From IMG/VR virus record IMGVR_UViG_3300010282_000326: DNA of 64,000 nucleotides. One strand, written 5' to 3'. The notes beneath the pieces were generated by a model that worked only from the letters and a program-made list of their open reading frames with translations, did not search any database and was not told the DNA's origin. The stretch's first letter is position 1. Every line of letters begins with the position of its first letter. Shown one piece after another: positions 1 through 64,000 of the stretch. The position numbers and the translations under genes were made by a program. Source of the stretch: an uncultured virus (IMG/VR IMGVR_UViG_3300010282_000326). Taxonomy: Duplodnaviria; Heunggongvirae; Uroviricota; Caudoviricetes.

Positions 1-8
1 AAGCTAAA

Positions 9-986
9 ATGACTTTCGTAACCGATATGGAGTCAACAATGACTGAAGGCTCAAATGAAAAAGTAGCTTTCAAAATGAGTGCTGATATAGATGTTGTAGG
101 AAATAAGACAGCATCTCATGCAACTGGAAACATGGCTATTGATGTTTTAGGAATGCAAAGCACTCAAGGGGTAGAAACCTACTCAGTTCTTGAAGATGAC
201 GGTACAATTACAAATTACTCTTTAGACACCTTAAAGGGTGCTTGGACAAAGGAAGTGAATAGTGCAGGTAATTCTTTTGATACCAGTACTTATATGAATT
301 CTATGAAGAGTGATTATTTTACAGACCTTAATCTTGAAGAAACAGAAGAGGGGTATGTAGTTACTGGTAATATCAGTGCAGGTTATCTTAGTGATTCTCT
401 TATGGATGCAACTGGTGAGTATGCTAATATGACATCTGTAGATGATGAACAGCTTGTATTCGTAACCTTAACATTTGATAAGGATACAAAGGAGGTTAAG
501 AAACTTGTATTTGATATGGGTAAGGCTATGGGTGATGCTGAAAAGCTCAATGTAAAAGAGTTTACTGTGACACTTGATATTCTTGGTTATAGTAAGGATG
601 CTGTTGAAGTTCCAGAGAGTGTAAAAACTAATGCAGTTGATGCTTCTGAGTTAGAAGATGTTGAAACAAGTACTCAGAGTGATGCAGCTCTTGACCTTGA
701 TAACACCCCACTCAATAAGTTATTTGGTCTTTCAGATAAGCCAGATGCTGAAGAAGTAAAGCTTTATGGAAATGGTAGTTTCGATAATGCTTCTGATGAT
801 GTTGTAAATGTTATAGTTCAGTTATCCACTATGACAATGACAGAAATCAATGAAAAATATCTTGCAAAGTATTCAGAGCAGGATGACAATACAAAAGATG
901 CTATAGCCTATATAGTTAAGGCAGGTTGGATAACTCTTGATGAAACCTCGGATGAGTTAACCGAACGAATTAAGAATTTAAAGTAG
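9..986 (+). CDS. Acidic secreted/lipoprotein-like protein (LolA/DUF6612-like beta fold suspected), probably 5'-truncated by the window edge
   Basis: Frame is open from the window start. Beta-strand-rich pattern typical of Clostridial lipoproteins. Followed by a terminator. Confidence 0.5.
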   Translation: MTFVTDMESTMTEGSNEKVAFKMSADIDVVGNKTASHATGNMAIDVLGMQSTQGVETYSVLEDDGTITNYSLDTLKGAWTKEVNSAGNSFDTSTYMNSMKSDYFTDLNLEETEEGYVVTGNISAGYLSDSLMDATGEYANMTSVDDEQLVFVTLTFDKDTKEVKKLVFDMGKAMGDAEKLNVKEFTVTLDILGYSKDAVEVPESVKTNAVDASELEDVETSTQSDAALDLDNTPLNKLFGLSDKPDAEEVKLYGNGSFDNASDDVVNVIVQLSTMTMTEINEKYLAKYSEQDDNTKDAIAYIVKAGWITLDETSDELTERIKNLK

Positions 987-991
987 TCACT

Positions 992-1020
992 AAGGGGTAG
1001 CATCTAAGGTGTTACCCCTT
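992..1020 (+). terminator. Intrinsic terminator-like hairpin
   Basis: aaggggtagcat-ctaag-gtgttacccctt inverted repeat just after the stop codon. Confidence 0.7.
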
Positions 1021-1073
1021 ATTATTTTAGGGGGAGAAATTGGGGTAGCCAATGTAAGTGAGGAAGAAGAATA

Positions 1074-1961
1074 ATGAGTTATGCTAATGTTATTATTGAA
1101 AAACCTACAGTGTTAAATTTATTTAAGACCATACCGAGTGGTATTGGTTTAGATATTGCCAAAAACCATTCAGGTATTACTATTTGGAATGGTGAGACTA
1201 TTGAAACTTATGGTTTCTCTATTGATGAGTATTCTAAGGATGATTATTTTGCTGAATATCGTATGAGAAAACAGTTTAAAGAGAAACTTACTAATATAGT
1301 TTGTGGTAGACATTTTGAGTATTGTGTTATAGAAGATGTATATGGTGGTGAGAATTTTGATACCACTAGGAAATTGCTTGCATTACAAACTGTAATTGAT
1401 GAATTGATTTTTTCAAGAATTTGTACTGTTGGTGAGTTCTATAGATGGAATGAACCTAAGTGGTCTAAATATACAAGAATGTTTTATAAACAAAAAGGAA
1501 AATTAAAGTCTAAAGTTGAAACACAAGGTATCTTAGATTTCCTTGAATTTGATTTTTACAAGGAACATTGTGAGGATAAGCCAGCTAAGAAGCGAGAAAT
1601 CTTTTTTGAGGATATTTGTGATTCTTGTGCAATATTGCTTTCTGTAGTCGCTTATAAAAAATTACAGTTAAATATTGCACAGTCAAGCTCTCTTAAGCTT
1701 TCTGATATTAAAATGTATTATATCGAGGATATTATGGATACTTATGGCTTTAAGGATAGAAGGATAGCTGAGGAAGCCTATATTTTGGCTGATATTAATA
1801 CAAGGAATATTGAGAAGGATATTTTACTATTAGCAGGTATGTATCCTAATGATGTTATTTGTGTGGAACTGCCAGTTGATAAGTTAGGTAACTTTGGTTT
1901 GAAGCATGGCTTTAAGTTTTACTCAAGTGGCGAGGGGTACTTGTTTTTCTATAAGAAATAA
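1074..1961 (+). CDS. RuvC-like Holliday junction resolvase with C-terminal extension
   Basis: GIGLDIAKNHSGITI (beta1 Asp), CVIEDVY (Glu) and EDICDSCAI (DxxD) match RuvC/RNase H-fold catalytic motifs. Confidence 0.65.
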   Translation: MSYANVIIEKPTVLNLFKTIPSGIGLDIAKNHSGITIWNGETIETYGFSIDEYSKDDYFAEYRMRKQFKEKLTNIVCGRHFEYCVIEDVYGGENFDTTRKLLALQTVIDELIFSRICTVGEFYRWNEPKWSKYTRMFYKQKGKLKSKVETQGILDFLEFDFYKEHCEDKPAKKREIFFEDICDSCAILLSVVAYKKLQLNIAQSSSLKLSDIKMYYIEDIMDTYGFKDRRIAEEAYILADINTRNIEKDILLLAGMYPNDVICVELPVDKLGNFGLKHGFKFYSSGEGYLFFYKK

Positions 1962-2000
1962 ATATACTATTATATAAAATAGTTTAGGAGTGATTAAGCG

Positions 2001-2693
2001 ATGACAGTATTAGATACACAAATTTATAAGCCACTTGCTATATTCAGTTTAGAAAAGAATAATAGACAGGGGCTTATTGTTTTAGGCACTTATAATAGTG
2101 ATTTATATCAAAGAGCGAAGGGCAAGTTAAATTTTAATAATATGTTGAGTGTTCCATTTGATTCATTTGAGTTCTACGGAGAGTCAAAGGTAGATAAGTC
2201 TAAACTTGGTAAGTTACCTACAGATTACTATGAAAAAATGAATCTAAAAAAGAAAACACTTAGAACTTGGGATAGTTTTGAAAGTAAAGTAAGATTGTTA
2301 CTGCCAACTGGTAATATGAAAGGAATATCATTGTGCAATAATTCTCTAACTTATGTAGAACCATTATTTATTGATAAGTCTGAAAGAATTATTTGTGCTT
2401 GGAAGTCAGCCTTAAAAAAGGATTTAGATGCAAATGATTTTAAGTTTATAGATGGTTGTTTGGTTTTTGAATATGTAATTCCTATATTTATTCTTACAGA
2501 TGATTCTAGACGGCATTTAGCTGTTGACCTAAAAGAAAGGTTTATTATAAATACAGTTACTGGTAGAATTACTTGTGAGTATAAAAATATTATAAATAAT
2601 ACATATATTCAATGTAATCTTATTTGGAAAAATGGTCAGTGGGTATATGTAAGTCGAGAGAGCCAACGAATTTTAGGATTCAAACAGAGGTGA
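2001..2693 (+). CDS. Hypothetical protein
   Basis: 230-aa ORF with SD aggag. Confidence 0.75.
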   Translation: MTVLDTQIYKPLAIFSLEKNNRQGLIVLGTYNSDLYQRAKGKLNFNNMLSVPFDSFEFYGESKVDKSKLGKLPTDYYEKMNLKKKTLRTWDSFESKVRLLLPTGNMKGISLCNNSLTYVEPLFIDKSERIICAWKSALKKDLDANDFKFIDGCLVFEYVIPIFILTDDSRRHLAVDLKERFIINTVTGRITCEYKNIINNTYIQCNLIWKNGQWVYVSRESQRILGFKQR

Positions 2694-2697
2694 GATT

Positions 2698-3036
2698 ATG
2701 AATTTCTTTAATCAAGGGTTTCAACAGCCTAATCCAATGTATTATGGTATGCAAGACCAGATGTCTTATGGTGGTCAAACATTTAAACCTATAAGATACA
2801 ATAAAGGACAAATAATACAAGGTTTGAAGGATTATATTTTTAGTCAGACAGGTGTGATGGTAACATCCGAAGTTAAGCTTGAATATACGCCTACATTACT
2901 TAGACATGCTTGTGCAGAAGCTAAGATTTCAGGTTTACAGCCTTGTGTATTTCAAGTTCCTGAGATGGGTTTACAATTTCAGTTCTATTTTTGTAGGGCT
3001 TGTGAAAGATTATTCTATCCAGCCGATTTTATGTAA
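2698..3036 (+). CDS. Hypothetical protein with C-terminal CxxC (possible Zn binding)
   Basis: SD gaggtg; HAC...PC...FCRAC. Confidence 0.7.
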   Translation: MNFFNQGFQQPNPMYYGMQDQMSYGGQTFKPIRYNKGQIIQGLKDYIFSQTGVMVTSEVKLEYTPTLLRHACAEAKISGLQPCVFQVPEMGLQFQFYFCRACERLFYPADFM

Positions 3037-3042
3037 AGAGAG

Positions 3043-3348
3043 GTGAGAGTTATGTTAATCTTAACAAATGTGAATATGCAAGCAGGTACGATATCTGCTT
3101 TTGATACTAAAGATAAGTCAAATGATACGGTATATTTAGCAACCTTGTTACCTCAGATTAGAGCGAATAAGCTCAGAATCTACGGATTAAGCAATATAGG
3201 TAAAAGACAGGTTAATGACCCAAATGCGATTGCAATACCTAATTTAGGTATTTCAATATCTTGGTTAGAAGCGAAGCAGGCTTTGGTAAATTATTATGTT
3301 TCACAAGGGGTAGATAGAAAGGTTGCAAAAGAAAAAGTTGGTATTTAA
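3043..3348 (+). CDS. Hypothetical protein with a divergent DTxD module
   Basis: ISAFDTKDKSND...LRIYGL resembles the repeated module described in findings. Confidence 0.65.
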   Translation: MRVMLILTNVNMQAGTISAFDTKDKSNDTVYLATLLPQIRANKLRIYGLSNIGKRQVNDPNAIAIPNLGISISWLEAKQALVNYYVSQGVDRKVAKEKVGI

Positions 3349-3352
3349 TCTG

Positions 3353-3386
3353 AAAGACCTTAAGCATTATGTTTAAGGTCTTTTTT
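3353..3386 (+). terminator. Intrinsic terminator
   Basis: aaagaccttaagc-attat-gtttaaggtc followed by a T-tract. Confidence 0.8.
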
Positions 3387-3417
3387 AATTTATATTATTA
3401 TTTATATAATCTTATTA

Positions 3418-4167
3418 TTGGAGGTGTTTTGGTTGATAATTTGTATTATAGGTAAAACGAATTCAGGTAAAGATACTGTAGCAAATTATTTACATGAAAA
3501 ATATGGTATTGAGTTGGTTTGTAGTTATACTACAAGACCTAAAAGACCTCAGGAAACAAATGGGGTAGAGCATTACTTTGTTTCTAAAGAGGAATTTGAT
3601 AAAATAATAAAGCAAGACGATGTTTTAGCGTACACAATAAATGATAAAACAGGTATAGAATATGCTGGAACTTTGCAGAGTATAAAAAGTGACACTTGTA
3701 TATACATTATCAACCCAGAAGGTTTAGTTTGGATGAAAGAACATTTTCCAGACCAAGTTATAGTTTCTCTTTATGTATATCTTGATGATGAGACTATATT
3801 AAAGCGTGGAGAACTTCGTGGAGACAATATAGATGTTCTAAATCAAAGACTAAGTAGCGAAAAGCAGGAATTTGATTCCTTTTACGCATCAGGTAAGTTT
3901 GATTTTGTTATATCAAATACAAGGTCTAAAGAGGAACTTCTGAAAGGTGCTGACTTATTTTATAAAGCACATATTGAGTATAAAAGAAGATTTTTAGAAT
4001 GCTATAATAAGGTTTTTGATGAAAATGGTGCTATGAAGCCTTGTGGAAGAGATGCTTGTATTGATTTACTTGATGTAGTTTACAAGTATAATGATGGGGA
4101 TTTCGGAAATAAGAAAACAGGTCAGTTAAATGTTGATGAGATTGTTAAGTTGAGGAAACAGTTATGA
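3418..4167 (+). CDS. gmk: Guanylate kinase-like protein with C-terminal extension (likely start TTG 3433)
   Basis: P-loop GKTNSGKDT; SYTTRPKRPQETNGVEHYFVS GMP-binding signature. Confidence 0.85.
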   Translation: MEVFWLIICIIGKTNSGKDTVANYLHEKYGIELVCSYTTRPKRPQETNGVEHYFVSKEEFDKIIKQDDVLAYTINDKTGIEYAGTLQSIKSDTCIYIINPEGLVWMKEHFPDQVIVSLYVYLDDETILKRGELRGDNIDVLNQRLSSEKQEFDSFYASGKFDFVISNTRSKEELLKGADLFYKAHIEYKRRFLECYNKVFDENGAMKPCGRDACIDLLDVVYKYNDGDFGNKKTGQLNVDEIVKLRKQL

Positions 4168-4523
4168 AATTGATAAAGCTACAGTGCGAAAACTGTGGGG
4201 GTACTTTAGAAGTAAATAGTGATAAAACTGAAGTTATCTGTCCATATTGTGATACTAAGCTTTTAGTTGATGATGAGGCTTTACATATTAAATTTGATGA
4301 TATGGAGAAAACCAGTTATGATATTGAATATGGTAAATTAAAGGCTCAGAATGATGCAATGCGTGATCAATATGAATTACAAAAGCAGATGCAGAAGGAT
4401 TATCAGAAAGAGTACAAGAAACAAAAGAGAGCTTTTAATATAAAGAGATTCTTTTTATTTTTAGCTGAGTTTTGGATTGTAATTGTTGTTTTAGTATATA
4501 TTATATACAAGATTTATTTTTAG
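4164..4523 (+). CDS. Zinc-ribbon membrane-anchored protein
   Basis: CENCGG...CPYCD N-terminus, coiled coil, C-terminal TM helix. Confidence 0.75.
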   Translation: MKLIKLQCENCGGTLEVNSDKTEVICPYCDTKLLVDDEALHIKFDDMEKTSYDIEYGKLKAQNDAMRDQYELQKQMQKDYQKEYKKQKRAFNIKRFFLFLAEFWIVIVVLVYIIYKIYF

Positions 4524-4535
4524 GAGGTTGAAGCT

Positions 4536-5978
4536 TTGGATAATATCAAGTTAGAGATTGGTGATTTTCTCGGTTTTTGCGATTTAAATGGTGTAGAAGC
4601 ACTAAATAGTGAACAAGTTGCAAAACTGGAGTATTATATCGAAAGATGTAATGAAGCAATGAATGTGGGTACTCCATTAGTTGTTGATGCTATTTGGGAT
4701 AGACTTATGGATATTCTGCGTAGAGTTAATCCAGATTCGGAGTTATGTAAGCATATTTGGGAAGATAGTGTTGATGAACTTAATGATACTGATATTATCT
4801 TTAAGAACAATCCTATGTATTCAATTATGACTGTAAAATCTTTTGATTGTGATGAAATCAATGAGTTTGTAAAGCGACTTCCAGATGATAGGGACTTCGA
4901 TGCACATATTTCAGTTAAGCTGAATGGTCATGGTATCAGACTTAAGTATCAAAACGGTGATTTTATAAATGCAAGAAGTAGAGCAAGAAGTTCTGCAGGT
5001 CGAGATATTACAGAGCAGCTTAGAGTTATTCTTGAGGAAAATGGTCTTACACATATAGATGACTTAGAAGGTTTTGATATTTGTGAAGTGCGTGGTGAGT
5101 GGTTACTTCCTTTTGATAATCTTGAAAAGGCTCGTAGTTATAACCCAGATATCAAATCAGCTTTCTCAGGGGTAGCTTCTATGAGTAGAGCTTCTGCTAC
5201 TGAAGATGAGTGGAAACTTCTTCGATTTGTAGCTTATGAATTTCTTGGTGAGGGTATGATTTTTCAGACCAAAGAAGAAGAATATGATTTCCTATCTGAT
5301 ATAGGGTTTGAAGTACCTCTATTTTGGGTAATTAATGACCTTAATAAGGAAACTCTTATAGAGGACTTAAAGGGTATTGTATCAGACTGTGAAGAAGATG
5401 TTAAGCCAGATGCAAACAATGAAAATGGCTATGCTTATTATACAGATGGTCTTGTATTTTCAATAAATGATGTTGATTTCTTTAGAAGCCTTGGAGATGA
5501 TGGTGGACATTATAAGTTTGGTAACATGGCTTTGAAAGTCGGTTATTGGAAGCAGGATATGTACTCAGGGGTTATTCAGACAATCCTTTGGATGAAGGGT
5601 AAGACAAAGATTACTCCAGTTGCTATTGTAGCTGATGATGATATTATCGAGTTTATTGATTTGGGTGACCATCCTTATATCTTAGATAAGAAGTTGATAG
5701 CAAATTATAACGAACTTGGGGTAGTTACTGCTAGTGGTAATAAGGTGAGACGAGTTCCACTTTATGAGCCTAATAACCTTATTGTTTTGGATGCATACAA
5801 GGGAAATACTATCTTCTTTAGATATGGTGGAGAAGCAGGTGTTGTACCTTGCTTTGAAGATGGTTCTCCTTTACTTGAAGGTAGGGTTCAGCAAATGCTT
5901 CAGAATGATAGAGAAGACCTTGGAGAAGGATTTGAATGGGATGATGACGATGATAACTATGAAGATTGGGAGGATTAA
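4536..5978 (+). CDS. NAD+-dependent DNA ligase-like protein (Ia, adenylation and OB domains only)
   Basis: PLVVDAIWDRL (domain Ia), KLNG (motif I), EVRGEW, FVAYE, TDGLVF, ALK, GKTKITPVA. Confidence 0.75.
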   Translation: MDNIKLEIGDFLGFCDLNGVEALNSEQVAKLEYYIERCNEAMNVGTPLVVDAIWDRLMDILRRVNPDSELCKHIWEDSVDELNDTDIIFKNNPMYSIMTVKSFDCDEINEFVKRLPDDRDFDAHISVKLNGHGIRLKYQNGDFINARSRARSSAGRDITEQLRVILEENGLTHIDDLEGFDICEVRGEWLLPFDNLEKARSYNPDIKSAFSGVASMSRASATEDEWKLLRFVAYEFLGEGMIFQTKEEEYDFLSDIGFEVPLFWVINDLNKETLIEDLKGIVSDCEEDVKPDANNENGYAYYTDGLVFSINDVDFFRSLGDDGGHYKFGNMALKVGYWKQDMYSGVIQTILWMKGKTKITPVAIVADDDIIEFIDLGDHPYILDKKLIANYNELGVVTASGNKVRRVPLYEPNNLIVLDAYKGNTIFFRYGGEAGVVPCFEDGSPLLEGRVQQMLQNDREDLGEGFEWDDDDDNYEDWED

Positions 5979-6452
5979 ATGAAAGAACAGACTATTGAAA
6001 TAAGACCAAGTAAAAAGCCAGCACCTGCATTTATTCCTTATCTTGTAGCAATAACCTATATAGTTATATTTGTATTAGTAATAGTTGGTTTAGTTAATAT
6101 GAAGAGTATGAGTACAGTTTTAACTTGCTCAGGTACTATACTTTTTATTGGATTTATTGACTTTATAGTTAGTAAAGTATTTGCTTGGTATATAGTTGGG
6201 GTAGCTGAGTATAAGAATAAAAAATTAACTTATACTATTACTGAATGTATTAGAGGTATGGGTAGTGGTAAAACAGTTATAACTTTTAAGAATATTGATG
6301 ATGTGAAGAAGAAAGGAAAACACCTTATAGTTACTGGTGATATTACAAGTAAAGAGCAATTACAAAAGGAACAATCTCTTAAAGTATTTAAGATTGTAGA
6401 TGGTAATGTTGATGCTCTGTATTCTCTATTAAAAGACTTCGCAGAAGAGTAA
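5979..6452 (+). CDS. Membrane protein (2 TM)
   Basis: Two hydrophobic helices; SD ggagg. Confidence 0.75.
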   Translation: MKEQTIEIRPSKKPAPAFIPYLVAITYIVIFVLVIVGLVNMKSMSTVLTCSGTILFIGFIDFIVSKVFAWYIVGVAEYKNKKLTYTITECIRGMGSGKTVITFKNIDDVKKKGKHLIVTGDITSKEQLQKEQSLKVFKIVDGNVDALYSLLKDFAEE

Positions 6453-6457
6453 ATGTT

Positions 6458-6486
6458 AAAAAGATAGTCGAAAGACTGTCTTTTTT
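6458..6486 (+). terminator. Intrinsic terminator
   Basis: aaaaagatagtc-gaaa-gactgtctttttt. Confidence 0.8.
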
Positions 6487-6571
6487 ACGCTAATCTTTTC
6501 GTAATTATTATGTATTCTTTTTAACACTTTTTTGTTGAGAAGTCGAAATATTATAGAAGGAGGATAGTAAA

Positions 6572-7924
6572 ATGAGTGATATGTTAGATGATGGTCTTGG
6601 TTCTTTTCAAGAAGATTATGATGAAGTGTTTACGGGTGATGAGCGTGTAAGTAATTTATTGAAATTGACCTCTGATAGCTTCACAAGAGAAAAGAGAACA
6701 ATTAAGATTAAGGAGATAGGTTTTACAGACCCTATAAAGAAGGGTAGGCAGGATACATTATCAGGATTAACAAAAACTATTGCCGATTTAGGTATTCTTC
6801 AACCTATCCATGTTATGACTGTTTCTGAAGAGTCAGAGGAAGATGATTATAAGTATATTCTTCTTGATGGGCTTAGAAGAGTGTTTGGAGCAGCGAAGAA
6901 TGGGATAGAGGAAGTTGATGCTATTGTTTGGGATTTTAAAGACAAAGATTTAGGTATGGATTTAGCTGTTTATATTACTTTACTTCTTAATCGTAATCAG
7001 AGAAGAGATTGGAAAGAGAATTGGCACTATTATCAAATACTTGAATTACAGTCCTCAGTTATGACTCCAGGCACTATAGAATATTTACTTCAGCTTGAGG
7101 GCGGTGATGCTATGAAGTTGAAGGATGTTATGTTATGTAATTATGATGAAGTTAAGCAGGCTCTTTTAAATGGAGAGAAAGGTTTAGATGCTTGTTATAA
7201 GATGTTAGCAAAGCTTCGTAAGGAAGAAGATAAACTGGCTATGGAGGATGCAACTGGGGTAGATGATTCTATTGAAGGAGTAGAAAATTTAACTTCTGGT
7301 GAGGGTGGATTACCTCAGTTGAGTGACGATGATGTTAAAGAGTTGCTTGATATGGTTGATGATTTAGATGAAGATATGGATGTTGATGAGGATGACTTTG
7401 ATTCAATGAATAGGTCATCATTTGGTGATGAGCAGCAAAAGGTTGGAGAAAGACATCCATTAGACCCAGCTTTACGTCAAGCAGTTTTAGCAAGAGATAA
7501 GTTTGTTTGTAAGTGTTGTGGTATGAAGCTTATAGGTGCAAGACTTGGTCTTATTGCAGTACATCATGTTTTACCAGTTCATACGGGTGGTAAAGATACA
7601 TTAGATAATCTTGTTACTCTTTGTGTAGGTTGCCATTTAAGTTTGCATATTATGGAGCGAAATGGTGGTTCTATTATGATGAGTAAGGAAGATTATGAAG
7701 CATTACCAGAAAGTGAACAGACATCACTTAAGAAAGCTCTTAAGTTGGCTCGTATTGCTATTGAGGCTGATAAGCGTAAGGGGTTAAGTAAGGAAGATGT
7801 TGCTAAGGCTACCGCTGATGCCATAAGACATCCTATGCCAGGTGCAGGTATGAAAGATAATCAGACTGCTTATGCTATTGAAGGTCAAAAGCAAGCACAG
7901 GAGGAGGAAGAAGATGACGAGTGA
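6572..7924 (+). CDS. ParB/Srx N-terminal domain fused to an HNH endonuclease
   Basis: LTKTIADLGILQPIHV...YILLDGLRRV (ParBc); VLARDKFVCKCCG...VHHVLPVHTGGKDTLDNLVTLCVGCH (HNH). Confidence 0.85.
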   Translation: MSDMLDDGLGSFQEDYDEVFTGDERVSNLLKLTSDSFTREKRTIKIKEIGFTDPIKKGRQDTLSGLTKTIADLGILQPIHVMTVSEESEEDDYKYILLDGLRRVFGAAKNGIEEVDAIVWDFKDKDLGMDLAVYITLLLNRNQRRDWKENWHYYQILELQSSVMTPGTIEYLLQLEGGDAMKLKDVMLCNYDEVKQALLNGEKGLDACYKMLAKLRKEEDKLAMEDATGVDDSIEGVENLTSGEGGLPQLSDDDVKELLDMVDDLDEDMDVDEDDFDSMNRSSFGDEQQKVGERHPLDPALRQAVLARDKFVCKCCGMKLIGARLGLIAVHHVLPVHTGGKDTLDNLVTLCVGCHLSLHIMERNGGSIMMSKEDYEALPESEQTSLKKALKLARIAIEADKRKGLSKEDVAKATADAIRHPMPGAGMKDNQTAYAIEGQKQAQEEEEDDE

Positions 7925-8495
7925 GGAAATACAAGAATTCATAGATTCTTATAGTTTTTCACCAGATAAAGTAGGAGATATAGGTGAGGCTATAACATTT
8001 CATGAATTAGATTGGTTTACATTTAAGTGTAGACATGTCTATATACCAAAAGAATCTGGGTTTTGTGAAATAGATATGGTTTGTATGAGTAATAAAGGTA
8101 TTTTTGTCATAGAGAATAAAAACATTCATGGTAAGGTTACTGGCAGTTTAAATGATACTTATTGGGATATATGTTATCGTGGTTATATTTACGAGAAGCT
8201 ATATAATCCAATTAAGCAGAATGTAGAGCATATTAAGTACTTAAAAAATTTCTTAGGTGATTTCGATATACACAGTATTCCTTTGTATAACATAGTTATA
8301 TTTAATAATTTAAGTAAACTTAATGTGAGAAATGCGGATGATATAGTTTTCCAGTTAAAAGATTTTAAACCTTATTATGAGACATTGCCTTTTACGAATA
8401 TACCAAATTTTGAAAGAATACAGAATCTTGTAAAATCTCACAGTAATCGTTATAATGATATGAAGAATATACATTTAAGTATGCTAACTAGTTAG
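7914..8495 (+). CDS. NERD (nuclease-related) domain protein
   Basis: GDIGE...EIDMVCMSNKGIFVIENKNIHG...NPIKQN; SD ggagg before ATG 7914. Confidence 0.85.
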   Translation: MTSEEIQEFIDSYSFSPDKVGDIGEAITFHELDWFTFKCRHVYIPKESGFCEIDMVCMSNKGIFVIENKNIHGKVTGSLNDTYWDICYRGYIYEKLYNPIKQNVEHIKYLKNFLGDFDIHSIPLYNIVIFNNLSKLNVRNADDIVFQLKDFKPYYETLPFTNIPNFERIQNLVKSHSNRYNDMKNIHLSMLTS

Positions 8496-8532
8496 TGTAT
8501 AATAAGAGTAATCTTATTTTAAGGAGTTAATT

Positions 8533-9084
8533 GTGGTAAAGTCTTTAGTAAAATTAGACAACTCAATAATGGGGTACTACATTGATGATGTTTATGTTCC
8601 TCGCAGAGTTTATAAATGCTTTTGTAATAAGGAACCAACGATAGAGACCGAGATAAGAGGGAAACCTCCAAGTAGTGCTTGTAATTATCGTTTGTTATTA
8701 CAGCGAATGCGAAGTAATAATTTGATTTTAAATAATGTAGTTTTTCTACCAATAGATAAACAAGATATTCATGGAGTTGAATCGTCCTTTTGGAAGTTAA
8801 ATTTTATCGAGCAATATTTTTATTATACTTGTATAGCTGATAATAAAATTATTGGATACATAAGTACTAAGGAAGATATTTATTATAATAGTCAAGTATA
8901 TTTAAATATGATAGAAACACTTAAGAAAGATAAGGGGTATGGCTCAAAGATTATAAAGAGTTTATTAGATTTGGTAGATATAATTAAAGGTTTATCTCTA
9001 TATAATAGCTTAGACTTTTGGGAAAAAGTTGGGGCAATTATAGGTAAAGATAATTATTTTCAATTAAAAGGAGTGAAGAAATAA
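8533..9084 (+). CDS. GNAT-fold acetyltransferase-like protein
   Basis: IIGYI...VYLNMIETLKKDKGYGSKII (motif A-like); SLDFWEKVG. Confidence 0.6.
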   Translation: MVKSLVKLDNSIMGYYIDDVYVPRRVYKCFCNKEPTIETEIRGKPPSSACNYRLLLQRMRSNNLILNNVVFLPIDKQDIHGVESSFWKLNFIEQYFYYTCIADNKIIGYISTKEDIYYNSQVYLNMIETLKKDKGYGSKIIKSLLDLVDIIKGLSLYNSLDFWEKVGAIIGKDNYFQLKGVKK

Positions 9085-10142
9085 TGAAGAAGTTAGTTGG
9101 ATTTTTGTTAGTTTTTGTAATGTGTTTTGGTCTTGTTGCTTGTGGTAATAAGACAAGTGATAAGATTGATGCAGATGCTAAGCAGAAGATTTCTGAAGGC
9201 TTAGATAAGTTAAAGAATTTGGAGCAGAATTATATTATAACTACAACAATGCAGGCACCAGATGGTGATGTAAGTTATATAGAGGTTCAGACAACAGATG
9301 GTGATTCTTATACAGAATATCCAGTAGATGGAGATGGAAATTTAGGGGTACTTAGTGAGGATGTCACAGAAAATTCACAGTATATTTTAAGTGATTGGCT
9401 TAACCCAGATAATTCTTTCTATTTGGTTTCAGAAAAGGATGGAGAATCTGTTTTCTATACTTTACCTAAGACATATGGTACTCGATGCAGTTCAAGAAAA
9501 TATATGTATGTAGATATTATGCTTGATAGATTTACTGAAATAAAGTTTGATAAAACTATTCAGGCTAATATAGGTGCAGGCGAGGAAAGTTTAGATTTAT
9601 ATAAGTGTAAATTACCTGCTGAAACAGTAAAAACTATTATAGGTATAGGTAATTATGGTTTATATGACTCAATAAAGACCGATTACGCAGATAATGAAAA
9701 CTTAGTGAAACTTTGTGATTATTATTTGAATGACCTTAATATGAATTTAACTTTCAGTGATGCAATAGTGTCAGTAGGGTTGTCAAATGGGATAGTTAGA
9801 TATCTTGGTCTTGAGGTTGGTGGTTTAGGTACTCGACTTTATATGACAAAGACAATAATTACACCAGATTTTGAGGTTAGAACAAAGCCAGATTTTACAA
9901 CTGCTACTGATTATACTACAACATTACAAGATTTAGCAGATTATGTTGCTACATTTGATTCCTATGAGGATGCTTTAAATGGAATAAATAATGGTGATTT
10001 TGCCACCCCAAGTTCAGCAGTAGAGGAGGATAGCAATGAAAATGAAAAGGTAATTATCGATGATAGTTCTTCAGAAAGTACATCAGAAAGTACTTCAGAG
10101 AGTACTAACACCGATTCAAGTAGTGAAGAAAATACGCAGTAA
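9084..10142 (+). CDS. Lipoprotein with Ser/Glu/Thr-rich tail
   Basis: Lipobox GLVAC after a basic/hydrophobic signal. Confidence 0.85.
   Translation: MKKLVGFLLVFVMCFGLVACGNKTSDKIDADAKQKISEGLDKLKNLEQNYIITTTMQAPDGDVSYIEVQTTDGDSYTEYPVDGDGNLGVLSEDVTENSQYILSDWLNPDNSFYLVSEKDGESVFYTLPKTYGTRCSSRKYMYVDIMLDRFTEIKFDKTIQANIGAGEESLDLYKCKLPAETVKTIIGIGNYGLYDSIKTDYADNENLVKLCDYYLNDLNMNLTFSDAIVSVGLSNGIVRYLGLEVGGLGTRLYMTKTIITPDFEVRTKPDFTTATDYTTTLQDLADYVATFDSYEDALNGINNGDFATPSSAVEEDSNENEKVIIDDSSSESTSESTSESTNTDSSSEENTQ
10070..10106 (+). repeat. 12-bp coding tandem repeat (SEST x3)
   Basis: tcagaaagtaca tcagaaagtact tcagagagtact. Confidence 0.7.
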
Positions 10143-10155
10143 AGGAGATGTTAAG

Positions 10156-11421
10156 ATGAAGAGGTTAAGAAAAAATTTTTCAGTGTTTTTTGTTTTAGCA
10201 CTGATATTAAGTTTCTTCAGTGGAAACTTGGTTGTTTTTGCAGCACCAGATGATAGCGGTTCGGAAACAGACCCTACGCCAGTTATATCTGACAAAGTTG
10301 ATGGCGAGAATGCAAAAGTATTTAGTATAGACAGTTCTATTTATGATACGACAACAGGTGGTGTTAGAAAAGACTTAGTAGATACTGTTCTTATAGGTAC
10401 TTTTTTAGATGATTATATTGTTATAATTAAGACTGGTGATGGCTATTTAAGTTATAATTTAGATCCTATAGAGACTGATGAAATGGGACAAAGGGCAATA
10501 TCGGATAATTTAGAAGATGCTTATAACGCTTCATTAGCTTTTAAGAAGGGTTCAGTTTTTTCATTACATTCAGCTTATTTAACCAATAATAATACTATTT
10601 ATATCTTTAAGGATACTAAGTGTGTAGCAAAGACTACATTAGATAAGATTACAGATATTTGTGATTGCTCTAAAATTGCAACTGCATCTGTTTCATTAAG
10701 TGCTTCTGATACATGGAGAGCTTCTGATAATACTGTTGGTGATGTTTTAGATGTTTATGTTACATATAATTTACCTGCTAAAGACAGTATTTCAAGTATT
10801 AAAATTGGGAATTATAACTGTGATTTTGAAAATAGTTCGAGTCCTATAACAGCAGTATTCAGTGCTAACAGTTTAAATTCTTATACTTTAGATTATGAAG
10901 TTACATCACTTGATGGTTTAGTGTTTAAAGGAAAAATAACACTTCCTGAGATAAATACACCTAGTGATAAATCAGATAATACAGAAGAGCAGTCTGTTTT
11001 TCCAGTTGTTACTTTTAATAATATTCCAGATTCGATTGAATGGGGTAGTTCGTTTAAGTTAACTATGCTTACAGATTCACCTGCTATTATGGTATTTAAT
11101 GGCTCTGAATTAAGTCCAGATTATGAAGAGAGTTGTGAGGTTGAGGTGTTTCAAAATGGAGAATATACTTACACTGCTACTTCACCAGATGGAAGTACAA
11201 CAGAAGGAGTATTGAAAATAACTTGTTTTGAGGATAAGGTAGAGACGTCACCAGAAGATACATATTGGAATGGGGTAGATGATTCATCGAAGAAGTTAGC
11301 TCAAACAGGTTTATTTAATAATACTATATTTATAGTTATTATAAGTATGTTAGTTGTTGGTATTGCTTTAATAACTTATGTATTTAAGTTTAGAAAGCGA
11401 GGTGCAAATAATGAAGAATAA
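10156..11421 (+). CDS. Sortase-anchored surface protein (LAQTG sorting signal)
   Basis: Sec signal peptide; C-terminal KKLAQTG + TM helix + KFRKR basic tail; Ig-like NGEYTYTAT segment; SD aaggag before ATG 10156. Confidence 0.8.
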   Translation: MKRLRKNFSVFFVLALILSFFSGNLVVFAAPDDSGSETDPTPVISDKVDGENAKVFSIDSSIYDTTTGGVRKDLVDTVLIGTFLDDYIVIIKTGDGYLSYNLDPIETDEMGQRAISDNLEDAYNASLAFKKGSVFSLHSAYLTNNNTIYIFKDTKCVAKTTLDKITDICDCSKIATASVSLSASDTWRASDNTVGDVLDVYVTYNLPAKDSISSIKIGNYNCDFENSSSPITAVFSANSLNSYTLDYEVTSLDGLVFKGKITLPEINTPSDKSDNTEEQSVFPVVTFNNIPDSIEWGSSFKLTMLTDSPAIMVFNGSELSPDYEESCEVEVFQNGEYTYTATSPDGSTTEGVLKITCFEDKVETSPEDTYWNGVDDSSKKLAQTGLFNNTIFIVIISMLVVGIALITYVFKFRKRGANNEE

Positions 11422-14400
11422 TGGCGGTAAGAGAGTTTTATCATTATTATTATCGATATGTATGTTATTTTCATTAATAACTGTTTCAAATTACAGTTTG
11501 AATGAAAATACATTAGATGTATCAGCTTATGCAGGATGTGCAGGAAATGCTACATCAGCTCCTATATCAAACCCAGGTGGGGGTAATAATAATAGAACAT
11601 CAATGGGTGTATGCATTTATTTATTACCAAAAGGTGATATAGAAGCTAATAATATAAGTTTTACAAATGCAGATCAGACAAAAATGTTACCTTTAAATTA
11701 TAAGCAGGTTGGTGATAATAAAGGTAATATATCTTACTCTTGGAATGGTAGAAATTTTCAAGCTAATGTAGGTTATAATGGTTCTGTATCAGATGCAAGG
11801 CATAATTATAGAGGAGCTGGTATATTTTTGATTGAGAGTATACCAGATATATTACCAGCTTCTTGGGCTGATAGCAATGAAGGTAAGTTATCAAGTGGTA
11901 TATATTCAGTTTCAAATAACTGGTATTCACCTAAGGTCACTACTATATCAGATAGTGATTGGAAGTCAATTGGTGTAAGTACATCAACACTTAGTGGCTT
12001 AAAAGATTTATGTAATGGTAGTGAGTCCAGAGGTAAGTCTGCATCTAAGCTCGTTGCAATGTTTAATGATGCTTATGAAGATGAGGCAGATTTTACTGCA
12101 AAGAAGGATAATATAATATCATTTTTTAAGAAACATGGTTGTATTTCAGGGGCAGGTTCTGATACAAAAGATGCTTGGGAAGATGATATGACAGGTACAT
12201 CTTCTTTATGTATTTGTGTTGAGGTCTTTGCTATTACTTGGAATTATGGTTTTAATGGAACAGATTCTACTGGAACTTTTAATTTAGTATATGCCGATAG
12301 ATTACAAGATTTTTTAAGGTATAATCATAGTGGTGAGTTGAGACAAGATGGTACTAGTGCTAACCCAGCAAGTAATGGTAAACGATTAATGGCTAAAGAT
12401 GGTACACTTTATTTTACTACAGATTTACCTTATACTAAGGTAACTAGTAGTAATGGTGATGATACATTTTTAGGTGGTACTTTACAAAAGTTTCAACAGA
12501 TAGGGCTACAGCAAACAAAATGGGCTGGAGGAGCTAAAATAGATGGTTCAGATTGTTTAGGTTTTTGTTTGTGGGGTGAGTTGACAGGTGGTACGAAACC
12601 AGTTGTAACATCGACTATAAAAACGAACAAAGCTCAAGTAGGTGTAGCAAAGCAAACAATTGATGCACATAATAATTATCCAGGTGATTATGCTAAAAGT
12701 AGTTATTATAAGTCAGACGCTAAGTTAGAAGAATTAGATAAAGATGTTCTTGTTAAGGATTTTAGTACTACTGCAAGTAAACACACTTATACAGGAGTAG
12801 CTACGACTCGTGTGTCTATATTACATAAGGCAGGAGATATAGTTGTTACAGATAAACAAATTAAGGAAATATTAGATAATGCTTATTCTAATTTTACTTC
12901 CGATTATAGTTATGCTTGGTATAAAACTGCAGTAGCAACTGATGGTAAGGCAGATGGCATTGCAGGTTATACTTATAAGCCTAATATAAATCATTTTACA
13001 GAAAATTATAGAGCTTATGTTAAGCATATGCTATATAAAGATCTTGGTTCAGATTCTAATTATATATTTGCAGGCTTGGAGGATATGATTTCAAATGTAA
13101 ACTCTAAAGATTATACTTATAATGCAATAGGCAATGAGAATGAAAAATCAGCTTATTCATTAACTAGGTCTAATTCAGCAGATTCTAATTGGATTTATAA
13201 CCCAGATGATAGTACTTATACTTTAAAGGCAGGTAAAACTGGTGCAGTTAATGTAGGTGTAGGTTATGAAATTTCATTACCTAAAACGAAGTCTTACTTC
13301 TACGAATACACGGTCAATTTAGATGATGAATCTGTAACCACTAGTTCAGATACAAAGGAGTATTATACAGATAATTTTGACAGTTTTAAGACTTCAAAGT
13401 CATCTAGATATTTAGTAGCAATACCTAGAGGTAAGGATGATGCTAATAAAGTCACTGGTATAGAAGCTCAGTTAAAGTCTTGGTTAAAAGATAATAAATT
13501 ATCTGAAATATCTTCTTGTTTTACTCAAGGAAGCTCATCATATTTATTTAAAGGTAAGCCAGTTGAGGTTTGTAAAAATATTGACGGACATTATATTATA
13601 AATGTTGGTGCTAATACTGATGGTACTTATAGTGCAAATGGTTATTATATTTATGTTTTAGCACTTAAAGGTAATCCTAAGTTGGAGACAGGATTTGCAT
13701 TACCTGCTCAAGACCTTAATCATGTATATCAAGGTGTTGTTGCTCAGGCAGCTTATCCAGATGCCATTGAGGGTACTCAGTACAGTCCTTTATTATCAAG
13801 TTCAAGTAATGTTAGTAAGCAATATAATTACAACTTAAAGACAGTTGTATGTACTGCAACACATTCTGATAATGACGGTAATGAATATAAATGTTCAGGT
13901 TATGGTCAGTATTTCACTTATAAGATTGAAAAGCATTATAAAGTATTTGATGAAGGTACAGGGGGTACTAATAGTGTTATTGCATTAGATGATGCTTCTG
14001 TAAGTCAGAGATTACTTCTTCGTAATAATCTTATGGCAGGTGGTGTAGTTATGCATACCAGACAGGAGTTAAAGAATAAAGTTAAAGTTACTGATGATTC
14101 GACTCATAGATATGATTATGCTTATAATCTTAATAGATATGTTTCTAAAGATAAGCGTACTTTATCAGCTTTAACATTATCTACAGTTGCTCAGCAAGAA
14201 TGGGCTAAAAATGTGGGAGCCAAGTTCGGAGTACTTCCTAATACAGATGCACCTACAGTTAGTCCAAAGCGTAATGACTCAGCTTTAATTACAGATAAAT
14301 ATACAAGTAAATTAGTATTCAATTCATCTAATGTTTGGGATAATCATAATTACTATAATATTATTCCAGATGTTCATGTACATGATAATGGTAACTCAGG

Positions 14401-16102
14401 TTCAGCTAAGTATCATAAACAGGATATAAATACTGAAGAGTTTAAACCTTATACATACATGGGTTATCCTTGTTATAAAGTTACTATCAATATAACTGAT
14501 AGTTTCTATAAGTATTCTACTGATAAGATAAACAGTGATAAGCCAGGTACAAATGGTGAGTCAAGACAGGTTAATGACTTAGCAGTTCGTGCTAGTGAGC
14601 TTGGAGCAGCTAACTATCGTATGGCTTATATACAGAACTTTACTGATTCAGAAGATAGAACTACAGTTAAGAATAATGATGCAGGTGGTATCTTACTTAC
14701 TTATTATCCAGAGGTTGCAATGAGACAGTACTTATACACAAGTGGTGTCAAAGATGCTGATAGTGATGGTAAAGTTGATACAATAAATGCAAGTTCAGAT
14801 ATAGCACCTACAATTATTAATACAATTGGTGAGTATAAGCGTAAAACTTATTCAAACTCACTGTATGTATTTAGACTTAGAGATACAGATTCAAATAATG
14901 AGAATAATGTAACAGGTAAGATTTTCTCAGATGATATGTCTACTGGTACACAGACAGATAAGTCAAATAACTTACCTACAATTTATTCAGGTTCTAATAT
15001 AACTATTAATGCTGATTGTGTATTTACAGCAGATGCTTATGGTTATGCTTTGGATATGGTATCTTACGAGGATGATAAAGATGGTTTTGTAACTCAGATA
15101 AAGACTGATGCTCTTGCAGAAGTTAAATTACCTTACTCAAGTGTAATACAGGGTAAAGAGTCTAATGGAACTCCTATCAATCCTATGAAGTATTATCAGC
15201 CAGATAACTTACTTGCAAATGGTAAGTCAAAGAGTAAAGCAAATCTTTATAAAGATTATAAGAATTGGGTATCTGAACTGACAAATGCAGGTTATTGGGG
15301 TGCAGATATGACTCTTAAGATTAATCGTAGTTCAAATGAAGAGGTATTTAACAACTTCAGTACTTCGGTTGGTTCGATTAAGTTTACTCCAGCAAATCAG
15401 AAGGAAAATGGTGCATATCCAATAGTAATCAAGCATGGGGTAGTTGTTAAAGATGGTGATGATGCAGCAGGATATAAGGCATTGATTAAGCAGATTTCTG
15501 CAGACTTTACTTGTACAGAAGACCAAGCAGCACAGTTATTCGAGAAGTCAGGTATGTATAAGGCTATAGTTAATGCTATTGAGTCTGATACAAATGATGA
15601 GAATAAATCAATTCCAGATATCATCTATACAAACTCTAAATCAGGTGCTACGCAGTTTAAGGATGCTCTTGGAACTGCATACAGTTATGAAAATGGTAAT
15701 TTACTTGGAAATAAAGACCATTGGTATGATGAATCTGTTAGAGTATTCTGTATAAGAAGATATGAGACAACTGGTATTAAGATTTCGGGTATTATGTGTA
15801 ATGATAAGATTGATTACAGTAGTGCAGCACAGCAGAATACACAAGATACTGTAAACAATAGTCAGGCTAAGTACAATAATGTACGAGGTAAGTGGTACTT
15901 AACATTATACTTCAAGAAAGGTCAAGGTGCTTCTGCAACAAAGAGTGTTAGAGGTATAGACCCAGCTAATGAGTATGACCCTAAAGTATATACTGGTTTA
16001 GGTACTGCTAGAGGAAATGGAGATGTAGTGCTTAGTGAATCTTATGTTCAGCAGTGTGACTTCTTAATTCCAAATGCTTCAACATCTGATACAGATGATT
16101 AA
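11411..16102 (+). CDS. Very large (~1560 aa) secreted protein, function unknown
   Basis: KRVLSLLLSICMLFS signal peptide; Y/N/S/T/G-rich extracellular composition; start overlaps the LAQTG gene stop. Confidence 0.8.
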   Translation: MKNNGGKRVLSLLLSICMLFSLITVSNYSLNENTLDVSAYAGCAGNATSAPISNPGGGNNNRTSMGVCIYLLPKGDIEANNISFTNADQTKMLPLNYKQVGDNKGNISYSWNGRNFQANVGYNGSVSDARHNYRGAGIFLIESIPDILPASWADSNEGKLSSGIYSVSNNWYSPKVTTISDSDWKSIGVSTSTLSGLKDLCNGSESRGKSASKLVAMFNDAYEDEADFTAKKDNIISFFKKHGCISGAGSDTKDAWEDDMTGTSSLCICVEVFAITWNYGFNGTDSTGTFNLVYADRLQDFLRYNHSGELRQDGTSANPASNGKRLMAKDGTLYFTTDLPYTKVTSSNGDDTFLGGTLQKFQQIGLQQTKWAGGAKIDGSDCLGFCLWGELTGGTKPVVTSTIKTNKAQVGVAKQTIDAHNNYPGDYAKSSYYKSDAKLEELDKDVLVKDFSTTASKHTYTGVATTRVSILHKAGDIVVTDKQIKEILDNAYSNFTSDYSYAWYKTAVATDGKADGIAGYTYKPNINHFTENYRAYVKHMLYKDLGSDSNYIFAGLEDMISNVNSKDYTYNAIGNENEKSAYSLTRSNSADSNWIYNPDDSTYTLKAGKTGAVNVGVGYEISLPKTKSYFYEYTVNLDDESVTTSSDTKEYYTDNFDSFKTSKSSRYLVAIPRGKDDANKVTGIEAQLKSWLKDNKLSEISSCFTQGSSSYLFKGKPVEVCKNIDGHYIINVGANTDGTYSANGYYIYVLALKGNPKLETGFALPAQDLNHVYQGVVAQAAYPDAIEGTQYSPLLSSSSNVSKQYNYNLKTVVCTATHSDNDGNEYKCSGYGQYFTYKIEKHYKVFDEGTGGTNSVIALDDASVSQRLLLRNNLMAGGVVMHTRQELKNKVKVTDDSTHRYDYAYNLNRYVSKDKRTLSALTLSTVAQQEWAKNVGAKFGVLPNTDAPTVSPKRNDSALITDKYTSKLVFNSSNVWDNHNYYNIIPDVHVHDNGNSGSAKYHKQDINTEEFKPYTYMGYPCYKVTINITDSFYKYSTDKINSDKPGTNGESRQVNDLAVRASELGAANYRMAYIQNFTDSEDRTTVKNNDAGGILLTYYPEVAMRQYLYTSGVKDADSDGKVDTINASSDIAPTIINTIGEYKRKTYSNSLYVFRLRDTDSNNENNVTGKIFSDDMSTGTQTDKSNNLPTIYSGSNITINADCVFTADAYGYALDMVSYEDDKDGFVTQIKTDALAEVKLPYSSVIQGKESNGTPINPMKYYQPDNLLANGKSKSKANLYKDYKNWVSELTNAGYWGADMTLKINRSSNEEVFNNFSTSVGSIKFTPANQKENGAYPIVIKHGVVVKDGDDAAGYKALIKQISADFTCTEDQAAQLFEKSGMYKAIVNAIESDTNDENKSIPDIIYTNSKSGATQFKDALGTAYSYENGNLLGNKDHWYDESVRVFCIRRYETTGIKISGIMCNDKIDYSSAAQQNTQDTVNNSQAKYNNVRGKWYLTLYFKKGQGASATKSVRGIDPANEYDPKVYTGLGTARGNGDVVLSESYVQQCDFLIPNASTSDTDD

Positions 16103-16123
16103 AGTATTTCTTCACTAACTTAT

Positions 16124-16161
16124 TTAGAGGTTACTTCAGTAATGAGGTAACCTCTAATTTT
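16124..16161 (+). terminator. Intrinsic terminator
   Basis: ttagaggttacttca-gtaa-tgaggtaacctctaa. Confidence 0.75.
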
Positions 16162-16198
16162 ATTTATAATAAATATAAGTTAGAAAAGGAGTGGTCTT

Positions 16199-16870
16199 AT
16201 GAAGTATTATGCAGTTAGAAAAGGTATTAAAGTTGGTATTTTTACTGATTGGGATTCTTGTAAAGAAGCAACAAAGGGATACTCTGGGGCTGAGTTTAAA
16301 AGTTTTGGTACACAAGCTGAGGCTGAACAGTATCTTGCAGGTATTGATAATGTTAGTACAGTAATGAAGCCGACTAATGCTAATGAAGTTCTTGTATATG
16401 TTGATGGTAGTTTTCAAAATGAAGTAATAGCTTTCGGAATTTACATAGAAAGTGCCAATAAAGACTTTAAATTTTGTGGTTGTGTAGATAGTTTCCAATA
16501 TAATAGTTTACGCAATGTTGCTGGTGAGTTATTTGGTGCTTTATGCGGGGTTGAACTTGCAAAAGATATGGGTTTCAAAAAAGTATCTATCATTTATGAT
16601 TATCAAGGTTTAGAATCTTGGTATACTGGTGAGTGGAAGGCAAAAACAAGTTTAGGTATAAAATATACAAGCATATTACGAGGATTACATACAAATGATG
16701 ATTTAGATATTAATTTTATAAAAGTAAAAGGTCATTCAGGAAATTATGGAAATAATATAGCAGATAAGTTAGCAAAAAGAGCTGGAGTTATGAAAAATTA
16801 TGTGGATACTGATTTGATTTTTAAAGGTACTCTGTCTGTGAACGACATCTCTTTTGTAAATTGTTTTTAA
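16199..16870 (+). CDS. rnhA: Ribonuclease HI with N-terminal hybrid-binding (viroplasmin/Cauli_VI) domain
   Basis: KYYAVRKG...GIFTDWDSC...FKSF; YVDGS, RNVAGE, YDY, KVKGHSGNYGNNIADKLAK. Confidence 0.92.
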   Translation: MKYYAVRKGIKVGIFTDWDSCKEATKGYSGAEFKSFGTQAEAEQYLAGIDNVSTVMKPTNANEVLVYVDGSFQNEVIAFGIYIESANKDFKFCGCVDSFQYNSLRNVAGELFGALCGVELAKDMGFKKVSIIYDYQGLESWYTGEWKAKTSLGIKYTSILRGLHTNDDLDINFIKVKGHSGNYGNNIADKLAKRAGVMKNYVDTDLIFKGTLSVNDISFVNCF

Positions 16871-16971
16871 TGCTATTTTTATAAGATATATGAAGTTAAT
16901 ATGTGGTATTTTTAGCTAATGTAATTCTAATATTATTATGGTTTAGAGCAGAAAGTAGGTTAGATTGAAAA

Positions 16972-17928
16972 ATGACAAAGAAAGACAAATTAATTTTAAC
17001 ACTTGGTATTATGTTAGTTGTAGGTGCTTTAATCATATTCGGTTTCGATAGGTTTTTTGATTATAGTCGAGCCAAAAAACAGCGTGAGATAGCTGAAAAC
17101 AGTATTATAGTGCATACAAATACAGATGCTGAGTACTTAAAAACATTAGAATTATCGACTCAAACTGATGCTGAGGCTTGGAATGAACCTATAGATGTAT
17201 TAGGTAAAGACCAAGATACGGCTTCAGTAACAACATATAAAAATGTACTTGAGATACCACAGTACGATATATTAGTTTATATTTACCCAGATGTATCTGA
17301 TTATAGTTTAGCTATGGGGGTAGGTCATTATCCAGAAACTAAACTTGCTGGTGAGAAGGGTAACTGTGCTGTTGCAGGTCATTCAAGTAATCAATATAGG
17401 GCTATCTTAAATAAGTGTCAATATATGAATATATTAGATACATTTAATGTATATGATGCCAATGGAAATAAGCATCAGTATTATGTAACTGGTTTATATA
17501 CTGTAAATCCTTATGATATGTCTGTATTATATACAACAGATGATAGTGTAAGTCAGTTTACAATGGTTACTTGTAATAATAATGGTAATACAAGACTTAT
17601 AATTGAGGGTAAAGAGTTAAATGCATCTCAATTAGACCAGTATATAAAGAATGCTGAAACAGTAAAGAGGAATGAGTTACTTACTTTAAATGAAGAAATT
17701 GAGTCTTTTGATATTAGCAAGGTAAATAATTATTTACAAAGTCTTGGTGTTATTGTTAATGATACTTTCTATTTTGATTATTTTACTTTATTTGATGATA
17801 GAGTTCCTACAATGGATACTTTATTTAGACCTATATTAGCTGATAGGTTGGATAGAAAAGAGCATATTTATTCATCAGATTTTCAAATGGATATGGGCTT
17901 CAGATTCAATAAGGAGGATGAAAAATGA
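16972..17928 (+). CDS. Sortase
   Basis: N-terminal TM; GVGHYP...GNCAVAGH (His), TMVTC (Cys), TRLII (Arg). Confidence 0.9.
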   Translation: MTKKDKLILTLGIMLVVGALIIFGFDRFFDYSRAKKQREIAENSIIVHTNTDAEYLKTLELSTQTDAEAWNEPIDVLGKDQDTASVTTYKNVLEIPQYDILVYIYPDVSDYSLAMGVGHYPETKLAGEKGNCAVAGHSSNQYRAILNKCQYMNILDTFNVYDANGNKHQYYVTGLYTVNPYDMSVLYTTDDSVSQFTMVTCNNNGNTRLIIEGKELNASQLDQYIKNAETVKRNELLTLNEEIESFDISKVNNYLQSLGVIVNDTFYFDYFTLFDDRVPTMDTLFRPILADRLDRKEHIYSSDFQMDMGFRFNKEDEK

Positions 17929-18266
17929 AATTTGAAGATGTAAAGAAGGATTTGGTTGAGAATAAGGGTATTATTTCAGCCAAAGGTTTGAAAGGATTAG
18001 CTGTTAAATTAGCACTATCAACATTGTTTTTTGATTTAGCAATAGTGCTATTTGTTTTTTCAGTTCTTCCAGTTTTAAAGTCAGCTTTTGCTTTCACATT
18101 AATGTTAGGTGGGGGTATCCTTTATATTTGGCTTTGGGATTATTGTTGTGATTGTGAGGATGATAAACAGTTAAAGAAAGTTAAGATATTTGCAAACCTT
18201 TGGTTTGTTGGCTTAATTCTTTTAGTTGGGGTTTTTCTTCTTTTAAAGTACACACATTATATGTAA
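17925..18266 (+). CDS. Membrane protein (3 TM)
   Basis: Hydrophobic helices; SD aggagg. Confidence 0.75.
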   Translation: MKFEDVKKDLVENKGIISAKGLKGLAVKLALSTLFFDLAIVLFVFSVLPVLKSAFAFTLMLGGGILYIWLWDYCCDCEDDKQLKKVKIFANLWFVGLILLVGVFLLLKYTHYM

Positions 18267-18326
18267 AAGATATGATTAACTTGATTTGTATTGGAATTTG
18301 GGGTTGGATTGGAGTTGAAAAATTTT

Positions 18327-18563
18327 ATGAAAACCTATAGCAAAGTCAAGCTTAATACTATTGATAAAGTAAAAGAATTTGCTAATATTGTTGGGAGTTT
18401 TGAAGGTGATGCATTTATACAACAAAAAAAGTATGTTGTTGATGCGAAGAGTATTTTAGGCTTATTTAGTCTTAATTTACTTGATGAGATGATATTGGAG
18501 TTTGATGGAGAGGGACAACAGGAAGTTCTCAGTGAGTTAATGAAAAGAGGTTTCTGTTCTTAA
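18327..18563 (+). CDS. HPr-family protein lacking His15
   Basis: YVVDAKSILGLFSL matches the HPr Ser46 signature; no GLHARP motif. Confidence 0.8.
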   Translation: MKTYSKVKLNTIDKVKEFANIVGSFEGDAFIQQKKYVVDAKSILGLFSLNLLDEMILEFDGEGQQEVLSELMKRGFCS

Positions 18564-18608
18564 GGTTGATTTACGAATATATTTATCACGAAAGGAGAGT
18601 GATAATAT

Positions 18609-19004
18609 ATGCGTGTTGGAACAACAAATAAACTTGCTCATTTACAGGTAGAATATAATGAGGTTACAGAACAGACCTCTATGTTATCCGCTCAGTTACC
18701 AGCTTTAGAAGCTCAAATTAGTTCTATGCAACAATATGTTTCTTGTAATCAGGGAGATAGAAAAGCATTACAAAGATATAATCAACTTGTACGCAATTAT
18801 AATTCTCTTTTAAATCAGATTAGAAGAAATCAAAATAGATTGGTTAGTATAGCTAATAGAATTGGTGCAGAGAATAGGAGAGTTGCTTATCAGCAAACTA
18901 GAGCTTCAATGGGTGTAGCAAGACAAGCACAAAGAGCACAGAATGCTCAAATACGACAGAATTATCAAATGCAGAAGCAGTTGATGACTGATTCTTATAG
19001 GTAG
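18609..19004 (+). CDS. Coiled-coil Gln/Arg-rich hypothetical protein
   Basis: SD aaggag; heptad pattern. Confidence 0.75.
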   Translation: MRVGTTNKLAHLQVEYNEVTEQTSMLSAQLPALEAQISSMQQYVSCNQGDRKALQRYNQLVRNYNSLLNQIRRNQNRLVSIANRIGAENRRVAYQQTRASMGVARQAQRAQNAQIRQNYQMQKQLMTDSYR

Positions 19005-19010
19005 TTTAAT

Positions 19011-19039
19011 AAGGTGTGAATGAATGTTCACACCTTTTT
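19011..19039 (+). terminator. Intrinsic terminator
   Basis: aaggtgtgaa-tgaatg-ttcacaccttttt. Confidence 0.75.
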
Positions 19040-19129
19040 AATTTCTTTAGTTATATGGTAATATAGTATATATTAAATGTGATTCTTATTACAGTTTCAT
19101 TAAATTTAAAGTTTAAGGAGAAAGAAGAA

Positions 19130-19405
19130 ATGAACAAAACAGAACTTATTGATGCAGTTGCAAAGACTTCAGGACTCAGCGTAAAGGATGCTACAAAGGC
19201 AGTAAATGGACTTACTACTATTATTGCAGATGAACTTGCTGAGGGAAACAAAGTACAGCTTGTAGGCTTCGGTACTTTTGAGACAGTTGATAAGGCAGCC
19301 AGAGAGGGTAGAAATCCTAAAACAGGTGAAAAAATTACTATCCCAGCTTCTATTGTACCTAAGTTTAAGGCAGGAAAAGGTCTTAAAGACAGAGTCAATG
19401 CGTAA
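19130..19405 (+). CDS. hup: DNA-binding protein HU
   Basis: MNKTELIDAVA...VQLVGFGTFE...AREGRNPKTGEKITIPA...PKFKAGKGLKD. Confidence 0.97.
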   Translation: MNKTELIDAVAKTSGLSVKDATKAVNGLTTIIADELAEGNKVQLVGFGTFETVDKAAREGRNPKTGEKITIPASIVPKFKAGKGLKDRVNA

Positions 19406-19410
19406 GTTCA

Positions 19411-19440
19411 AAGGGGAATTCGCCAGAGTTCCCCTTTATT
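19411..19440 (+). terminator. Intrinsic terminator
   Basis: aaggggaattc-gcca-gagttccccttt. Confidence 0.75.
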
Positions 19441-19461
19441 CTATTTAAGGAGTGTTATTAA

Positions 19462-19734
19462 ATGATTGTTGAAAAAGTTATAGTTATGGTGAGACTTGCT
19501 GATGGTGATGATATAAAAATCTCCGTAACAGCTAAGGATAAACCTTTAAGAAATAGTGATTTTGATAAACTTATCAACGATGCTAATCGTAAGTTTGGGG
19601 AAATTGATTCTGCTGATGTATTATATTACACAATCAGAACAACTCTAAATGGTAAGAAAGATAATTATAAATTTAAAGATTGGACACAAACATACTCTTG
19701 TTTGGAAGAAATATTTGGAGGTTTAAATGACTAA
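19462..19734 (+). CDS. Hypothetical protein
   Basis: SD aaggag; 90 aa. Confidence 0.7.
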   Translation: MIVEKVIVMVRLADGDDIKISVTAKDKPLRNSDFDKLINDANRKFGEIDSADVLYYTIRTTLNGKKDNYKFKDWTQTYSCLEEIFGGLND

Positions 19735-20311
19735 GTTTAAGAAGATATTAAAAGATTATTGGATTTTTATAGTAGGCTTTATTTGTATTGTATTATTTGC
19801 AATTTTTCTCACTACAGGTGAGGTTAATGGTACTTCAATGTTACCAAATTATCAAAATGGAGATTATATCTTAATAAGGGATACTAAGAATGTATCACGA
19901 GGAGATGTTGTTGTAATTTGGAGTGAGAAATTGCAAGAGTATTTATGCAAGCGAATAATAGGGGTAGAAGGTGATACTGTAAAAGTTCAAAATGGGGTAG
20001 TTAATGTTAATTCTGAGGACTTAGTTGAAAACTATGTAAATGAAGAACAGTGGAATGGTATTAATGTAGATACAGTAGTACCAGATAATTATGTTTTTGT
20101 TATGGGAGATAACAGAAATCATAGTACAGATTCAAGAGAAATCGGTGCTATACCGACAGATGATATAGTTGGGGTTGTTTTTCTTGATATTACAAAATAT
20201 ACGCATTTAACAAAAAATGATTTTAATCATATAATTGTTTTTTGTTGGGCAGTTGTTCTTTTATTTATCATTTTGTTCCGAAATTCAGATAGAAACGAGC
20301 AAAAGTCTTGA
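19727..20311 (+). CDS. lepB: Signal peptidase I
   Basis: VNGTSMLP (Ser), LCKRIIG (Lys), FVMGDNRNHSTDSR. Confidence 0.93.
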   Translation: MTKFKKILKDYWIFIVGFICIVLFAIFLTTGEVNGTSMLPNYQNGDYILIRDTKNVSRGDVVVIWSEKLQEYLCKRIIGVEGDTVKVQNGVVNVNSEDLVENYVNEEQWNGINVDTVVPDNYVFVMGDNRNHSTDSREIGAIPTDDIVGVVFLDITKYTHLTKNDFNHIIVFCWAVVLLFIILFRNSDRNEQKS

Positions 20312-20387
20312 ATTTGAATATTATTAAAGTCTAGGCTTAGGCTTAGACTTTATATTTTTATAATAAAATCAAAGAGAGGTATTAATT

Positions 20388-20984
20388 ATGACATCGGCGT
20401 GTAAAGTTTATTTAGACTGTCGTGTAGTTTCTAATCCAGAGGTTCTTAAGAACTATGGTCTTGAAACAATATATACAGTAAATGTTGAGTGTAAGAGACT
20501 TTCAGGGAGAGTTGATGAATTTTCAGTAAATTATTCATCTGCTTTAGGTCTTGAGTTAAAAGAAAATGATTTAATAGCTGTTGAAGGAGAGCTTAGAAGT
20601 GTAAATGTAAAAGTTAGTAATTCAAAGTTTATGCTTAGATTGTATATTTTGGCTAACAATATTAAGCATTTGGATTCAGAGCCAGAAAACTACAAAAATG
20701 TAGTAGAAATATCTGGTGGTAAAATATCAAAGAAGTCTGATTTTCGTAAGTCAGATGACGATACTGTAATTCAAAACATCAGTATTAAAATTGAGAGATT
20801 TAATAAGTCTTTCATCATACCTTGTTCTTGTTGGAATAATAATGCAAGGTTGGTTAAAGATTTGGAACTAAATACAAAAGTCAATATAAGGGGTAGACTT
20901 CAGAGTCATAGGACTTCTGCAGGCTATACTATGATTGAGGTTCCAATAAGTCTAATAAGTATCTATGAAGATAAAGCAGAGTAG
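20388..20984 (+). CDS. Tandem-OB single-stranded DNA-binding protein
   Basis: KRLSGRVD...VEGELRS and IPCSCWNNNA...VNIRGRLQS, two OB-like halves as in Clostridial double-OB SSBs. Confidence 0.75.
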   Translation: MTSACKVYLDCRVVSNPEVLKNYGLETIYTVNVECKRLSGRVDEFSVNYSSALGLELKENDLIAVEGELRSVNVKVSNSKFMLRLYILANNIKHLDSEPENYKNVVEISGGKISKKSDFRKSDDDTVIQNISIKIERFNKSFIIPCSCWNNNARLVKDLELNTKVNIRGRLQSHRTSAGYTMIEVPISLISIYEDKAE

Positions 20985-21078
20985 TAGAAGGAGGGTGGTT
21001 ATCCAATAATCTTTGTTACTTGTAGTTTACGCTAATAGAAAGAAAGGATGATTTTAGTATGTTTAATCTGATGACATT

Positions 21079-21951
21079 TTGTTACAAGAGGTAATTAAAC
21101 GAGATGGTCATAAAGTTCCATTTAACGCTTTTAACATCAGAAAGGCTATTCTAAATGCTAATGAAGAGGTTGCAGTATTAGACCAAGCTAGTGATGAAGA
21201 AATAGATATCATAGTTAAAGATATAGAAACTATGCCAGATACTTGTATCAATATAGAGGTTATTCAAAATCTTATTGAAAACAAGTTAATGGAATTTAGA
21301 CATTTCGAACTAGCTCGTAAGTATATTACTTACAGATTCATTCATGATGTTAATAGAAGTTTAACAAAGGCAGAAAAAGGTATTTTAGAGTTAATAAGGG
21401 GTAGTAATACCGAAGTTATCAATGAAAACTCTAATAAGAACGCCTTTACAAATGCCACACAGCGAGACTTGATTGCAGGTGAGGTTTCCAAGGAAATCAG
21501 TGATAAATTTATTTTACCAGAAGAACTTGTTGAAGCAGACCTTAATCAAGAACTTCATTGGCATGATAAGGACTATACAGTTCAGCCAATGATAAATTGC
21601 TGTTTAATTAATATTCAGGATATGCTGGATAATAATACAGTTTTAAATAATCTTCTTATTGAGAGTCCTCATTCATTCCGAGTTGCTTGTAATGTTATGA
21701 CTCAAATCATAGCTTCTATTGCAAGTAATCAATATGGTGGACAGTCAGTTAATGTTAAGTATCTTGGAAAATATCTTAGATTAGCTAGAGAAAAGACTAG
21801 AAAGCGTATTATTGCATCACTTGAAGAAGCAGGTGACCCATATACTGAAAATCAAGTCGAAGTTACTGTTAGAAATGAATTACAGCAGGAATTAGAGGAT
21901 GGGGTTCAAACAATACAGTACCAGATAAATACACTTCACACTACTAACGGT
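21079..21951 (+). CDS. nrdD: Anaerobic ribonucleoside-triphosphate reductase, exon 1 (ATP cone and N-terminal part)
   Basis: VIKRDGHKVPF ATP cone; NENSNK; HWHDKDY; NCCLIN; SNQYGGQS; ends QINTLHTTNG. Confidence 0.92.
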
Positions 21952-23584
21952 TTTTTAATTTAAGTTATATTTTAATAAGTTAAGATAATAATACATTTCC
22001 TAAAGGAGGTGTATTATGTATATTTATAAAATTACAAATAAAGTCAATAATAAGTGTTATATAGGTAAAACTGCTTATCCAAGAAATAGATTTTCTGCTC
22101 ATTGCAGGTCATCGTATGAAGTAGGTAGAGCTATTCATAAATATGGAAAAGAAAATTTCTCTTTTGATATTCTTTTTCAGTGTAATTGGAATGATGCTTC
22201 TTTGTTAGAGTCCTATTTAATATATAAGTTTAATTCTTTAGTGCCTAATGGGTATAATTCAATATATTCATATAGAAATATATTAAGTAGATTAAATTAT
22301 GCGAATACTTTAATAGAAGCAATAAGAATTGGCTCATATTCATTAACAAATCCTTATAAAGTTACTAAGGATTTAGATGATGAAAGACCTATAACTTGTA
22401 TTGAAGATTACACCGAATTTAATAATGCTTTAGAATGTGCTTTATTTTATGGTTTGCCTAGTTCTACTAGAGTCAAAGAAGTGTGTCGAGGCAGTAGAGC
22501 AACGGCAAAAGGTTTAACTTTTCGATACTTAGATGAAAATGGTTCTATTTTAGAGCCAAAAAATGGTGCTAAGAAGAAAAAGCGAGAAGTTTATGTTGAA
22601 GAAACTGATTTGATTTACAAAAGTGTAATGGATGCTATTCGAGATATAAACCCCCAGATGGATAAAGGGGTAGTTAATCTCAATTTGAATAGTAAATCTG
22701 AAAATGCTTATGGCTTTCATTTTCATTATGTAATAGATGATGAGATTATACCAAATACTTTTGTCAGTCCAAGGAAGACTAAAAAAGTTCTTATGGATAA
22801 CTCTATTCAGTTTGAATCTGTTGCTGAAGCAATTAGAGAATTAGGGTTACCAGATGGTGCTAGAGGAGCAATATCTCAAAATATTAGAGGGGAGAGTTCT
22901 AATGCTTATGGTCATACTTGGGCTTATATTGAAGATGATGACACAATCAGTCAAAGACAGTTTGTATCTCGTAAAATAGACCGAAGTAAAGTAAAAAGAT
23001 TTGAAATTATTTGTGATAATAAATATACATTTAAGTCATTAGCTGAAGCTTGTAGATACTTTAATTTTAATTCAAATTATGCAAAAGTAATTGCAGAGTG
23101 TTGTAAAGGTTTACGAGATGAAGCTTTCGGACATACTTGGAAATATGGCAAAGAATTGACTGGCTCCCCACAGTGGAAACATTGAAGGGGTAAGGATGTG
23201 AACTCGTACTTGCGAGGTGTGAATATAGCAGTAAGTTATATTCGCTATCGGTAACAGTGGAATAAGACTGGTTATATGATAATTATAACCCATTTACTTA
23301 TGTAAATGACCATAGACGAAGGGACTGTGTAAGAGATGCTAGAGCCAGAAATGGTTAGCTTGCTAATACCGAGCCAAGCTTAGAGGGTAACCTCTTTGAA
23401 GGTGTATCGACTAAGACATACCGACCAGAAATGGTAGATGAAGTCTAAACCTGTTTGGTGAAAGCCCAAATGGGGTAGTGCATCCTACTTATAGTTATAG
23501 ACTATAACATTGAGTGTGACAATGCCTAACGTAAAACGAGGGTAAAGAGATAGTCAGGGGCTAATGAAAGTTAGTAGGTGACTG
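21952..23584 (+). mobile_element. Group I intron in nrdD carrying a homing endonuclease
   Basis: Joining GGT(21951) to CAA(23585) restores TTNG-QSPFLTLF in frame. Exon ends in U, intron ends in G. Core elements aataccgagccaagc (~23365), gaaggtgtatcgactaa (~23398) and aagagatagtc (23545-23555; P7 gacta/tagtc). Confidence 0.9.
22016..23185 (+). CDS. Intron-encoded GIY-YIG homing endonuclease with four NUMOD1/IENR1-like repeats
   Basis: YIYKITNKVNNKCYIGKT...RFSAH...GYN; repeated F.S..EA...CRG...AYG..W.Y units. Confidence 0.9.
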   Translation: MYIYKITNKVNNKCYIGKTAYPRNRFSAHCRSSYEVGRAIHKYGKENFSFDILFQCNWNDASLLESYLIYKFNSLVPNGYNSIYSYRNILSRLNYANTLIEAIRIGSYSLTNPYKVTKDLDDERPITCIEDYTEFNNALECALFYGLPSSTRVKEVCRGSRATAKGLTFRYLDENGSILEPKNGAKKKKREVYVEETDLIYKSVMDAIRDINPQMDKGVVNLNLNSKSENAYGFHFHYVIDDEIIPNTFVSPRKTKKVLMDNSIQFESVAEAIRELGLPDGARGAISQNIRGESSNAYGHTWAYIEDDDTISQRQFVSRKIDRSKVKRFEIICDNKYTFKSLAEACRYFNFNSNYAKVIAECCKGLRDEAFGHTWKYGKELTGSPQWKH

Positions 23585-24892
23585 CAATCACCATTTTTAA
23601 CTTTATTTCTACACATAGATGAAACATACGAGTATTGTGAAGAATCTGCTATGATTATCGAAGAAATAATCAAGCAGAGGATTAAAGGTGTTAAAAATAA
23701 AGATGGAGTTTATGTAACCCCAGCATTCCCTAAGCTCGTTTATGTATTAGATGAGTGTAATGCATTAAAAGGCGGAAAATATGATTACATAACAAGAAAA
23801 TGTCTTGAGTGTAATGTTAAAAGAATGTATCCAGATTATATTTCTGCAAAGATTATGAAAGAGGTACATCAAAACAATATTTACAGTCCTATGGGTTGCA
23901 GAAGTTTCTTAGGTGAATGGAAAGTAACTAAAGATTTCCTTGAGCCTTTAGGTTTAACAGATGATATGCTCGGAAGTTATCGTTATGAAGGAAGATTCAA
24001 TCAAGGGGTAGTTAGTATAAATCTTCCTCAAATAGCTATCGAAGCTAATAAAGATATGGATACATTTTGGTCTTTACTTGATGAAAGACTTGCAAAATGT
24101 TATAAGGCTTTATTGTATAGGCATAAACTTCTTGAAGGTGTTACTTCAGATACATCTCCTATCCATTGGCAGCATGGTGGTATAGCTAGACTTAAAGTTG
24201 GTGAGAAGATTGATAAATTACTTCATAATAGCTTCTCAAGTATAAGCCTTGGTTATATCGGAGTTTATGAAATGTGTCAAGCAATGTTAGGGGTATCTCA
24301 TACAACTGATGTTGGAAAAGAGTTTGCTTTAAAGGTTATCGCAAGATTGCGTGATGCTTGTGCTACTTGGAGAGAAACAACTGGTATAGGCTTTTCATTA
24401 TATGGCACACCTGCTGAGAGTTTGTGTTATACATTCTTAAGACACGATAGAGCAAAGTATGGAGTTATACCAAATGTAACTGACCATAATTTCTACACTA
24501 ATTCATATCATGTATATGTTGGTGAGAAGATAAGTGCTTTTGATAAGTTCCAATTTGAAGCAGAGTTTCAAAAGTTATCAACTGGAGGTTGCATTTCTTA
24601 TGTAGAGCTTCCTAATATGGCTCATAACTTAGAGGCTTTAGCTGAAGTAGTTAGGTTTGGTTATGATAATATTCAGTATTTTGAATTTAATACTAAATGT
24701 GATTATTGCTATAACTGTGGCTATGATGGCGAGATAAAGTTGAATGAGAATAATCATTGGGAGTGTCCAGTTTGTCATAACACTGATATGAAACGAATGA
24801 CTGTTACAAGAAGAACTTGTGGTTATTTAGGTGTTAATGATTGGAACGAAGGCAAGCGAAGTGAAATGGGAATTCGAGTTCTACACTTATGA
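23585..24892 (+). CDS. nrdD: Anaerobic ribonucleoside-triphosphate reductase, exon 2
   Basis: FPKLVY, PMGCRSF, GRFNQGVVSINL, YGTPAES, CYNC...CPVC, RRTCGYL glycyl-radical motif. Confidence 0.95.
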   Translation, partial: QSPFLTLFLHIDETYEYCEESAMIIEEIIKQRIKGVKNKDGVYVTPAFPKLVYVLDECNALKGGKYDYITRKCLECNVKRMYPDYISAKIMKEVHQNNIYSPMGCRSFLGEWKVTKDFLEPLGLTDDMLGSYRYEGRFNQGVVSINLPQIAIEANKDMDTFWSLLDERLAKCYKALLYRHKLLEGVTSDTSPIHWQHGGIARLKVGEKIDKLLHNSFSSISLGYIGVYEMCQAMLGVSHTTDVGKEFALKVIARLRDACATWRETTGIGFSLYGTPAESLCYTFLRHDRAKYGVIPNVTDHNFYTNSYHVYVGEKISAFDKFQFEAEFQKLSTGGCISYVELPNMAHNLEALAEVVRFGYDNIQYFEFNTKCDYCYNCGYDGEIKLNENNHWECPVCHNTDMKRMTVTRRTCGYLGVNDWNEGKRSEMGIRVLHL

Positions 24893-24917
24893 TTTAATTT
24901 TATATTTAATAGCTTTG

Positions 24918-24950
24918 AGAGGGGTAGTCGAAAGGCTACCCTTTTATTTT
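24918..24950 (+). terminator. Intrinsic terminator
   Basis: gaggggtagtc-gaaa-ggctaccctttt. Confidence 0.75.
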
Positions 24951-24963
24951 AAGGAGGTGCAGT

Positions 24964-25851
24964 ATGTTTTATATAAGTGGTGTACAAGGAAATATGTTTG
25001 CTGTAACAGATACTAAAGATGGTGTTACTGAACAAATAACTGGAGCACAGTTAAGTAGTTATATTCAACAGGGTGTAAAGATTCTTGGTGTTAACCAAAC
25101 AAAGTTTGGAACTACTGTAGCTTGTAAATCTACCAATGTACTTAATGATTTTTATAAGGCAGTTTTCAGTTCTTTAACTAAGCTTCATTTACTTAAAAAA
25201 GATGATAGAGATAGTTCAATAGAAGCTATAAAGAAGCAGGCTTTGTTCTATGGTCTTGGTGAGTATATGAGTGATATTACTATAGATTTGACTCATAAGT
25301 CCTTGGTATTGAAAAAGTTAAATAAGATTATTACTTGGAATGAAGAGGAAAAAGAAGCTGAGACTATTAATAGTATTGATGTTTGTGACGAAAAGGTTGT
25401 AAAACTTTCAGAGCTTGGTATAGATGCCTTTAGTCATATGTATTTACCTATAGCAGAAAAGAAGATACCTCTTTTAGATTTATGTAAAGAAGTTGAAAGC
25501 ATCACAAAGGGTGATTTTAAGTATGATAAAATAAGATACATTGGTATAACTCCAGGTAATAAGATGTTTAAATTTATATTAGACCTAGGTAGATTTGATA
25601 CAGAATGTTATTCTGTTCAATTTGCAGATTATGCTACATTCAAAAAGAATTTTGATAAGATAAAAACAGCTAAAGTAGAAAAGGCTTGGGGTTTTATACC
25701 TTATATTATTGCAAAAGAGAGAAATGGTGTTAATTCACCTTTTGTTGTTGTAAAAATGTCTAAGAAACCTTACACTGGTGAGCCAGCTACAATATACAGT
25801 AAAATTAAGGAGAAATATAAAACACTTCAGGATGTTTATAAGGGCTTTTAA
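24964..25851 (+). CDS. Hypothetical protein with N-terminal DTxD module
   Basis: MFYISG...FAVTDTKDGVTEQ...GVKILGV; SD aaggaggt. Confidence 0.8.
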   Translation: MFYISGVQGNMFAVTDTKDGVTEQITGAQLSSYIQQGVKILGVNQTKFGTTVACKSTNVLNDFYKAVFSSLTKLHLLKKDDRDSSIEAIKKQALFYGLGEYMSDITIDLTHKSLVLKKLNKIITWNEEEKEAETINSIDVCDEKVVKLSELGIDAFSHMYLPIAEKKIPLLDLCKEVESITKGDFKYDKIRYIGITPGNKMFKFILDLGRFDTECYSVQFADYATFKKNFDKIKTAKVEKAWGFIPYIIAKERNGVNSPFVVVKMSKKPYTGEPATIYSKIKEKYKTLQDVYKGF

Positions 25852-26137
25852 GAATTTTCTGTAAAAGCTGAGATACATAAAGTTGTTAAATAAACTATTA
25901 AGAAACATATACTTTTGGTATTAGATAAGGTAGTTTTTACAGGTTAATTTTGGTGGAGCATATAAAATTAAAAGTATAAGTTTAGGTGTCACAATCTTAA
26001 ATTTATACTTTTAATTTTTTGATTTAAGAAGAATTTTTCGATTTGGTTTGTATTTAGTCTAGTTCTCTAGGGTTTTAAAATTGAATTTATATTTTTCATA
26101 ACTTATTGTAAGAGTCTTTTATTAAAGGAGTAAGCTG

Positions 26138-28501
26138 ATGGTAGATTATAATGATATTAAAAACTATAAACTTTGTACACGAAAACTTTATAGCTCGTTT
26201 ATTTGTATGCCAGAACTTGGTACTTTTGTTATAAATAAGGTTAAAAATAATGATATTTATAACACTTTTAAGTTTGAGTTCTTAAGTCCGTCTTTATATG
26301 CTCGAATGACTCCTAAGTGGAAACGAGTATTTGATTCTTATGTTGCAGTTGGTAGAATACAAGTAGTAACAAGAGCACAAAGATTTATAAAAGCAGGGGT
26401 ACTTGGAGAACTTGATGTTATATCCTTTGATAAACTACAAGAGAGTTATATGTTTGCAACTGGAGACCCTATAAGTCTTTTAACACTTACAAAGCGTATA
26501 ACAAATAATCTTATGTCTTGGCAGAAGATTACTGCAATAGCAACAGATTATCAAGAATATGCTTGTTTTGTTCCTTTTGATAATAAGTTCATGTTTAATA
26601 ATATAGACTCTGTAAATATATTTGAAATACCTCATGGTTATGGTGATTTTATTGTCTATACTTTAGTTAATAATCAGTTATGTGATGGTAGAGTTGTTAA
26701 TGGTCAAATCTTTACTTTAGAATATAATAATATTAACTGGAAAGGTCAAGTTGAAACAGGTCTTAAAGAAGTTACAATAAATAATCTGCCTAATATAGTA
26801 AATCAAGTCTTTGATTATAGTGAAAGTATTGAAACAAAGTATTCTTTTGCAGAGTTATTAAAGTTAGATTTAGAAGCTAAAAAACCATCAGCTTATTTAT
26901 ATGATATACAGATTATGAATGTTTTAGATAAAGATGTATTACAAATTGATACACAATATTGTGCAGTGAAATTAAGAACTAAGTTTTATTTAGTTTATAC
27001 AAGGCTTACAGATGTTGTTTCAATTAAGAAAATGTGTATTATTGAAAAATATATAATAAAAGCATCAAGTTATGATTCTTTTATTACTGAAGTTCAAGGA
27101 ATACTTGGGGTACTCAAAGCAGGAATAGAGAGTTCTTTCTTAACAAGTATTGGAAGTATTGAAGAATTGTCTTGTATAAATAATTATACAAAAAATGGTT
27201 TTCAAGAAGTAAATAAGGCTTTATATACTGGGCATCGTTTGGATTTTAAGGATTATCTTTTAGCTTCAACAGTATATACTTATCTTAAGAGATGCAGTTT
27301 GAAAGATAATGTTTGGTTGTATAGGGGTTTGAAATCAAAGAGAAGAGTATATGAAGGTATGTTATTAAAGTCATATAACTTTCTTTCTACTTCCATAAAT
27401 TTTAAGTCAGTTCTTGGTTTTGGTACTGGTATTATAATGCGATTTAAAGAGACAAAGGGTTTAGAAGGTTTATACATAAATACAATCTCCAATTCAAGAA
27501 ATTCAGAATATGAAGTTCTTATAAATGCAGGTAATGATATAGTATTTGAAAAGAAAGTTGGGGTAATTAATGATGTAGAGATTTGGGATTGCAAGATAGT
27601 TCCAGATAAATCTTTCCGAATGTTGAAAAATCAGAATAAAGTTATTGATACTACTTTAAATATATTAAATCATCATCCTTTGAGAAATTACTTTTATATT
27701 ACAAAATGTAATGAGGATTATCGTAGTTGTATCATTGAATTTTCATCTTTATATAATAATACTAATATTTCCTTGACTTTTAGTGAGAAGAATGTTATAA
27801 TATTATATAGTCAGGAAAAGAAGAAGTATAAAAAGACTGTTCGATTATCTAAAGATGATTTATATTTAAGAATTATAAAGATATTTGATAAATGCCTTGA
27901 ATTTTATCAATCTGATTTTTCTATTATAACAGGTAGTGCCTTATATAGAATAGGTTGTGATGTAATTTTCAATATATCGTCTAAATTCGTATATGAAGGT
28001 TTTATTCTTTTAGGGCAGAGGATTTTTACAAAGAAATATTCAGATGATTATGAGTTTAAGGCAAGTATAACCTTAAATGGTGATTCAGATGATAGTATAA
28101 GTATTTTGCATAAGTTCTATTGTACCACTTTAGATAAATGTAGTTTATCTTTAAGTGGTAAGTCTGATTCAGCAGAAAAATCAACATCATTAAGTGGTAG
28201 TTTAAGGAAAGTTGACTCTTTGGTTGAAAAGGTCTTTGAATATTGTTTACAAAACTTTAATCTTAACTATTCAAGACGAGTTGATAAGGTCATAACTAAA
28301 ATTGCAAATTATTTTGGTGATGATATTACAGTAGAGAAGGCAAGAGATTGTATTGTTTACAAGTTAGGTGAAACAAAGTACATATATGTTAAAATGGATG
28401 GTACAAATGTAAATTATTTAACAGATTTAGGTCAGGTTGAGGTTGATTATTTCGATAATCTGAATGTTGTAGCATCAAAAGTATTCAAGATAGTGGTGTA
28501 G
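26138..28501 (+). CDS. Multidomain protein with a central ADP-ribosyltransferase domain (VIP2/C2/Alt-like, R-S-E class)
   Basis: INNYT...VNKAL; LYRG (27317-27328); FLSTS (~27385); SEYEVLI (EYE at 27506-27514). Confidence 0.85.
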   Translation: MVDYNDIKNYKLCTRKLYSSFICMPELGTFVINKVKNNDIYNTFKFEFLSPSLYARMTPKWKRVFDSYVAVGRIQVVTRAQRFIKAGVLGELDVISFDKLQESYMFATGDPISLLTLTKRITNNLMSWQKITAIATDYQEYACFVPFDNKFMFNNIDSVNIFEIPHGYGDFIVYTLVNNQLCDGRVVNGQIFTLEYNNINWKGQVETGLKEVTINNLPNIVNQVFDYSESIETKYSFAELLKLDLEAKKPSAYLYDIQIMNVLDKDVLQIDTQYCAVKLRTKFYLVYTRLTDVVSIKKMCIIEKYIIKASSYDSFITEVQGILGVLKAGIESSFLTSIGSIEELSCINNYTKNGFQEVNKALYTGHRLDFKDYLLASTVYTYLKRCSLKDNVWLYRGLKSKRRVYEGMLLKSYNFLSTSINFKSVLGFGTGIIMRFKETKGLEGLYINTISNSRNSEYEVLINAGNDIVFEKKVGVINDVEIWDCKIVPDKSFRMLKNQNKVIDTTLNILNHHPLRNYFYITKCNEDYRSCIIEFSSLYNNTNISLTFSEKNVIILYSQEKKKYKKTVRLSKDDLYLRIIKIFDKCLEFYQSDFSIITGSALYRIGCDVIFNISSKFVYEGFILLGQRIFTKKYSDDYEFKASITLNGDSDDSISILHKFYCTTLDKCSLSLSGKSDSAEKSTSLSGSLRKVDSLVEKVFEYCLQNFNLNYSRRVDKVITKIANYFGDDITVEKARDCIVYKLGETKYIYVKMDGTNVNYLTDLGQVEVDYFDNLNVVASKVFKIVV

Positions 28502-29268
28502 TGCGTATGAATTTAATACAAGTTTTTCAAGATACAAGAGATAAGTCACATAATGAATATCGAGAAGAGACTATGTGTGCTATAGCTGATGCATTTGTTG
28601 TTAAGCATCCAGAGAAGATAAAGTTAGACAATAAAGTTAATAAATATATGGATATCAGTTTCATAAATGATGGTACTATAGAAACGGCTCAGAAGTTTAA
28701 GTACGATAAAATGGCAGTACTTAATTTTGCTGATGCTTTAGTCCCAGGTGGTTTAGTTTTATCGGGAGAAAGAACTCAGGAAGAAAATATTTGTAGATGT
28801 AGTAATCTTTATGAGACTTTGGTTGTAAATAAGAAAGATTATTATGATTATAATATTTCTTTTGGAAATTCGATTTATTCAAATAGAATTATTTATTCAT
28901 TTGGGATAAAAGTATTTAAGGATGGTAAAACTTATGATGATATAAGACCTTTTTATACAGATGTTATAACTTGCCCAGCACCATCTTGTAGTGTAGATAG
29001 TAAAATTATTTTTGATAGAATAGATTGTATTGTTAGAGTTGCAGCAAGAATGCATATCAATACACTGATTTTAGGTGCATGGGGTTGTGGTGCTTTTGGT
29101 CAAGACCCAGTAGTTGTGTCTAAAGGTTTTGCTAAAGCTCTTGTTAAGTATCCATTTTTTAAGAAGGTAGTTTTTGCTATAAGACCTACTGAAGGACATA
29201 GCGATAATACAACTTTTGATATATTTAAGAAAAGTTTTTGGGAGGAATACAATAATGACAAATCGTGA
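28501..29268 (+). CDS. Bacterial-type PARG macrodomain protein (TIGR02452/DUF2263-like)
   Basis: AVLNFADALVPGG...TQEENICRCSNLY; ITCPAP; LILGAWGCGAFGQDP; VVFAI. Confidence 0.9.
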   Translation: MRMNLIQVFQDTRDKSHNEYREETMCAIADAFVVKHPEKIKLDNKVNKYMDISFINDGTIETAQKFKYDKMAVLNFADALVPGGLVLSGERTQEENICRCSNLYETLVVNKKDYYDYNISFGNSIYSNRIIYSFGIKVFKDGKTYDDIRPFYTDVITCPAPSCSVDSKIIFDRIDCIVRVAARMHINTLILGAWGCGAFGQDPVVVSKGFAKALVKYPFFKKVVFAIRPTEGHSDNTTFDIFKKSFWEEYNNDKS

Positions 29269-29581
29269 GCAGTATTGTGCTATCGAAAGACAGATAAAGG
29301 ATTTGCAGAAGAAACAGAAACAGCTATATTCGGGGTATGGTTCAAAGTCATATTACGATATTTTGCTAGATAATATTCTTATAACTATAAATCCTTATTA
29401 TAATAAAGGTGTAGTTCATAGACATTCTAGTGTGGAATGTGCTTATGAAATCAGAAGTATTTATATGAGACGACTTGGTTTAAGTAAGAGTTTGCTTTTT
29501 AGAGATGAATATGAACAGGCTCTGTTGATGTTAAATAATTATAAGTCAGATGATGAAGTATTAAACTTCTTATACTATTAA
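29255..29581 (+). CDS. Hypothetical protein
   Basis: SD ggagg before ATG 29255; overlaps the macrodomain gene stop. Confidence 0.7.
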   Translation: MTNREQYCAIERQIKDLQKKQKQLYSGYGSKSYYDILLDNILITINPYYNKGVVHRHSSVECAYEIRSIYMRRLGLSKSLLFRDEYEQALLMLNNYKSDDEVLNFLYY

Positions 29582-29586
29582 ACATT

Positions 29587-29615
29587 AAAAGATGGTACAA
29601 TGTACCGTCTTTTTT
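29587..29615 (+). terminator. Intrinsic terminator
   Basis: aaaagatggtac-aat-gtaccgtctttttt. Confidence 0.8.
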
Positions 29616-29783
29616 ATTGTGTAGTTATTAGTTTAGTTTGAGTATTAAAAGTTATAAATATTTTATTGTTTATTTTAATTCTATATTTATAAAATCAGTT
29701 GAAAGGAGGTTTGAGAGAAAATTAAAACTTATACTGCTTAAGCAGTTTTACATAGACAATTAAATATAAAAGGAGGTTTCATT

Positions 29784-32321
29784 ATGAAACAAAGAGTCTT
29801 GGCAGTTTTCACTGCAGTTATGTTAGTATTAGGCTTGTGTATGACACCCAGTATGGATATAAGTGCAGCTGAAAACTTAGTAACACTTCAAGTCCCCACA
29901 CAGTTTTATGAGTTATCTTTGTATAACTATACTTTTGGTGGAGGTACAGCAGAAAATGTTACTGTTATGAAGTCGGCTGAAAGAAAAGACCTTGTATCTA
30001 CAGATGGTAATTGGCAGGCGAGAGTTGACATTGATGGTAGTAGTTTTACAATAAACTCTATAATTTATCTTGGTGATGAATTAAGTGTTAATATGGTAAT
30101 GCCAGATAAGTTTGATGCTATTTATTGTATTGAGAAAACCAAGGGTGATAATGGTGAGTTTGATATTAAAACTACCCACACTCAAGGTTATGTCACAGGT
30201 GTAACAACAGCATTTGATAAGGAAAATAATGCTGATAGTTCTGCTTATACAACCTTTAAGTTAACTTTACCAGAGCGTGTTACTGTTATAGATAAGAATG
30301 CGTTTAAGAATAACACCAAACTTATTGGGGTAGATTTCAAGGGTGCTATTCAATCTATAGGTAGTGGTGCTTTTTATGGGTGTAATCGTTTAAGAGAAGT
30401 AAATCTTGATGATATGTTCAAAGAGGTTGCTAATAATACGATTCCAAGTCAGTGCTTCTATGCTTGTACAAGTTTATCTAAAGTAACTATTCCAGATTCT
30501 ATTCGTATTATTCAAAATGAAGCTTTTTATCAGTGTGATAATATTGATTATCTTATTCTATCAGATAGATTGAATAGTATTGGTAAGAATGCTTTTGCTA
30601 ACTGTAATAATTTACGATATCTCTTAATCAAGTCAAATGCACAAGATTGGAAAAAGGCTGGTATAGTTAGTGATAATGAGATAACAAAGATTGTTGATGC
30701 TTCTTCAATGAATGTTACTGTTGCTCAGAAGGGTAGAAATACAGATGTAGGTAGATATGTCTATGCAGGAGACATTGAGTATGCTATCTTTGGTAGAGTT
30801 GATTTGGATTTAAATTCTGTCAAAGTTGATAGAGATGGAACTTCTATTAGCACTTCTGCATATAATGATGTAGCTTATGGTTACAGTACTAAGGCAGCAT
30901 ATTTTTCAGTTCCAAAGGGTGCTTATGGTACTTACACTGTTTCTGCTAAAGATATTCTTGGAAATAGTGTAAATAAGGTATTCACTTATGAGAAGGACAT
31001 AGTTGATACAACACCACCAGTTATTAAGATTACTGGTACTGGTACAAATAACTATTATCAAAGTGCGAGAATAGATATCTCTGATGCTGATACTCATGTT
31101 GATTCAATGACATTAAATGGCTCTGCTATGAGTAATAGTATTACTATAACAGAAGAAGGCGAGTATACTGTAGAGGCTATTGATAGCCTTGGCAATAAAG
31201 CAACAGCTTCTTTCATAGTTGATAATACACCACCACTTCTTGATAGTGATGTTAAAGATGGAGAAAAGACAAATAAAAATATAAGTGCTTTTGTTCAGGG
31301 GTATTCAAAGGACATTAAGTCGGTAACGATAAATGGTGTAGAGCATGGTATTAAAGACCCGATATCAATTTATGAAAGTGGTGAGTACACTATAGTTATT
31401 ACAGATTATGCCTTAAATTCTACTAAGATACAGTTTATACTTGATAAGTCTGGACCGACAGCTAATATTATCAATAACAAGATATATAATAGTGAGATAG
31501 ATTTAAAGTTCAGCACTTTATGTGGTATTTCTTCAGCAGTAGTCGATTATACAGCTTCTGATAAGACTTCTTGGTCTAAGGAAGTTAAGGATGGAACAAG
31601 GTTAACTCAGGATGGAAGTTATAAGTTAAGACTTACAGATGCTTTAAATAAGAATAATACTTATAATTTCCAAATTGATAAGACAGCTCCAAAGATAACT
31701 GGTGTAAAAGATGGTCAGACTTATGCAACGGATGTGTCATTTGAGGTAACTGATGACAATATTGACACGATTAGCTTAAATGGTGCAACCACAGGTAAGA
31801 AGAAAACTATCAAGAGTAAAAATGAAGGCTCTTATACACTTATAGCCACTGATAAGGCAGGAAATCAGACACGAGTTAAATTTAAGATAAGTACTGCAAA
31901 GCCTAAACTTAGTGGTATAAAGGATGGTAAGGGTTATAAGAAGAAGTTTACCTTTAAGATTAACACATCAGATATTAAAAAGGTTGTTGTTAATAAGAAA
32001 ACGCAGAAGATTAAAGCTTCTTATACCTTTAAGAAGGTTGGTAAATATGTCATTCAGATAACTAATAAAGCAGGTTCAACTGCTAAATACACAGTCTGGA
32101 TTGATAAGACTAAGCCTACTGTAACAGGTGTTAAGAATGGTGCTTCTTATTCAAAGGCGGTAACAGTATGGGGAAAAGACAAAGGTTCAGGAATAGCTAC
32201 TGTCAAATTAGATAAGAAGTATATAACTAAAAAGACCAAAGTTTCCAAAAAGGGTAAACATACGGTTATAATAACTGATAAGGCTGGAAATAAGCGTACA
32301 GTTAAATTTACAATTAAATAA
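29784..32321 (+). CDS. Secreted BspA-type leucine-rich-repeat protein with Ig-like repeats
   Basis: Signal peptide; TpLRR units (IGSGAFYGCNRL, IQNEAFYQC, IGKNAFANC); repeated D.T.P...G.YT..A.D.AGN Ig-like modules; Lys-rich C-terminus. Confidence 0.88.
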   Translation: MKQRVLAVFTAVMLVLGLCMTPSMDISAAENLVTLQVPTQFYELSLYNYTFGGGTAENVTVMKSAERKDLVSTDGNWQARVDIDGSSFTINSIIYLGDELSVNMVMPDKFDAIYCIEKTKGDNGEFDIKTTHTQGYVTGVTTAFDKENNADSSAYTTFKLTLPERVTVIDKNAFKNNTKLIGVDFKGAIQSIGSGAFYGCNRLREVNLDDMFKEVANNTIPSQCFYACTSLSKVTIPDSIRIIQNEAFYQCDNIDYLILSDRLNSIGKNAFANCNNLRYLLIKSNAQDWKKAGIVSDNEITKIVDASSMNVTVAQKGRNTDVGRYVYAGDIEYAIFGRVDLDLNSVKVDRDGTSISTSAYNDVAYGYSTKAAYFSVPKGAYGTYTVSAKDILGNSVNKVFTYEKDIVDTTPPVIKITGTGTNNYYQSARIDISDADTHVDSMTLNGSAMSNSITITEEGEYTVEAIDSLGNKATASFIVDNTPPLLDSDVKDGEKTNKNISAFVQGYSKDIKSVTINGVEHGIKDPISIYESGEYTIVITDYALNSTKIQFILDKSGPTANIINNKIYNSEIDLKFSTLCGISSAVVDYTASDKTSWSKEVKDGTRLTQDGSYKLRLTDALNKNNTYNFQIDKTAPKITGVKDGQTYATDVSFEVTDDNIDTISLNGATTGKKKTIKSKNEGSYTLIATDKAGNQTRVKFKISTAKPKLSGIKDGKGYKKKFTFKINTSDIKKVVVNKKTQKIKASYTFKKVGKYVIQITNKAGSTAKYTVWIDKTKPTVTGVKNGASYSKAVTVWGKDKGSGIATVKLDKKYITKKTKVSKKGKHTVIITDKAGNKRTVKFTIK

Positions 32322-32328
32322 TTTTTAT

Positions 32329-32367
32329 AAGACATCAGTATTTTGTAATACTGGTGTCTTTTTTTTT
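32329..32367 (+). terminator. Intrinsic terminator
   Basis: aagacatcagtatt-ttgt-aatactggtgtc followed by T9. Confidence 0.85.
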
Positions 32368-32439
32368 GAGAAAGGATTATTAACTTATAAGTTTTATTTA
32401 ATATATTATATGCTTTATTTTTTAAAGGAGGTAAATATT

Positions 32440-34188
32440 ATGAGTATGGCAGAAGCATTATATACACGAAATACAAATGCATCACAAATTTTAAATGAGA
32501 ACTCATTTAAACATTGTAAGCGTAAGTTGTATAATACTTATATTTGCAAAGCACCTAGTGGTTGGGGCTTTGATGGCAGAAATTTTTGTGTACCTAATCA
32601 GATTGAGAAACTTCGTGCTCAAGGTAAGAAATTTTATATACTTGAGGGAGAATGGTTCTTTGTTGTTGATTCTATAGGAAGAATAAAGAAAATAACACCT
32701 CAAGAAGCAGCACAGAAGTATCAATTTTTAAATGGTGGCTCTCCAGTAGCTATAAATATGGAGTCTTTAAACAAGAAGACAAAAGATGGGGTACTTGATT
32801 GGACACTTGTTCAATCTGTTGCAGATAATAGACAGTATTGGGCAGCTTTTGTTCCAAGAACTATACAGTATCAGCAGTTAAATAAAGACCCTAAAGTTTG
32901 TGGTAAGGGTGATTTTTATGTAGTAGCTGATGCAGGTGGAAAGCCAAATTTAACTTATGGTGAGGTTATAAATGGCTTAGCTTTTGCAAAGGAGTTCAAT
33001 AATCAAGGTTGGACTGACTGTATTGACCAGAGAGCAGCAGATGCTATAAATATTACAATAGATAAACTTCCTAAAATACCGAGTGCAAGTTCAGCTAATA
33101 AAGAGACTGAAAAGGTTTCACCAGAAGAAGTTGCAGAAATAACAAAGACTTTAGGTCTTATATTTTCAGCTATATTTATGGCAGAAGGTTTTAAAGTTAC
33201 AGACCAAGGTTCTACAGAGGAGTCAACAAGAAATGGTAAGGCAAGATTAACTGTAGCTGAGGCAGACAACAGTAAGTCAACAACTATTTTCTTAACTTTA
33301 GATTCTAAGGCTAATAAGTTAAATATTAAGTGCAGAAGAGATGGTAAGGATTTTGATAAGACTTACAATTTAAGTGTTGATTCTCAGCAAAAGTTGAATG
33401 TAATATTCCTTTGTGCTTATCTTGACTTCTGTAGTTTATTTAAGATGACACCTTTTAGATACATTACTAGACCTCGTTGGTTGGCACAATGTGTAAATGG
33501 AGCAGAAGGTGAATATGCTTTAAAGGTTAATCAGAAGTCTTTTGAGAATGATTTTGCTGAAAATAGCAGTGCTTCTGCAAGATTCCAGTTAGGTATTTTT
33601 AAGGGTAATGCTTCTCAGCCAGTATCTGTTTATAATACTGAAATTCGTGTAAACCTTAATAAGGCTAAGATAAAAGAGCTTATAGATGATGTAAAGAAGA
33701 CAGGTACTATTCATCCTACATTGGAGAAAGAGTCTTTTATTATCAAGCTTAAGGTTGCAAATGCACCAGTTCAGCAGATTGGTGTTAATGAAGTATTAAA
33801 TCTTCGTAAGCTCTTATTAAGTGGCTTTTTAGCTGAGAGACAAAGACAGGGTGCATCAAATGCAGTACAGCAGGAAAAGAGAAGCCGAATTGGGGGTACT
33901 GATATATCAGCAGTATCTCAGATGTTAGAGTCTACTGGCATCAGACTTTTACCAATGAGGAGAGGTGAAGGTACTTCTTATCGAGTAAGATATTCAGAGG
34001 AATATTTAAATAGTATTGGCTGTGATTTGAATAAAGTTAATAGCTTGAAGATAAATTTCCGTTATGATGAAGCTGAAAATGCATATTTAATATTTATATT
34101 AAATGAGCAGACAGGTGAGAAGCTTCGTGAAGCAGCAACTTCTGATGGTGAGTTAGTTAAAGCTATAAAGAATATTCCTTTACGCTAG
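32440..34188 (+). CDS. Hypothetical protein, paralog of the 26138 ART protein without the ART domain
   Basis: Shared N-terminal motifs C.RKLY..(F/Y)IC, FVP, G.GDF.V, NG..F..E.NN..W; SD aaggagg. Confidence 0.8.
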   Translation: MSMAEALYTRNTNASQILNENSFKHCKRKLYNTYICKAPSGWGFDGRNFCVPNQIEKLRAQGKKFYILEGEWFFVVDSIGRIKKITPQEAAQKYQFLNGGSPVAINMESLNKKTKDGVLDWTLVQSVADNRQYWAAFVPRTIQYQQLNKDPKVCGKGDFYVVADAGGKPNLTYGEVINGLAFAKEFNNQGWTDCIDQRAADAINITIDKLPKIPSASSANKETEKVSPEEVAEITKTLGLIFSAIFMAEGFKVTDQGSTEESTRNGKARLTVAEADNSKSTTIFLTLDSKANKLNIKCRRDGKDFDKTYNLSVDSQQKLNVIFLCAYLDFCSLFKMTPFRYITRPRWLAQCVNGAEGEYALKVNQKSFENDFAENSSASARFQLGIFKGNASQPVSVYNTEIRVNLNKAKIKELIDDVKKTGTIHPTLEKESFIIKLKVANAPVQQIGVNEVLNLRKLLLSGFLAERQRQGASNAVQQEKRSRIGGTDISAVSQMLESTGIRLLPMRRGEGTSYRVRYSEEYLNSIGCDLNKVNSLKINFRYDEAENAYLIFILNEQTGEKLREAATSDGELVKAIKNIPLR

Positions 34189-34284
34189 GCTATAGTTTCG
34201 TTATAAATTTAAGGTAATCACTGATTTATATAATGTAAATCAGTGCTTATTTTTTGCACAAATAAAAATTAAGGAGTTGTTGTT

Positions 34285-35565
34285 ATGAAAATAAAGGTTG
34301 TAGGTGTTACAAAGGAAGATGACATAAATTTGGAAGAGAGTAAGATTTTCTCTGGTCATCAGGCTGGGATTTGTTACATGGAGAACAATTATGATTATCT
34401 TAATGATGCAGAAAAGAATTTAAAGAGATTTATGGGAACTTGTAAAACTGGTCACCATAGTGTTGCAGACCATGTTCAAGTTACAGTTGTTCTTGAAAAC
34501 ATATCTAAGATGCTTGCAATGGTATTAAACTCTTTGGGGTACTATGCAACTTCTGAAAAGTCAGGTCGCTATACAAGTATGACAGGAAATTCAGAAGCAG
34601 AAGTAAAGTTGTATGAAAAGTGGTTAGATATATTTTCTAAGAGGATAGCTGAGTTAGAGCCATTTTTAGATGAAAAATCAGTTGATAAACTTGCAAAAGA
34701 GAATGCTCGTTATGTACTTTCAGTATTTACAAGAAGTACTACAATGTCTTACACCACTTCTTTAAGACAATGGAATTACATCTATGATTGGTGTCAAAGG
34801 TACATGGAAAAGTATAAAGAGCTTTCTAATAATAAAATATTTACTATAGATAATGCTGAAGCATCATTTTATGAAGCAAATCTGTATTATGATTTTAAAG
34901 GTTTATCGGAGTTTATTAAAAGTAATCTTTATATAGATAAACTTCGTGATACTAAGAACAGACATTTTGATTTTCTTGGTGACTTTAGTGGTGCAGATAT
35001 TAGACCTATAACTGAATATAGAACAGCTCAGTATCAGTTTCAAGATGGTGTCATAGATACTAGTGTTGAAAATGATGATAGACTCGATTTTAACTATTCA
35101 GTCAGTTATTTTGCATCTTTTGTTCATTTAGCACAGGCTCAAAGACATAGAACAATAAGTTATTGGATGCTTTTTAACCCTTATGTGACTAATGCATATT
35201 TTGTTCCACCTATTATTAGAAATACAAAGTATGAATTAGATTGGATTTCAGATTTATCTAGTATATCTGAAATTGTACCTCAGGCTACTATATTTCCAGT
35301 TGTAGAATGTGGAACTCTTGATAAGTTTTTACTTAAGTGCGAGGAAAGATTATGTGGTAGAGCTCAGTTTGAAATTATGCAGCAGACTAAGTGGACTGCC
35401 GAAAGATTTATTAAAGTTTATAATGAACTTACACCGATTGCTCAAAGTTATGTTGCTATGTTTATGAAACTGAATGGCGATATAAAAACTAAAGGCGAGT
35501 TATTGTGTAATTGTAGTGAACCTTGTAGATTTGGATGCTATGGAGCATTGGATAGAGTTCTATAA
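34285..35565 (+). CDS. thyX: Flavin-dependent thymidylate synthase (long, two-domain type)
   Basis: GHHSVADH, SEKSGRY, ENARYVL, SLRQW, QAQRHRT, RLCGRAQFEI. Confidence 0.85.
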   Translation: MKIKVVGVTKEDDINLEESKIFSGHQAGICYMENNYDYLNDAEKNLKRFMGTCKTGHHSVADHVQVTVVLENISKMLAMVLNSLGYYATSEKSGRYTSMTGNSEAEVKLYEKWLDIFSKRIAELEPFLDEKSVDKLAKENARYVLSVFTRSTTMSYTTSLRQWNYIYDWCQRYMEKYKELSNNKIFTIDNAEASFYEANLYYDFKGLSEFIKSNLYIDKLRDTKNRHFDFLGDFSGADIRPITEYRTAQYQFQDGVIDTSVENDDRLDFNYSVSYFASFVHLAQAQRHRTISYWMLFNPYVTNAYFVPPIIRNTKYELDWISDLSSISEIVPQATIFPVVECGTLDKFLLKCEERLCGRAQFEIMQQTKWTAERFIKVYNELTPIAQSYVAMFMKLNGDIKTKGELLCNCSEPCRFGCYGALDRVL

Positions 35566-35592
35566 TATATTAAGCAATTTTGGGGACAGAAG

Positions 35593-36357
35593 ATGAAAAG
35601 GCTTGGAATAGAAATTGAGTTTACTGGTTGCAAAAGAGAAGTAGTTAAGGAAAGCCTAGAAAACATTTGGGGTAGTAAAGCAAGAATTTTAACTGGAAGT
35701 AAAACTGATAATCCTTATGAGTATTATAAAGTAAAGGATAAAGATTCTTATGAGTGGACTATACTTAGGGATAGGAGTGTTCGTGCAGAAGTTCAAGGTA
35801 GTTCTGTAGATGACAATATTTATTGTTGTGAATTAGTTAGTCCTATTTTAACAGCGAGTTCATTGAAAACGCTATTTGAAGTTACTGATATTATAAAAGC
35901 TCTTGGGGGTATCACTAATGAGACTTGTGGTGTACACATTCATATTGATAAACCTGAGAATTTTAATGACCTTTTAAGTTTGTTGAGAAAATGGATAATA
36001 GAGCAAAATGAAATTTATGATTTTTTCTCTGTTGCCGATTGGAGACGAGAAAAGTATTGTAAATTATATAAGAATTTTCCTTTACTTACTACTTTCAGAG
36101 ATGAAGATGCTCTTATGAGCTTTTTATTTGGAAAGTATTTAGATAAAGATGAGGAAAAAAGAAACCTTAGATATTTTGGTTTAAATCTATATAGCATTTA
36201 TACCCATAATACTGTGGAATTTCGCATATTTAATGGAACTTTGGATAAAGTTGAAATTGCGAAGATTATAGATTGGGTTTTACATTTTTGTTATAATATA
36301 AATGATATAAGTGATTATATGCCAGAATTAGGTAAGGTCTTATATAGTATCATGTAA
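35593..36357 (+). CDS. Putative amidoligase (COOH-NH2 ligase type 2)
   Basis: LGIEIEF, DRSV, ELVSPIL, TCGVHIHI, RYFGLN, TVEFRIFNGT. Confidence 0.85.
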   Translation: MKRLGIEIEFTGCKREVVKESLENIWGSKARILTGSKTDNPYEYYKVKDKDSYEWTILRDRSVRAEVQGSSVDDNIYCCELVSPILTASSLKTLFEVTDIIKALGGITNETCGVHIHIDKPENFNDLLSLLRKWIIEQNEIYDFFSVADWRREKYCKLYKNFPLLTTFRDEDALMSFLFGKYLDKDEEKRNLRYFGLNLYSIYTHNTVEFRIFNGTLDKVEIAKIIDWVLHFCYNINDISDYMPELGKVLYSIM

Positions 36358-36786
36358 TTGGAGGTTAGTTTTTTGAATCGAAAGTTTTGTATAGCATCTT
36401 TAATTGTAGATAGCTTTATTTTATGCTTATCAATATGTATAGGTATCGCTTCTAATATGCAAATAAAGAGTTATGATAATCCAGATTATTCTTATGCTAA
36501 AGTTTTATTTTGTTCAAAGCAAGCTAATAGAGATGGTAAATATAGTTTACAATTAGAATATCCAGATGCTGAAGGTAGTTTACATAGTGTTATTGTAAAT
36601 GGAAGTAAGAAGAAATTTGCAGAAGGCGAAGAAGTCCTCATAATTTATAATGCAGATACACCAGAGGATTTTGAATGGGGTAGTAATCTCTTTATACCTA
36701 TTTATATTCTTGGTGGACTTGGTATTGCAAGTCTGATTTGGCTGATGGTTATTCTAATAGTTAAACTTAAGAGTTCAGCTCGTTAA
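36358..36786 (+). CDS. DUF3592-like membrane protein
   Basis: TM, beta-rich domain ending GEEVLIIYNADTPE, then TM. Confidence 0.6.
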   Translation: MEVSFLNRKFCIASLIVDSFILCLSICIGIASNMQIKSYDNPDYSYAKVLFCSKQANRDGKYSLQLEYPDAEGSLHSVIVNGSKKKFAEGEEVLIIYNADTPEDFEWGSNLFIPIYILGGLGIASLIWLMVILIVKLKSSAR

Positions 36787-36825
36787 AATAACTTTTAGAA
36801 ATTTTAACTTTTTCATCATATTGTG

Positions 36826-36854
36826 TTGACAAGGCTTAAGTCTTGTGGTATAAT
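36826..36854 (+). promoter_or_regulatory. Consensus sigma-A/70 promoter for the RNA operon
   Basis: TTGACA-17 bp-TATAAT with extended -10 TG. Confidence 0.9.
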
Positions 36855-36873
36855 ATGTCTTGTAAATGAATAA

Positions 36874-36944
36874 CGCAGGTTAGAGGAGAGGAACCTTGTA
36901 AGCGTCATAGGCTTAAGACGGCAGTTCGAGTCTGCCACCTGCAA
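36874..36944 (+). tRNA. tRNA-Met(CAT), initiator-like, CCA not encoded
   Basis: Acceptor cgcaggt/acctgca (C1:A72 mismatch); D arm gagg/cctt; anticodon arm taagc-gtCATag-gctta; T arm ggcag-ttcgagt-ctgcc. Confidence 0.85.
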
Positions 36945-36978
36945 TTTTTGAAACTTTATTCCTTAAAAGTTTTTTCAT

Positions 36979-37470
36979 GTGGCAAACGGTTGAGTGCGAT
37001 GTTAATCGTACTCAGCCACCTCCTTTGTACCCACCCGAGATTCGAGTTCGGTAAGATTCCGAAGAGACTTTAGTCTTAATGCTTACAGTGGGTTTTATAA
37101 GATTTAGTTTGTCCCTCACAATTTACGAGGCAGATGACCTCTATTGAAGTTGTGAAAATAAACATAAATATAACTTAGCTGATATGATAAAGTATAGTTA
37201 AATCAGCAGTTAACTGGCTTATAGTTGGTGAAGATTATTTCACAACCATCTCATACATTCTTGAGAAAGGGTGCAGCTTACACGAGAAATTCGTTAAGTT
37301 TATAATCGGATGCAAGGTAGACCTTACAAGGCTTGTCTAGGTAATACTAGTCGATATCCTAGTGTAACTATTGACAGTTACAATTTTGTTACTGACAGTT
37401 GGAAAGACAACTATTGGAAGAACAAATGTCCAGTAATCAACACATGGGTAGTTGGCTGACTTTAAAGCTA
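36979..37470 (+). ncRNA. Unassigned structured RNA(s) between the two tRNAs
   Basis: No ORF, raised GC, a continuous run of hairpins and long-range pairings. Confidence 0.55.
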
Positions 37471-37474
37471 TTTT

Positions 37475-37546
37475 TCCTACATAGTTTAATGGTAGAGCAC
37501 TTGACTGTTAATCAAGGAGTTATTGGTTCGAGTCCAATTGTAGGAG
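37475..37546 (+). tRNA. tRNA-Asn(GTT), CCA not encoded
   Basis: tcctaca/tgtagga acceptor, G73; cttga-ctGTTaa-tcaag; attgg-ttcgagt-ccaat. Confidence 0.95.
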
Positions 37547-37645
37547 TTGCCGATTTGTCAGTTTGAACGAGTCGGTTGAAGCCCATGCTCTGAGGGAAAT
37601 GGGGTAGCACATAGGGATATGTGTTAGATGGGCATTATGTATTTA

Positions 37646-37825
37646 GGAAACCTGCAGAGTAGTGATTAAGGTGCAGGACAAGGCGGTTTGATGAGGGTTG
37701 ATTCCGCTCAGGCAGTTGGAAGACTGTAATAATGTTTTTTGGGAGTCTGCAAGTTGGTAATTAGGTGCAGAACAAGGCGGTTGAAATGTGGGTTGTTTCC
37801 GCTCAGGTAGTTGGAAGGCTACAAT
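37646..37825 (+). ncRNA. Tandem pair of ~85-nt structured RNA motifs (period ~95 nt)
   Basis: Two imperfect copies of ctgca..tgcag / acaag / gcgg..ccgc / tcag / GGAA-capped stem, with a compensatory change. Confidence 0.65.
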
Positions 37826-38070
37826 GTTACTTATTCTTGCAAGAATAAAGGGTTTTTACTTGGCAGTTGGATAAAGGGAATTTCGCACCATTTGTATGGT
37901 TAGACTTGGAAGGTTGGGTTCTGAGCTGAAGAAATCGCCCTCGTCACATCGGGAAGGTCGATGAGGTAAAACTGTCAGTTCCAATGCTTACATTGGAGGT
38001 TCGGATTCCTTAAGTCCAGATAATAAAGGGCTGGCTAGGATGAGATGGATAGCCTAAGCCAGCCCAACAC

Positions 38071-38421
38071 GGGGTATTCAGGTTTCGACAGGGATTTGAA
38101 GGCTTATTCTACACTTAGGTTGGTAACCTTTAATAACCAAATAAAATAAACGCTAACGATAGAGTAGCACTTCAGGCAGCAGCGTAGTCTGCTAGTCAGA
38201 GCCAAAAAGGTAGTCGGGTGACTAGACTATTTGAGGTTCAAAAAAAGTCACTTACTGTTGAATTCCAGATTCTTTAAGAAAGCGGAGATGTATGCAAAAT
38301 CGGTGCAAGGTCATACGAGTGAGTGCATAGGAAGAAGTTAGACACGAAGACTGAGAGATGAGTGTAGTAAGGGATATGCTAGTAGGATTTTTGGACAGGG
38401 GTTCGATTCCCCTATACTCCA
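38071..38421 (+). ncRNA. ssrA: tmRNA
   Basis: 5' ggggtat..tttcgac and 3' gacaggggttcgattcccctatactcca with G3.U70; tag frame 38152-38187 encodes ANDRVALQAAA*. Confidence 0.95.
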
Positions 38422-38452
38422 TTTGATATTGTCATATTTGTTTTCCTTTCTT

Positions 38453-38485
38453 GGAGTTTGGATAGAAATATTCAAGCTCCTTTTT
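38453..38485 (+). terminator. Terminator closing the RNA operon
   Basis: ggagtttggata-gaaa-tattcaagctccttttt. Confidence 0.8.
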
Positions 38486-38513
38486 CAGTTCAGCTATAAA
38501 CTAAAAACTATTC

Positions 38514-38579
38514 AAGGAGGGTATTATGGCTATTAAAACTGATGGTAAGGAGGGTGCTATGGCTGTTAAAACTGATGGT
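38514..38579 (+). repeat. 33-bp tandem duplication containing an RBS and start codon
   Basis: aaggagggtattATGgctattaaaactgatggt / aaggagggtgctATGgctgttaaaactgatggt. Confidence 0.85.
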
Positions 38580-40106
38580 TCAATGTCATCTAAGATTATC
38601 TATAAAGATTATAGAAAAGCTTATGATTCATTGAGCAAAATGAAGAAGGAAGATTTATTTAGAATGAAGTTAAGGGGCTACGAATTCGATGCACTGCCTT
38701 GGTTATTGAGTTCCATAGGTTTTATGAATTCAGATTCAAAAGCAGGCATCTTTTCAGTCATTTGTGATAAGCACAAGAACTGTAAACCCTTTGTCAAGCT
38801 ACCAGTAAAAGAAAATAAGTTATGGCAGGAAATGCGTATAACTCTACCTGCATATTCAGATTACGGTTTAAGAACATTAAGTATTTATGCCTATGAGTTA
38901 GACCCTAACTGGGTTACAAAGATTATTTTTAACTTTTATATGCAATATATTTCTGATTGCATTTATATTGGTTATAAGATTCCATATCTAACTTTTGCAG
39001 ACTCTGATATCTGTAATACTCAGGCTTTTGGTATTGTTTTAGGTACAGCTTGGGTATTAAAGTTAGTTCCTCAAATCAGAGTAATGAAGGGGGTAGATAT
39101 TAAGAAGTTAAAATTAACTGAAACTCTTGAAATGTTATGCCCAGAATCGAGTATACATTTTAAGTATTTAAGTGGTCAGATTTCTCTTAAAGAAGCACAG
39201 GATGAATATATTAAAGTCAAGGACGGTAGTTGTGTATTAGAAAGAGAACTTATGAGTCTTATAACAGAAGGTGCATATAAAGGTGAAAGTCTTACAGATA
39301 AGGAACACGCTTCTTGTGTAGATTTATATGATATGTTTAAGAGATATGATGATGTTCATATGTTTAATCTAAATATTGCTTATTCTTTCTATTTTGATGG
39401 TAAGTTTGACTTCTTAGTTAATGAGATAGCGGAGTTAAAAGTAAAGCATGATTTAGATGCTAAGGCTATGAAGTCATACGAAGATACTATTAGACGAGTA
39501 AAGGAAAATGTCACCAAACTTGAACATATTGTTCAGGAAAGAGAAGCAAGTATTAAGTCCTTAAATGCTGAAAAGCATAATTATAAATCTGATGAAGATT
39601 TGCTTTCAGAAATTGAAACACTCAAAGAAGAGTTGAGAAAAGAAAAAGAGCGTAGTGCATTATATAATAATGAAAGTTTGGAATTAAAGAGAGTTATTTC
39701 TGGTCAAAAGAAGGAGATAAAGAAACTTCGGTCAAGTCTTGATGCTTTACCAGAGGCTGATAAGGAAATTGTAGAGGAATTTCTTGAGGAAGAAGAAATC
39801 GGCTTTGAAGATGCTCTCGACTTTGTAAAAGATAAATTTATTATTGTTGCAGGCGGATTACATCAGGAAAATATGTTTAATAGGCTTGATGAGTATGGCT
39901 TGAATGTAAAAATAGTACAGAATTCTGTTAAGTTACATGGTAAATGTGATGTAGGTGTAATTTTAACAACTACAGCAACGCATCATTTATCAAATGTATT
40001 AGAAAAATTTGTCAGGGGTACTGACACACCTATTGTATATTACAATGGTACAAATGTTGAAAACTTAGTTATCGAAATTTATAAGGAGTTGATTGAAAAT
40101 GTTTGA
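38526..40106 (+). CDS. Coiled-coil protein with C-terminal DUF2325-like domain
   Basis: Long coiled coil, then IIVAGG...CDVGVILTTTATHHL. Confidence 0.7.
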   Translation: MAIKTDGKEGAMAVKTDGSMSSKIIYKDYRKAYDSLSKMKKEDLFRMKLRGYEFDALPWLLSSIGFMNSDSKAGIFSVICDKHKNCKPFVKLPVKENKLWQEMRITLPAYSDYGLRTLSIYAYELDPNWVTKIIFNFYMQYISDCIYIGYKIPYLTFADSDICNTQAFGIVLGTAWVLKLVPQIRVMKGVDIKKLKLTETLEMLCPESSIHFKYLSGQISLKEAQDEYIKVKDGSCVLERELMSLITEGAYKGESLTDKEHASCVDLYDMFKRYDDVHMFNLNIAYSFYFDGKFDFLVNEIAELKVKHDLDAKAMKSYEDTIRRVKENVTKLEHIVQEREASIKSLNAEKHNYKSDEDLLSEIETLKEELRKEKERSALYNNESLELKRVISGQKKEIKKLRSSLDALPEADKEIVEEFLEEEEIGFEDALDFVKDKFIIVAGGLHQENMFNRLDEYGLNVKIVQNSVKLHGKCDVGVILTTTATHHLSNVLEKFVRGTDTPIVYYNGTNVENLVIEIYKELIENV

Positions 40107-40644
40107 TTTAGAAAAGTATAATACTTATTTAGATAAGTTCTTTGGTATTGAATTAACTGATGGCGAGATATTTTACGGCTCAAATGGCTTAGATGAGGAG
40201 TTTTTTAATAAAGTTAAAACTTCTCTTGACAAAAAGAGTAAATCGAGTATAATAATGCATAGCATTTGGATGGCTATAGTATTCTTGATTCTTGTTAAAA
40301 TAGGTTCAGCAAGCCATGAGTTAGGTTCTTTTTTAGTATTTATTATGTTTGTTGGCTTAGCTATAACGGGGTATGTGTTACTAAAGTATCCGATACATAT
40401 AAGATTACTATTAAAGGATTTTAAGAAGGAAGATTTTGTTTGGTTTCCTGCTTGGATTTACAATTTGCCTTTAGATAAGAGTGCTTTAGACTTTCAGTTA
40501 TGTACTGCACATAGTATGACTTGTGGTATTGAGTTTAATGCTAAAGTAGATTTTGATAAGAAAAAGCTTCTAGATGCTACTAATATTAAGTGTATTGTTT
40601 TTGTAAATGCTAAGGATTATTATGTAGTCATTAAGGAGGAGTAG
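40093..40644 (+). CDS. Membrane protein (2 TM)
   Basis: Two hydrophobic helices. Confidence 0.7.
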   Translation: MKMFDLEKYNTYLDKFFGIELTDGEIFYGSNGLDEEFFNKVKTSLDKKSKSSIIMHSIWMAIVFLILVKIGSASHELGSFLVFIMFVGLAITGYVLLKYPIHIRLLLKDFKKEDFVWFPAWIYNLPLDKSALDFQLCTAHSMTCGIEFNAKVDFDKKKLLDATNIKCIVFVNAKDYYVVIKEE

Positions 40645-40646
40645 CC

Positions 40647-41711
40647 ATGTATTATATTAAGGCAGAAGGAAAAATACCAAAGACTTATGAAGTAGCTGAT
40701 ACTAAAGATGGTGTAACTGAAATCTATACAATACCTCAGTTGTATCATATTGTATATGATTTAGGTATTGAAATACAAGGAGTTTCTTTGAAAGGCATCA
40801 AGCCAGTAAATGCAACAAAAAAGATGGGAACAGGGGTAGTTAAGCGTGTAGACGAGTTACTTCAGCGTTCAATTGCTTCATGTACTCAAGATACATTGCA
40901 TGAAATGGCGAGAGGTCTTAGTTGTGCTAGAGAGTTTAATAAATTGGGTGATAATGTTGAACAGTGCAGAGATTTGATTTATTCAAAGATGATGACTCAA
41001 GGTGTTAAAGATGTTATTAAGAAAGCTTCAAAGTGTTCTAATTCTCTTATTGAGGTAGACATTAATGATATTAATGCTGTAAAGAATGCTTTAAAGAATA
41101 ATGTTTGTCTTATACTTCAGATGAAGACAAAGGGTGGATTAACTGCGTTTACTGGCACAGCGAGTATGAAAGTTTGTGATAATCTTTACAGAGAAGACTT
41201 TGTTGAAACTGCCTTTTTAGCTCAAAGATTATATGAATTAACAACTAATATTGAAAGGATACGACCACAGTTTGATATTAAAAAGGAGAAGAAACCAAAT
41301 TTATTACAAGTAGTTAGTGCTGATATAAGGCTTAGACCAACACGAACAAAGACTGTAGATGTTGGTTTAAAGGAAATCAGTTCTATATTTTATTCTGTTA
41401 ATACAGAAATGTTGCTTGGTTTATTTATATTAGATAATCCAGCGGCAGCAGGAAATACTATAGTTGCAGAATTCTTAGATAAGACAAAGAGACAGCAGCA
41501 GAAATATAAATTTGACTTTGATATGTGGGTTGAAGTATCTAATGCTTTTAGAAATGGTACTAATATCTATAATAATAAAGATGAGTTTGAAAAATATATT
41601 GATGCTACAAAGCTCACAAAGGTAGTTGATGTTACTGAAGCAATGCAACAGTTTGACGATGCATTTGGATATGCTACTTGGTTAAAACAAAATGGCTACA
41701 CCTTTAATTAA
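40647..41711 (+). CDS. Hypothetical protein with N-terminal DTxD module
   Basis: MYYIK...YEVADTKDGVTEIYT...GIEIQGV; SD aaggagg. Confidence 0.8.
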   Translation: MYYIKAEGKIPKTYEVADTKDGVTEIYTIPQLYHIVYDLGIEIQGVSLKGIKPVNATKKMGTGVVKRVDELLQRSIASCTQDTLHEMARGLSCAREFNKLGDNVEQCRDLIYSKMMTQGVKDVIKKASKCSNSLIEVDINDINAVKNALKNNVCLILQMKTKGGLTAFTGTASMKVCDNLYREDFVETAFLAQRLYELTTNIERIRPQFDIKKEKKPNLLQVVSADIRLRPTRTKTVDVGLKEISSIFYSVNTEMLLGLFILDNPAAAGNTIVAEFLDKTKRQQQKYKFDFDMWVEVSNAFRNGTNIYNNKDEFEKYIDATKLTKVVDVTEAMQQFDDAFGYATWLKQNGYTFN

Positions 41712-41721
41712 ATAATAAACT

Positions 41722-41752
41722 GAGGAGTCTACAAAGTTTGTAGACTCTTTTT
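41722..41752 (+). terminator. Intrinsic terminator
   Basis: gaggagtctacaa-agt-ttgtagactcttttt. Confidence 0.8.
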
Positions 41753-41782
41753 GATTTAAGGAATATAGGGTGGTGATGTGTT

Positions 41783-42004
41783 ATGAAATATCATGAAAGA
41801 GAAGTAAAAAGATATGATTTAGGTAATGGTTGGGGTATAGATTGTATTACACATATTGATTTTGGAGAAAAGTCTTATGAGTTAAATGTTGTAATGCTAT
41901 GTGTACCTTGGGAAGAAGTTGTACATAAAGTTAAAGGTTTTACAAAGCCAGAAGAGGCTAATAAAAAATTTAAGGAACTTGTAGAAAGGTATAAAAAGTT
42001 ATGA
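41783..42004 (+). CDS. Hypothetical protein
   Basis: 73-aa ORF with SD ggtg. Confidence 0.65.
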   Translation: MKYHEREVKRYDLGNGWGIDCITHIDFGEKSYELNVVMLCVPWEEVVHKVKGFTKPEEANKKFKELVERYKKL

Positions 42005-42174
42005 GAAGCACTTGTTTAAATTGTAAGAAAAGGTATGTAGGTTGTCATGGCACTTGCAAAGATTATATTGAAGCTAAGGCTGAGCACGATAAGCAACAGT
42101 TAGCTTATAAGAAGCAACAATATTTGAATAATTTATTTTATGATTCACGCAGGAGAAGATATGCAAGTTCTTGA
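42001..42174 (+). CDS. Small Cys/His-rich protein (57 aa, below the ORF-track cutoff)
   Basis: Hand translation MRSTCLNCKKRYVGCHGTCKDY...RRRRYASS*; ATGA overlap with the upstream stop. Confidence 0.7.
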   Translation: MRSTCLNCKKRYVGCHGTCKDYIEAKAEHDKQQLAYKKQQYLNNLFYDSRRRRYASS

Positions 42175-42240
42175 TATTTGCTTAACTTTTTTAAAGTTTT
42201 ATGGTATAATATTATTATAAATTTTTTGGAGGTATTAAAG

Positions 42241-42615
42241 ATGGTTGAAAAAATCTATAAGTACAGTTTAAACTCGGATGGTGAGTTAATTGAGGAAGAA
42301 CTTGAAACACTACCTACAAGGTCGAGTTTTAAGGTAAGAATAGCATCAGGGTATATTGACATTAGTCGAATAAATGGTAGAAAGTTCACTTCAAGAAATG
42401 GAGAAGAAGTACTAACAAGTAATGTAGTTTGCCAAAGTAGACGAGGTGATTTTCATTATTATAGTGTAGTTAAAGATAGAAATGAAGCTCTAAAGGCACT
42501 TAAAATTTATCTTGAAGTTAAACTTTCTGAGTATGAAAGAACGATTAATGAAACTACTAAGAAGTATGAAGATATGAGAGACCTTTATGATAATGTAGTA
42601 GATGTTAATTATTAA
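42241..42615 (+). CDS. Hypothetical protein
   Basis: SD ggaggt before ATG 42241; extended -10 tggtataat at 42202-42210. Confidence 0.7.
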   Translation: MVEKIYKYSLNSDGELIEEELETLPTRSSFKVRIASGYIDISRINGRKFTSRNGEEVLTSNVVCQSRRGDFHYYSVVKDRNEALKALKIYLEVKLSEYERTINETTKKYEDMRDLYDNVVDVNY

Positions 42616-42617
42616 AT

Positions 42618-42959
42618 TTGGAGGGTACTATAGAAGATATTAAAAATTTTTATTTAGTTGATTGTGATAGTGTTGGTCAAGATGTTGTAGTGCCAATTCA
42701 CGATAAAGATTTCATAGTTATATACTTTACTTCAAATCGTAATGATTTAAGGATAACAGACTTTGTTAGAGAGTATGTTCAGATATATCCTCTTGCTAAG
42801 TTTGATATGGTTTCTATAATCAATCTTGAACTTGGTAGATTATTGGAAAAGCATGGAGTTAAGCCTAACTACTATATAGTTAGTTGTAATAAGTCTTTTG
42901 ATATTGTAAGTAAGTATTGTGCAGAGGGGAATTTTAAAGTTTCGAGAATGGAGATATGA
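42618..42959 (+). CDS. Hypothetical protein, weak PIN/NYN-like pattern
   Basis: FYLVDCDSV...KFDMV...YIVSCNKSFD. Confidence 0.55.
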   Translation: MEGTIEDIKNFYLVDCDSVGQDVVVPIHDKDFIVIYFTSNRNDLRITDFVREYVQIYPLAKFDMVSIINLELGRLLEKHGVKPNYYIVSCNKSFDIVSKYCAEGNFKVSRMEI

Positions 42960-43288
42960 TTATGGCAAATTTGCTATACGGCTACAGTTTTGATGATAGC
43001 ACTAATAAGATTGAAATTAAGGCTTTCATAAGTAAAGAAGTTAATAGGGGCTATCAGGAAAAGTTCTTTTTGAAGGAAGATAGGTATCACTCAAGAAGTG
43101 TTCCAAAGGAGTACTTAAACAGAGTGTACAGGGGTACTTATTATTCAAGTAGTAATTTGGCTTTAGAAGAGGCTAAAGAAGCACTTATTAAGTATTATAG
43201 TGAAAAATTAAATAGTTATTTATCTCAGGCTGAAAAGCACGAGATATGTTGGGTAAACTGGAGGTTGAAGAGTGACAATCGAAAATAA
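42956..43288 (+). CDS. Hypothetical protein, weakly similar to the 42241 product
   Basis: Both have KY/GYS...E at the start and YYS....EA..AL..Y...KL..Y. Confidence 0.6.
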   Translation: MIMANLLYGYSFDDSTNKIEIKAFISKEVNRGYQEKFFLKEDRYHSRSVPKEYLNRVYRGTYYSSSNLALEEAKEALIKYYSEKLNSYLSQAEKHEICWVNWRLKSDNRK

Positions 43289-43715
43289 GCGAGCAAGTTT
43301 TAATTATTTTATAGAAGATACTCTTGAGTGCGGAATCAGTCTTAGGGGTAATGAAGTCAAGAGTATTAGAAGTGGAATGTGTAATATAAAGGAGTCTTGG
43401 ATAACTATTCAAGATGGTAATCTTGTTATGAGAGGTTGCCATATAACTAAATGGGAGACTTCAAATATTTTTGATATCGATGAAAGAAGAGAAAGACAGC
43501 TTTTAGCACATAAGAAAGAAATTGTAAAGTTACAAAACTTTGTGCAGGAGAGTGGTCATGCTTTAATACCATTAAAGTTATATTTTGTAAATGGTAGAGT
43601 TAAAGTTCTTGTTGGTTTATGTGTTGGAAAGCACAATTATGATAAGCGTGAGAGTATCAAGAAGAAAGATGCAAAGCGTGATATTGAACGAGCATTAAAA
43701 GAAAGGAATAAATAA
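43272..43715 (+). CDS. smpB: SsrA-binding protein SmpB
   Basis: ENKRASFNYFIEDTLECGISLRGNEVKSIR...RQLLAHKKEI...GKHNYDKRESIK. Confidence 0.96.
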   Translation: MTIENKRASFNYFIEDTLECGISLRGNEVKSIRSGMCNIKESWITIQDGNLVMRGCHITKWETSNIFDIDERRERQLLAHKKEIVKLQNFVQESGHALIPLKLYFVNGRVKVLVGLCVGKHNYDKRESIKKKDAKRDIERALKERNK

Positions 43716-44005
43716 TGGACAAGACATCAAAACTTATTATAGGCTTTATGTCTATTCTGATTCTTGGTTTACTTGTTTTATCTATACATTATATGACAAA
43801 GGCAGAGGTAGCACCAAAAGAGGATAGGTTTGTAGTTATTGAAACTCAAACTCAAGTAGTTGGAGGTTATGAAATAATGTATGACAGAGAAACAGGAGTA
43901 GAATATGTTGTAATGACTAGGACAGATAAAATGGCTATGAGCCCATTATATGATAAAGATGGTAATGTTATGATTTATAATGAGGAGACTAAGGATGAAA
44001 ATTAA
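43715..44005 (+). CDS. DUF6440-like membrane-anchored protein
   Basis: N-terminal TM; RF...YDRETGVEYV...SPLYDKDG. Confidence 0.7.
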   Translation: MDKTSKLIIGFMSILILGLLVLSIHYMTKAEVAPKEDRFVVIETQTQVVGGYEIMYDRETGVEYVVMTRTDKMAMSPLYDKDGNVMIYNEETKDEN

Positions 44006-44351
44006 AGGCTATTCTATTTATGAAGTTATTATTGTATTTGTTTTAATAGCATTAGTTATTGGGTTAGGTGCTATTATTTTTTCAAAAGATATTGACGCAG
44101 ATGCTGGAGAATCTACACCTTATATCATTACAGTTTATGGGGCAAATAGTCGTAGTGATGTAAATGTAGATGTTTTATCTTGTGATGATATTTATTATAG
44201 ATATTCAGGTAGATGTGTAGAATATCATACTACACCAGACTATGCATTTGATTTCAGTGTTTCTCAAGGAACATTGTTTATTACATATAAGAATAGTGGT
44301 AAAGTTGAAGTTTTTACGAATTTTCAGATTAAAAGAAAGGATGAAAAATAA
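43995..44351 (+). CDS. Membrane-anchored protein with prepilin-like N-terminus
   Basis: KGYSIYEVIIVFVLIALVIG resembles the G|FTLIE type III signal. Confidence 0.6.
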   Translation: MKIKGYSIYEVIIVFVLIALVIGLGAIIFSKDIDADAGESTPYIITVYGANSRSDVNVDVLSCDDIYYRYSGRCVEYHTTPDYAFDFSVSQGTLFITYKNSGKVEVFTNFQIKRKDEK

Positions 44352-44752
44352 TGGGAGAATTGTGTAATTGTAGATATTGTGCATCAGATAATGTTAATTT
44401 GGTTACAAAGATTTATGGAAAAGGTTTTAAGGAGTATTTTGTAAGATGTGGAAACTGCTATGCAACAGGGGGTAGAACTGTTACTGAAGCAGATGCTATT
44501 GATAGTTGGAATAGAATAAATACTGAAGAGTCAGACCTTGTAAAGTTTAAGAAGATGTTAGATTCTTCAGAGTTCAGTAGCACTTATACTTCTAAGAAAG
44601 ATAAATTAGCTTATGATGGTGATATCTTAGATATTGAGAATATCATCATACCTAATGATGAACGAAATTTAAGTGCTATTGAGGCTGTTTTCTTAACAAG
44701 TTCAGAAGAGTTTTTAGGGTTTAGAATAGGTAAAATAAAGGAGAAAAAATGA
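44351..44752 (+). CDS. Lar (restriction alleviation)-like zinc finger protein
   Basis: ELCNCRYC...YFVRCGNC...EADAIDSWNR. Confidence 0.7.
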   Translation: MGELCNCRYCASDNVNLVTKIYGKGFKEYFVRCGNCYATGGRTVTEADAIDSWNRINTEESDLVKFKKMLDSSEFSSTYTSKKDKLAYDGDILDIENIIIPNDERNLSAIEAVFLTSSEEFLGFRIGKIKEKK

Positions 44753-45267
44753 TAAACTTTTTTTATGTAATAGGTGGTGTTTTTGCTCTATTTTTAATAT
44801 GTAAGATTATTTACAAATTCACGCAATTTAAGATAGTAAATTATATCAGTTTCTTTTTTGCGATTATCTTAACAATTTGTCTTGTATTTACAGCCACTGT
44901 AACTACTGCACCAGATGATGTTTTGGAAAAAATGATTACTGTAGAAGCACCAGATAAGGAAGTTGATAGGTCAGGTTCTATGTATTTATCAAGCGGAAGT
45001 GGAATACATTTATCTAATGAGTTTTACTTTAGTACTGATACAGATAAGAAAGAGCTTGGCGAATATCTTAACAAATGTTCAAGAGATGTTAATTTAGCCA
45101 TTAAGAAAGGTGATAATTATCTATATTCTAAAAATCTTGGTAGGATAAATGGTTCTTATGCTGAGAAACTAATTGAACAGTATGATAGATGGCAGGAAAC
45201 TGGTTTAATTCCTACAGATAAGGTTCGATATAAATTTTTAATATTTTATCTTGATTTTAATTTTTAG
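44749..45267 (+). CDS. Membrane protein
   Basis: Two N-terminal TM helices. Confidence 0.7.
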   Translation: MINFFYVIGGVFALFLICKIIYKFTQFKIVNYISFFFAIILTICLVFTATVTTAPDDVLEKMITVEAPDKEVDRSGSMYLSSGSGIHLSNEFYFSTDTDKKELGEYLNKCSRDVNLAIKKGDNYLYSKNLGRINGSYAEKLIEQYDRWQETGLIPTDKVRYKFLIFYLDFNF

Positions 45268-45346
45268 AAATGAATAATGTCTTAGTTGATATTATTCATT
45301 TTTAATTTTGTCTTAATCTTTTATCTGAGTTAAGGAGGTATGAAAA

Positions 45347-45733
45347 ATGGCTTGGCAGGATGTATTTAATAGCATTATAGGTAGTAATTCTTTTCATAAA
45401 GTTCCTGCACTTGTAGCGAATATGGCTAGGGATTATAATTGCTATGATTGTATTCGATTAGGAAAATTACCATATCCAGTTTTATATGATATAGTTCCAG
45501 AGGCGATGATGAATTTGGCTCAGGTAAATCTTTCTATTGATTGGTTGTGGCAATATGAAATAAAGGGTATAATTATTGCAGACAGTAGTACAGCATTAAT
45601 GAGAACACTTATAGCATTTCTAAAGAATTCTAGTTACACTGTAAGTATTTCACCAATTGAGAAGATGGTTAAAACTACATATAGTGAAGAAGTATTTGTA
45701 GGTTTAGTTTTGAAGTTTAGAAAGAAGAAATAA
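45347..45733 (+). CDS. Hypothetical protein
   Basis: SD aaggaggt. Confidence 0.75.
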   Translation: MAWQDVFNSIIGSNSFHKVPALVANMARDYNCYDCIRLGKLPYPVLYDIVPEAMMNLAQVNLSIDWLWQYEIKGIIIADSSTALMRTLIAFLKNSSYTVSISPIEKMVKTTYSEEVFVGLVLKFRKKK

Positions 45734-45735
45734 AT

Positions 45736-46347
45736 ATGAAAATGCTAGTTAAAATTGGCTTTTGGTTTTATATGCTAATTAGTGTTAGTTTAGATGTACC
45801 TTTAATAATGCAGTTGCCAGATTATCCTACTGGTTGTGAAAGCGTTGCAGCAGTTATGGTTTTGCAATATTATGGTTTTGATATTGATTGCGAGACATTT
45901 ATAACTGAGTATTTAGATACAACAAATGAAGTATATGATGGTGTTATGGATGACTATTTTTTAGGAAACCCAAAGAGTTCAGGTGGTTGGGCTTGTAATC
46001 CATCAGTTATATGTAATGCAGTTAATAAATATTTTCAAAAGATAGATGAAAAAGAGTTAAGTGCGTATGACTTAACTGGGACAGACTTTAATCTTCTTAT
46101 GTATGAGGTTGCAGATGAGCATCCAGTGTTAATATGGGTTACTATCGATTATGTAGAACCATATCTAAAAGAGGGAAGTTGGGGTAGTCACTATAATCCA
46201 AGTCATACTGTAGTGTTAAAGGGATTCAATAAAGATACAAATGAAGTATATATAAATGACTCTTTGAAAGGCGATATTACTTTACCTTATAATGATGTGA
46301 AGAATATTTATGATAAGGTTGGTAAAAAGAGTTTAGTCATTAAGTAG
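45736..46347 (+). CDS. C39-like cysteine peptidase
   Basis: LDVPLIMQ...PTGCESVAAVMVLQY; SHTVVLKG; VYINDS. Confidence 0.88.
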   Translation: MKMLVKIGFWFYMLISVSLDVPLIMQLPDYPTGCESVAAVMVLQYYGFDIDCETFITEYLDTTNEVYDGVMDDYFLGNPKSSGGWACNPSVICNAVNKYFQKIDEKELSAYDLTGTDFNLLMYEVADEHPVLIWVTIDYVEPYLKEGSWGSHYNPSHTVVLKGFNKDTNEVYINDSLKGDITLPYNDVKNIYDKVGKKSLVIK

Positions 46348-46352
46348 AAAGG

Positions 46353-48647
46353 GTGCAAATTATGGCAGAGGCATTAGAACTTTTAGTAATTTCAAGAATA
46401 ATGAGTACTGATGGTAAGGTATTAAAAGGTTTCTTAGTTGCTTATCCAGATGGTAGAACCAGAGCACTTAGTATGGATATGATTGCACAAGCAGGTGAGA
46501 AAGCAGTTTATACTAATGCAGTTTATGATAAGACTTGGAAGACTCTTGTTGGTACAGAGGGAGACCTTGTAGGTTATCCAAAAATAAGCGAAAACTTTGG
46601 GGTACTTGATGAGGGTGGTTTAACAGTTCAGTATACTGTTTTAGATAGTGTAAATAATAATCCAGTAGGTGTTATTGCTTATAATGGTCTTGGTCAGAAA
46701 TATACTTTATCTTACAGTAAGTTAATAAATTATATGAAGACTTATAAGGCTACAAATTTCAAAATAGTCAATAAGAGCGGGGTAGGTTCTATCGCAGTTA
46801 GAACTAATGATAAGCCTTTCCCAACAATAACTATGTTAATTCAAAAGAATAAGGGTAGTTATAGGTCTGGAGAAGGCGAGAAAAAACCTACAGTATTAGT
46901 TGAGCCAGAAGACCCAACAAAGTTACCTACTGTTGTTACATATTCGTTTGATGAAATCAGAAATTCAGAATTTAAGAATTCAGCTGATGAAAAATTATTG
47001 AAGGCACAAATAAATTTAAAGAAGTTGTGTCCTTATTATTTTACGATATTTGCTTCTATAAAGAAGTTTCCATCTTTAGGTTTAGGTACTCTTGGTGTTA
47101 CTGAAGATTCTTTATATTATGATTTATCTTTTATAGCAAGTATGCCAGTTGAAGAATTAACTTTCATACTTATTCATGAAATGAGTCATATAATGATGTT
47201 ACATCCTTTAAGAAAGAGAAATCGTGACCATGCTCTTTGGAATATTGCAACTGATATGTATATAAATACATCAATTTGTAATGATTTTGATATAAGTTTA
47301 GGTAGTGGTAAAGTAGCAGAGATTGATGGTGGTAGGATTAAATGTCCAGATTTTGGTGTTTTTCCAGAGACCCAAGGTATTGTATTAGATCTTTCAACTT
47401 GTACTCCAGAAAGTATTTACAATGAATTAGTAAAGGAAAATCCTAATGGAGCACAATTTACAAATCAGAAAGGTCAGGGACAACAAGGTCAGCAAGGTCA
47501 GCAAGGTCAAGGACAACAAAATCAGCAAGGTCAACAGGGACAGCAGAATCAGCAAGGACAACAAGGTCAGCAAGGTCAAGGACAGCAAGGGCAAAGTCAA
47601 CAAGGTCAGCAAGGCAATCAGCAAGGACAGGTGAATGGACAGTCATCTCAAGGTGGTCAGTCTGGTCAAGATAATCAGCAAGGTTCACAACAAGGAAATA
47701 ATGGTCAGTCACAACAGCAACAGAACCAAAATGGTTCTAATTCTTCAGACCCATTTGGTCAGTCACCACAGCAACAAATGCAAGCTCATGGGGTAGATAC
47801 TTTAGGTGATAGTATAAAAGATGGTGATGAGGTTACTGTAACCTTTAGAGGTAAGAAATTTAAGGTTAAGTTAAATAAGGATATTATGTCAAACCATAAA
47901 GAGAGTGAGCAGAGTAATCAAACTCAAAATCAGAGACTTGAAGAAGCAAAGCAAGCTCTACAAAGGGCAATGACTAAGGTTAAAATGGAAGAAGAAAAAT
48001 CTGGTGAAAGATTAAGTAGAAAGCCAGGTGAGGCAGGTTATGGTTTACAGAGACAAATAGAATTTGGTTTATCTACAAGTGTAAACTGGAAAACTATTTT
48101 GAAGAATGTTTGTAAAAAAGAGCCTAAGAAAACATTTACTTTAGCAAATCCTAATGAAGATTATATGAATATGGGTATGACTGTTGCAGGTAGACGAAAA
48201 ATTGGTAAACCTACCGCACTTGATGGTATTAAGATTGCTATTGATGTTTCAGGTTCGGTTTCAAAAGCAGAACTAGATGGATACCTGTCAGAAATAACTA
48301 ATATTTTTAGGCATTTTAAAGTTGATGGTGAATTGATATATTGGAGTACAGAGATAGGTGATGTAGGTAAATTTAGTTCTCTGAAAGATATGTTAAAGGT
48401 TAAGCCAAGGTCAACAGGGGGTACAGATGTTAAATGTGTATTCCAGTATCTAACAGGTGAGATTGATGTTAATGGTGTTAAGGAAAAGACTAAGCCGAGG
48501 GATATAAGTTGTATATTAATATTTACTGATGGTTGCTTTAGTCAAAATTATGCCGAATATAAGGCTTTAGGTAAAAAAGTCTTTTGGTTAATTACTGAAA
48601 ATGCTATTAACTTTAACCCACCTTTTGGTAAAGTTATAGAAGTTTAA
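46353..48647 (+). CDS. DUF2201-like metallopeptidase/vWA protein with Q/G-rich linker and N-terminal repeats
   Basis: ILIHEMSH (HExxH), WNIATDMYIN; vWA MIDAS IDVSGSVS, GGTD, IFTDG. Confidence 0.88.
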   Translation: MQIMAEALELLVISRIMSTDGKVLKGFLVAYPDGRTRALSMDMIAQAGEKAVYTNAVYDKTWKTLVGTEGDLVGYPKISENFGVLDEGGLTVQYTVLDSVNNNPVGVIAYNGLGQKYTLSYSKLINYMKTYKATNFKIVNKSGVGSIAVRTNDKPFPTITMLIQKNKGSYRSGEGEKKPTVLVEPEDPTKLPTVVTYSFDEIRNSEFKNSADEKLLKAQINLKKLCPYYFTIFASIKKFPSLGLGTLGVTEDSLYYDLSFIASMPVEELTFILIHEMSHIMMLHPLRKRNRDHALWNIATDMYINTSICNDFDISLGSGKVAEIDGGRIKCPDFGVFPETQGIVLDLSTCTPESIYNELVKENPNGAQFTNQKGQGQQGQQGQQGQGQQNQQGQQGQQNQQGQQGQQGQGQQGQSQQGQQGNQQGQVNGQSSQGGQSGQDNQQGSQQGNNGQSQQQQNQNGSNSSDPFGQSPQQQMQAHGVDTLGDSIKDGDEVTVTFRGKKFKVKLNKDIMSNHKESEQSNQTQNQRLEEAKQALQRAMTKVKMEEEKSGERLSRKPGEAGYGLQRQIEFGLSTSVNWKTILKNVCKKEPKKTFTLANPNEDYMNMGMTVAGRRKIGKPTALDGIKIAIDVSGSVSKAELDGYLSEITNIFRHFKVDGELIYWSTEIGDVGKFSSLKDMLKVKPRSTGGTDVKCVFQYLTGEIDVNGVKEKTKPRDISCILIFTDGCFSQNYAEYKALGKKVFWLITENAINFNPPFGKVIEV
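47470..47780 (+). repeat. Low-complexity coding repeat (QQG)n
   Basis: Imperfect 9-bp units cagcaaggt/caacaagga. Confidence 0.85.
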
Positions 48648-48670
48648 TATAAGAAAGTGAGGATGACAAA

Positions 48671-49957
48671 ATGGCGATAACACAGGAGTTTGAAGATTAT
48701 AATACTGGTTCGTGTACGATGGCTGAGTTTTATGATGATTTAGAGGCTAAGTTAGCTCTTTTAACTGGCTTAGTTGATTATTCGGAAGTAGGACTCACTT
48801 TAACAGATGTTAGAAAGCCTATGTTTGTATCAGCAGACCCAGGTGTTGGTAAGACAATGGGAGTTATATCAGTTATAAAGGCTATGAATGATAGGCTTAA
48901 GAATTCTGGTAAAGGTGATATACAGTTAGGATTCAAAAAGATTCTTCTTGGTCAGACTGTTGTAGGTTCTTTATCAGGTATTCCAGTTGCAGTTGATGGT
49001 GATATTAAGAGAGCAGCAGCTCCAGAGTTACCAGTAGCTGAGAAAGATGGAGAGTATGGGGTACTTTTCTTAGATGAAATTACTACTGCTGATGAGATGC
49101 AGATACAACCTGCATTAGGTCTTGCAGATGATTCAAGAAGTATTGGTCTTTATAAGTTACCAGAGCATTGGCTTGTAGTTGCAGCAGGAAATGGACCAAA
49201 TTGTACTAACTTTAAGAGAATGGATGATATGACATTGAGTCGTTTCATCACTTACAATATAAGTTACAATTATAAAACAGACTGGAGACCTTGGGCACAC
49301 AAGAACAATATTAACCCAGATATAATTGCTTTTCTTAACTTCAGTCCAGATGCTTGTTCAAGAGTTGAAAGTACTGACACTGATGAGGCTGGTAAAATGG
49401 CACCAAGTCCTCGTACTTGGGAGGCTTTAGATAAGTATATTAAGACAAGAAAAGCTATGGGTAAGCCTATTACAGATAGTAATATGACTGCATTTGCTTC
49501 AAGAGTTATTGGTGTAAAGGCAGCGAGAGAGTTTGGTGCATTCTTAGCTTTCAAAACAAAAGTAAAATATGACCCAGCTAAGATTCTTGATGGTACTGAA
49601 GATGCACCATCTATTATGCAGAAAGAGGAATTTCATATTCTACTTCAGGGTTGTATAAAGGCAATGTTACAAGAAATGCATAACCCAGAAAATATACAGA
49701 AGCAAAGTGGTGATGACATCACATATACTATGGATGTATATCAGAAATTTGCAAATATGTTAAACTGGTTCTTGGAGATGAAAGACCTTGAAAATACTAT
49801 AAATGCTATTACAGAACTTAGAGACGATATACCAGAGGCAAGTGCTATTATGCTTGACCCAGACTTTGATACATTATGTCCTAAGTTTAATGAGTTCCTT
49901 TTAGAGCATGACGAACTTATATTAAATAACTTAGCAGATATAGAGTCTATTATGTAA
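48671..49957 (+). CDS. MoxR-like AAA+ ATPase
   Basis: Walker A ADPGVGKT, Walker B VLFLDEI, VVAAGN, SRF, PSPRTWE; adjacent to the vWA gene. Confidence 0.88.
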   Translation: MAITQEFEDYNTGSCTMAEFYDDLEAKLALLTGLVDYSEVGLTLTDVRKPMFVSADPGVGKTMGVISVIKAMNDRLKNSGKGDIQLGFKKILLGQTVVGSLSGIPVAVDGDIKRAAAPELPVAEKDGEYGVLFLDEITTADEMQIQPALGLADDSRSIGLYKLPEHWLVVAAGNGPNCTNFKRMDDMTLSRFITYNISYNYKTDWRPWAHKNNINPDIIAFLNFSPDACSRVESTDTDEAGKMAPSPRTWEALDKYIKTRKAMGKPITDSNMTAFASRVIGVKAAREFGAFLAFKTKVKYDPAKILDGTEDAPSIMQKEEFHILLQGCIKAMLQEMHNPENIQKQSGDDITYTMDVYQKFANMLNWFLEMKDLENTINAITELRDDIPEASAIMLDPDFDTLCPKFNEFLLEHDELILNNLADIESIM

Positions 49958-49973
49958 TTTGGAGGTGACTGAT

Positions 49974-50978
49974 ATGCCATATATTATAGTAGCAAATTTT
50001 AAGAGTAAAACAAGTCAGTGTGCTTGTTTACAGATATCAGAAGAGTTAGATGTTGTAGGAAGTTTTGGGGTACTTACTTTAGATAATCTTGGTAAGTTTA
50101 CAATACAAAACAATTTAACTCCACTTAACTTTTCAGTAGATAGAAATGGAGCAGTAAAGCAAGATTGGGGTAGTTTTTCTCGATTTGGACAGGGTGTTGT
50201 AGGTATTGCTATTGCTGAGATTGTAGATAGAATTACTCATAAAACTGTAGGTTATCGAGTAGTTTCTTCTCAGACTCCAGCAGCTAGAAATCTTCGTATA
50301 GATGATATTCTGAATAAAGAAAAGCAGTATGGTAGACCATTCTTACAAAATATGATGGTAAGGGGCGGTGCAGTAACAAATTACCCTATGAAAAAGCTAC
50401 CTATTTATACAACAAATAGTAATAGGGCTAAAAGAAGTCATCAGCCAGAGGTTAAAGACAGACCAATATCTGTTGAGAAACCTAAGAGAGTTGAGGAGAA
50501 TAAAGTATATACTGATGCTCAGTTAGTTGAAATATCTAATGCAAGGAAAAATGGTGTTGATGTTGCTTTAATTTCTAATCCAGATTTACAACCAGAGCAG
50601 ATGAGAGTTCTTTGGGCTTCAAAGAAAAATGGTGCTTTAGCTGAGTATTATTCTAATCCGAAATTTAGTACTGATGCTATGAAGTTCTATGCTGATGTTC
50701 TTTACAATAAGGATACGGTTAATAAATTTAGATATACTTTAAAGAAGCCAGAGTTAACTGTACCTCAGCTTCAGGCTATATATGCTTGTATTATTGCTAA
50801 TGTTGATTATAGAGACCTTGTTAATCTTTCCGCAGCAGAAATTGATGTAGAAAGAATAAAGAGGGAGCAGAACTTTTGGAATTCTGAAGAGACGCAAATG
50901 ACAGAGCAGGAAATAGAAGATTTTGATTATAGTCTATTTTCAAAGATTGAAAAATATGTTAGAAAAATAAAGGGTTGA
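49974..50978 (+). CDS. Hypothetical protein with C-terminal helical repeats
   Basis: YTDAQLVEI...NGVDV...SNPDLQPEQM and NGAL...YSNPKFSTDAM repeats; SD ggaggt. Confidence 0.75.
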   Translation: MPYIIVANFKSKTSQCACLQISEELDVVGSFGVLTLDNLGKFTIQNNLTPLNFSVDRNGAVKQDWGSFSRFGQGVVGIAIAEIVDRITHKTVGYRVVSSQTPAARNLRIDDILNKEKQYGRPFLQNMMVRGGAVTNYPMKKLPIYTTNSNRAKRSHQPEVKDRPISVEKPKRVEENKVYTDAQLVEISNARKNGVDVALISNPDLQPEQMRVLWASKKNGALAEYYSNPKFSTDAMKFYADVLYNKDTVNKFRYTLKKPELTVPQLQAIYACIIANVDYRDLVNLSAAEIDVERIKREQNFWNSEETQMTEQEIEDFDYSLFSKIEKYVRKIKG

Positions 50979-50982
50979 TGTT

Positions 50983-52698
50983 ATGTATATAGCTGTTGGT
51001 AAGGTCGAAAATAATATATCAGTTTTAGATACTGCTGATGGTGTTATCGAAAGTTTTGAAAAGGATACTCTTTCGGGTATCCTTTCTTCAGGTGTAACTA
51101 TCTTAGGTGTGACTTTAGATAGCTTACTTGTAAATTCTTTGGCTTATGTTTATATTAGATACAGTATTGATGGTGAGGATATTGATTTTGATGGTTATGC
51201 TTCATTTAATGCTAATGAGGTACCAGATTATTACTATCAAATTGTATATTTGAAAGATATTAAGTCAGAAGTAGACACTAAAAAGAAAGTAAATACTTTA
51301 ATAAGTCATTTAAGAGTATTAAATAAGGATAGCGATAAACGATATGATATTTCAACTGCTTCAGTTACTGATACTGTTGTAAATTATGATGGTTTAGGTT
51401 TTGATTTAGCTTCTGGCGAGTTTGAAGATATAGCAACGATTTTATGTGATTTATACTATAATAATTGCAAATATGGTGGTTTAGATTATATAAAAGGTAC
51501 TGGAAATTACTATATAGGTGTTAAGTTTGGTAGTTGTGTAGTAAAGCTTGATGATTTTATCTTTGAATCATGGGGATATGAAGATGCTTATGAAAGCACA
51601 CCATATACAGACCATATAAGTGTAATTTCTGACATTACTTTTGCAGAATGTGATTGGCTTGATATAGATAAATATTTTAATGGCGATAAAGCTCAAATAT
51701 TATCAGATTGTTATTATTTACCACTTTATAATATAAAGCGAAATGTAGTTGAAACAAATACAGAGTTTTCTACTATAAATGATTTTACAAAGAGAATAAC
51801 AGGGGTAGATAATGTAAATGTTTATACAGATGATGAAACAATGTCTTTGACAGAGTATTATCACTATATATTAGCTTTTCCAGAAAGTCCTTATTCTAAT
51901 GAAGTAGAAAAGAATTTTAAGATATATTTAGCCAAATTAAAATTACTTAAGCAGACAACTAAGCTAAATCCTTACTTTAATTCTTATCTGACAAAAAATG
52001 GAACACACATTACTGAGAGTAGCTTTGGAAAGACTAATAAGAATTATAGAAGTATTATAGCTACACCTTTTGGTGTTATAGAAATAGAAAATAATGAGTA
52101 TGCAAAGAATTATGATACTATATTCTTTACACGACTTACTCATACAGGTTGCACTTGGTTAGAAACTGGTTCAAATCAAGTGAAATTTGGGGCACAGAAG
52201 CAGTTAAATGATAGTTATGGTGATTATGATAGATTTTTGTGTGAAAAACGCTTACTACAGTTTTTTGATGATTGTTGTGAGTCTGAGATAAGTTATCATG
52301 ACCATAAGATAATTCCTTTAGGGGTTACAAGTGTATATTGTGAAGAAGGCTATATAGAAATTGATGTAGTTTGTGTTGTTAATTATGATGGAACAAATGC
52401 AAGGAAAAGAGGGGGTAGTCCAGATAGGTCAGATTATTGGTGGTGTAGTTTTGGTTTATCTCCAGTTTATATGCCTTTAATTTTCTTAGGTAATAAGGTT
52501 GAACATTCAAATGGTTATTACATTTTTAGATTAGGTTTACAAAATGTGTACATACCAGATTCAGCGATAAATCATTTAAGTGGTTGTTTTACAAATTATA
52601 ATATTTTAGGCGACTTTTTACAGCCAGCAAGACGAAAGCCAGATAAAAAAATGTATGATAATACTTTAAAGCTTATTGAAAAGGAGATGAAGGCATGA
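50983..52698 (+). CDS. Hypothetical protein with N-terminal DTxD module
   Basis: ISVLDTADGVIESF...GVTILGV. Confidence 0.8.
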   Translation: MYIAVGKVENNISVLDTADGVIESFEKDTLSGILSSGVTILGVTLDSLLVNSLAYVYIRYSIDGEDIDFDGYASFNANEVPDYYYQIVYLKDIKSEVDTKKKVNTLISHLRVLNKDSDKRYDISTASVTDTVVNYDGLGFDLASGEFEDIATILCDLYYNNCKYGGLDYIKGTGNYYIGVKFGSCVVKLDDFIFESWGYEDAYESTPYTDHISVISDITFAECDWLDIDKYFNGDKAQILSDCYYLPLYNIKRNVVETNTEFSTINDFTKRITGVDNVNVYTDDETMSLTEYYHYILAFPESPYSNEVEKNFKIYLAKLKLLKQTTKLNPYFNSYLTKNGTHITESSFGKTNKNYRSIIATPFGVIEIENNEYAKNYDTIFFTRLTHTGCTWLETGSNQVKFGAQKQLNDSYGDYDRFLCEKRLLQFFDDCCESEISYHDHKIIPLGVTSVYCEEGYIEIDVVCVVNYDGTNARKRGGSPDRSDYWWCSFGLSPVYMPLIFLGNKVEHSNGYYIFRLGLQNVYIPDSAINHLSGCFTNYNILGDFLQPARRKPDKKMYDNTLKLIEKEMKA

Positions 52699-52907
52699 CA
52701 CAAGAAGAATATGTTTTATGTTATGTTGAAAGATATGGAATAACTAATTATAGAGTAAAAGATGGTAAGATAATATTTAATGTTTCATATCCAGCTTACT
52801 TATCAAATCCAAGAGTTACTTATCAGCATATATATGATATTAAAACTGGAAAAGAAGTTGTTAAGCAGTTGAAAAGATATGATAAGGGTGGCGAACAGAA
52901 TAGATAA
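52695..52907 (+). CDS. Hypothetical protein
   Basis: SD aaggag; ATGA coupling. Confidence 0.7.
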   Translation: MTQEEYVLCYVERYGITNYRVKDGKIIFNVSYPAYLSNPRVTYQHIYDIKTGKEVVKQLKRYDKGGEQNR

Positions 52908-52913
52908 TATGGC

Positions 52914-52951
52914 AGAAGTCAGAATTAATTTAAGTTAGTTCTGACTTTTTT
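52914..52951 (+). terminator. Intrinsic terminator
   Basis: agaagtcagaattaat-ttaa-gttagttctgactttttt. Confidence 0.75.
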
Positions 52952-52986
52952 AATGCTAAAATATTTTCTTATCTGATTTAGAAAGG

Positions 52987-53235
52987 ATGATTTATTTGGG
53001 TAAGAAAAAGAAATTACGAGAATTGAAAAAATATAAGAAGGAATTACAGCTAGAATATAATTCATATAATAATACATTAAGTTTTTTGAATAGTGAAATA
53101 TCACGAGTTAATAAACTTGAAAGTATAGGTAAGGAAGATATAAAGTATGAAATAGATATCATTAAGACTAAAATTAGAAAAGTAACAAAGAAGATGGAGA
53201 AAGCTAAAGAAGAATTAGATGGTTTAGAAATTTAA
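52987..53235 (+). CDS. Small coiled-coil protein
   Basis: K/E-rich heptads. Confidence 0.6.
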   Translation: MIYLGKKKKLRELKKYKKELQLEYNSYNNTLSFLNSEISRVNKLESIGKEDIKYEIDIIKTKIRKVTKKMEKAKEELDGLEI

Positions 53236-53449
53236 AGTTAATTTAACTTTACTGAGGGTTTGTTGACCTTTGCATTTTCATTCTATTTTTCTTTTGAAAA
53301 CTATATAAGATTATATAGTATTTAGCTTAATTTAGTTTGAAAATTTCTTAAGATATGGTCATTTTAAGAAATTTTTTATTTTTTACAGTTTTTGAACTGT
53401 ATTTTAATAACTAGTTTACTGTGTTAGTTAAATAAAGGAGTGATAGAGT

Positions 53450-54529
53450 TTGAATTATGAACTTTTAAAGATTCTTATTCAGTTAAATTTTCTTCCTATC
53501 TGTATAAGTATCTTTTTAATATATTTTTTTAATATCAATAAAAGCTATGATAGTAAATCAGTACAAAGATTTCAGGTTATAGTTGTTCAACTTTTGGTAT
53601 TACTTTGTATAGATAGTTTAGATTATATATGCATTGAATATAATGATACAACTATCTGGCATACACTTGTAGTTGTTATAGGCTATGATTTAAGATTATT
53701 TATTATGGCAGGTGTTACAGATATAGCAATAGAGCGTCTTGAGTATAGCAAGAGTAATTATGTTTACATCTTAGCTGGCTTGAACGCTTTAATTTTATTA
53801 TTAACTTTCTTTACAGACCTTGTTTTTGAATTTAATGCAAATGGAGAAGTTGAAAATAATCTCTTGGGGTACACCCCACATATAATAGAATTGGGGTATA
53901 GTATTATTTTAATAGTTTTAGTTATAAAACTTTTTTATATAAGACATAAAAATGAAGCTGAACTTATATTATTTTGTTTAATATTAACTTTATTAGCGAC
54001 TTATCTTGAGCATTGTTATGATTTACGAGGTTTGTTAACTAGTGTTATTGCTTTTACTATAATATTTTATTATTTATATATTCATATTGAGCATTTTAAA
54101 TTTGATAATCTTACTAGAGCTTTAAATAGGGACTCTTTTTATGCAGATGTTAAATCTTTAGGAAAAGAAAAAATAACTGCTATAATGAGTATTGATTTAG
54201 ATGGCTTAAAAGAAACAAATGATACCAGAGGGCATCAAGCAGGTGATGAGTTATTATTAAATACTACTAGAGTTATACAAAAGTCTTTATATACTGGTTG
54301 TTATCTGTATAGAGTTGGTGGGGATGAATTTACAATACTTTGCGTTAATTATGGAGAAGTAGAGGTAAAAAATCTAGCAACTAAGATATTAAATAATATA
54401 GAAAAAGCAGGCTTAAGCGTATCTTTGGGGTATGCAATGTGGTTTGGAAATAAAGATTTTGAAGAAGTATATCATGAAGCAGATATTAAAATGTATGAGA
54501 TGAAGGAAATAAATCATGCAAATAGATAA
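53450..54529 (+). CDS. Membrane-bound diguanylate cyclase
   Basis: About 7 TM helices, then DNLTRALNR, IDLDGLKETNDTRGHQAGDELL, YRVGGDEF, ADIKMYEMK. Confidence 0.93.
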   Translation: MNYELLKILIQLNFLPICISIFLIYFFNINKSYDSKSVQRFQVIVVQLLVLLCIDSLDYICIEYNDTTIWHTLVVVIGYDLRLFIMAGVTDIAIERLEYSKSNYVYILAGLNALILLLTFFTDLVFEFNANGEVENNLLGYTPHIIELGYSIILIVLVIKLFYIRHKNEAELILFCLILTLLATYLEHCYDLRGLLTSVIAFTIIFYYLYIHIEHFKFDNLTRALNRDSFYADVKSLGKEKITAIMSIDLDGLKETNDTRGHQAGDELLLNTTRVIQKSLYTGCYLYRVGGDEFTILCVNYGEVEVKNLATKILNNIEKAGLSVSLGYAMWFGNKDFEEVYHEADIKMYEMKEINHANR

Positions 54530-54621
54530 TAACTTTATAGTTAGTTATTTTTAGTTTTTTAATTATTTTAACTTTGCATATATTTCTAATTTATATAGTT
54601 CTTTTAGAAAGGAGACTTATT

Positions 54622-55047
54622 ATGTTTTATGTTTCGGCTAAGAAAGGTGATAAATTTGGAATAACTGATACTAATGATGGTGTAACTGAATTTTATACCT
54701 TAGACTATATAAGAAAAATTCAAAAACTTGGACATAGCATGGCAGGTCTTACTGAAACAGGTAATTGCTATGTTTTAAGTAAGAAGTTGGCAACTTTATG
54801 GTATTTCACTAAAGGAATGGGAGTTCGAGTTAAACTCAGTAAAGATTTAGACTGGAAACAAACATTATTCATGGGGTACAAAGAGAAAGATGGTCTTTTA
54901 ACTTTTTATTTTGCTGATGGTGATGGTTTAAATGGTTATTTTGGCTTAACATCAAAATTTATAACAAACTCAGGGGTAGACTTTGATTATAGAAATAATG
55001 ACCCAGTTGAGTGTACTAAAATAAAAGAAAGGATAGCAAGGGTATGA
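54622..55047 (+). CDS. Hypothetical protein with N-terminal DTxD module
   Basis: MFYVS...FGITDTNDGVTEFYT; SD aaggag. Confidence 0.8.
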   Translation: MFYVSAKKGDKFGITDTNDGVTEFYTLDYIRKIQKLGHSMAGLTETGNCYVLSKKLATLWYFTKGMGVRVKLSKDLDWKQTLFMGYKEKDGLLTFYFADGDGLNGYFGLTSKFITNSGVDFDYRNNDPVECTKIKERIARV

Positions 55048-55910
55048 TACCAGAACAATTTAAGAATTTCAAAAGCTATTCAAGATATAGAGGTTTTAGT
55101 GATAAATATGATTTATCTGATGAGTATTTTGCAACTATTGTAAATGGCAATCTTTTATGTACAGATACAGAATGTGATATTGATTGCGATGGTAATATTT
55201 GTTTAGTTACTCCAGAAGGTGATTGTTTTCATATAGGTACTATACCTCAAACTGAAGATGGTTCAAAGCCAGTATTTTCATTTGATGGTAATCACACCTT
55301 AGTTGTTAAATATAAGGTATATTATGATAATGACCACCATCATGGTGATTATGAAACTATAAAGTGTCCTTTAGTTGTGACATCAGATATGATTATAAAG
55401 CTGAAGTTTAGAAAAATTGTTTGGTTTTTAGGTAAAGAATGTCATAATGCTTATCAAGGTGGAAGGTATCGCAATACTTGTGATTTTTGGTGGGATACTA
55501 CAAAACTTAAAGTAGAGTTAACAGGAACTAGAAAATTGATGAACCGATATTCTTCTCCAGCTACTGATTATTTTACACAATATATTATTTATACCGAAAA
55601 CGGTTGGACTTTGCAACCAGATGAGAGTGGTAAGATGCAGGTTCAAGATGAAGTATTCAGGGATAGCCCTAAATTGTATAAATGTATTGAATCTTTAAAC
55701 TTTTTTAAGTATAGATTCTATATAAAAGAGTATAAGAATGGTAAATATAGTGTTATAGATAAGGCTGATAATGTAGAAGAATGGTACGATAGTACACAAA
55801 TTAAGGATTTTTATAAACAAGGTGTACAGATTTGTGGTGTTTTTGTTTTAAATGAAAAATTCTGCATTCAGCCAATAGTTGAAGATTTAGCAATGATAGG
55901 GAGGCTATGA
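55044..55910 (+). CDS. Hypothetical protein with C-terminal DTxD module
   Basis: RFYIKE...YSVIDKADNVEEWY...GVQICGV near the C-terminus. Confidence 0.75.
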   Translation: MIPEQFKNFKSYSRYRGFSDKYDLSDEYFATIVNGNLLCTDTECDIDCDGNICLVTPEGDCFHIGTIPQTEDGSKPVFSFDGNHTLVVKYKVYYDNDHHHGDYETIKCPLVVTSDMIIKLKFRKIVWFLGKECHNAYQGGRYRNTCDFWWDTTKLKVELTGTRKLMNRYSSPATDYFTQYIIYTENGWTLQPDESGKMQVQDEVFRDSPKLYKCIESLNFFKYRFYIKEYKNGKYSVIDKADNVEEWYDSTQIKDFYKQGVQICGVFVLNEKFCIQPIVEDLAMIGRL

Positions 55911-56251
55911 TGGGGTATCGTGAGACATTTTTTCAGTATAATCCAGGTGTAAAGTTACCTTTCAAGAGGGGTACTTGGTATCGTTGTAAAGGTTGTGGAC
56001 AGTGGTTTCAAAAGTCACAGATAACAGTTGACCATATTATTCCTAAGAGGAAAGGTGGAACTGATGACTTATGGAATTTACAGCCTATGTGTAAACATTG
56101 TAATTCAAGTAAAAGAGATAGACAATCAGGTTTTGAAACAACAAAAGCAGTCACTGGAGCATTAGTACATGGCGATTTAGGTCAGCTCGCAGGTAGTATG
56201 GCAAAGCGTAAAGCTATGGATGTATTTGGACTTAGATATAAAAGGAAGTAG
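55907..56251 (+). CDS. HNH endonuclease
   Basis: CKGCG...TVDHIIPKRKGGTDDLWNLQPMCKHCNSSK. Confidence 0.9.
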   Translation: MMGYRETFFQYNPGVKLPFKRGTWYRCKGCGQWFQKSQITVDHIIPKRKGGTDDLWNLQPMCKHCNSSKRDRQSGFETTKAVTGALVHGDLGQLAGSMAKRKAMDVFGLRYKRK

Positions 56252-56259
56252 GTGATTAT

Positions 56260-56448
56260 ATGGCAAGAAAAACTGATAGAGAAAGAGAGATGGAGGCTCA
56301 ACGCTTAGGTCTTTTTAAAGTTTATGTGAGAACATATTGCCCTACTGAAAAACGATATGGAAATAAATTAAGATTTTATAGAGGATATAAAACTTATGAA
56401 GAAGCTATGAGAGTTGTTAATTCTGACCCTCGGAGATTTTTTATGTAA
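56260..56448 (+). CDS. Hypothetical protein
   Basis: SD aggtg; 62 aa. Confidence 0.65.
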   Translation: MARKTDREREMEAQRLGLFKVYVRTYCPTEKRYGNKLRFYRGYKTYEEAMRVVNSDPRRFFM

Positions 56449-56464
56449 TAAAGGTGGTTAGTTT

Positions 56465-57283
56465 ATGTTTAGTTTAGACTCATTTCAAACTGTACAGAGT
56501 GAGAGCAGTAGTAAGGGAAATCAGCGAAAATTTTATAAAGATGGTTATTGGGTTAAATTAGATTCTGAACATTGCTGTCAAGGTTTGGCTGAAGATTTTG
56601 TTAGTCAGATTGAAAGATGTATCTCAGGTTTTAATTTTGTACCTTACAAAAGTTTACAAGTATCTTATCGAGATAATATGTATAATGCTTGCTTATGTAA
56701 GAATATGTATAATCAAGATGTTCAATTTATATCGTTGAGAAGTTTATTTAAACAAAATAAGATTCCATTGAACACCTTTATAAAGTATGATGATATAAAA
56801 GATAATATTAAAGCTGTTGTAGAAAAAGTTTACATCTTAACAGACTTAAATCTTTTAGAGTATTTTCGTGATTTGCTATTTTTAGATGCTTTGATTTTGA
56901 ATGAGGATAGGCATTATATGAACTTAGGTGTATGTTATTATGGAGAAAAATATTATATAGCACCTTGTTTTGATAATGGCTCAAGTTTATTTTGTGTTGA
57001 CTGGACATATAGAAAAAGAAAGAGTTTAGAAGAAAATATTGAATTTGCTAAAAGTGTAGCTCGACCTTTTTCAAAGTTTTATGATAAACAAATATCAGCT
57101 TTTCTTGAGTTAGGGGTAGCTCCTTTAAGAATAAATAGAGTTGCTTTAAATTGGTTATTACAAAACTATACTAATGAATTATATAGTGAGCAACAAGTTT
57201 TGTTAGTTAAGTCTGTACTTTATAATAGATTAAACTATTATAATGGAGATGGTAAGTTTGGAGGTTTGTATTATTATGTTTAA
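56465..57283 (+). CDS. HipA/CtkA-like Ser/Thr kinase (C-terminal kinase domain only)
   Basis: SSKGNQRK (P-loop), WVK, LDALILNEDRHYMNLG, APCFDNGSSL. Confidence 0.85.
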   Translation: MFSLDSFQTVQSESSSKGNQRKFYKDGYWVKLDSEHCCQGLAEDFVSQIERCISGFNFVPYKSLQVSYRDNMYNACLCKNMYNQDVQFISLRSLFKQNKIPLNTFIKYDDIKDNIKAVVEKVYILTDLNLLEYFRDLLFLDALILNEDRHYMNLGVCYYGEKYYIAPCFDNGSSLFCVDWTYRKRKSLEENIEFAKSVARPFSKFYDKQISAFLELGVAPLRINRVALNWLLQNYTNELYSEQQVLLVKSVLYNRLNYYNGDGKFGGLYYYV

Positions 57284-57629
57284 TACTGATTATAGTGTAA
57301 AAGTTTATCTTAAGAATGATTTAATATCTGAAATTTTTGTAAAAGATGGTTCTGTAGATTTTAAGAATTATTCAAGTAAAACGATATTCTTACCATTTGG
57401 TGTTCAAACTTCTGCTACTATTGAGGATTTAGAAGAGTTTTATGAAGATAGATGTTTCCCACGAGAGCGTGATAATTGCAATCAAATATTAAGAGACCTC
57501 GGACTTAATTGTTATGAGCCTGAGTTAATATGTAGAAAAACTCATGGATTACAATTTGATGATTTTGTGTGGTTACAATTTTCAGATGAGCCACAAGTAA
57601 CTTGGGATGAAATAAAATTGCGAGATTGA
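57276..57629 (+). CDS. HipA N-terminal-subdomain-like (HipS-like) protein
   Basis: FYEDRCFPRERDN...ILRDLGL...KTHG...DDFVW; overlaps the kinase stop. Confidence 0.65.
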   Translation: MFNTDYSVKVYLKNDLISEIFVKDGSVDFKNYSSKTIFLPFGVQTSATIEDLEEFYEDRCFPRERDNCNQILRDLGLNCYEPELICRKTHGLQFDDFVWLQFSDEPQVTWDEIKLRD

Positions 57630-57641
57630 TGGGGTGATTAT

Positions 57642-58214
57642 ATGTTTTATGTGTCAAGTATAAAAGAGCCTTTTCATATAGCAGAGTGGCAAGGTACAAC
57701 TTTATACAATAAAATAGGCATTACAGATACTGAAGATGGAAAGGAAGAGTTCTACACTAATAATGAGGTACTTAAGTTTATAAAAGAAAAGAATATAAAC
57801 ATATATGGTACATATTGTTACGGTGTCAATAAGTATAGAATGTTTGTTTTTGCTACACCTATGGAGTTTGATGTAAAAGTTAGCGAAAGTAAACTTAAAG
57901 CTCTATTTAAGACAAATAAAGAACGGCATAATCCTTGGTCTTTGTATCCTATTGAAGATTATTTAGCAAGTCTAGGGGTAGCTACAAAGATTATTATTTT
58001 TTATTCTTATGTTGGTGATGGTGATAGAAGACGACATAGCTCAAGAGCAGAGTTTGTAAAAAGAGATATTGATTCTTGGTATTATGAAGATAAAGATAAT
58101 GCTTTTAGTGGTGATATAGTTGATTCAAGAGGTGCAGCTAATTTTATGGATTATCCAAGTTGTTGTATGACAGATTTAGCTGTTTTTCCAAGTGTTAAGT
58201 ATCATAATGTTTAA
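57642..58214 (+). CDS. Hypothetical protein with N-terminal DTxD module
   Basis: MFYVSS...IGITDTEDGKEEFYT...NINIYGT. Confidence 0.8.
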   Translation: MFYVSSIKEPFHIAEWQGTTLYNKIGITDTEDGKEEFYTNNEVLKFIKEKNINIYGTYCYGVNKYRMFVFATPMEFDVKVSESKLKALFKTNKERHNPWSLYPIEDYLASLGVATKIIIFYSYVGDGDRRRHSSRAEFVKRDIDSWYYEDKDNAFSGDIVDSRGAANFMDYPSCCMTDLAVFPSVKYHNV

Positions 58215-58238
58215 TTATAAAAGGAGGTATAAGAAATT

Positions 58239-58535
58239 ATGTACTATGTATCAAGCAAGAAGAAAACAGGTAAGACTAGGCAGACTATAAGTAAAGATAT
58301 GAGAGTAGTTAATGTAACTGAATATCTTTATGGGGTAACAGACACAAAGGATAATGTAGAAGAGTTTGTTACTTTTAGTCAGATTGTAGACTATGTAGAA
58401 GCAGGAGTCGATATTAAAGGTGTTAGAAAGGTAACTAAGAATAAACAGCATAAAAATTTAATTACTTATAAAATTGATGTTTATAATGCTGAAACACAGG
58501 CTCGTATGGATGCAGAAACAGATATGGAGGATTAA
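58239..58535 (+). CDS. Small protein consisting mostly of the DTxD module
   Basis: MYYVSS...YGVTDTKDNVEEFVT...GVDIKGV; SD aaggaggt. Confidence 0.8.
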   Translation: MYYVSSKKKTGKTRQTISKDMRVVNVTEYLYGVTDTKDNVEEFVTFSQIVDYVEAGVDIKGVRKVTKNKQHKNLITYKIDVYNAETQARMDAETDMED

Positions 58536-58538
58536 GTT

Positions 58539-58838
58539 ATGAAAGAGGCTAAAAAATATTATATTTATCAGGGTAAGATTCATGGACAGCCTATTGGTAA
58601 GTCTAAGTTTATATATGCAAATGGACCGACTGCAGCTCTTAAGGCATTTTTTCCAAATACTAAGTACAGAAAAGCAACACAGAAAGAAATTTTTGGTAGT
58701 GCAAGAAATCTTCAATTTGGTATGAGAAATGGTCAAATGCAGTATAAGCCAAATCAAAATGCAGGTACAGTTATGAATTGGATACAGATAAATAATGTAG
58801 ATAAGGATGAGGCAGCATTCTTCATATTGGAGGGGTAG
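58539..58838 (+). CDS. Hypothetical protein
   Basis: SD ggagg. Confidence 0.7.
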   Translation: MKEAKKYYIYQGKIHGQPIGKSKFIYANGPTAALKAFFPNTKYRKATQKEIFGSARNLQFGMRNGQMQYKPNQNAGTVMNWIQINNVDKDEAAFFILEG

Positions 58839-58839
58839 T

Positions 58840-59229
58840 ATGTTTTATTTAAGTAGCCAACATCCAAATAATTATTGGGGTGTTACAGACACAAGAGATT
58901 GTGTTGAGGAAATATACTCATTTGAGCAGTTAAAGGAATATCGTAATAGTGGTATAAAAATAAAGGGACTTTTTAATACTGAAGTTTGGGCTATTTCATT
59001 TTTAAGACCAAGAAAACAAATGCCAGATTACAAAAAGAAATTTGAAAAGGCTAGACTTGAGCTGGAGGATTTATTAAAAAGATGTAAAAATTATTATGAT
59101 TTGATTGATTTTATAGATGAGAATAAAGATAAAGAGACTGATGAGTATCAAATTTATTATGGAAATTATCTTGGTTTTGAATTAGATACTCATTCAAATC
59201 ATATTAGTTGGTTTATAAAGGAGGGTTGA
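58840..59229 (+). CDS. Hypothetical protein with N-terminal DTxD module
   Basis: MFYLSS...WGVTDTRDCVEEIYS...GIKIKGL; SD ggagg. Confidence 0.8.
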   Translation: MFYLSSQHPNNYWGVTDTRDCVEEIYSFEQLKEYRNSGIKIKGLFNTEVWAISFLRPRKQMPDYKKKFEKARLELEDLLKRCKNYYDLIDFIDENKDKETDEYQIYYGNYLGFELDTHSNHISWFIKEG

Positions 59230-59231
59230 GT

Positions 59232-59450
59232 ATGAATGATTTTGATAAGAGTGTTATTGTAGCTTATCAAAATGGTAGACCTATTGGGTTTATTAAAAGT
59301 GTTTCTTATAAGAGTCAGTCTTTTGTATTAACTCAGAACAAGGTTGAAGCTAAGAAGTATGTTTCTGTTGATAGAATACATAAAGAAATTGATGATTTAA
59401 CTATTATGCCTATGGCTTTACAAAATGGAATTGTATTTATGTATAATTAA
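59232..59450 (+). CDS. Hypothetical protein
   Basis: SD aggagg before ATG 59232. Confidence 0.7.
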   Translation: MNDFDKSVIVAYQNGRPIGFIKSVSYKSQSFVLTQNKVEAKKYVSVDRIHKEIDDLTIMPMALQNGIVFMYN

Positions 59451-59464
59451 TATTGCAGAAATGC

Positions 59465-59493
59465 TTGACTTTTGTTGAGATTTGTGCTATAAT
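59465..59493 (+). promoter_or_regulatory. Sigma-A-type promoter upstream of clpX
   Basis: TTGACT-17 bp-TATAAT with TG extension. Confidence 0.8.
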
Positions 59494-59516
59494 ATTTGTA
59501 AAGTTTATAGGAGGTT

Positions 59517-60782
59517 TTGCCTATGTGTGTAATGTGTGGAAAATCATACGATAAGGAATATCCTTTATTTTTAAGTAATGGTATTTCCTTATCTTTTTGT
59601 CAGAATTGCCTTGAGTCTATGCTTTCGGAACTAAAGGCTCAAAATGCAAAACAGACAAAGCAATCTTCACCTCAAAGTGAGGTTGCTTATATGCTTAGTA
59701 GGATGTTTGGTATTCCTATTGTTGACGATGATTTAGATGATGATTCTATCATTTCAGATGAAGAAAAGTCTGACGAAATAAAAAATCTAACTCCAAGAGA
59801 ACTTATGACTGAACTTAACAGATATGTTATCGGTCAGGATAAGGCTAAAAAGACTCTTGCAGTTGCCATTTATAATCATTGTAAGCGAATGGAAAGTGGT
59901 AGAACAGATATTGAGAAAAGTAATATAATGCTTATAGGTTCAACAGGGGTAGGTAAGACTGAACTTGCTAGAACTATAGCCAAGATTATGAATGTTCCAT
60001 TTGCTATCGCAGATTCAACTGGTATTACTGAAGCTGGTTATGTTGGTGGCAATGTTGAAGATATTGTAATGAACCTTGTAAATGCTTGTAATGGAGATAT
60101 TGAAAGAGCAGAAAGGGGTATCATTTACATAGATGAGATTGATAAACTTGCTTCTTACAATGACGGGCATAAAGATGTAAGTGGTGAGGGTGTTCAGCAA
60201 GCCTTACTTAAAATTATTGAGGGTACTAAGTTAAATCTTTCAGGTGGGAATCCTCGTAAAGCACCTAAAGTTATAGATACAAGTAATATCTTATTTATTT
60301 GTGGTGGTGCTTTTGCAGGTCTAACAATGAAAGAAAAATCAACGAAACATGCTTTAGGTTTCAATAGTGTCGATGAAAAGGCTGAAGATGATAAAATTGA
60401 TACAAAAGCTCTTTCAAAGTTTGGTATGATACCAGAATTGCTTGGTAGATTTCCAATTAAAGTAAGGTTAGATGACCTTGAAATAAATGATTTGAAGCGT
60501 ATTTTGGTTGAACCAGAAAACTCTATCGTAAAGCAGTATAAAAACTTACTTAATATGGATGGGGTAGAGCTTGCCTTTGGTGATTCAGCCTTACAATATA
60601 TTGCTGAGAAAGCAAAAGAAAGCGGTAATGGTGCAAGAGGGCTTCGGTCAGTTATTGAAGATAGTATGACGGACTTGATGTTCGATTTACCAGATATGAA
60701 AGATGTTAAAAAGGTTACTATAGTTAAGCAAAAAGATGGCTTAGGTTACAGAGTAACAAGAACTAAGGAAGTTAATGCTTAA
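59517..60782 (+). CDS. clpX: ATP-dependent Clp protease ATPase subunit ClpX
   Basis: N-terminal CxxC..CxxC; YVIGQDKAK, KSNIMLIGSTGVGKT, EAGYVG, IDEIDK, DVSGEGVQQALLK, LGF loop, GARGLR. Confidence 0.95.
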   Translation: MPMCVMCGKSYDKEYPLFLSNGISLSFCQNCLESMLSELKAQNAKQTKQSSPQSEVAYMLSRMFGIPIVDDDLDDDSIISDEEKSDEIKNLTPRELMTELNRYVIGQDKAKKTLAVAIYNHCKRMESGRTDIEKSNIMLIGSTGVGKTELARTIAKIMNVPFAIADSTGITEAGYVGGNVEDIVMNLVNACNGDIERAERGIIYIDEIDKLASYNDGHKDVSGEGVQQALLKIIEGTKLNLSGGNPRKAPKVIDTSNILFICGGAFAGLTMKEKSTKHALGFNSVDEKAEDDKIDTKALSKFGMIPELLGRFPIKVRLDDLEINDLKRILVEPENSIVKQYKNLLNMDGVELAFGDSALQYIAEKAKESGNGARGLRSVIEDSMTDLMFDLPDMKDVKKVTIVKQKDGLGYRVTRTKEVNA

Positions 60783-60789
60783 TCTGAAC

Positions 60790-60826
60790 AATCAACAGTG
60801 GTTAGTTTCACTGTTGATTTTTTTTT
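60790..60826 (+). terminator. Intrinsic terminator
   Basis: aatcaacagtgg-ttagt-ttcactgttga followed by T9. Confidence 0.85.
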
Positions 60827-60845
60827 GTCATTTTAGGAGGTTTTT

Positions 60846-62234
60846 ATGAGCATAAGAAAATGGGGTGTACTTAAAGAGAATGGTAAGTTAGTTAATATAG
60901 ATAACCTTGACAAGTCATATAAAGGTAAGGTAATTTGCTATGATACAAATTGTCATTGTGATTTAATATTGAATATTGGGGAGAAAAAAGACCCATATTT
61001 TAGGCATCCAGCTAATATTGATTGTCAAGGTGGTTCTGCTGAGTCTATCTTACATAAATTAGCCAAAGATGTTATAGCTAACTCTATCAAACTTTATGTT
61101 CCAAGTTGTCAGTATGGTGCAACAACTGATAGATTAGTTAATGTTGACCAAGAATATTTGGTTGATGTAAAGTCTTGTGAAGTTTATATCGAAGCACCGC
61201 TTATAGAGGATAGTTCACTCAAGCCAGATGTAGTTTTAGAGACTTCAAGTGGTGAATTATTCTGTGTAGAAGTCTATGTTGCTCATAAAGTTCCAGAGTC
61301 AAAAATCAATAAGTATATGAATTTAAGTGGTAGTTTCCATGTTATAGAAATTGATTTGCGAGAGTATAAGGATATAGATAAATATTCTTACGAAGAGTTG
61401 GCAGATGCAATAACTATGAAAGCATCAAGAAAAATCATAGCTTCAAATAATCTTGCAGATGTGATAAAAAGAGTTAAAGATGCAGAATTTTATGCTACAG
61501 GTGATAAAGCTATTTGTCCTTGTCAAAATGCTGTAGTCAGTACAAAAGATTGTAGGTTCTGTGCATTTTATATAAACTCTTCAAGGGGTACTATGAAATG
61601 TCTTGGAAAAGGTTGTTACAGTAAGGCTTCTGATATCGAGAAGAATAGAAGTGCTGAAGAATTATATGATATTTATTGTGAGGGTGTTCCAGAGCCTATT
61701 GGAGAAATAGATTATAATGTAAATAAGACACCTTTTGGCTTATGTAAGAAATGTAATGAGCCTTTAGTTCTTGCGATGGGTTATGACGATGAGGATAATT
61801 ATAATAATATTATAGCAGGTCTTACAGTTATTCATAAAAAGACAAGTTCTGCATTTACATATTGTCCTAATTGTAATGAATATCATAAACTTGAATGTCC
61901 AGTATGTAAAAAGGAAAACAAGGCAAGACTAATAGGCTACGATATTAAAGTGAAGAAGAATAGAAAGAAAGGAAATGTTTACCTTTGTTGTGAAAACTAT
62001 AGAACTGCCGAAAGTTTTGCAAGACATGGTAGAGATTTAGAATATGCTCATAATTATTCATTATCTGTGTACACAAGTACCCCAATCAAGAATAATTATA
62101 CAGATGAAATTTTAGCTTGTGACCTTAATACTTTCTTAACAAAGCCAGAAAAGGCTGAAAAGATATTAAGTGAGGTTAGAGGCTTTAACGAAACAAAGGG
62201 GTACAAGTCAGAAACAGGAGTTTATCAAAGATAA
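60846..62234 (+). CDS. CoiA-like PD-(D/E)xK nuclease with C-terminal zinc ribbons
   Basis: PYFRH...ESILHKLAK; KPDVV...CVEVYVAH; multiple CxxC pairs. Confidence 0.75.
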   Translation: MSIRKWGVLKENGKLVNIDNLDKSYKGKVICYDTNCHCDLILNIGEKKDPYFRHPANIDCQGGSAESILHKLAKDVIANSIKLYVPSCQYGATTDRLVNVDQEYLVDVKSCEVYIEAPLIEDSSLKPDVVLETSSGELFCVEVYVAHKVPESKINKYMNLSGSFHVIEIDLREYKDIDKYSYEELADAITMKASRKIIASNNLADVIKRVKDAEFYATGDKAICPCQNAVVSTKDCRFCAFYINSSRGTMKCLGKGCYSKASDIEKNRSAEELYDIYCEGVPEPIGEIDYNVNKTPFGLCKKCNEPLVLAMGYDDEDNYNNIIAGLTVIHKKTSSAFTYCPNCNEYHKLECPVCKKENKARLIGYDIKVKKNRKKGNVYLCCENYRTAESFARHGRDLEYAHNYSLSVYTSTPIKNNYTDEILACDLNTFLTKPEKAEKILSEVRGFNETKGYKSETGVYQR

Positions 62235-62245
62235 GGGGGTAGTTT

Positions 62246-62983
62246 ATGCGTAGTGTATCGTTTTGTTTACCGTGTTATAATGAGGCTAGTCGAGGTGATT
62301 TTAATGCTCGATTAACTTTATTATATAATTATATAGTTGAAAATGTAGATGATTTTGAGTTGATTCTTATCAGTGATGGCAGTACTGATAATACAAAGGA
62401 TATTATTCTACAATTTAGAAAGACTCATGAGAATGTTGTAGCTAAGATTTCAGAGAAAAATTTTGGTAAAAGCTATACTTTGAGAAAGGCTATTTCTTAT
62501 GCAGAAAAGGAACTTTTCTTTTTCATGGATGCCGACCTTAGTACAGGTCTTAATTTTATTAAAGTATTTATAGAAAATTGTAAGCCAGATACTTGTGTTG
62601 TAGGCGATAGATTTATGAATAATTCTGTAGTACAAAGAAGTGATATTTTCAGAAAAGGTTTGTCTTTTTTTAGTAGATTTATTATAAAGAAGTTTTTTAA
62701 ACTTGATGTAAAAGATACACAATGTGGATTTAAATGCTTTAATACTGCTGATTTAAAGAAAATAAATCCTTACTTTGTAAGTAGTAAGTGGCTTTTAGAT
62801 ATAGAGATGTTAATTTATCTAAATGAATTAGGGATAGAAATCATTGATTATCCTATTGTTTGGAATTCAGATTTGAAACCTACTTTTAATTCATTACATG
62901 GTGCTTTAGTTTCAGGGTTAGAACTTTTAAGAATATTGGTGATAAAGAATGCAAAGATTAAAAGAATTAAAGAAGGAATTTAG
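62246..62983 (+). CDS. Family 2 glycosyltransferase (polyprenol-phosphate sugar synthase-like)
   Basis: LPCYNE, DGSTDNT, NFGK, FMDADLS, DTQCGFKCF, WLLDIE. Confidence 0.92.
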   Translation: MRSVSFCLPCYNEASRGDFNARLTLLYNYIVENVDDFELILISDGSTDNTKDIILQFRKTHENVVAKISEKNFGKSYTLRKAISYAEKELFFFMDADLSTGLNFIKVFIENCKPDTCVVGDRFMNNSVVQRSDIFRKGLSFFSRFIIKKFFKLDVKDTQCGFKCFNTADLKKINPYFVSSKWLLDIEMLIYLNELGIEIIDYPIVWNSDLKPTFNSLHGALVSGLELLRILVIKNAKIKRIKEGI

Positions 62984-64000
62984 TGGTTGGGATATTATAT
63001 TTTGCTATTTAATATTAGCTATATTAGCCTTATATAAAATGGATGGTTACAATAAGTATCTCAGCAGTGATTTACAGTTCGTATTTAACAGGTTATCTCA
63101 GATGAGGTCTTGTATAGCAGACGGAAAATACCCTTTCTTTTACTATCACGATTTATTTGAAACGGGGTATGGTTCATCATTCTTTTATGGTCAGTTAACT
63201 TTATTTCCTTTTTTACCTATAATAAACTATAAAGTTTTTACTATGATATACATTGTTACTGCTTTAACAGTTACTTATGTTGGTTTAAAGACTTTATATA
63301 AAAGATTTGCTTCAAATTATAAAGAGTTAGCAATAATAACTGTAATGTCAAGTTTTGGGCTTCATCTTTATTTTGATTATAACACATTGGCTTGTAATAT
63401 TTTAGCTATCGGAATGAGTTTATTTTTTATTGCTTTTATTGTTGATTTCTTTCGAGATGGTAAGAGTTTTTGTAAAGCTGTTATAATGTTTGGGTTAATT
63501 ATATACTCACATTTAATAACAGCACTAATAAGTTTCATAATTTGTGTTGTGGTATTTATCTATTATTTTGATAAAACCAGATTAAAAGAGTATATTAAGT
63601 TTGCTATATGTTGTTGCATAGTTTCTGCTTATTTTATATGTAATTTTTTATATCATTCAGTCACATTAGACAGTACACGGTTATCAAAAATTAATGAATC
63701 GACTAGTAATATTGAGACATTTTATATGTCAAATTATCTTTTTGAAACTAAAGTAGTTGACTTTTATAGTGGTAATATAGCAAATCAAAACTATTCATTT
63801 ATGAGTTTGATTATGTTCATTACTCTTATAGTTTGCTTTATAAAATATAATAGAAAGTATTGGAAACATTTAATTTGTTGCTTTATTTTATTATTTACTT
63901 GTACAGATTTTGGTTGGAAGTTTATACATCAGTTTTTTACAACTAGGATACAGTTCCCAACAAGGTATGATTTATTTATAGTTGTATTATTTATTGGTAT
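62949..64000 (+). CDS. Polytopic membrane protein, GT-C-like (PTPS-related/YfhO-like), runs off the window end
   Basis: Hand translation from ATG 62949: MQRLKELKKEFSGWDIIFCYLILAILALY...DLQFVFNRL...GKYPFFYY...GYGSSFFYG, followed by many TM helices. Confidence 0.65.
   Translation, partial: MQRLKELKKEFSGWDIIFCYLILAILALYKMDGYNKYLSSDLQFVFNRLSQMRSCIADGKYPFFYYHDLFETGYGSSFFYGQLTLFPFLPIINYKVFTMIYIVTALTVTYVGLKTLYKRFASNYKELAIITVMSSFGLHLYFDYNTLACNILAIGMSLFFIAFIVDFFRDGKSFCKAVIMFGLIIYSHLITALISFIICVVVFIYYFDKTRLKEYIKFAICCCIVSAYFICNFLYHSVTLDSTRLSKINESTSNIETFYMSNYLFETKVVDFYSGNIANQNYSFMSLIMFITLIVCFIKYNRKYWKHLICCFILLFTCTDFGWKFIHQFFTTRIQFPTRYDLFIVVLFIG

Follow-up and report, generated by a model that had tools for sequence, protein, structure and literature searches.

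We analyzed a 64,000-nucleotide stretch of DNA, hereafter the window, which is part of a 272,762-base contig that apparently stems from a huge phage, giant, uncultured and from the gut. The genome is AT-rich (32% GC). All genes of the window lie on the + strand, and its 62 ORFs cover 88.5% of the DNA, with 11.5% outside ORFs. They include two HNH-type nuclease genes and nrdD, which consists of two halves with an insert between them, and the phage also encodes a tmRNA. Dispersed along the + strand is the word GGGGTA, most often in the form GGGGTAS (S, G or C).

6572-7924, + strand: ParB_N-HNH fusion, HNH-type nuclease
55907-56251, + strand: HNH protein, HNH-type nuclease
38071-38424, + strand: phage tmRNA gene
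168..63169, + strand: dispersed set of 82 GGGGTA copies, 62 of them GGGGTAS (exact count)
GGGGTA starts, + strand (1): 168, 350, 994, 1042, 1934, 3307, 3562, 4198, 5169, 5718, 6198, 7256, 8571, 8934, 9345
GGGGTA starts, + strand (2): 11042, 11272, 11580, 13962, 15437, 17317, 18112, 19961, 19994
GGGGTA starts, + strand (3): 20890, 21398, 22667, 23187, 23472, 24005, 24290, 24921, 26396, 27107, 27560, 29332
GGGGTA starts, + strand (4): 30327, 31298, 32788, 33893, 34536, 35669, 35906, 36677, 37601, 38071, 39090
GGGGTA starts, + strand (5): 40015, 40368, 40833, 41832, 43131, 43345, 44469, 46181, 46599, 46779, 47790, 48418, 49058
GGGGTA starts, + strand (6): 50067, 50167, 51802, 52412, 53866, 53893, 54427, 54873, 54973, 55912, 55968, 57113, 57975, 58332, 58832, 59946
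GGGGTA starts, + strand (7): 60115, 60561, 61585, 62198, 62236, 63164
994..1018, + strand: GGGGTA copy forming the 5' arm of a putative hairpin, GGGGTAgcatctaaggtgtTACCCCt, 3' of the first ORF (read from the sequence)
24921..24946, + strand: GGGGTA copy in the 5' arm of a putative hairpin followed by T's, GGGGTAGtcgaaaggCTACCCtttta, downstream of nrdD (read from the sequence)
38071..38076, + strand: GGGGTA copy forming the first six bases of the tmRNA gene
62077..62083, - strand: the sole minus-strand GGGGTAS

Exact counting gave 82 copies of GGGGTA on the + strand, the first starting at 168 and the last at 63164. The original prediction had put the number at roughly 80, and all 12 positions that it named as examples are among the starts above. 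It was also accurate in placing TACCCC only about twice, at 1013 (in the partner arm of the putative hairpin at 994..1018) and 62078, and in describing most copies as GGGGTAG or GGGGTAC: the seventh base is G in 41, C in 21, T in 15 and A in 5. GGGGTAS thus occurs 62 times on the + strand and once on the - strand, compared with 4.3 expected. Markov models of order 0, 1, 2 and 3 predict 13.0, 11.1, 12.1 and 22.4 copies of GGGGTA on the + strand; the rough estimate previously made from composition was on the order of 10. The order-1 z-score of 21.3 is the highest among all hexamers. The maximal, order-4 model predicts 59.4 copies, which would favor a by-product of composition. This figure is inflated, however, since the 5-mers contained in the word enter the model (GGGGT, 99 seen and 58.5 expected; GGGTA, 120 seen and 76.5 expected) and themselves already show the excess.

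Shuffling removed the excess. A synonymous-codon shuffle of the 62 ORFs, which preserved each protein and the pooled codon usage, retained 10.6 ± 3.1 copies of GGGGTA (maximum 22, n = 1000) compared with the 72 observed in ORFs, and a codon-order shuffle 9.0 ± 3.0. Dinucleotide shuffles gave 4.31 ± 2.04 GGGGTAS (maximum 10, n = 100) versus 63 observed on both strands. The word therefore lies outside the expectation of the codon shuffle and of the order 0-2 Markov models, the checks proposed at the outset. Among the 30 words made of four G, one A and one T, GGGGTA alone reaches 82, and the others have between 2 and 47 copies. Second and third come GGGTAG (47) and AGGGGT (37), both of which overlap GGGGTA; the reversed word ATGGGG occurs 25 times. 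The C-poor + strand leads to an expectation of 1.2-1.4 TACCCC, close to the two observed. Hence, of the strand polarity claimed originally, the + strand excess is borne out and is the finding; the rarity of TACCCC is only as composition predicts, and the 82:2 contrast adds no evidence of polarity. No polarity switch of GGGGTA was seen within the 64-kb window.

The word is exact. All one-letter variants of GGGGTA remain at or below 1.9 times expectation, with GGGGAA at 0.3, GGGGGA at 0.1 and GGGGTC at 0. At the seventh base, A is avoided in frames 0 and 1, and C is preferred to T in frame 2 (P = 1.5e-5, 0.003 and 0.01 for frames 0, 1 and 2 compared with frame-matched controls); the flanks hold no information beyond the seven letters. 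As originally noted, GGGGTA occurs in different reading frames and in non-coding DNA: 34, 23 and 15 ORF copies are in frames 0, 1 and 2, and the 10 copies outside ORFs have the same density as those in genes. GGGGTA encodes 34 of the 115 Gly-Val dipeptides, and Gly-Val itself is 1.5 times as frequent as expected (0.88 for Val-Gly). Frame 1 uses 23 of its 51 opportunities and none of the 11 in which Lys comes next. Selection targets the nucleotide word, not the protein.

Copies are spaced by 778 bases on average, about one per 0.8 kb (1.28 per kb), and more evenly than by chance. The coefficient of variation of the gaps is 0.66 versus 0.98 for random placement, a value that none of 5000 random sets came down to, and no gap exceeds 2382 bases (P 0.006). 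At least one copy is found in 46 of the 62 genes, compared with 42.7 ± 2.4 from the gap distribution alone (P 0.12), and the distribution of positions inside genes is flat. Placement is governed by the DNA and not by the genes.

We compared the window with two complete related huge phages, G001 and G002, which have a similar skew and a single polarity across their whole genomes. G002 (268 kb, skew 0.215) contains 30+2 copies of the word and 36+5 of the reversed word, and G001 contains 8+73 and 8+90, respectively. No word in either genome matches the 7- to 15-fold excess in the window; their top words, CACCTG (on both strands) and GACCCT, reach about 5-fold. Relatives with similar skew thus have no such word, so G skew alone is not its source, and the full explanation by G skew that the original prediction had allowed for is refuted. 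Judged by the genomes compared, the word is lineage-specific, though the skew is common to the relatives. At the sites that could be aligned with the two relatives, 16 of 22 comparisons show amino-acid differences, and in 1 of 22 the relative has the word. Together, these data show an exact, seven-letter word that is frame-independent, equally dense in non-coding DNA, evenly spaced, lineage-specific and built partly through amino-acid changes.

We also searched for a host by counting GGGGTAG and its reversed word in 715 Bacillota genomes (401 Clostridia, 301 Bacilli and 13 others). The word was both enriched and polar in none of the 715, and the host may lie outside this sample. The highest density of GGGGTAG was 169 per Mb, on both strands and with an equally high control, versus 641 per Mb on one strand in the window. 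The highest ratio to the control was 4.1, in genome G266, in which strands are mixed within contigs and GGGGTA is only 1.7 times the control. The Chi word GCGCGTG, used as positive control, was 4.6- to 10-fold enriched in 18 of the 301 Bacilli (picked by eye from the table), so the counting method works. G-rich words are often polar in Bacillota. In the complete Bacilli genome G411 the word has full replichore-type polarity, the first 100 listed sites all being on the + strand, but it is not enriched (326 versus 695 for the control).

GGGGTAS has the appearance of a signal recognized by an enzyme on a single DNA strand. The oriented cis-signal every 0.8 kb or so that was originally proposed holds up in that the word is selected, oriented and in excess beyond codons, dipeptides and skew. 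Our best reading, which we put forward tentatively and by analogy, is that GGGGTAS acts as a polar, Chi-like signal to a helicase-nuclease that moves along DNA. It would be a selected DNA signal, recognized on just one of the strands. The enzyme, of the AddAB/RecBCD type and either the host's or encoded elsewhere in the phage genome, would enter where DNA ends or a fork is broken and then track along the DNA. On reaching the word from its 3' side on the G-rich strand, it would switch from DNA degradation to recombinational repair. With dense and even copies, no break in the 272-kb genome would be farther than about 2.4 kb from such a protective word. We infer the tracking nuclease as reader, its reading direction and the benefit to the phage.

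Known Chi words have 5-8 letters and vary among bacterial lineages (PMC5959072, Table 3). GGGGTAS is likewise short, exact and asymmetric, and within 64 of the 272 kb it is over-represented and co-oriented. Chi-rich lambdoid phages that lack a recombination module and a RecBCD inhibitor of their own provide a close precedent: the E. coli phage LLS is described as having 23 Chi, 20 of them in one orientation, one per 1.86 kb and with 0.85 expected; in the P. aeruginosa phage MD8 Chi is oriented 32 to 0, and close relatives such as lambda are described as having no Chi (PMC12315714). Like both phages, the window has a short, exact and asymmetric word that greatly exceeds chance, keeps almost entirely to one orientation, recurs about once per 1-2 kb, lies inside genes and is missing from close relatives. 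In LLS and MD8, however, the word is the host's known Chi with RecBCD as its proven reader, the genomes have about 40-58 kb, and the account of these phages places the sites in a cluster near one genome end (PMC12315714), whereas the window has evenly spaced, denser copies (1 per 0.78 kb) in a 272-kb genome and no matching host was found among the 715 Bacillota genomes. Because of this clustering in LLS and MD8, the even spacing counts against the Chi-like reading. GGGGTAS matches none of the published Chi words listed in Table 3 of PMC5959072, and no helicase-nuclease, recombinase or RecBCD inhibitor was recognized among the 62 window ORFs (64 of 272 kb); PDDEXK_1 had no match in the two relatives. 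Of the originally proposed candidates, the Chi-like site is thus favored by analogy with Chi-rich phages, while against it stands that no Bacillota genome with the word enriched was found. GGGGTAS also differs from the polar word TTGCCGCG(A), which belongs to a different giant phage, T4-like and likewise uncultured.

It is conceivable, although we hold it with reserve, that the phage owns a hitherto undescribed strand-reading system of seven-letter specificity, which would use GGGGTAS about every 0.8 kb as a mark of self or as a place to start. Its enzyme, encoded beyond the window, could be a helicase-nuclease, a nickase or a primase. If so, the genome, including its amino-acid sequences, would have been reshaped in this one lineage for roughly 350 sites (the window density extrapolated to 272 kb), and the phage would have its own equivalent of Chi or programmed nicking, at an unprecedented density.

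The original prediction missed one alternative, the site-specific nick motifs of T5, phiKMV-like and tf-like phages, which also lie on one strand (PMC3517423, PMC11780129). By analogy with these, a phage-encoded nickase might act on mature DNA and cut the + strand in or next to every GGGGTAS, with word and enzyme co-evolving; we regard this as rather unlikely. Exact phage words on one strand are known from one other class, the nick motifs, which GGGGTAS resembles in this respect. In phage tf, TACTRTGMC is reported 14 times on the top strand and never on the bottom strand, and tf relatives have 8-9 copies of a word that differs among lineages (PMC3517423). Among 61 related Pseudomonas phages, 88% of the motif copies are coding, which matches the coding share of the DNA, and most are found on the coding strand (PMC11780129); likewise, 72 of the 82 GGGGTA copies (88%) lie in ORFs. 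The window shares with tf, Rembedalsseter, phiKMV-like phages and T5 an exact, one-strand, enriched and lineage-variable word with a coding share equal to coding density. The two HNH-type nucleases could be nickases, and about 7 of about 62 Logan contig ends fall within 15 bases of a site, compared with about 3 expected, in a count made by eye and post hoc. On the other side, the motifs of those phages as described have 9-18 letters and 9-14 copies per 45 kb, cluster in one part of the genome and mark physically demonstrated nicks (PMC3517423, PMC11780129), while the window has an evenly spread seven-letter word in 82 copies per 64 kb, known here from sequence alone. GGGGTAS falls outside the range of at least 9 letters and about 5-14 sites per genome that characterizes nick motifs, and its density is about four times that of the tf motif (1.28 versus 0.3 per kb). 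A nick every 0.8 kb would cut the + strand of the 272-kb genome into roughly 350 pieces if the density holds genome-wide.

Less probable still is a lagging-strand priming site, at which a phage primase would start primers of about ACCCC on 5'-GGGGTA-3'. The gaps (mean 778, maximum 2382, more even than random) fit Okazaki-fragment lengths, and selection would hold one good site per Okazaki-sized interval of an AT-rich genome. By the GC skew rule, the G-rich strand that carries GGGGTA is the lagging-strand template if skew marks replication; since all genes share this strand, the skew may reflect transcription instead. A G-rich template would also give a stable primer in a 32% GC genome. The T7 gp4 primase uses 5'-GGGTC-3' and related pentamers, which GGGGTA resembles in a run of G followed by T and one more base, in possible lagging-strand template location and in Okazaki-sized spacing. 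These sites show, however, no comparable enrichment or polarity in T7 itself, where GGGTC occurs 39 times on top (33 expected) and 55 times on the bottom strand (31 expected), and TGGTC 79 and 62 times versus 41 expected. Known primases recognize a three-letter core, and a primase demanding a rare seven-letter word would have been unable to function until enough sites had arisen. The relatives have the same genome layout without an enriched word, which argues that the clade needs none. No primase was recognized among the 62 window ORFs, and the DnaG zinc-ribbon had no match in G001 and G002. The originally proposed primase site is therefore weakened.

We consider it very unlikely that the word loads or orients a motor such as an FtsK/SpoIIIE-type translocase, which could serve concatemer resolution, forespore entry or packaging. 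KOPS (FtsK) and SRS (SpoIIIE) are eight-letter, G-rich, polar words of bacterial chromosomes that flip at the terminus. GGGGTAS is G-rich, polar and uniformly oriented like these words on bacterial replichores, where a motor reads them in one direction, and the polarity in G411 shows that such words are available as direction marks. However, the known guide words are chromosomal, one letter longer and far sparser, the word in G411 is polar without enrichment, and no translocase was recognized among the 62 window ORFs. We know of no phage example of such guide words, and none was named in the literature found.

We give equally little credence to an RNA signal, GGGGUAS in all transcripts, acting through an RNA-binding protein, as a polymerase pause or as a processing mark. 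The word strand is the transcript strand throughout; with all genes on the + strand, the window offers no way to tell a DNA-strand reading from a transcript-strand one, which leaves room for a transcript-level signal and counts against the Chi-like reading. GGTAG is common to GGGGTAG and GGCGGTAG-type ops elements, a resemblance only, which act on the non-template strand during transcription. The word has no tie to gene structure, however: its position in genes is flat, 16 of 62 genes lack a copy, and spacing along the DNA explains the number of genes hit. Non-coding density is equal, with copies in the tmRNA gene and in the insert between the nrdD halves. A ribosome-binding site was rejected, since AGGAG/GGAGG precedes the starts, no more than 2 of the 82 copies are found in the 35 bases before a start, and GGGGTG, the better anti-Shine-Dalgarno match, is not enriched (5 seen, 0.7 times expected).

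That there is no signal, and that G skew, codon usage or dipeptide content produces the word as a by-product, has next to no chance of being right: the minus-strand count and the common polarity of G-rich words in Bacillota would agree with it, but it is refuted by the shuffles, the same-composition words, the similarly skewed relatives and the one-letter variants.

A strain variant, A>G at 47795 (runs X1 and X7), destroys one GGGGTA site; this site loss was counted against the Chi-like reading.

An exact count of the window bore out the + strand excess of GGGGTA that the original prediction had reported, with 82 copies on the + strand against two of its reverse complement TACCCC, at the same positions (1013 and 62078). 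Markov models of orders 0 to 3 predicted 13.0, 11.1, 12.1, and 22.4 copies on the + strand; the order-4 expectation was 59.4, but that model is built on 5-mers contained in the word, and these are over-represented too. By order-1 z-score (21.3) GGGGTA led all hexamers, and it ranked first among the 30 words of the same letters, the next two overlapping it and the reversed word ATGGGG reaching 25. The proposed contrast between the strands stood only in part. The minus-strand count is what a C-poor strand predicts (1.2-1.4 expected, two found), hence its scarcity there reflects composition and the finding is the excess on the + strand. When we permuted synonymous codons, keeping the proteins and the pooled codon usage, the genes held 10.6±3.1 copies, the largest of 1000 permutations giving 22, compared with 72 in the real genes, and shuffling the codon order gave 9.0±3.0; the excess thus held in the codon- and dipeptide-preserving comparison that had been suggested for it. 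We excluded a compositional artefact. We rejected a context-dependent mutation process, since the words from which GGGGTA would arise are scarcer than GGGGTA itself, and restriction-site avoidance, which cannot add copies in the orientation that occurs. CAAGGTC (47484-47607), also over-represented, proved to be a Gln-Gly repeat within the VWA/metallopeptidase gene.

Recognition appears to be exact, as all one-letter variants of GGGGTA occurred at no more than 1.9 times expectation and several were depleted. The flanks carried nearly no information save at the seventh base, which was G in 41, C in 21, T in 15, and A in 5 copies. Against frame-matched controls, copies in frames 0 and 1 avoided A (P = 1.5e-5 and 0.003), copies in frame 2 favoured C rather than T (P = 0.01), and none of the 11 frame-1 opportunities with Lys as the next residue was used. 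The working word is GGGGTAS (S, G or C), present 62 times on the + strand and once on the minus strand, where dinucleotide shuffles gave 4.31±2.04 copies; it is 15 times over expectation. GGGG without a following TA was depleted in the window (52 versus roughly 98 expected), GGGGAA, GGGGGA, and GGGGTC occurring at 0.3, 0.1, and 0 times expectation. In sequencing runs X1 and X7, which contain near-identical DNA, the site at 47790 reads GGGGTG (among the strain differences listed, 40 of 745).

The word had been described as occurring in different reading frames and in non-coding DNA, and we found 34 copies in frame 0 (GGG GTA), 23 in frame 1, 15 in frame 2, and 10 outside ORFs. Coding and non-coding DNA had equal densities, with the caveat that ORFs came from a mechanical list rather than a gene finder, so that "intergenic" stretches may contain small genes. 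GGGGTA encodes 34 of the 115 Gly-Val dipeptides and takes 23 of the 51 frame-1 opportunities. The protein sequences themselves appear to be shifted: Gly-Val is present at 1.5 times expectation and Val-Gly at 0.88, and in 16 of 22 comparisons at sites alignable with two distant relatives the residues differed, the relatives often having Gly-Ile or Gly-Leu where the window has Gly-Val. At matching residues, the relatives used other codons, and the word was found in a relative in 1 of the 22 comparisons. Gaps between copies averaged 778 bases with a coefficient of variation of 0.66, versus 0.98 when copies were placed at random (none of 5000 placements was as low), and the largest gap was 2382 bases (P = 0.006). 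The position of copies within genes was flat. A rule of one copy per gene was rejected, since spacing along the DNA predicts 42.7±2.4 genes with a copy and explains the 46 found, with 16 genes having none. A Shine-Dalgarno-like role was also rejected; start codons in the window are preceded by AGGAG or GGAGG, and the word is not the ribosome-binding site.

The window has a GC content of 31.7% and a GC skew of +0.21 to +0.37 in each 4-kb bin. All 62 non-overlapping ORFs of at least 100 aa lie on the + strand, and each of the three listed minus-strand ORFs is overlapped by a longer + strand ORF. The exact proteins of the window are recorded on a 272,762-base contig, which we take to belong to an uncultured huge phage with a Gram-positive-type host. 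Recognised genes include two tRNAs, NAD-dependent ligase, RNase H, HU, an SSB-like protein, a MoxR-type ATPase with its VWA/metallopeptidase partner, a ClpX-like ATPase, HNH nucleases, and those listed below; many ORFs have no assigned family.

Selected features of the window
3418-4167: guanylate/dNMP kinase, apart from the ThyX-like/Amidoligase_2 pair
16972-17928: sortase
19727-20311: signal peptidase I
21079-21963 and 23651-24892: nrdD in two pieces (whole locus 21079-24892)
22016-23185: GIY-YIG endonuclease, in the ~1.7-kb insert between the nrdD pieces
26138-29268: 787-aa protein with an ADP-ribosyltransferase domain, directly followed by a microbial-type PARG
29784-32321: BspA-type leucine-rich-repeat protein
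34285-36357: unusually long ThyX-like protein (426 aa) adjoining an Amidoligase_2 enzyme
38071-38424, + strand: tmRNA, tag ANDRVALQAAA
43272-43715, + strand: SmpB
53450-54529: GGDEF cyclase

The nrdD insert resembles an intron carrying a homing endonuclease, although Rfam called no intron there at the gathering score. The ThyX-like protein, the Amidoligase_2 enzyme, and the guanylate/dNMP kinase may form a thymidine hypermodification set, and the ADP-ribosyltransferase protein and PARG could be a writer-eraser pair. Although this is a phage, its genes for sortase, signal peptidase I, the BspA-type protein, and the GGDEF cyclase resemble host genes for envelope and signalling functions. Homologues of SmpB are 53-62% identical on IMG/VR contigs of 51-332 kb and 63-75% identical in the protein database, on contigs up to 293 kb. 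Together with the tmRNA, they suggest that some huge gut phages form a clade that carries its own trans-translation genes.

Near-identical DNA was present in contigs of bovine, sheep, and other gut metagenome runs (shared sampled words at most 0.45). The window was not matched in phage, viral, metagenome, or genome contig sets, the viral contigs being searched with an exact 46-mer, by alignment, and with a 1574-aa protein and the ClpX-like protein; the closest relative was a protein at 70% identity (Logan, ENA), where relatives at roughly this identity lie on contigs of up to 111,680 bases. Relatives were taken from the IMG/VR huge-phage contigs whose SmpB is 53-62% identical. In whole records, the word and its reversed control numbered 32 versus 41 in G002 (268 kb), 81 versus 98 in G001, and 18 versus 22 in G005. 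The complete genomes G001 and G002 (250-268 kb) have a GC skew of 0.12-0.25 and a single polarity in each 20-kb bin, so that such genomes may lack a polarity flip throughout; their AT skew is 0.17, versus 0.02 in the window. Neither contains any word with an excess like that in the window, the largest being about 5-fold. Hence, skew and one-strand gene layout are traits of the clade, while the word is not. A search of the relatives for a DnaG zinc ribbon and PDDEXK_1 gave matches in the distant G005 only.

We tentatively place first a Chi-like signal, for which the reader of GGGGTAS would be a tracking helicase-nuclease of the host or the phage. A sharp, short word that ignores frame, is evenly spaced, accumulates in small steps, and is confined to one lineage is best matched by documented phage Chi. 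Each extra site would bring a small benefit, which makes accumulation a plausible path. According to PMC12315714, phage LLS has 23 Chi, 20 of them in one orientation, at one per 1.86 kb where 0.85 are expected in all, MD8 has 32 to 0, and lambda has none; like these Chi, GGGGTAS is short, exact, over-represented, nearly confined to one orientation, and limited to a lineage. GGGGTAG and the word read backwards were counted in the genomes of 401 Clostridia and 301 Bacilli and in 13 others, and none came near the window's density of 641 per Mb. G266 had the best ratio (4.1) but was rejected as a host candidate, as the strands are mixed within its contigs and the hexamer reaches only 1.7 times the control. 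Of those 301 Bacilli, 18 showed GCGCGTG, a published Chi (PMC5959072, Table 3), in 4.6- to 10-fold excess, so the counting does detect a real Chi; GGGGTAS is unlike every Chi in that table. No reader of the helicase-nuclease type was seen in the window's 64 kb. Possibly the host is absent from the genomes counted, or the reader is encoded by the phage.

It is less likely, but worth weighing, that GGGGTAS is a nick motif for a strand-specific nickase, as in tf-like, phiKMV-like, and T5 phages. In PMC3517423 and PMC11780129, such motifs are exact, lie on one strand only, have a coding share equal to the coding density, and vary by lineage, but they are longer, sparser, and clustered. Some Logan contig ends lie beside sites (ends 43119, 43127, and 43137 at site 43131; end 53863 at site 53866): among the ends listed from four runs across 38001-58000, a count made by eye after the fact placed about 7 of about 62 within 15 bases of a site, versus about 3 expected. 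A priming site for a primase, which the spacing and strand of the word would fit, is rather improbable given that T7 sites leave no such signature in T7 itself and that the relatives do without such a word. A guide for a translocase and a signal acting in the transcript both seem very unlikely.

Other polar words are known that strand-tracking or strand-specific enzymes read; new in this case are the word itself, how densely and evenly it is placed, and the visible change it has made to proteins. In a full-text literature search, the titles and opening lines of abstracts did not describe the word as a polar genomic signal. Enzymes that move along a single strand leave oriented DNA words as their visible trace, and beyond model bacteria few such words are known. 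The clean word, its protein-changing strength, and its absence from the nearest available relatives argue for a specific, findable reader. Should host AddAB or RecBCD read it, a group of gut Bacillota would gain its first Chi, and the uncultured huge phage a marker of its host; a phage enzyme would mean a new system for self-marking, nicking, or priming. Either way, the word can be used now to spot relatives of the phage in metagenomes. A scan of IMG/VR for three copies at short gaps returned at least 119 stretches, 80 with flanks, and every locus inspected was a local tandem or collagen-like repeat with no dispersed copies. A 20-kb locus of a 329,800-base IMGVR huge-phage contig carries 13 copies of TGGGATG, all on the same strand, with 1.1 expected, and this may be a similar polar word.

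Follow-up and report, generated by a model that had tools for sequence, protein, structure and literature searches.

A tandemly duplicated three-hairpin RNA module between the tRNA-Asn and tmRNA genes of an uncultured rumen phage

The large RNAs known as ROOL and GOLLD are carried by phages and prophages, often next to tRNA genes, and are described as having no known function (PMC12286853, PMC5737381); indeed, their structures are now reported while their functions are not (PMC12286853). ROOL is described as having been found first in the cow rumen and as averaging 581 nt. The 64,000-nucleotide stretch of uncultured viral DNA analysed here (IMG/VR record IMGVR_UViG_3300010282_000326; hereafter the window) belongs to a phage-like genome of low GC content, coded on a single strand and carrying SmpB, apparently that of an uncultured giant phage of the rumen. 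It contains an RNA which, set against the published descriptions of ROOL (RF03087) and GOLLD (RF01998), is similarly phage-encoded, close to tRNAs, several hundred nucleotides long and rich in hairpins, with the rumen habitat of ROOL being suggested for this phage too. Neither covariance model, however, matches the RNA at E <= 10, and the present RNA differs in having an internal tandem duplication and an adjoining tmRNA gene; its energy-based folds, themselves not significant, show no multistem junctions or pseudoknots. GOLLD, which lies near tRNAs, is described as conserved at its 3' end and variable at its 5' end, and the same trend is seen here among strain-level variants, at a divergence of only a few percent within one lineage.

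A second point of reference is the glycine riboswitch (RF00504), the aptamer of which is a three-way junction closed by P1 and which is located in the 5' leader upstream of genes for glycine cleavage or transport. Like it, the present RNA has two similar modules in tandem, with conserved junctions and covarying stems, and a likeness to this riboswitch had been drawn in the preliminary description of the locus from a sequence pattern and the tandem layout. The likeness is not supported: the glycine model finds no match at E <= 10, nor does it reach gathering score anywhere in the window; the hairpins of each unit follow one another in series, with neither a closing P1 helix nor a three-way junction; and the units lie not in a 5' UTR but in a tRNA/tmRNA operon context, with tRNA-Asn upstream and tmRNA downstream. 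A scan of 47 ORFs showed no glycine cleavage or transport gene. CsrB/RsmZ-type sponges carry many GGA motifs, mostly in hairpin loops, and the present RNA is like them in being non-coding, in being built from short hairpin modules that recur and increase in number by duplication, and in exposing GGA in the P3 loop. It differs in that its unit comprises three hairpins in 77 nt as opposed to a single GGA hairpin, and in that a natural variant turns the P3 loop from GGAA to GAAA. A CsrA-type sponge was rejected as a candidate, GGA not being enriched in the island (20 observed vs 21.3 +/- 3.3 in 2000 local shuffles), and a csrA gene was likewise not seen in the window. Lastly, the tRNA cluster of phage T4 yields stable RNA species. 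The 3'ETS-leuZ sponge of E. coli is described as a functional tRNA-operon spacer (10.1101/2021.04.25.441314). Here, too, an RNA may be released from a tRNA-containing precursor, persist and act in trans; as far as the descriptions go, the T4 and leuZ RNAs are much shorter, the spacer here being 523 nt and internally repeated. A further difference is that no base-pairing target was found for the present RNA within the window, where 21 reverse-complement 10-11-mers were counted vs ~31 expected by chance.

The module occurs on the + strand as two copies, at 37651-37727 (unit 1) and 37746-37822 (unit 2), which a repeat search places at a spacing of 94-95 nt. The preliminary description had proposed a tandem structured RNA motif at this place, and the stem, junction and tetraloop strings that it quoted are all present. 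Each unit is 77 nt long and consists of three hairpins in series, P1-P2-P3 (Table 1), the same three being obtained when each copy is folded separately, without a closing helix. Over 84 aligned columns, copy 1 and copy 2 differ by 17 substitutions and two one-base indels, and yet the pairing is intact across the copies, with 34/34 cells paired over 17 pairs and none broken. In other words, the two copies are + strand RNA modules that have retained their pairing during sequence drift. The C-G to U-A compensatory change already remarked upon in the last stem is borne out (C37713-G37726 in unit 1, U37808-A37821 in unit 2, beneath the GGAA loop), and it is joined by a second, previously overlooked change at the base of P1, from C37651-G37677 to U37746-A37771, and by two further one-sided changes in P3 that retain their pairs. 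The earlier observation that stems are kept while loops drift also holds, loop 1 alone having five substitutions and one indel between the copies. Around P2 and the junctions, there are near-identical blocks of 20 and 28 columns with one and two differences, respectively; these blocks could be explained by gene conversion between the copies, and 2/4 variants of copy 1 shift it toward copy 2. The + strand is taken as the RNA strand because the G-U pairs in P2 and P3 would be impossible on the - strand; the folding energies are -23.1 and -19.3 kcal/mol on the + strand vs -14.7 and -11.7 kcal/mol on the - strand. Since the module region holds no ORF of >= 40 aa, and since the repeat period of 94-95 nt is no multiple of three, the module is considered to be non-coding.

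When a model built from both copies (R1) was run on the 64 kb, these two alone were recovered, at 106.6 and 106.5 bits, the next match scoring 14.4 bits. On random placement of the 17 substitutions, all pairs survive in 1.2% of 200,000 trials (p = 0.012), and zero breaks together with at least two compensatory pairs are seen in 0.15% of 200,000 trials; a control in which the 3' partners were shifted by 1-3 columns leaves merely 23.5-55.9% of cells paired. A column-shuffle control (113/500) is powerless with two sequences, the folding energies of the units are ordinary (z = -1.48 for unit 1 and +0.11 for unit 2), and Tandem Repeats Finder returned 0 rows, calling no array. Within 37651-37822, rumen read sets contain 10 substitution sites, nine of them unpaired and the tenth, A37723G, converting U-A to U-G, a no-break outcome that would arise by chance in 3.3% of cases (p = 0.033). 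The indels in these read sets (3/3) fall in loop 1 or the linker, loop 1 gaining four additional substitutions and two insertions, and the variant G37814A leaves the P3 loop, then GAAA, still a GNRA loop. Taken together, 27 substitutions (17 between copies and 10 in the population) with no broken pair argue for selection on the fold, the covariation resting on two paralogues and about ten polymorphisms because the searches found no homologues beyond strain-level variants.

Table 1. Features of the RNA island and of its surroundings in the window.
Feature	Positions	Strand	Details
Sigma-70-type promoter (probable)	36826..36854	+	TTGACA, 17 nt, TG-extended TATAAT; 12/12 consensus matches; 20 nt before tRNA-Met
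tRNA-Met (CAT)	36874..36944	+	ARAGORN
tRNA-Asn (GTT)	37474..37547	+	No encoded CCA; ARAGORN; Rfam tRNA model, 68.1 bits
~0.5-kb non-coding RNA	37561..38070	+	Covered to 38050; tmRNA from 38071; 3' end putative
5' domain	37581..37633	+	Helix GCCCAU/AUGGGC around 9-bp hairpin 37605-37626, GGGA tetraloop (predicted fold)
Unit 1 P1	37651-56/37672-77	+	15-nt loop; then J1/2 ACAA
Unit 1 P2	37682-86/37704-08	+	17-nt loop; then J2/3 CAG
Unit 1 P3	37712-17/37722-27	+	GGAA loop
Unit 2 P1	37746-51/37766-71	+	
Unit 2 P2	37776-80/37799-803	+	
Unit 2 P3	37807-12/37817-22	+	GGAA loop (GAAA in one RNA contig)
Palindrome	37831..37858	+	Perfect 18-nt palindrome at 37831-37848; then GGG and five T
Decayed third copy	37841..37935	+	Aligns to L1-J1/2-P2 part; P2 pairing lost; 5-bp hairpin 37887-91/37896-900
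3' domain, four hairpins	37939..38065	+	37939-45/37960-66, 37979-86/37991-98, 38003-07/38013-17, 38028-39/38054-65
tmRNA	38071..38421	+	Tag peptide ANDRVALQAAA; Rfam RF00023, 86.4 bits; ARAGORN
Intrinsic-terminator-like hairpin and T run	38453..38490	+	12 pairs; tail TTTTTCAGTT
SmpB, protein partner of tmRNA	43272..43715	+	Pfam PF01668, E = 2.7e-53

The duplicated element is not free-standing: the copies lie in the middle of an RNA of ~0.5 kb between tRNA-Asn and tmRNA, a setting missed in the preliminary description. No protein gene follows them, as had been stated, the tmRNA gene being next. The gene-free stretch of 1.45 kb contains, in order, a promoter-like site, tRNA-Met, a spacer, tRNA-Asn, a gap of 523 nt, tmRNA and a terminator-like site, from which we infer that the module is embedded in a 1.6-kb RNA operon of promoter, tRNA-Met, spacer RNA, tRNA-Asn, ~0.5-kb RNA, tmRNA and terminator. 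On the strength of its sequence, the promoter is probably the start of this operon, and the hairpin with its T run is probably the end. Another local tandem duplication is found in the genome, of 33 nt at 38514-38579.

Metatranscriptome contigs of three studies cover 37561-38050 between them, and two begin exactly at 37561, which is 14 nt beyond the end of tRNA-Asn. These two are a contig of 492 nt covering 37561-38050 (X13 record 6) and one covering 37561-37978 with 23 adapter letters directly before it (X17 record 20); the remaining contig covers 37672-37969 (X15 record 13), and a DNA contig (X6 record 29) continues across 37561. This RNA evidence consists of assembled contigs that carry neither strand nor level, and DNA carry-over in the RNA libraries is possible. 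The flanking protein-coding stretches 36800-37043 and 38447-38600 lie outside the RNA contigs and inside the DNA run; as a gap in contig cover is not in itself evidence, no weight is given to this.

Within the ~0.5-kb RNA, the two module copies form the best-kept middle, and decayed copies lie on either side (alignment; repeat D8). In the 5' domain, the variant A37628G leaves U37586 paired, as U-G, and in a sister lineage (X15, X6) the 85 nt at 37587-37671 are swapped for 78 other letters. In the small hairpin of the decayed third copy, the variant G37894A affects the loop, and C37886T lies beyond the stem. The 3' domain folds with z = -2.33 (37930-38070), its last hairpin reaching z = -4.36. 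Some other structures were considered and rejected: a cloverleaf-like closing stem, 37633-38/37729-34, has uncompensated variants at 37638 and 37639; an inner stem in loop 2 from the energy fold is broken by T37689G and A37701T; an apparent 11-nt GNRA receptor in the last hairpin proved on inspection to be an ordinary helix with a bulged A; and a hammerhead-like UGAUGAG in loop 2 is accompanied by no ribozyme model match at E <= 10.

In searches of 36900-38600 and 37548-38075 with Rfam 15 at E <= 10, nothing overlaps the units, in keeping with the earlier expectation that the module would score as no known family; at gathering score, the whole window gives the tmRNA and a tRNA only. ARAGORN finds just tRNA-Met, tRNA-Asn and tmRNA, and no tRNA-clan match occurs over 37561-37970. 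No homologues beyond strain-level variants were found in IMG/VR, JGI metagenomes, GTDB genomes or GenBank phages. The 15-mer TGCAGRACAAGGCGG occurs at at least 118 loci in IMG/VR, which were rejected as homologues, R1 at E <= 1 matching 0/100 and 2/18 among the matches listed, at no more than 16.2 bits; the best-scoring of them (L109) represents the tail of a coding region, after which there is a ribosome-binding site. Exact 19-mers from the motif gave one coding match in one case and none in another. Also set aside were three GC-rich loci matching a 22-base gapped pattern in JGI metagenomes, coding-looking by eye, and the matches to an 18-base gapped pattern (at least 30 loci in IMG/VR and at least 121 in genomes), which score no more than 19.1 bits with R1 vs 106 for the true copies, the 40 of lowest GC among these at least 151 having been inspected by eye. 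A pattern from the 3' domain has two loci in IMG/VR; at one of them (L275), the pattern lies in ~500 nt that are apparently gene-free, match no Rfam family and do not resemble the units.

Among the neighbouring proteins, the one of 526 aa encoded downstream is without a relative in IMG/VR, GTDB contigs or GenBank phages, and in the protein collection one cluster (P0001) is 70% identical to it; SmpB has no IMG/VR relative, and its GenBank-phage matches look unrelated to the phage studied; the 1574-aa protein has no GenBank-phage match. Blastn of 37000-38530 against GenBank phages returned a match to tRNA-Asn only. R1 gave 0 matches in 5 + 151 + 151 genomes of two orders reached via rumen MAG loci, a scan that shows little because it had no positive control. 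The related agttggaa segment noted at 37397 does exist, and AGTTGG appeared enriched (7 vs 0.7 expected locally; 5 vs 0.58 with copy 2 masked, p = 3.4e-4); the excess was dropped because this p value is not significant across 4096 hexamers.

The explanation that we put forward, tentatively and with somewhat less than even confidence, is that the module is a docking unit, present in repeated form, of a stable phage RNA that is released by processing and serves as a multivalent decoy or scaffold. The island would be one transcript, and the enzymes that process tRNA and tmRNA would cut it, freeing a stable RNA of ~0.5 kb from 37561 to ~38070. The 5' two-thirds of this RNA may be an array of ~95-nt modules grown by tandem duplication, comprising two intact copies and one decayed copy on each side, and the 3' third would be a better-conserved domain of four hairpins. 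Each intact module could be a sequence-specific docking site, in which an invariant ACAA-GGCGG...CCGCU-CAG core is held between two covarying hairpins, the GNRA loop of P3 bracing the fold. During infection, the RNA would then be a decoy or scaffold offering several sites to a partner, be it protein or RNA, plausibly one from translation or ribosome rescue because the RNA appears to be made together with the phage tRNAs and tmRNA.

It is also conceivable, if rather unlikely, that the units serve as architectural parts within one large, ornate RNA of the ROOL/GOLLD kind, with a global and perhaps self-assembling fold in which GNRA loops and junctions make RNA-RNA contacts and there is no foreign partner. 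The context is as described for ROOL and GOLLD, in phages or prophages and often near tRNA islands (PMC12286853, PMC5737381), and the length of ~490-510 nt is near the average given for ROOL. The RNA has three GNRA-capped hairpins within 210 nt (GGGA at 37614, GGAA at 37718 and GGAA at 37813) and a perfect 18-nt palindrome, and 11 nt at 37920-30 are complementary, with two mismatches, to UUCCGCUCAGG of both units, a complementarity that the minimum-energy and centroid folds use as a long-range helix. Its 3' part is better conserved than its 5' part, as GOLLD is described to be. Against this, beyond the lack of a ROOL or GOLLD match at E <= 10, the whole RNA folds no more stably than its shuffled counterparts (z = -1.07), the long-range helices are tested by 0 variants, and the decaying flank copies and the swap of 85 nt for 78 letters suit a loose, modular RNA better.

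An unlikely reading is that the units are functionless precursor spacer, the hairpins aiding processing or slowing the decay of a tRNA-tmRNA transcript, the duplication being neutral slippage and the RNA a by-product. The region does lie between tRNA-Asn and tmRNA in one promoter-terminator unit, the genome has its other local tandem duplication (33 nt at 38514-38579), homologues were found only as strain-level variants, and the folding energies are ordinary. Such a spacer would not be expected to accumulate 27 substitutions with 0 broken pairs (p = 0.012, 0.033), nor to assemble, as it does in the RNA libraries from three studies, into contigs 400-490 nt long. Moreover, the 3' domain varies least within the RNA: from 37895 onward, the three RNA contigs carry 0 substitutions as far as they reach; in X13 record 6, there are none in 37895-38050 (156 nt) vs 18 in the upstream 37561-37894 (334 nt), a contrast that reflects a divergence of a few percent within one lineage.

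The palindrome bears on a further and very unlikely possibility, namely that the units are tandem riboswitch aptamers that gate the 37831-37858 hairpin and U run and hence read-through into the 3' domain and tmRNA. From its sequence, this element could be taken for a weak terminator or for a site of dimerisation: it can form a hairpin of seven A-U-rich pairs with a UGCA loop, and it and its five T lie 8 nt past unit 2. The conservation is aptamer-like, covarying stems being set against invariant junctions and P2, and the tandem layout is as in glycine riboswitches. However, no riboswitch family matches at E <= 10, the units are without a closing helix, and an alternative anti-terminator pairing was not found by eye; the hairpin has a single G-C pair and a T run that begins 4 nt past the stem, was not called by the terminator scan and is traversed by contigs in 3/3 RNA runs. 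To our knowledge, there is no riboswitch that controls a tmRNA. We give next to no credence to the idea that the repeats act as DNA, whether as origin repeats or as iterons or operators bound by a phage DNA-binding protein, the hairpins being incidental, despite the two direct repeats and perfect 18-bp palindrome in a gene-free region, since the compensatory and G-U-compatible changes make sense for a + strand RNA alone, and the region is present in RNA libraries and lies within a transcription unit of stable-RNA genes.

Returning to the docking module, a more specific form of the proposal, which we regard as quite improbable, is that the ~0.5-kb RNA represents a new class of phage multivalent RNAs, the tandem, aptamer-like modules of which would recognise a metabolite or a host factor of translation or ribosome rescue and so tune or protect the phage's own tmRNA-SmpB system, co-transcribed with the RNA, as rumen Bacillota are infected. 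Few bacterial RNAs are as poorly understood as the large structured RNAs adjacent to phage tRNAs, such as GOLLD and ROOL, and the RNA described here adds a case, with evidence, in the form of assembled contigs, that it is expressed in rumen communities in nature. The repeat within it singles out a 77-nt module as the candidate functional unit, its physical linkage to a phage tmRNA and SmpB leads to a concrete hypothesis on translation and ribosome rescue, and the sister lineage with the swapped segment provides a natural comparison. Should the module prove to bind a defined partner, it would offer a way into the role of such phage RNAs; if it is mere spacer, it would show how much stable structure the tRNA-operon spacers of giant phages can carry.

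The two units are direct copies at a spacing of 94-95 nt in a repeat search of the window; an alignment over 84 columns separates them by 17 substitutions and two indels of one base each. Folding the copies individually yields the three hairpins P1 to P3 in both. The strings quoted in the preliminary description are all present in the sequence, and the compensatory change it placed in P3 is confirmed as C37713-G37726 to U37808-A37821. A second such change lies at the base of P1 (C37651-G37677 to U37746-A37771), while two further, one-sided changes in P3 retain pairing. In the three-hairpin structure 34 of 34 cells are paired, compared with 23.5-55.9% of cells when the structure is slid by 1-3 columns. 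Between the paralogues, which otherwise diverge by about a fifth, the core sequence ACAA-GGCGG...CCGCU-CAG is almost unchanged. What the copies show is a plus-strand RNA fold that has been kept under sequence change, within a stable-RNA operon.

Features of the window, the RNA island and the tandem units
Feature	Coordinates	Strand	Remarks
Sortase	16972-17928		Pfam
Type I signal peptidase	19727-20311		Pfam
NrdD (anaerobic ribonucleotide reductase), N-terminal ORF	21079-21963		Pfam
GIY-YIG homing endonuclease ORF	22016-23185		Pfam; splits NrdD
NrdD, C-terminal ORF	23651-24892		Pfam
ADP-ribosyltransferase-domain protein (787 aa), then microbial-type PARG-domain protein	26138-29268		Pfam
GGDEF diguanylate cyclase domain protein	53450-54529		Pfam
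ClpX-like AAA ATPase	59517-60782		Pfam
ThyX, NAD-dependent ligase, RNase H			Pfam
ParB-HNH protein; NERD nuclease			Pfam
SmpB			Pfam; 5 kb from units
Sigma-70 consensus promoter match	36826-36854	+	12/12, TG extension
tRNA-Met	36874-36944	+	
Spacer contigs, tRNA-Met to tRNA-Asn	37098-37285; 37128-37318; 37138-37404		X15; X17; X13
tRNA-Asn	37474-37547	+	
5' domain	37581-37633	+	Helix around 9-bp hairpin, GGGA loop; energy folds
Unit 1	37651-37727	+	Each pair script-checked
Unit 2	37746-37822	+	Each pair script-checked
P1			6 bp, loop 14-15 nt; both units
Joiner P1 to P2			4 nt, ACAA
P2			5 bp, GGCGG/CCGCU, loop 17-18 nt; both units
Joiner P2 to P3			3 nt, CAG
P3			6 bp, GGAA-closed; both units
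Perfect palindrome	37831-37848		18 nt; then GGG and five T
Decayed third copy			Aligns with L1-J1/2-P2 part of units
3' domain	37939-38065	+	Four hairpins
tmRNA, full-length	38071-38421	+	86.4 bits
Terminator-like hairpin and T run	38453-38480	+	
X13 record 6	37561-38050		RNA library; 492 nt
X17 record 20	37561-37978		RNA library
X15 record 13	37672-37969		RNA library

Tests of whether the repeat exceeds chance gave a mixed picture. When the 17 observed substitutions (13 of them transitions) were placed at random on 82 aligned columns in 200,000 trials, the typical outcome was 3-4 broken pairs; 1.2% of trials broke none, and in 0.15% none was broken while two or more pairs changed in a compensatory way. 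The units fold with unremarkable energies (z = -1.48 and +0.11), a column-shuffle control gave 113/500, a test in which two sequences cannot give significance, and Tandem Repeats Finder reported no array. The tandem pair originally described is also what a covariance model built from the two copies (R1) recovers, since with filters off it finds only these copies in the whole window, with scores of 106.6 and 106.5 bits; no other match exceeds 14.4.

In public read sets, part of the locus occurs in 20 runs listed under 12 studies; those with a label are bovine or sheep gut metagenomes, except one given only as 'gut metagenome'. Contigs of three RNA-library runs (X13, X15, X17) and one DNA run (X6), aligned to 36800-38600 at a likeness of at least 80%, contain 10 substitution sites and 3 indels within 37651-37822. 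Loop 1 of unit 1 holds four substitutions and two insertions, its loop 2 three substitutions, and the linker between the units one substitution and one deletion; G37814A turns the P3 loop of unit 2 from GGAA to GAAA, retaining a GNRA loop, and is the only difference in unit 2 across the four runs. The sole change at a paired position, A37723G, converts U-A to U-G. The chance of 10 random substitutions sparing all 34 pairs is 3.3%. In a sister lineage (X15, X6), 78 letters that do not align take the place of 37587-37671, a stretch beginning in the 5' strand of the first helix and ending in the P1 3' strand of unit 1. The copies may have undergone gene conversion, two of the four unit-1 variants bringing unit 1 closer to unit 2. 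Because pairs are retained both between the copies and among the read-set variants, selection on the hairpins has moderate support, drawn from a small number of events among sequences that are closely related.

All but four of the 66 listed ORFs (at least 100 aa) lie on the plus strand, GC is 27-35% with a strongly positive skew throughout, and 24 of the 47 ORFs scanned have no Pfam family. At gathering score, Rfam reports no group I intron in the window, and neither a capsid nor a terminase gene was found there. The ADP-ribosyltransferase and PARG (ADP-ribose glycohydrolase) neighbours look like a writer/eraser pair. The window probably belongs to a large ('huge') phage that infects Bacillota of the rumen; according to an excerpt of PMC7162821, other huge phages have been recorded that carry both tmRNA and SmpB.

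The RNA island is bounded by an ORF ending at 36786 and one starting at 38526, and the units lie in its 523-nt gap between tRNA-Asn and tmRNA. Contigs of two studies share the exact start 37561, which the DNA contig X6 record 29 crosses, while the 3' stops differ among the three RNA-library contigs. In X17 record 20 the 23 letters before 37561 are sequencing adapter, so this was the end point of many fragments; if the library is dUTP-stranded, the orientation of the adapter agrees with a plus-sense RNA whose 5' end is 37561. The scan placed no promoter-like site directly before 37561, which is therefore taken as a processing site, 14 nt behind tRNA-Asn. Contigs show presence rather than strand, level or ends, and RNA libraries may contain DNA; with that proviso, presence in RNA libraries of three studies, two with a common 5' end, is evidence for expression of a gap RNA of ~0.5 kb. 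The stretch 37098-37404 was likewise assembled in all three RNA libraries and may represent a further stable RNA from this operon; no Rfam family reaches threshold there. A weak RAGATH-36 match at 37044-37101 (28.6 bits, where the gathering score is 70; E = 0.002; two large model deletions) concerns a family of which no mention was found in the literature searched. Its AATGCTTACA.TGG element recurs at 37983-37996 in the 3' domain (repeat D11, 93%), adjoined by a similar TTCGG..ATTCC element (37983-38017).

The start of the gap RNA resembles the J1/2-P2 segment of the units at 14/16 bases (repeat D8). Since this start and the decayed third copy flank the intact units, the 5' two-thirds of the RNA looks, by sequence, like an array of ~95-nt modules grown by tandem duplication and decaying at its edges. 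In the 5' domain the variant A37628G retains its pair as U-G. The 3' domain folds better than shuffled sequence (z = -2.33 overall, -4.36 for the last hairpin) and has no listed substitution in any contig, as against 18 in the 334 nt upstream (X13 record 6). At 37920-37930, UCUGAGCUGAA is complementary, with 2 mismatches, to UUCCGCUCAGG ending P2 in both units; by arithmetic, 510 nt should contain about 0.06 sites of this kind, and in energy folds the segment would form a long-range helix competing with P2 of unit 1.

Rfam 15 gives no match over the gap at E <= 10, including Glycine, ROOL, GOLLD, ribozyme families and 6S. The suggested glycine-riboswitch likeness thus fell away, its architecture and context also disagreeing. 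A protein-coding gap was rejected (no ORF of at least 40 aa; repeat period not a multiple of three), and a CsrA-type sponge is disfavoured, GGA not being enriched. The recurring AGTTGG segment already remarked upon is real, in that all four AGTTGGAWR sites of the window fall in 37397-37873 and the local AGTTGG count is 7 against 0.7 expected; with copy 2 masked it is 5 against 0.58 (p = 3.4e-4), a level that the top-ranking one among 4096 hexamers would be expected to reach, and the recurrence stands as an unexplained hint.

Exact and gapped DNA patterns run against IMG/VR, JGI metagenomes and GTDB genome contigs found only strain-level variants, with R1 scoring at most 19.1 bits among the matches listed. 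Neighbouring proteins as queries offered no route to more distant copies, blastn and tblastn found no relative in GenBank phages, and R1 had no match in 307 genomes of two orders, in a search run without a positive control. In the protein collection, one cluster shares 70% identity with the 526-aa protein encoded downstream; therefore the phage has a more distant relative that has been sequenced. This cluster, P0001 (512 aa), is the sole homologue, and the alignment begins at the second methionine, M12, of the 526-aa protein. A 33-nt tandem duplication at 38514-38579 (D3, 91% identical) holds the ribosome-binding site and ATG of the 526-aa gene; given the alignment from M12, the duplication introduced a second start together with an N-terminal extension of 11 residues. 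The 3'-domain pattern AATGCTTA..GTTCGGATTCC occurs in two IMG/VR contigs, L274 and L275; at 1120-1640 of L275 it lies in a ~500-nt stretch, gene-free by eye, between coding-looking sequence, with no Rfam family at gathering score and no likeness to the tandem units. No earlier description appears in Rfam 15 or the literature searched, where the motif sequence itself is not searchable. The paired module is real, its interest being held back because neither homologues nor a functional clue were found.

By context, the gap RNA groups with the large structured RNAs found in tRNA islands of phages, as excerpts of PMC12286853 and PMC5737381 portray them. It falls outside both ROOL and GOLLD by their covariance models (E <= 10). 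That the units form an architectural domain of one ornate RNA of this kind is a doubtful reading: GNRA loops, the palindrome and the 11-nt long-range complement at 37920-30 favour it, but the global fold is insignificant (z = -1.07) and the interior is swappable. It is unlikely, and slightly more so, that the units are mere precursor spacer. It is very improbable that the units are a tandem riboswitch controlling the weak hairpin with its U run (37831-37858), this site being read through in RNA contigs of three of three RNA runs, and repeats acting at the DNA level are scarcely credible.

The most likely reading, held tentatively, is that the units serve individually as sequence-specific docking sites. 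The island would be co-transcribed from the promoter at 36826 and the gap RNA released by tRNA and tmRNA processing. A nearly identical core, covarying P1 and P3 and a loop 1 free to change are what a module that binds a protein, an RNA or a ligand should show, and an array with decaying edge copies would resemble sponge- or scaffold-type RNAs. Because the RNA would be made alongside tRNAs and tmRNA, and SmpB is encoded 5 kb away, a candidate partner may lie in translation or ribosome rescue.
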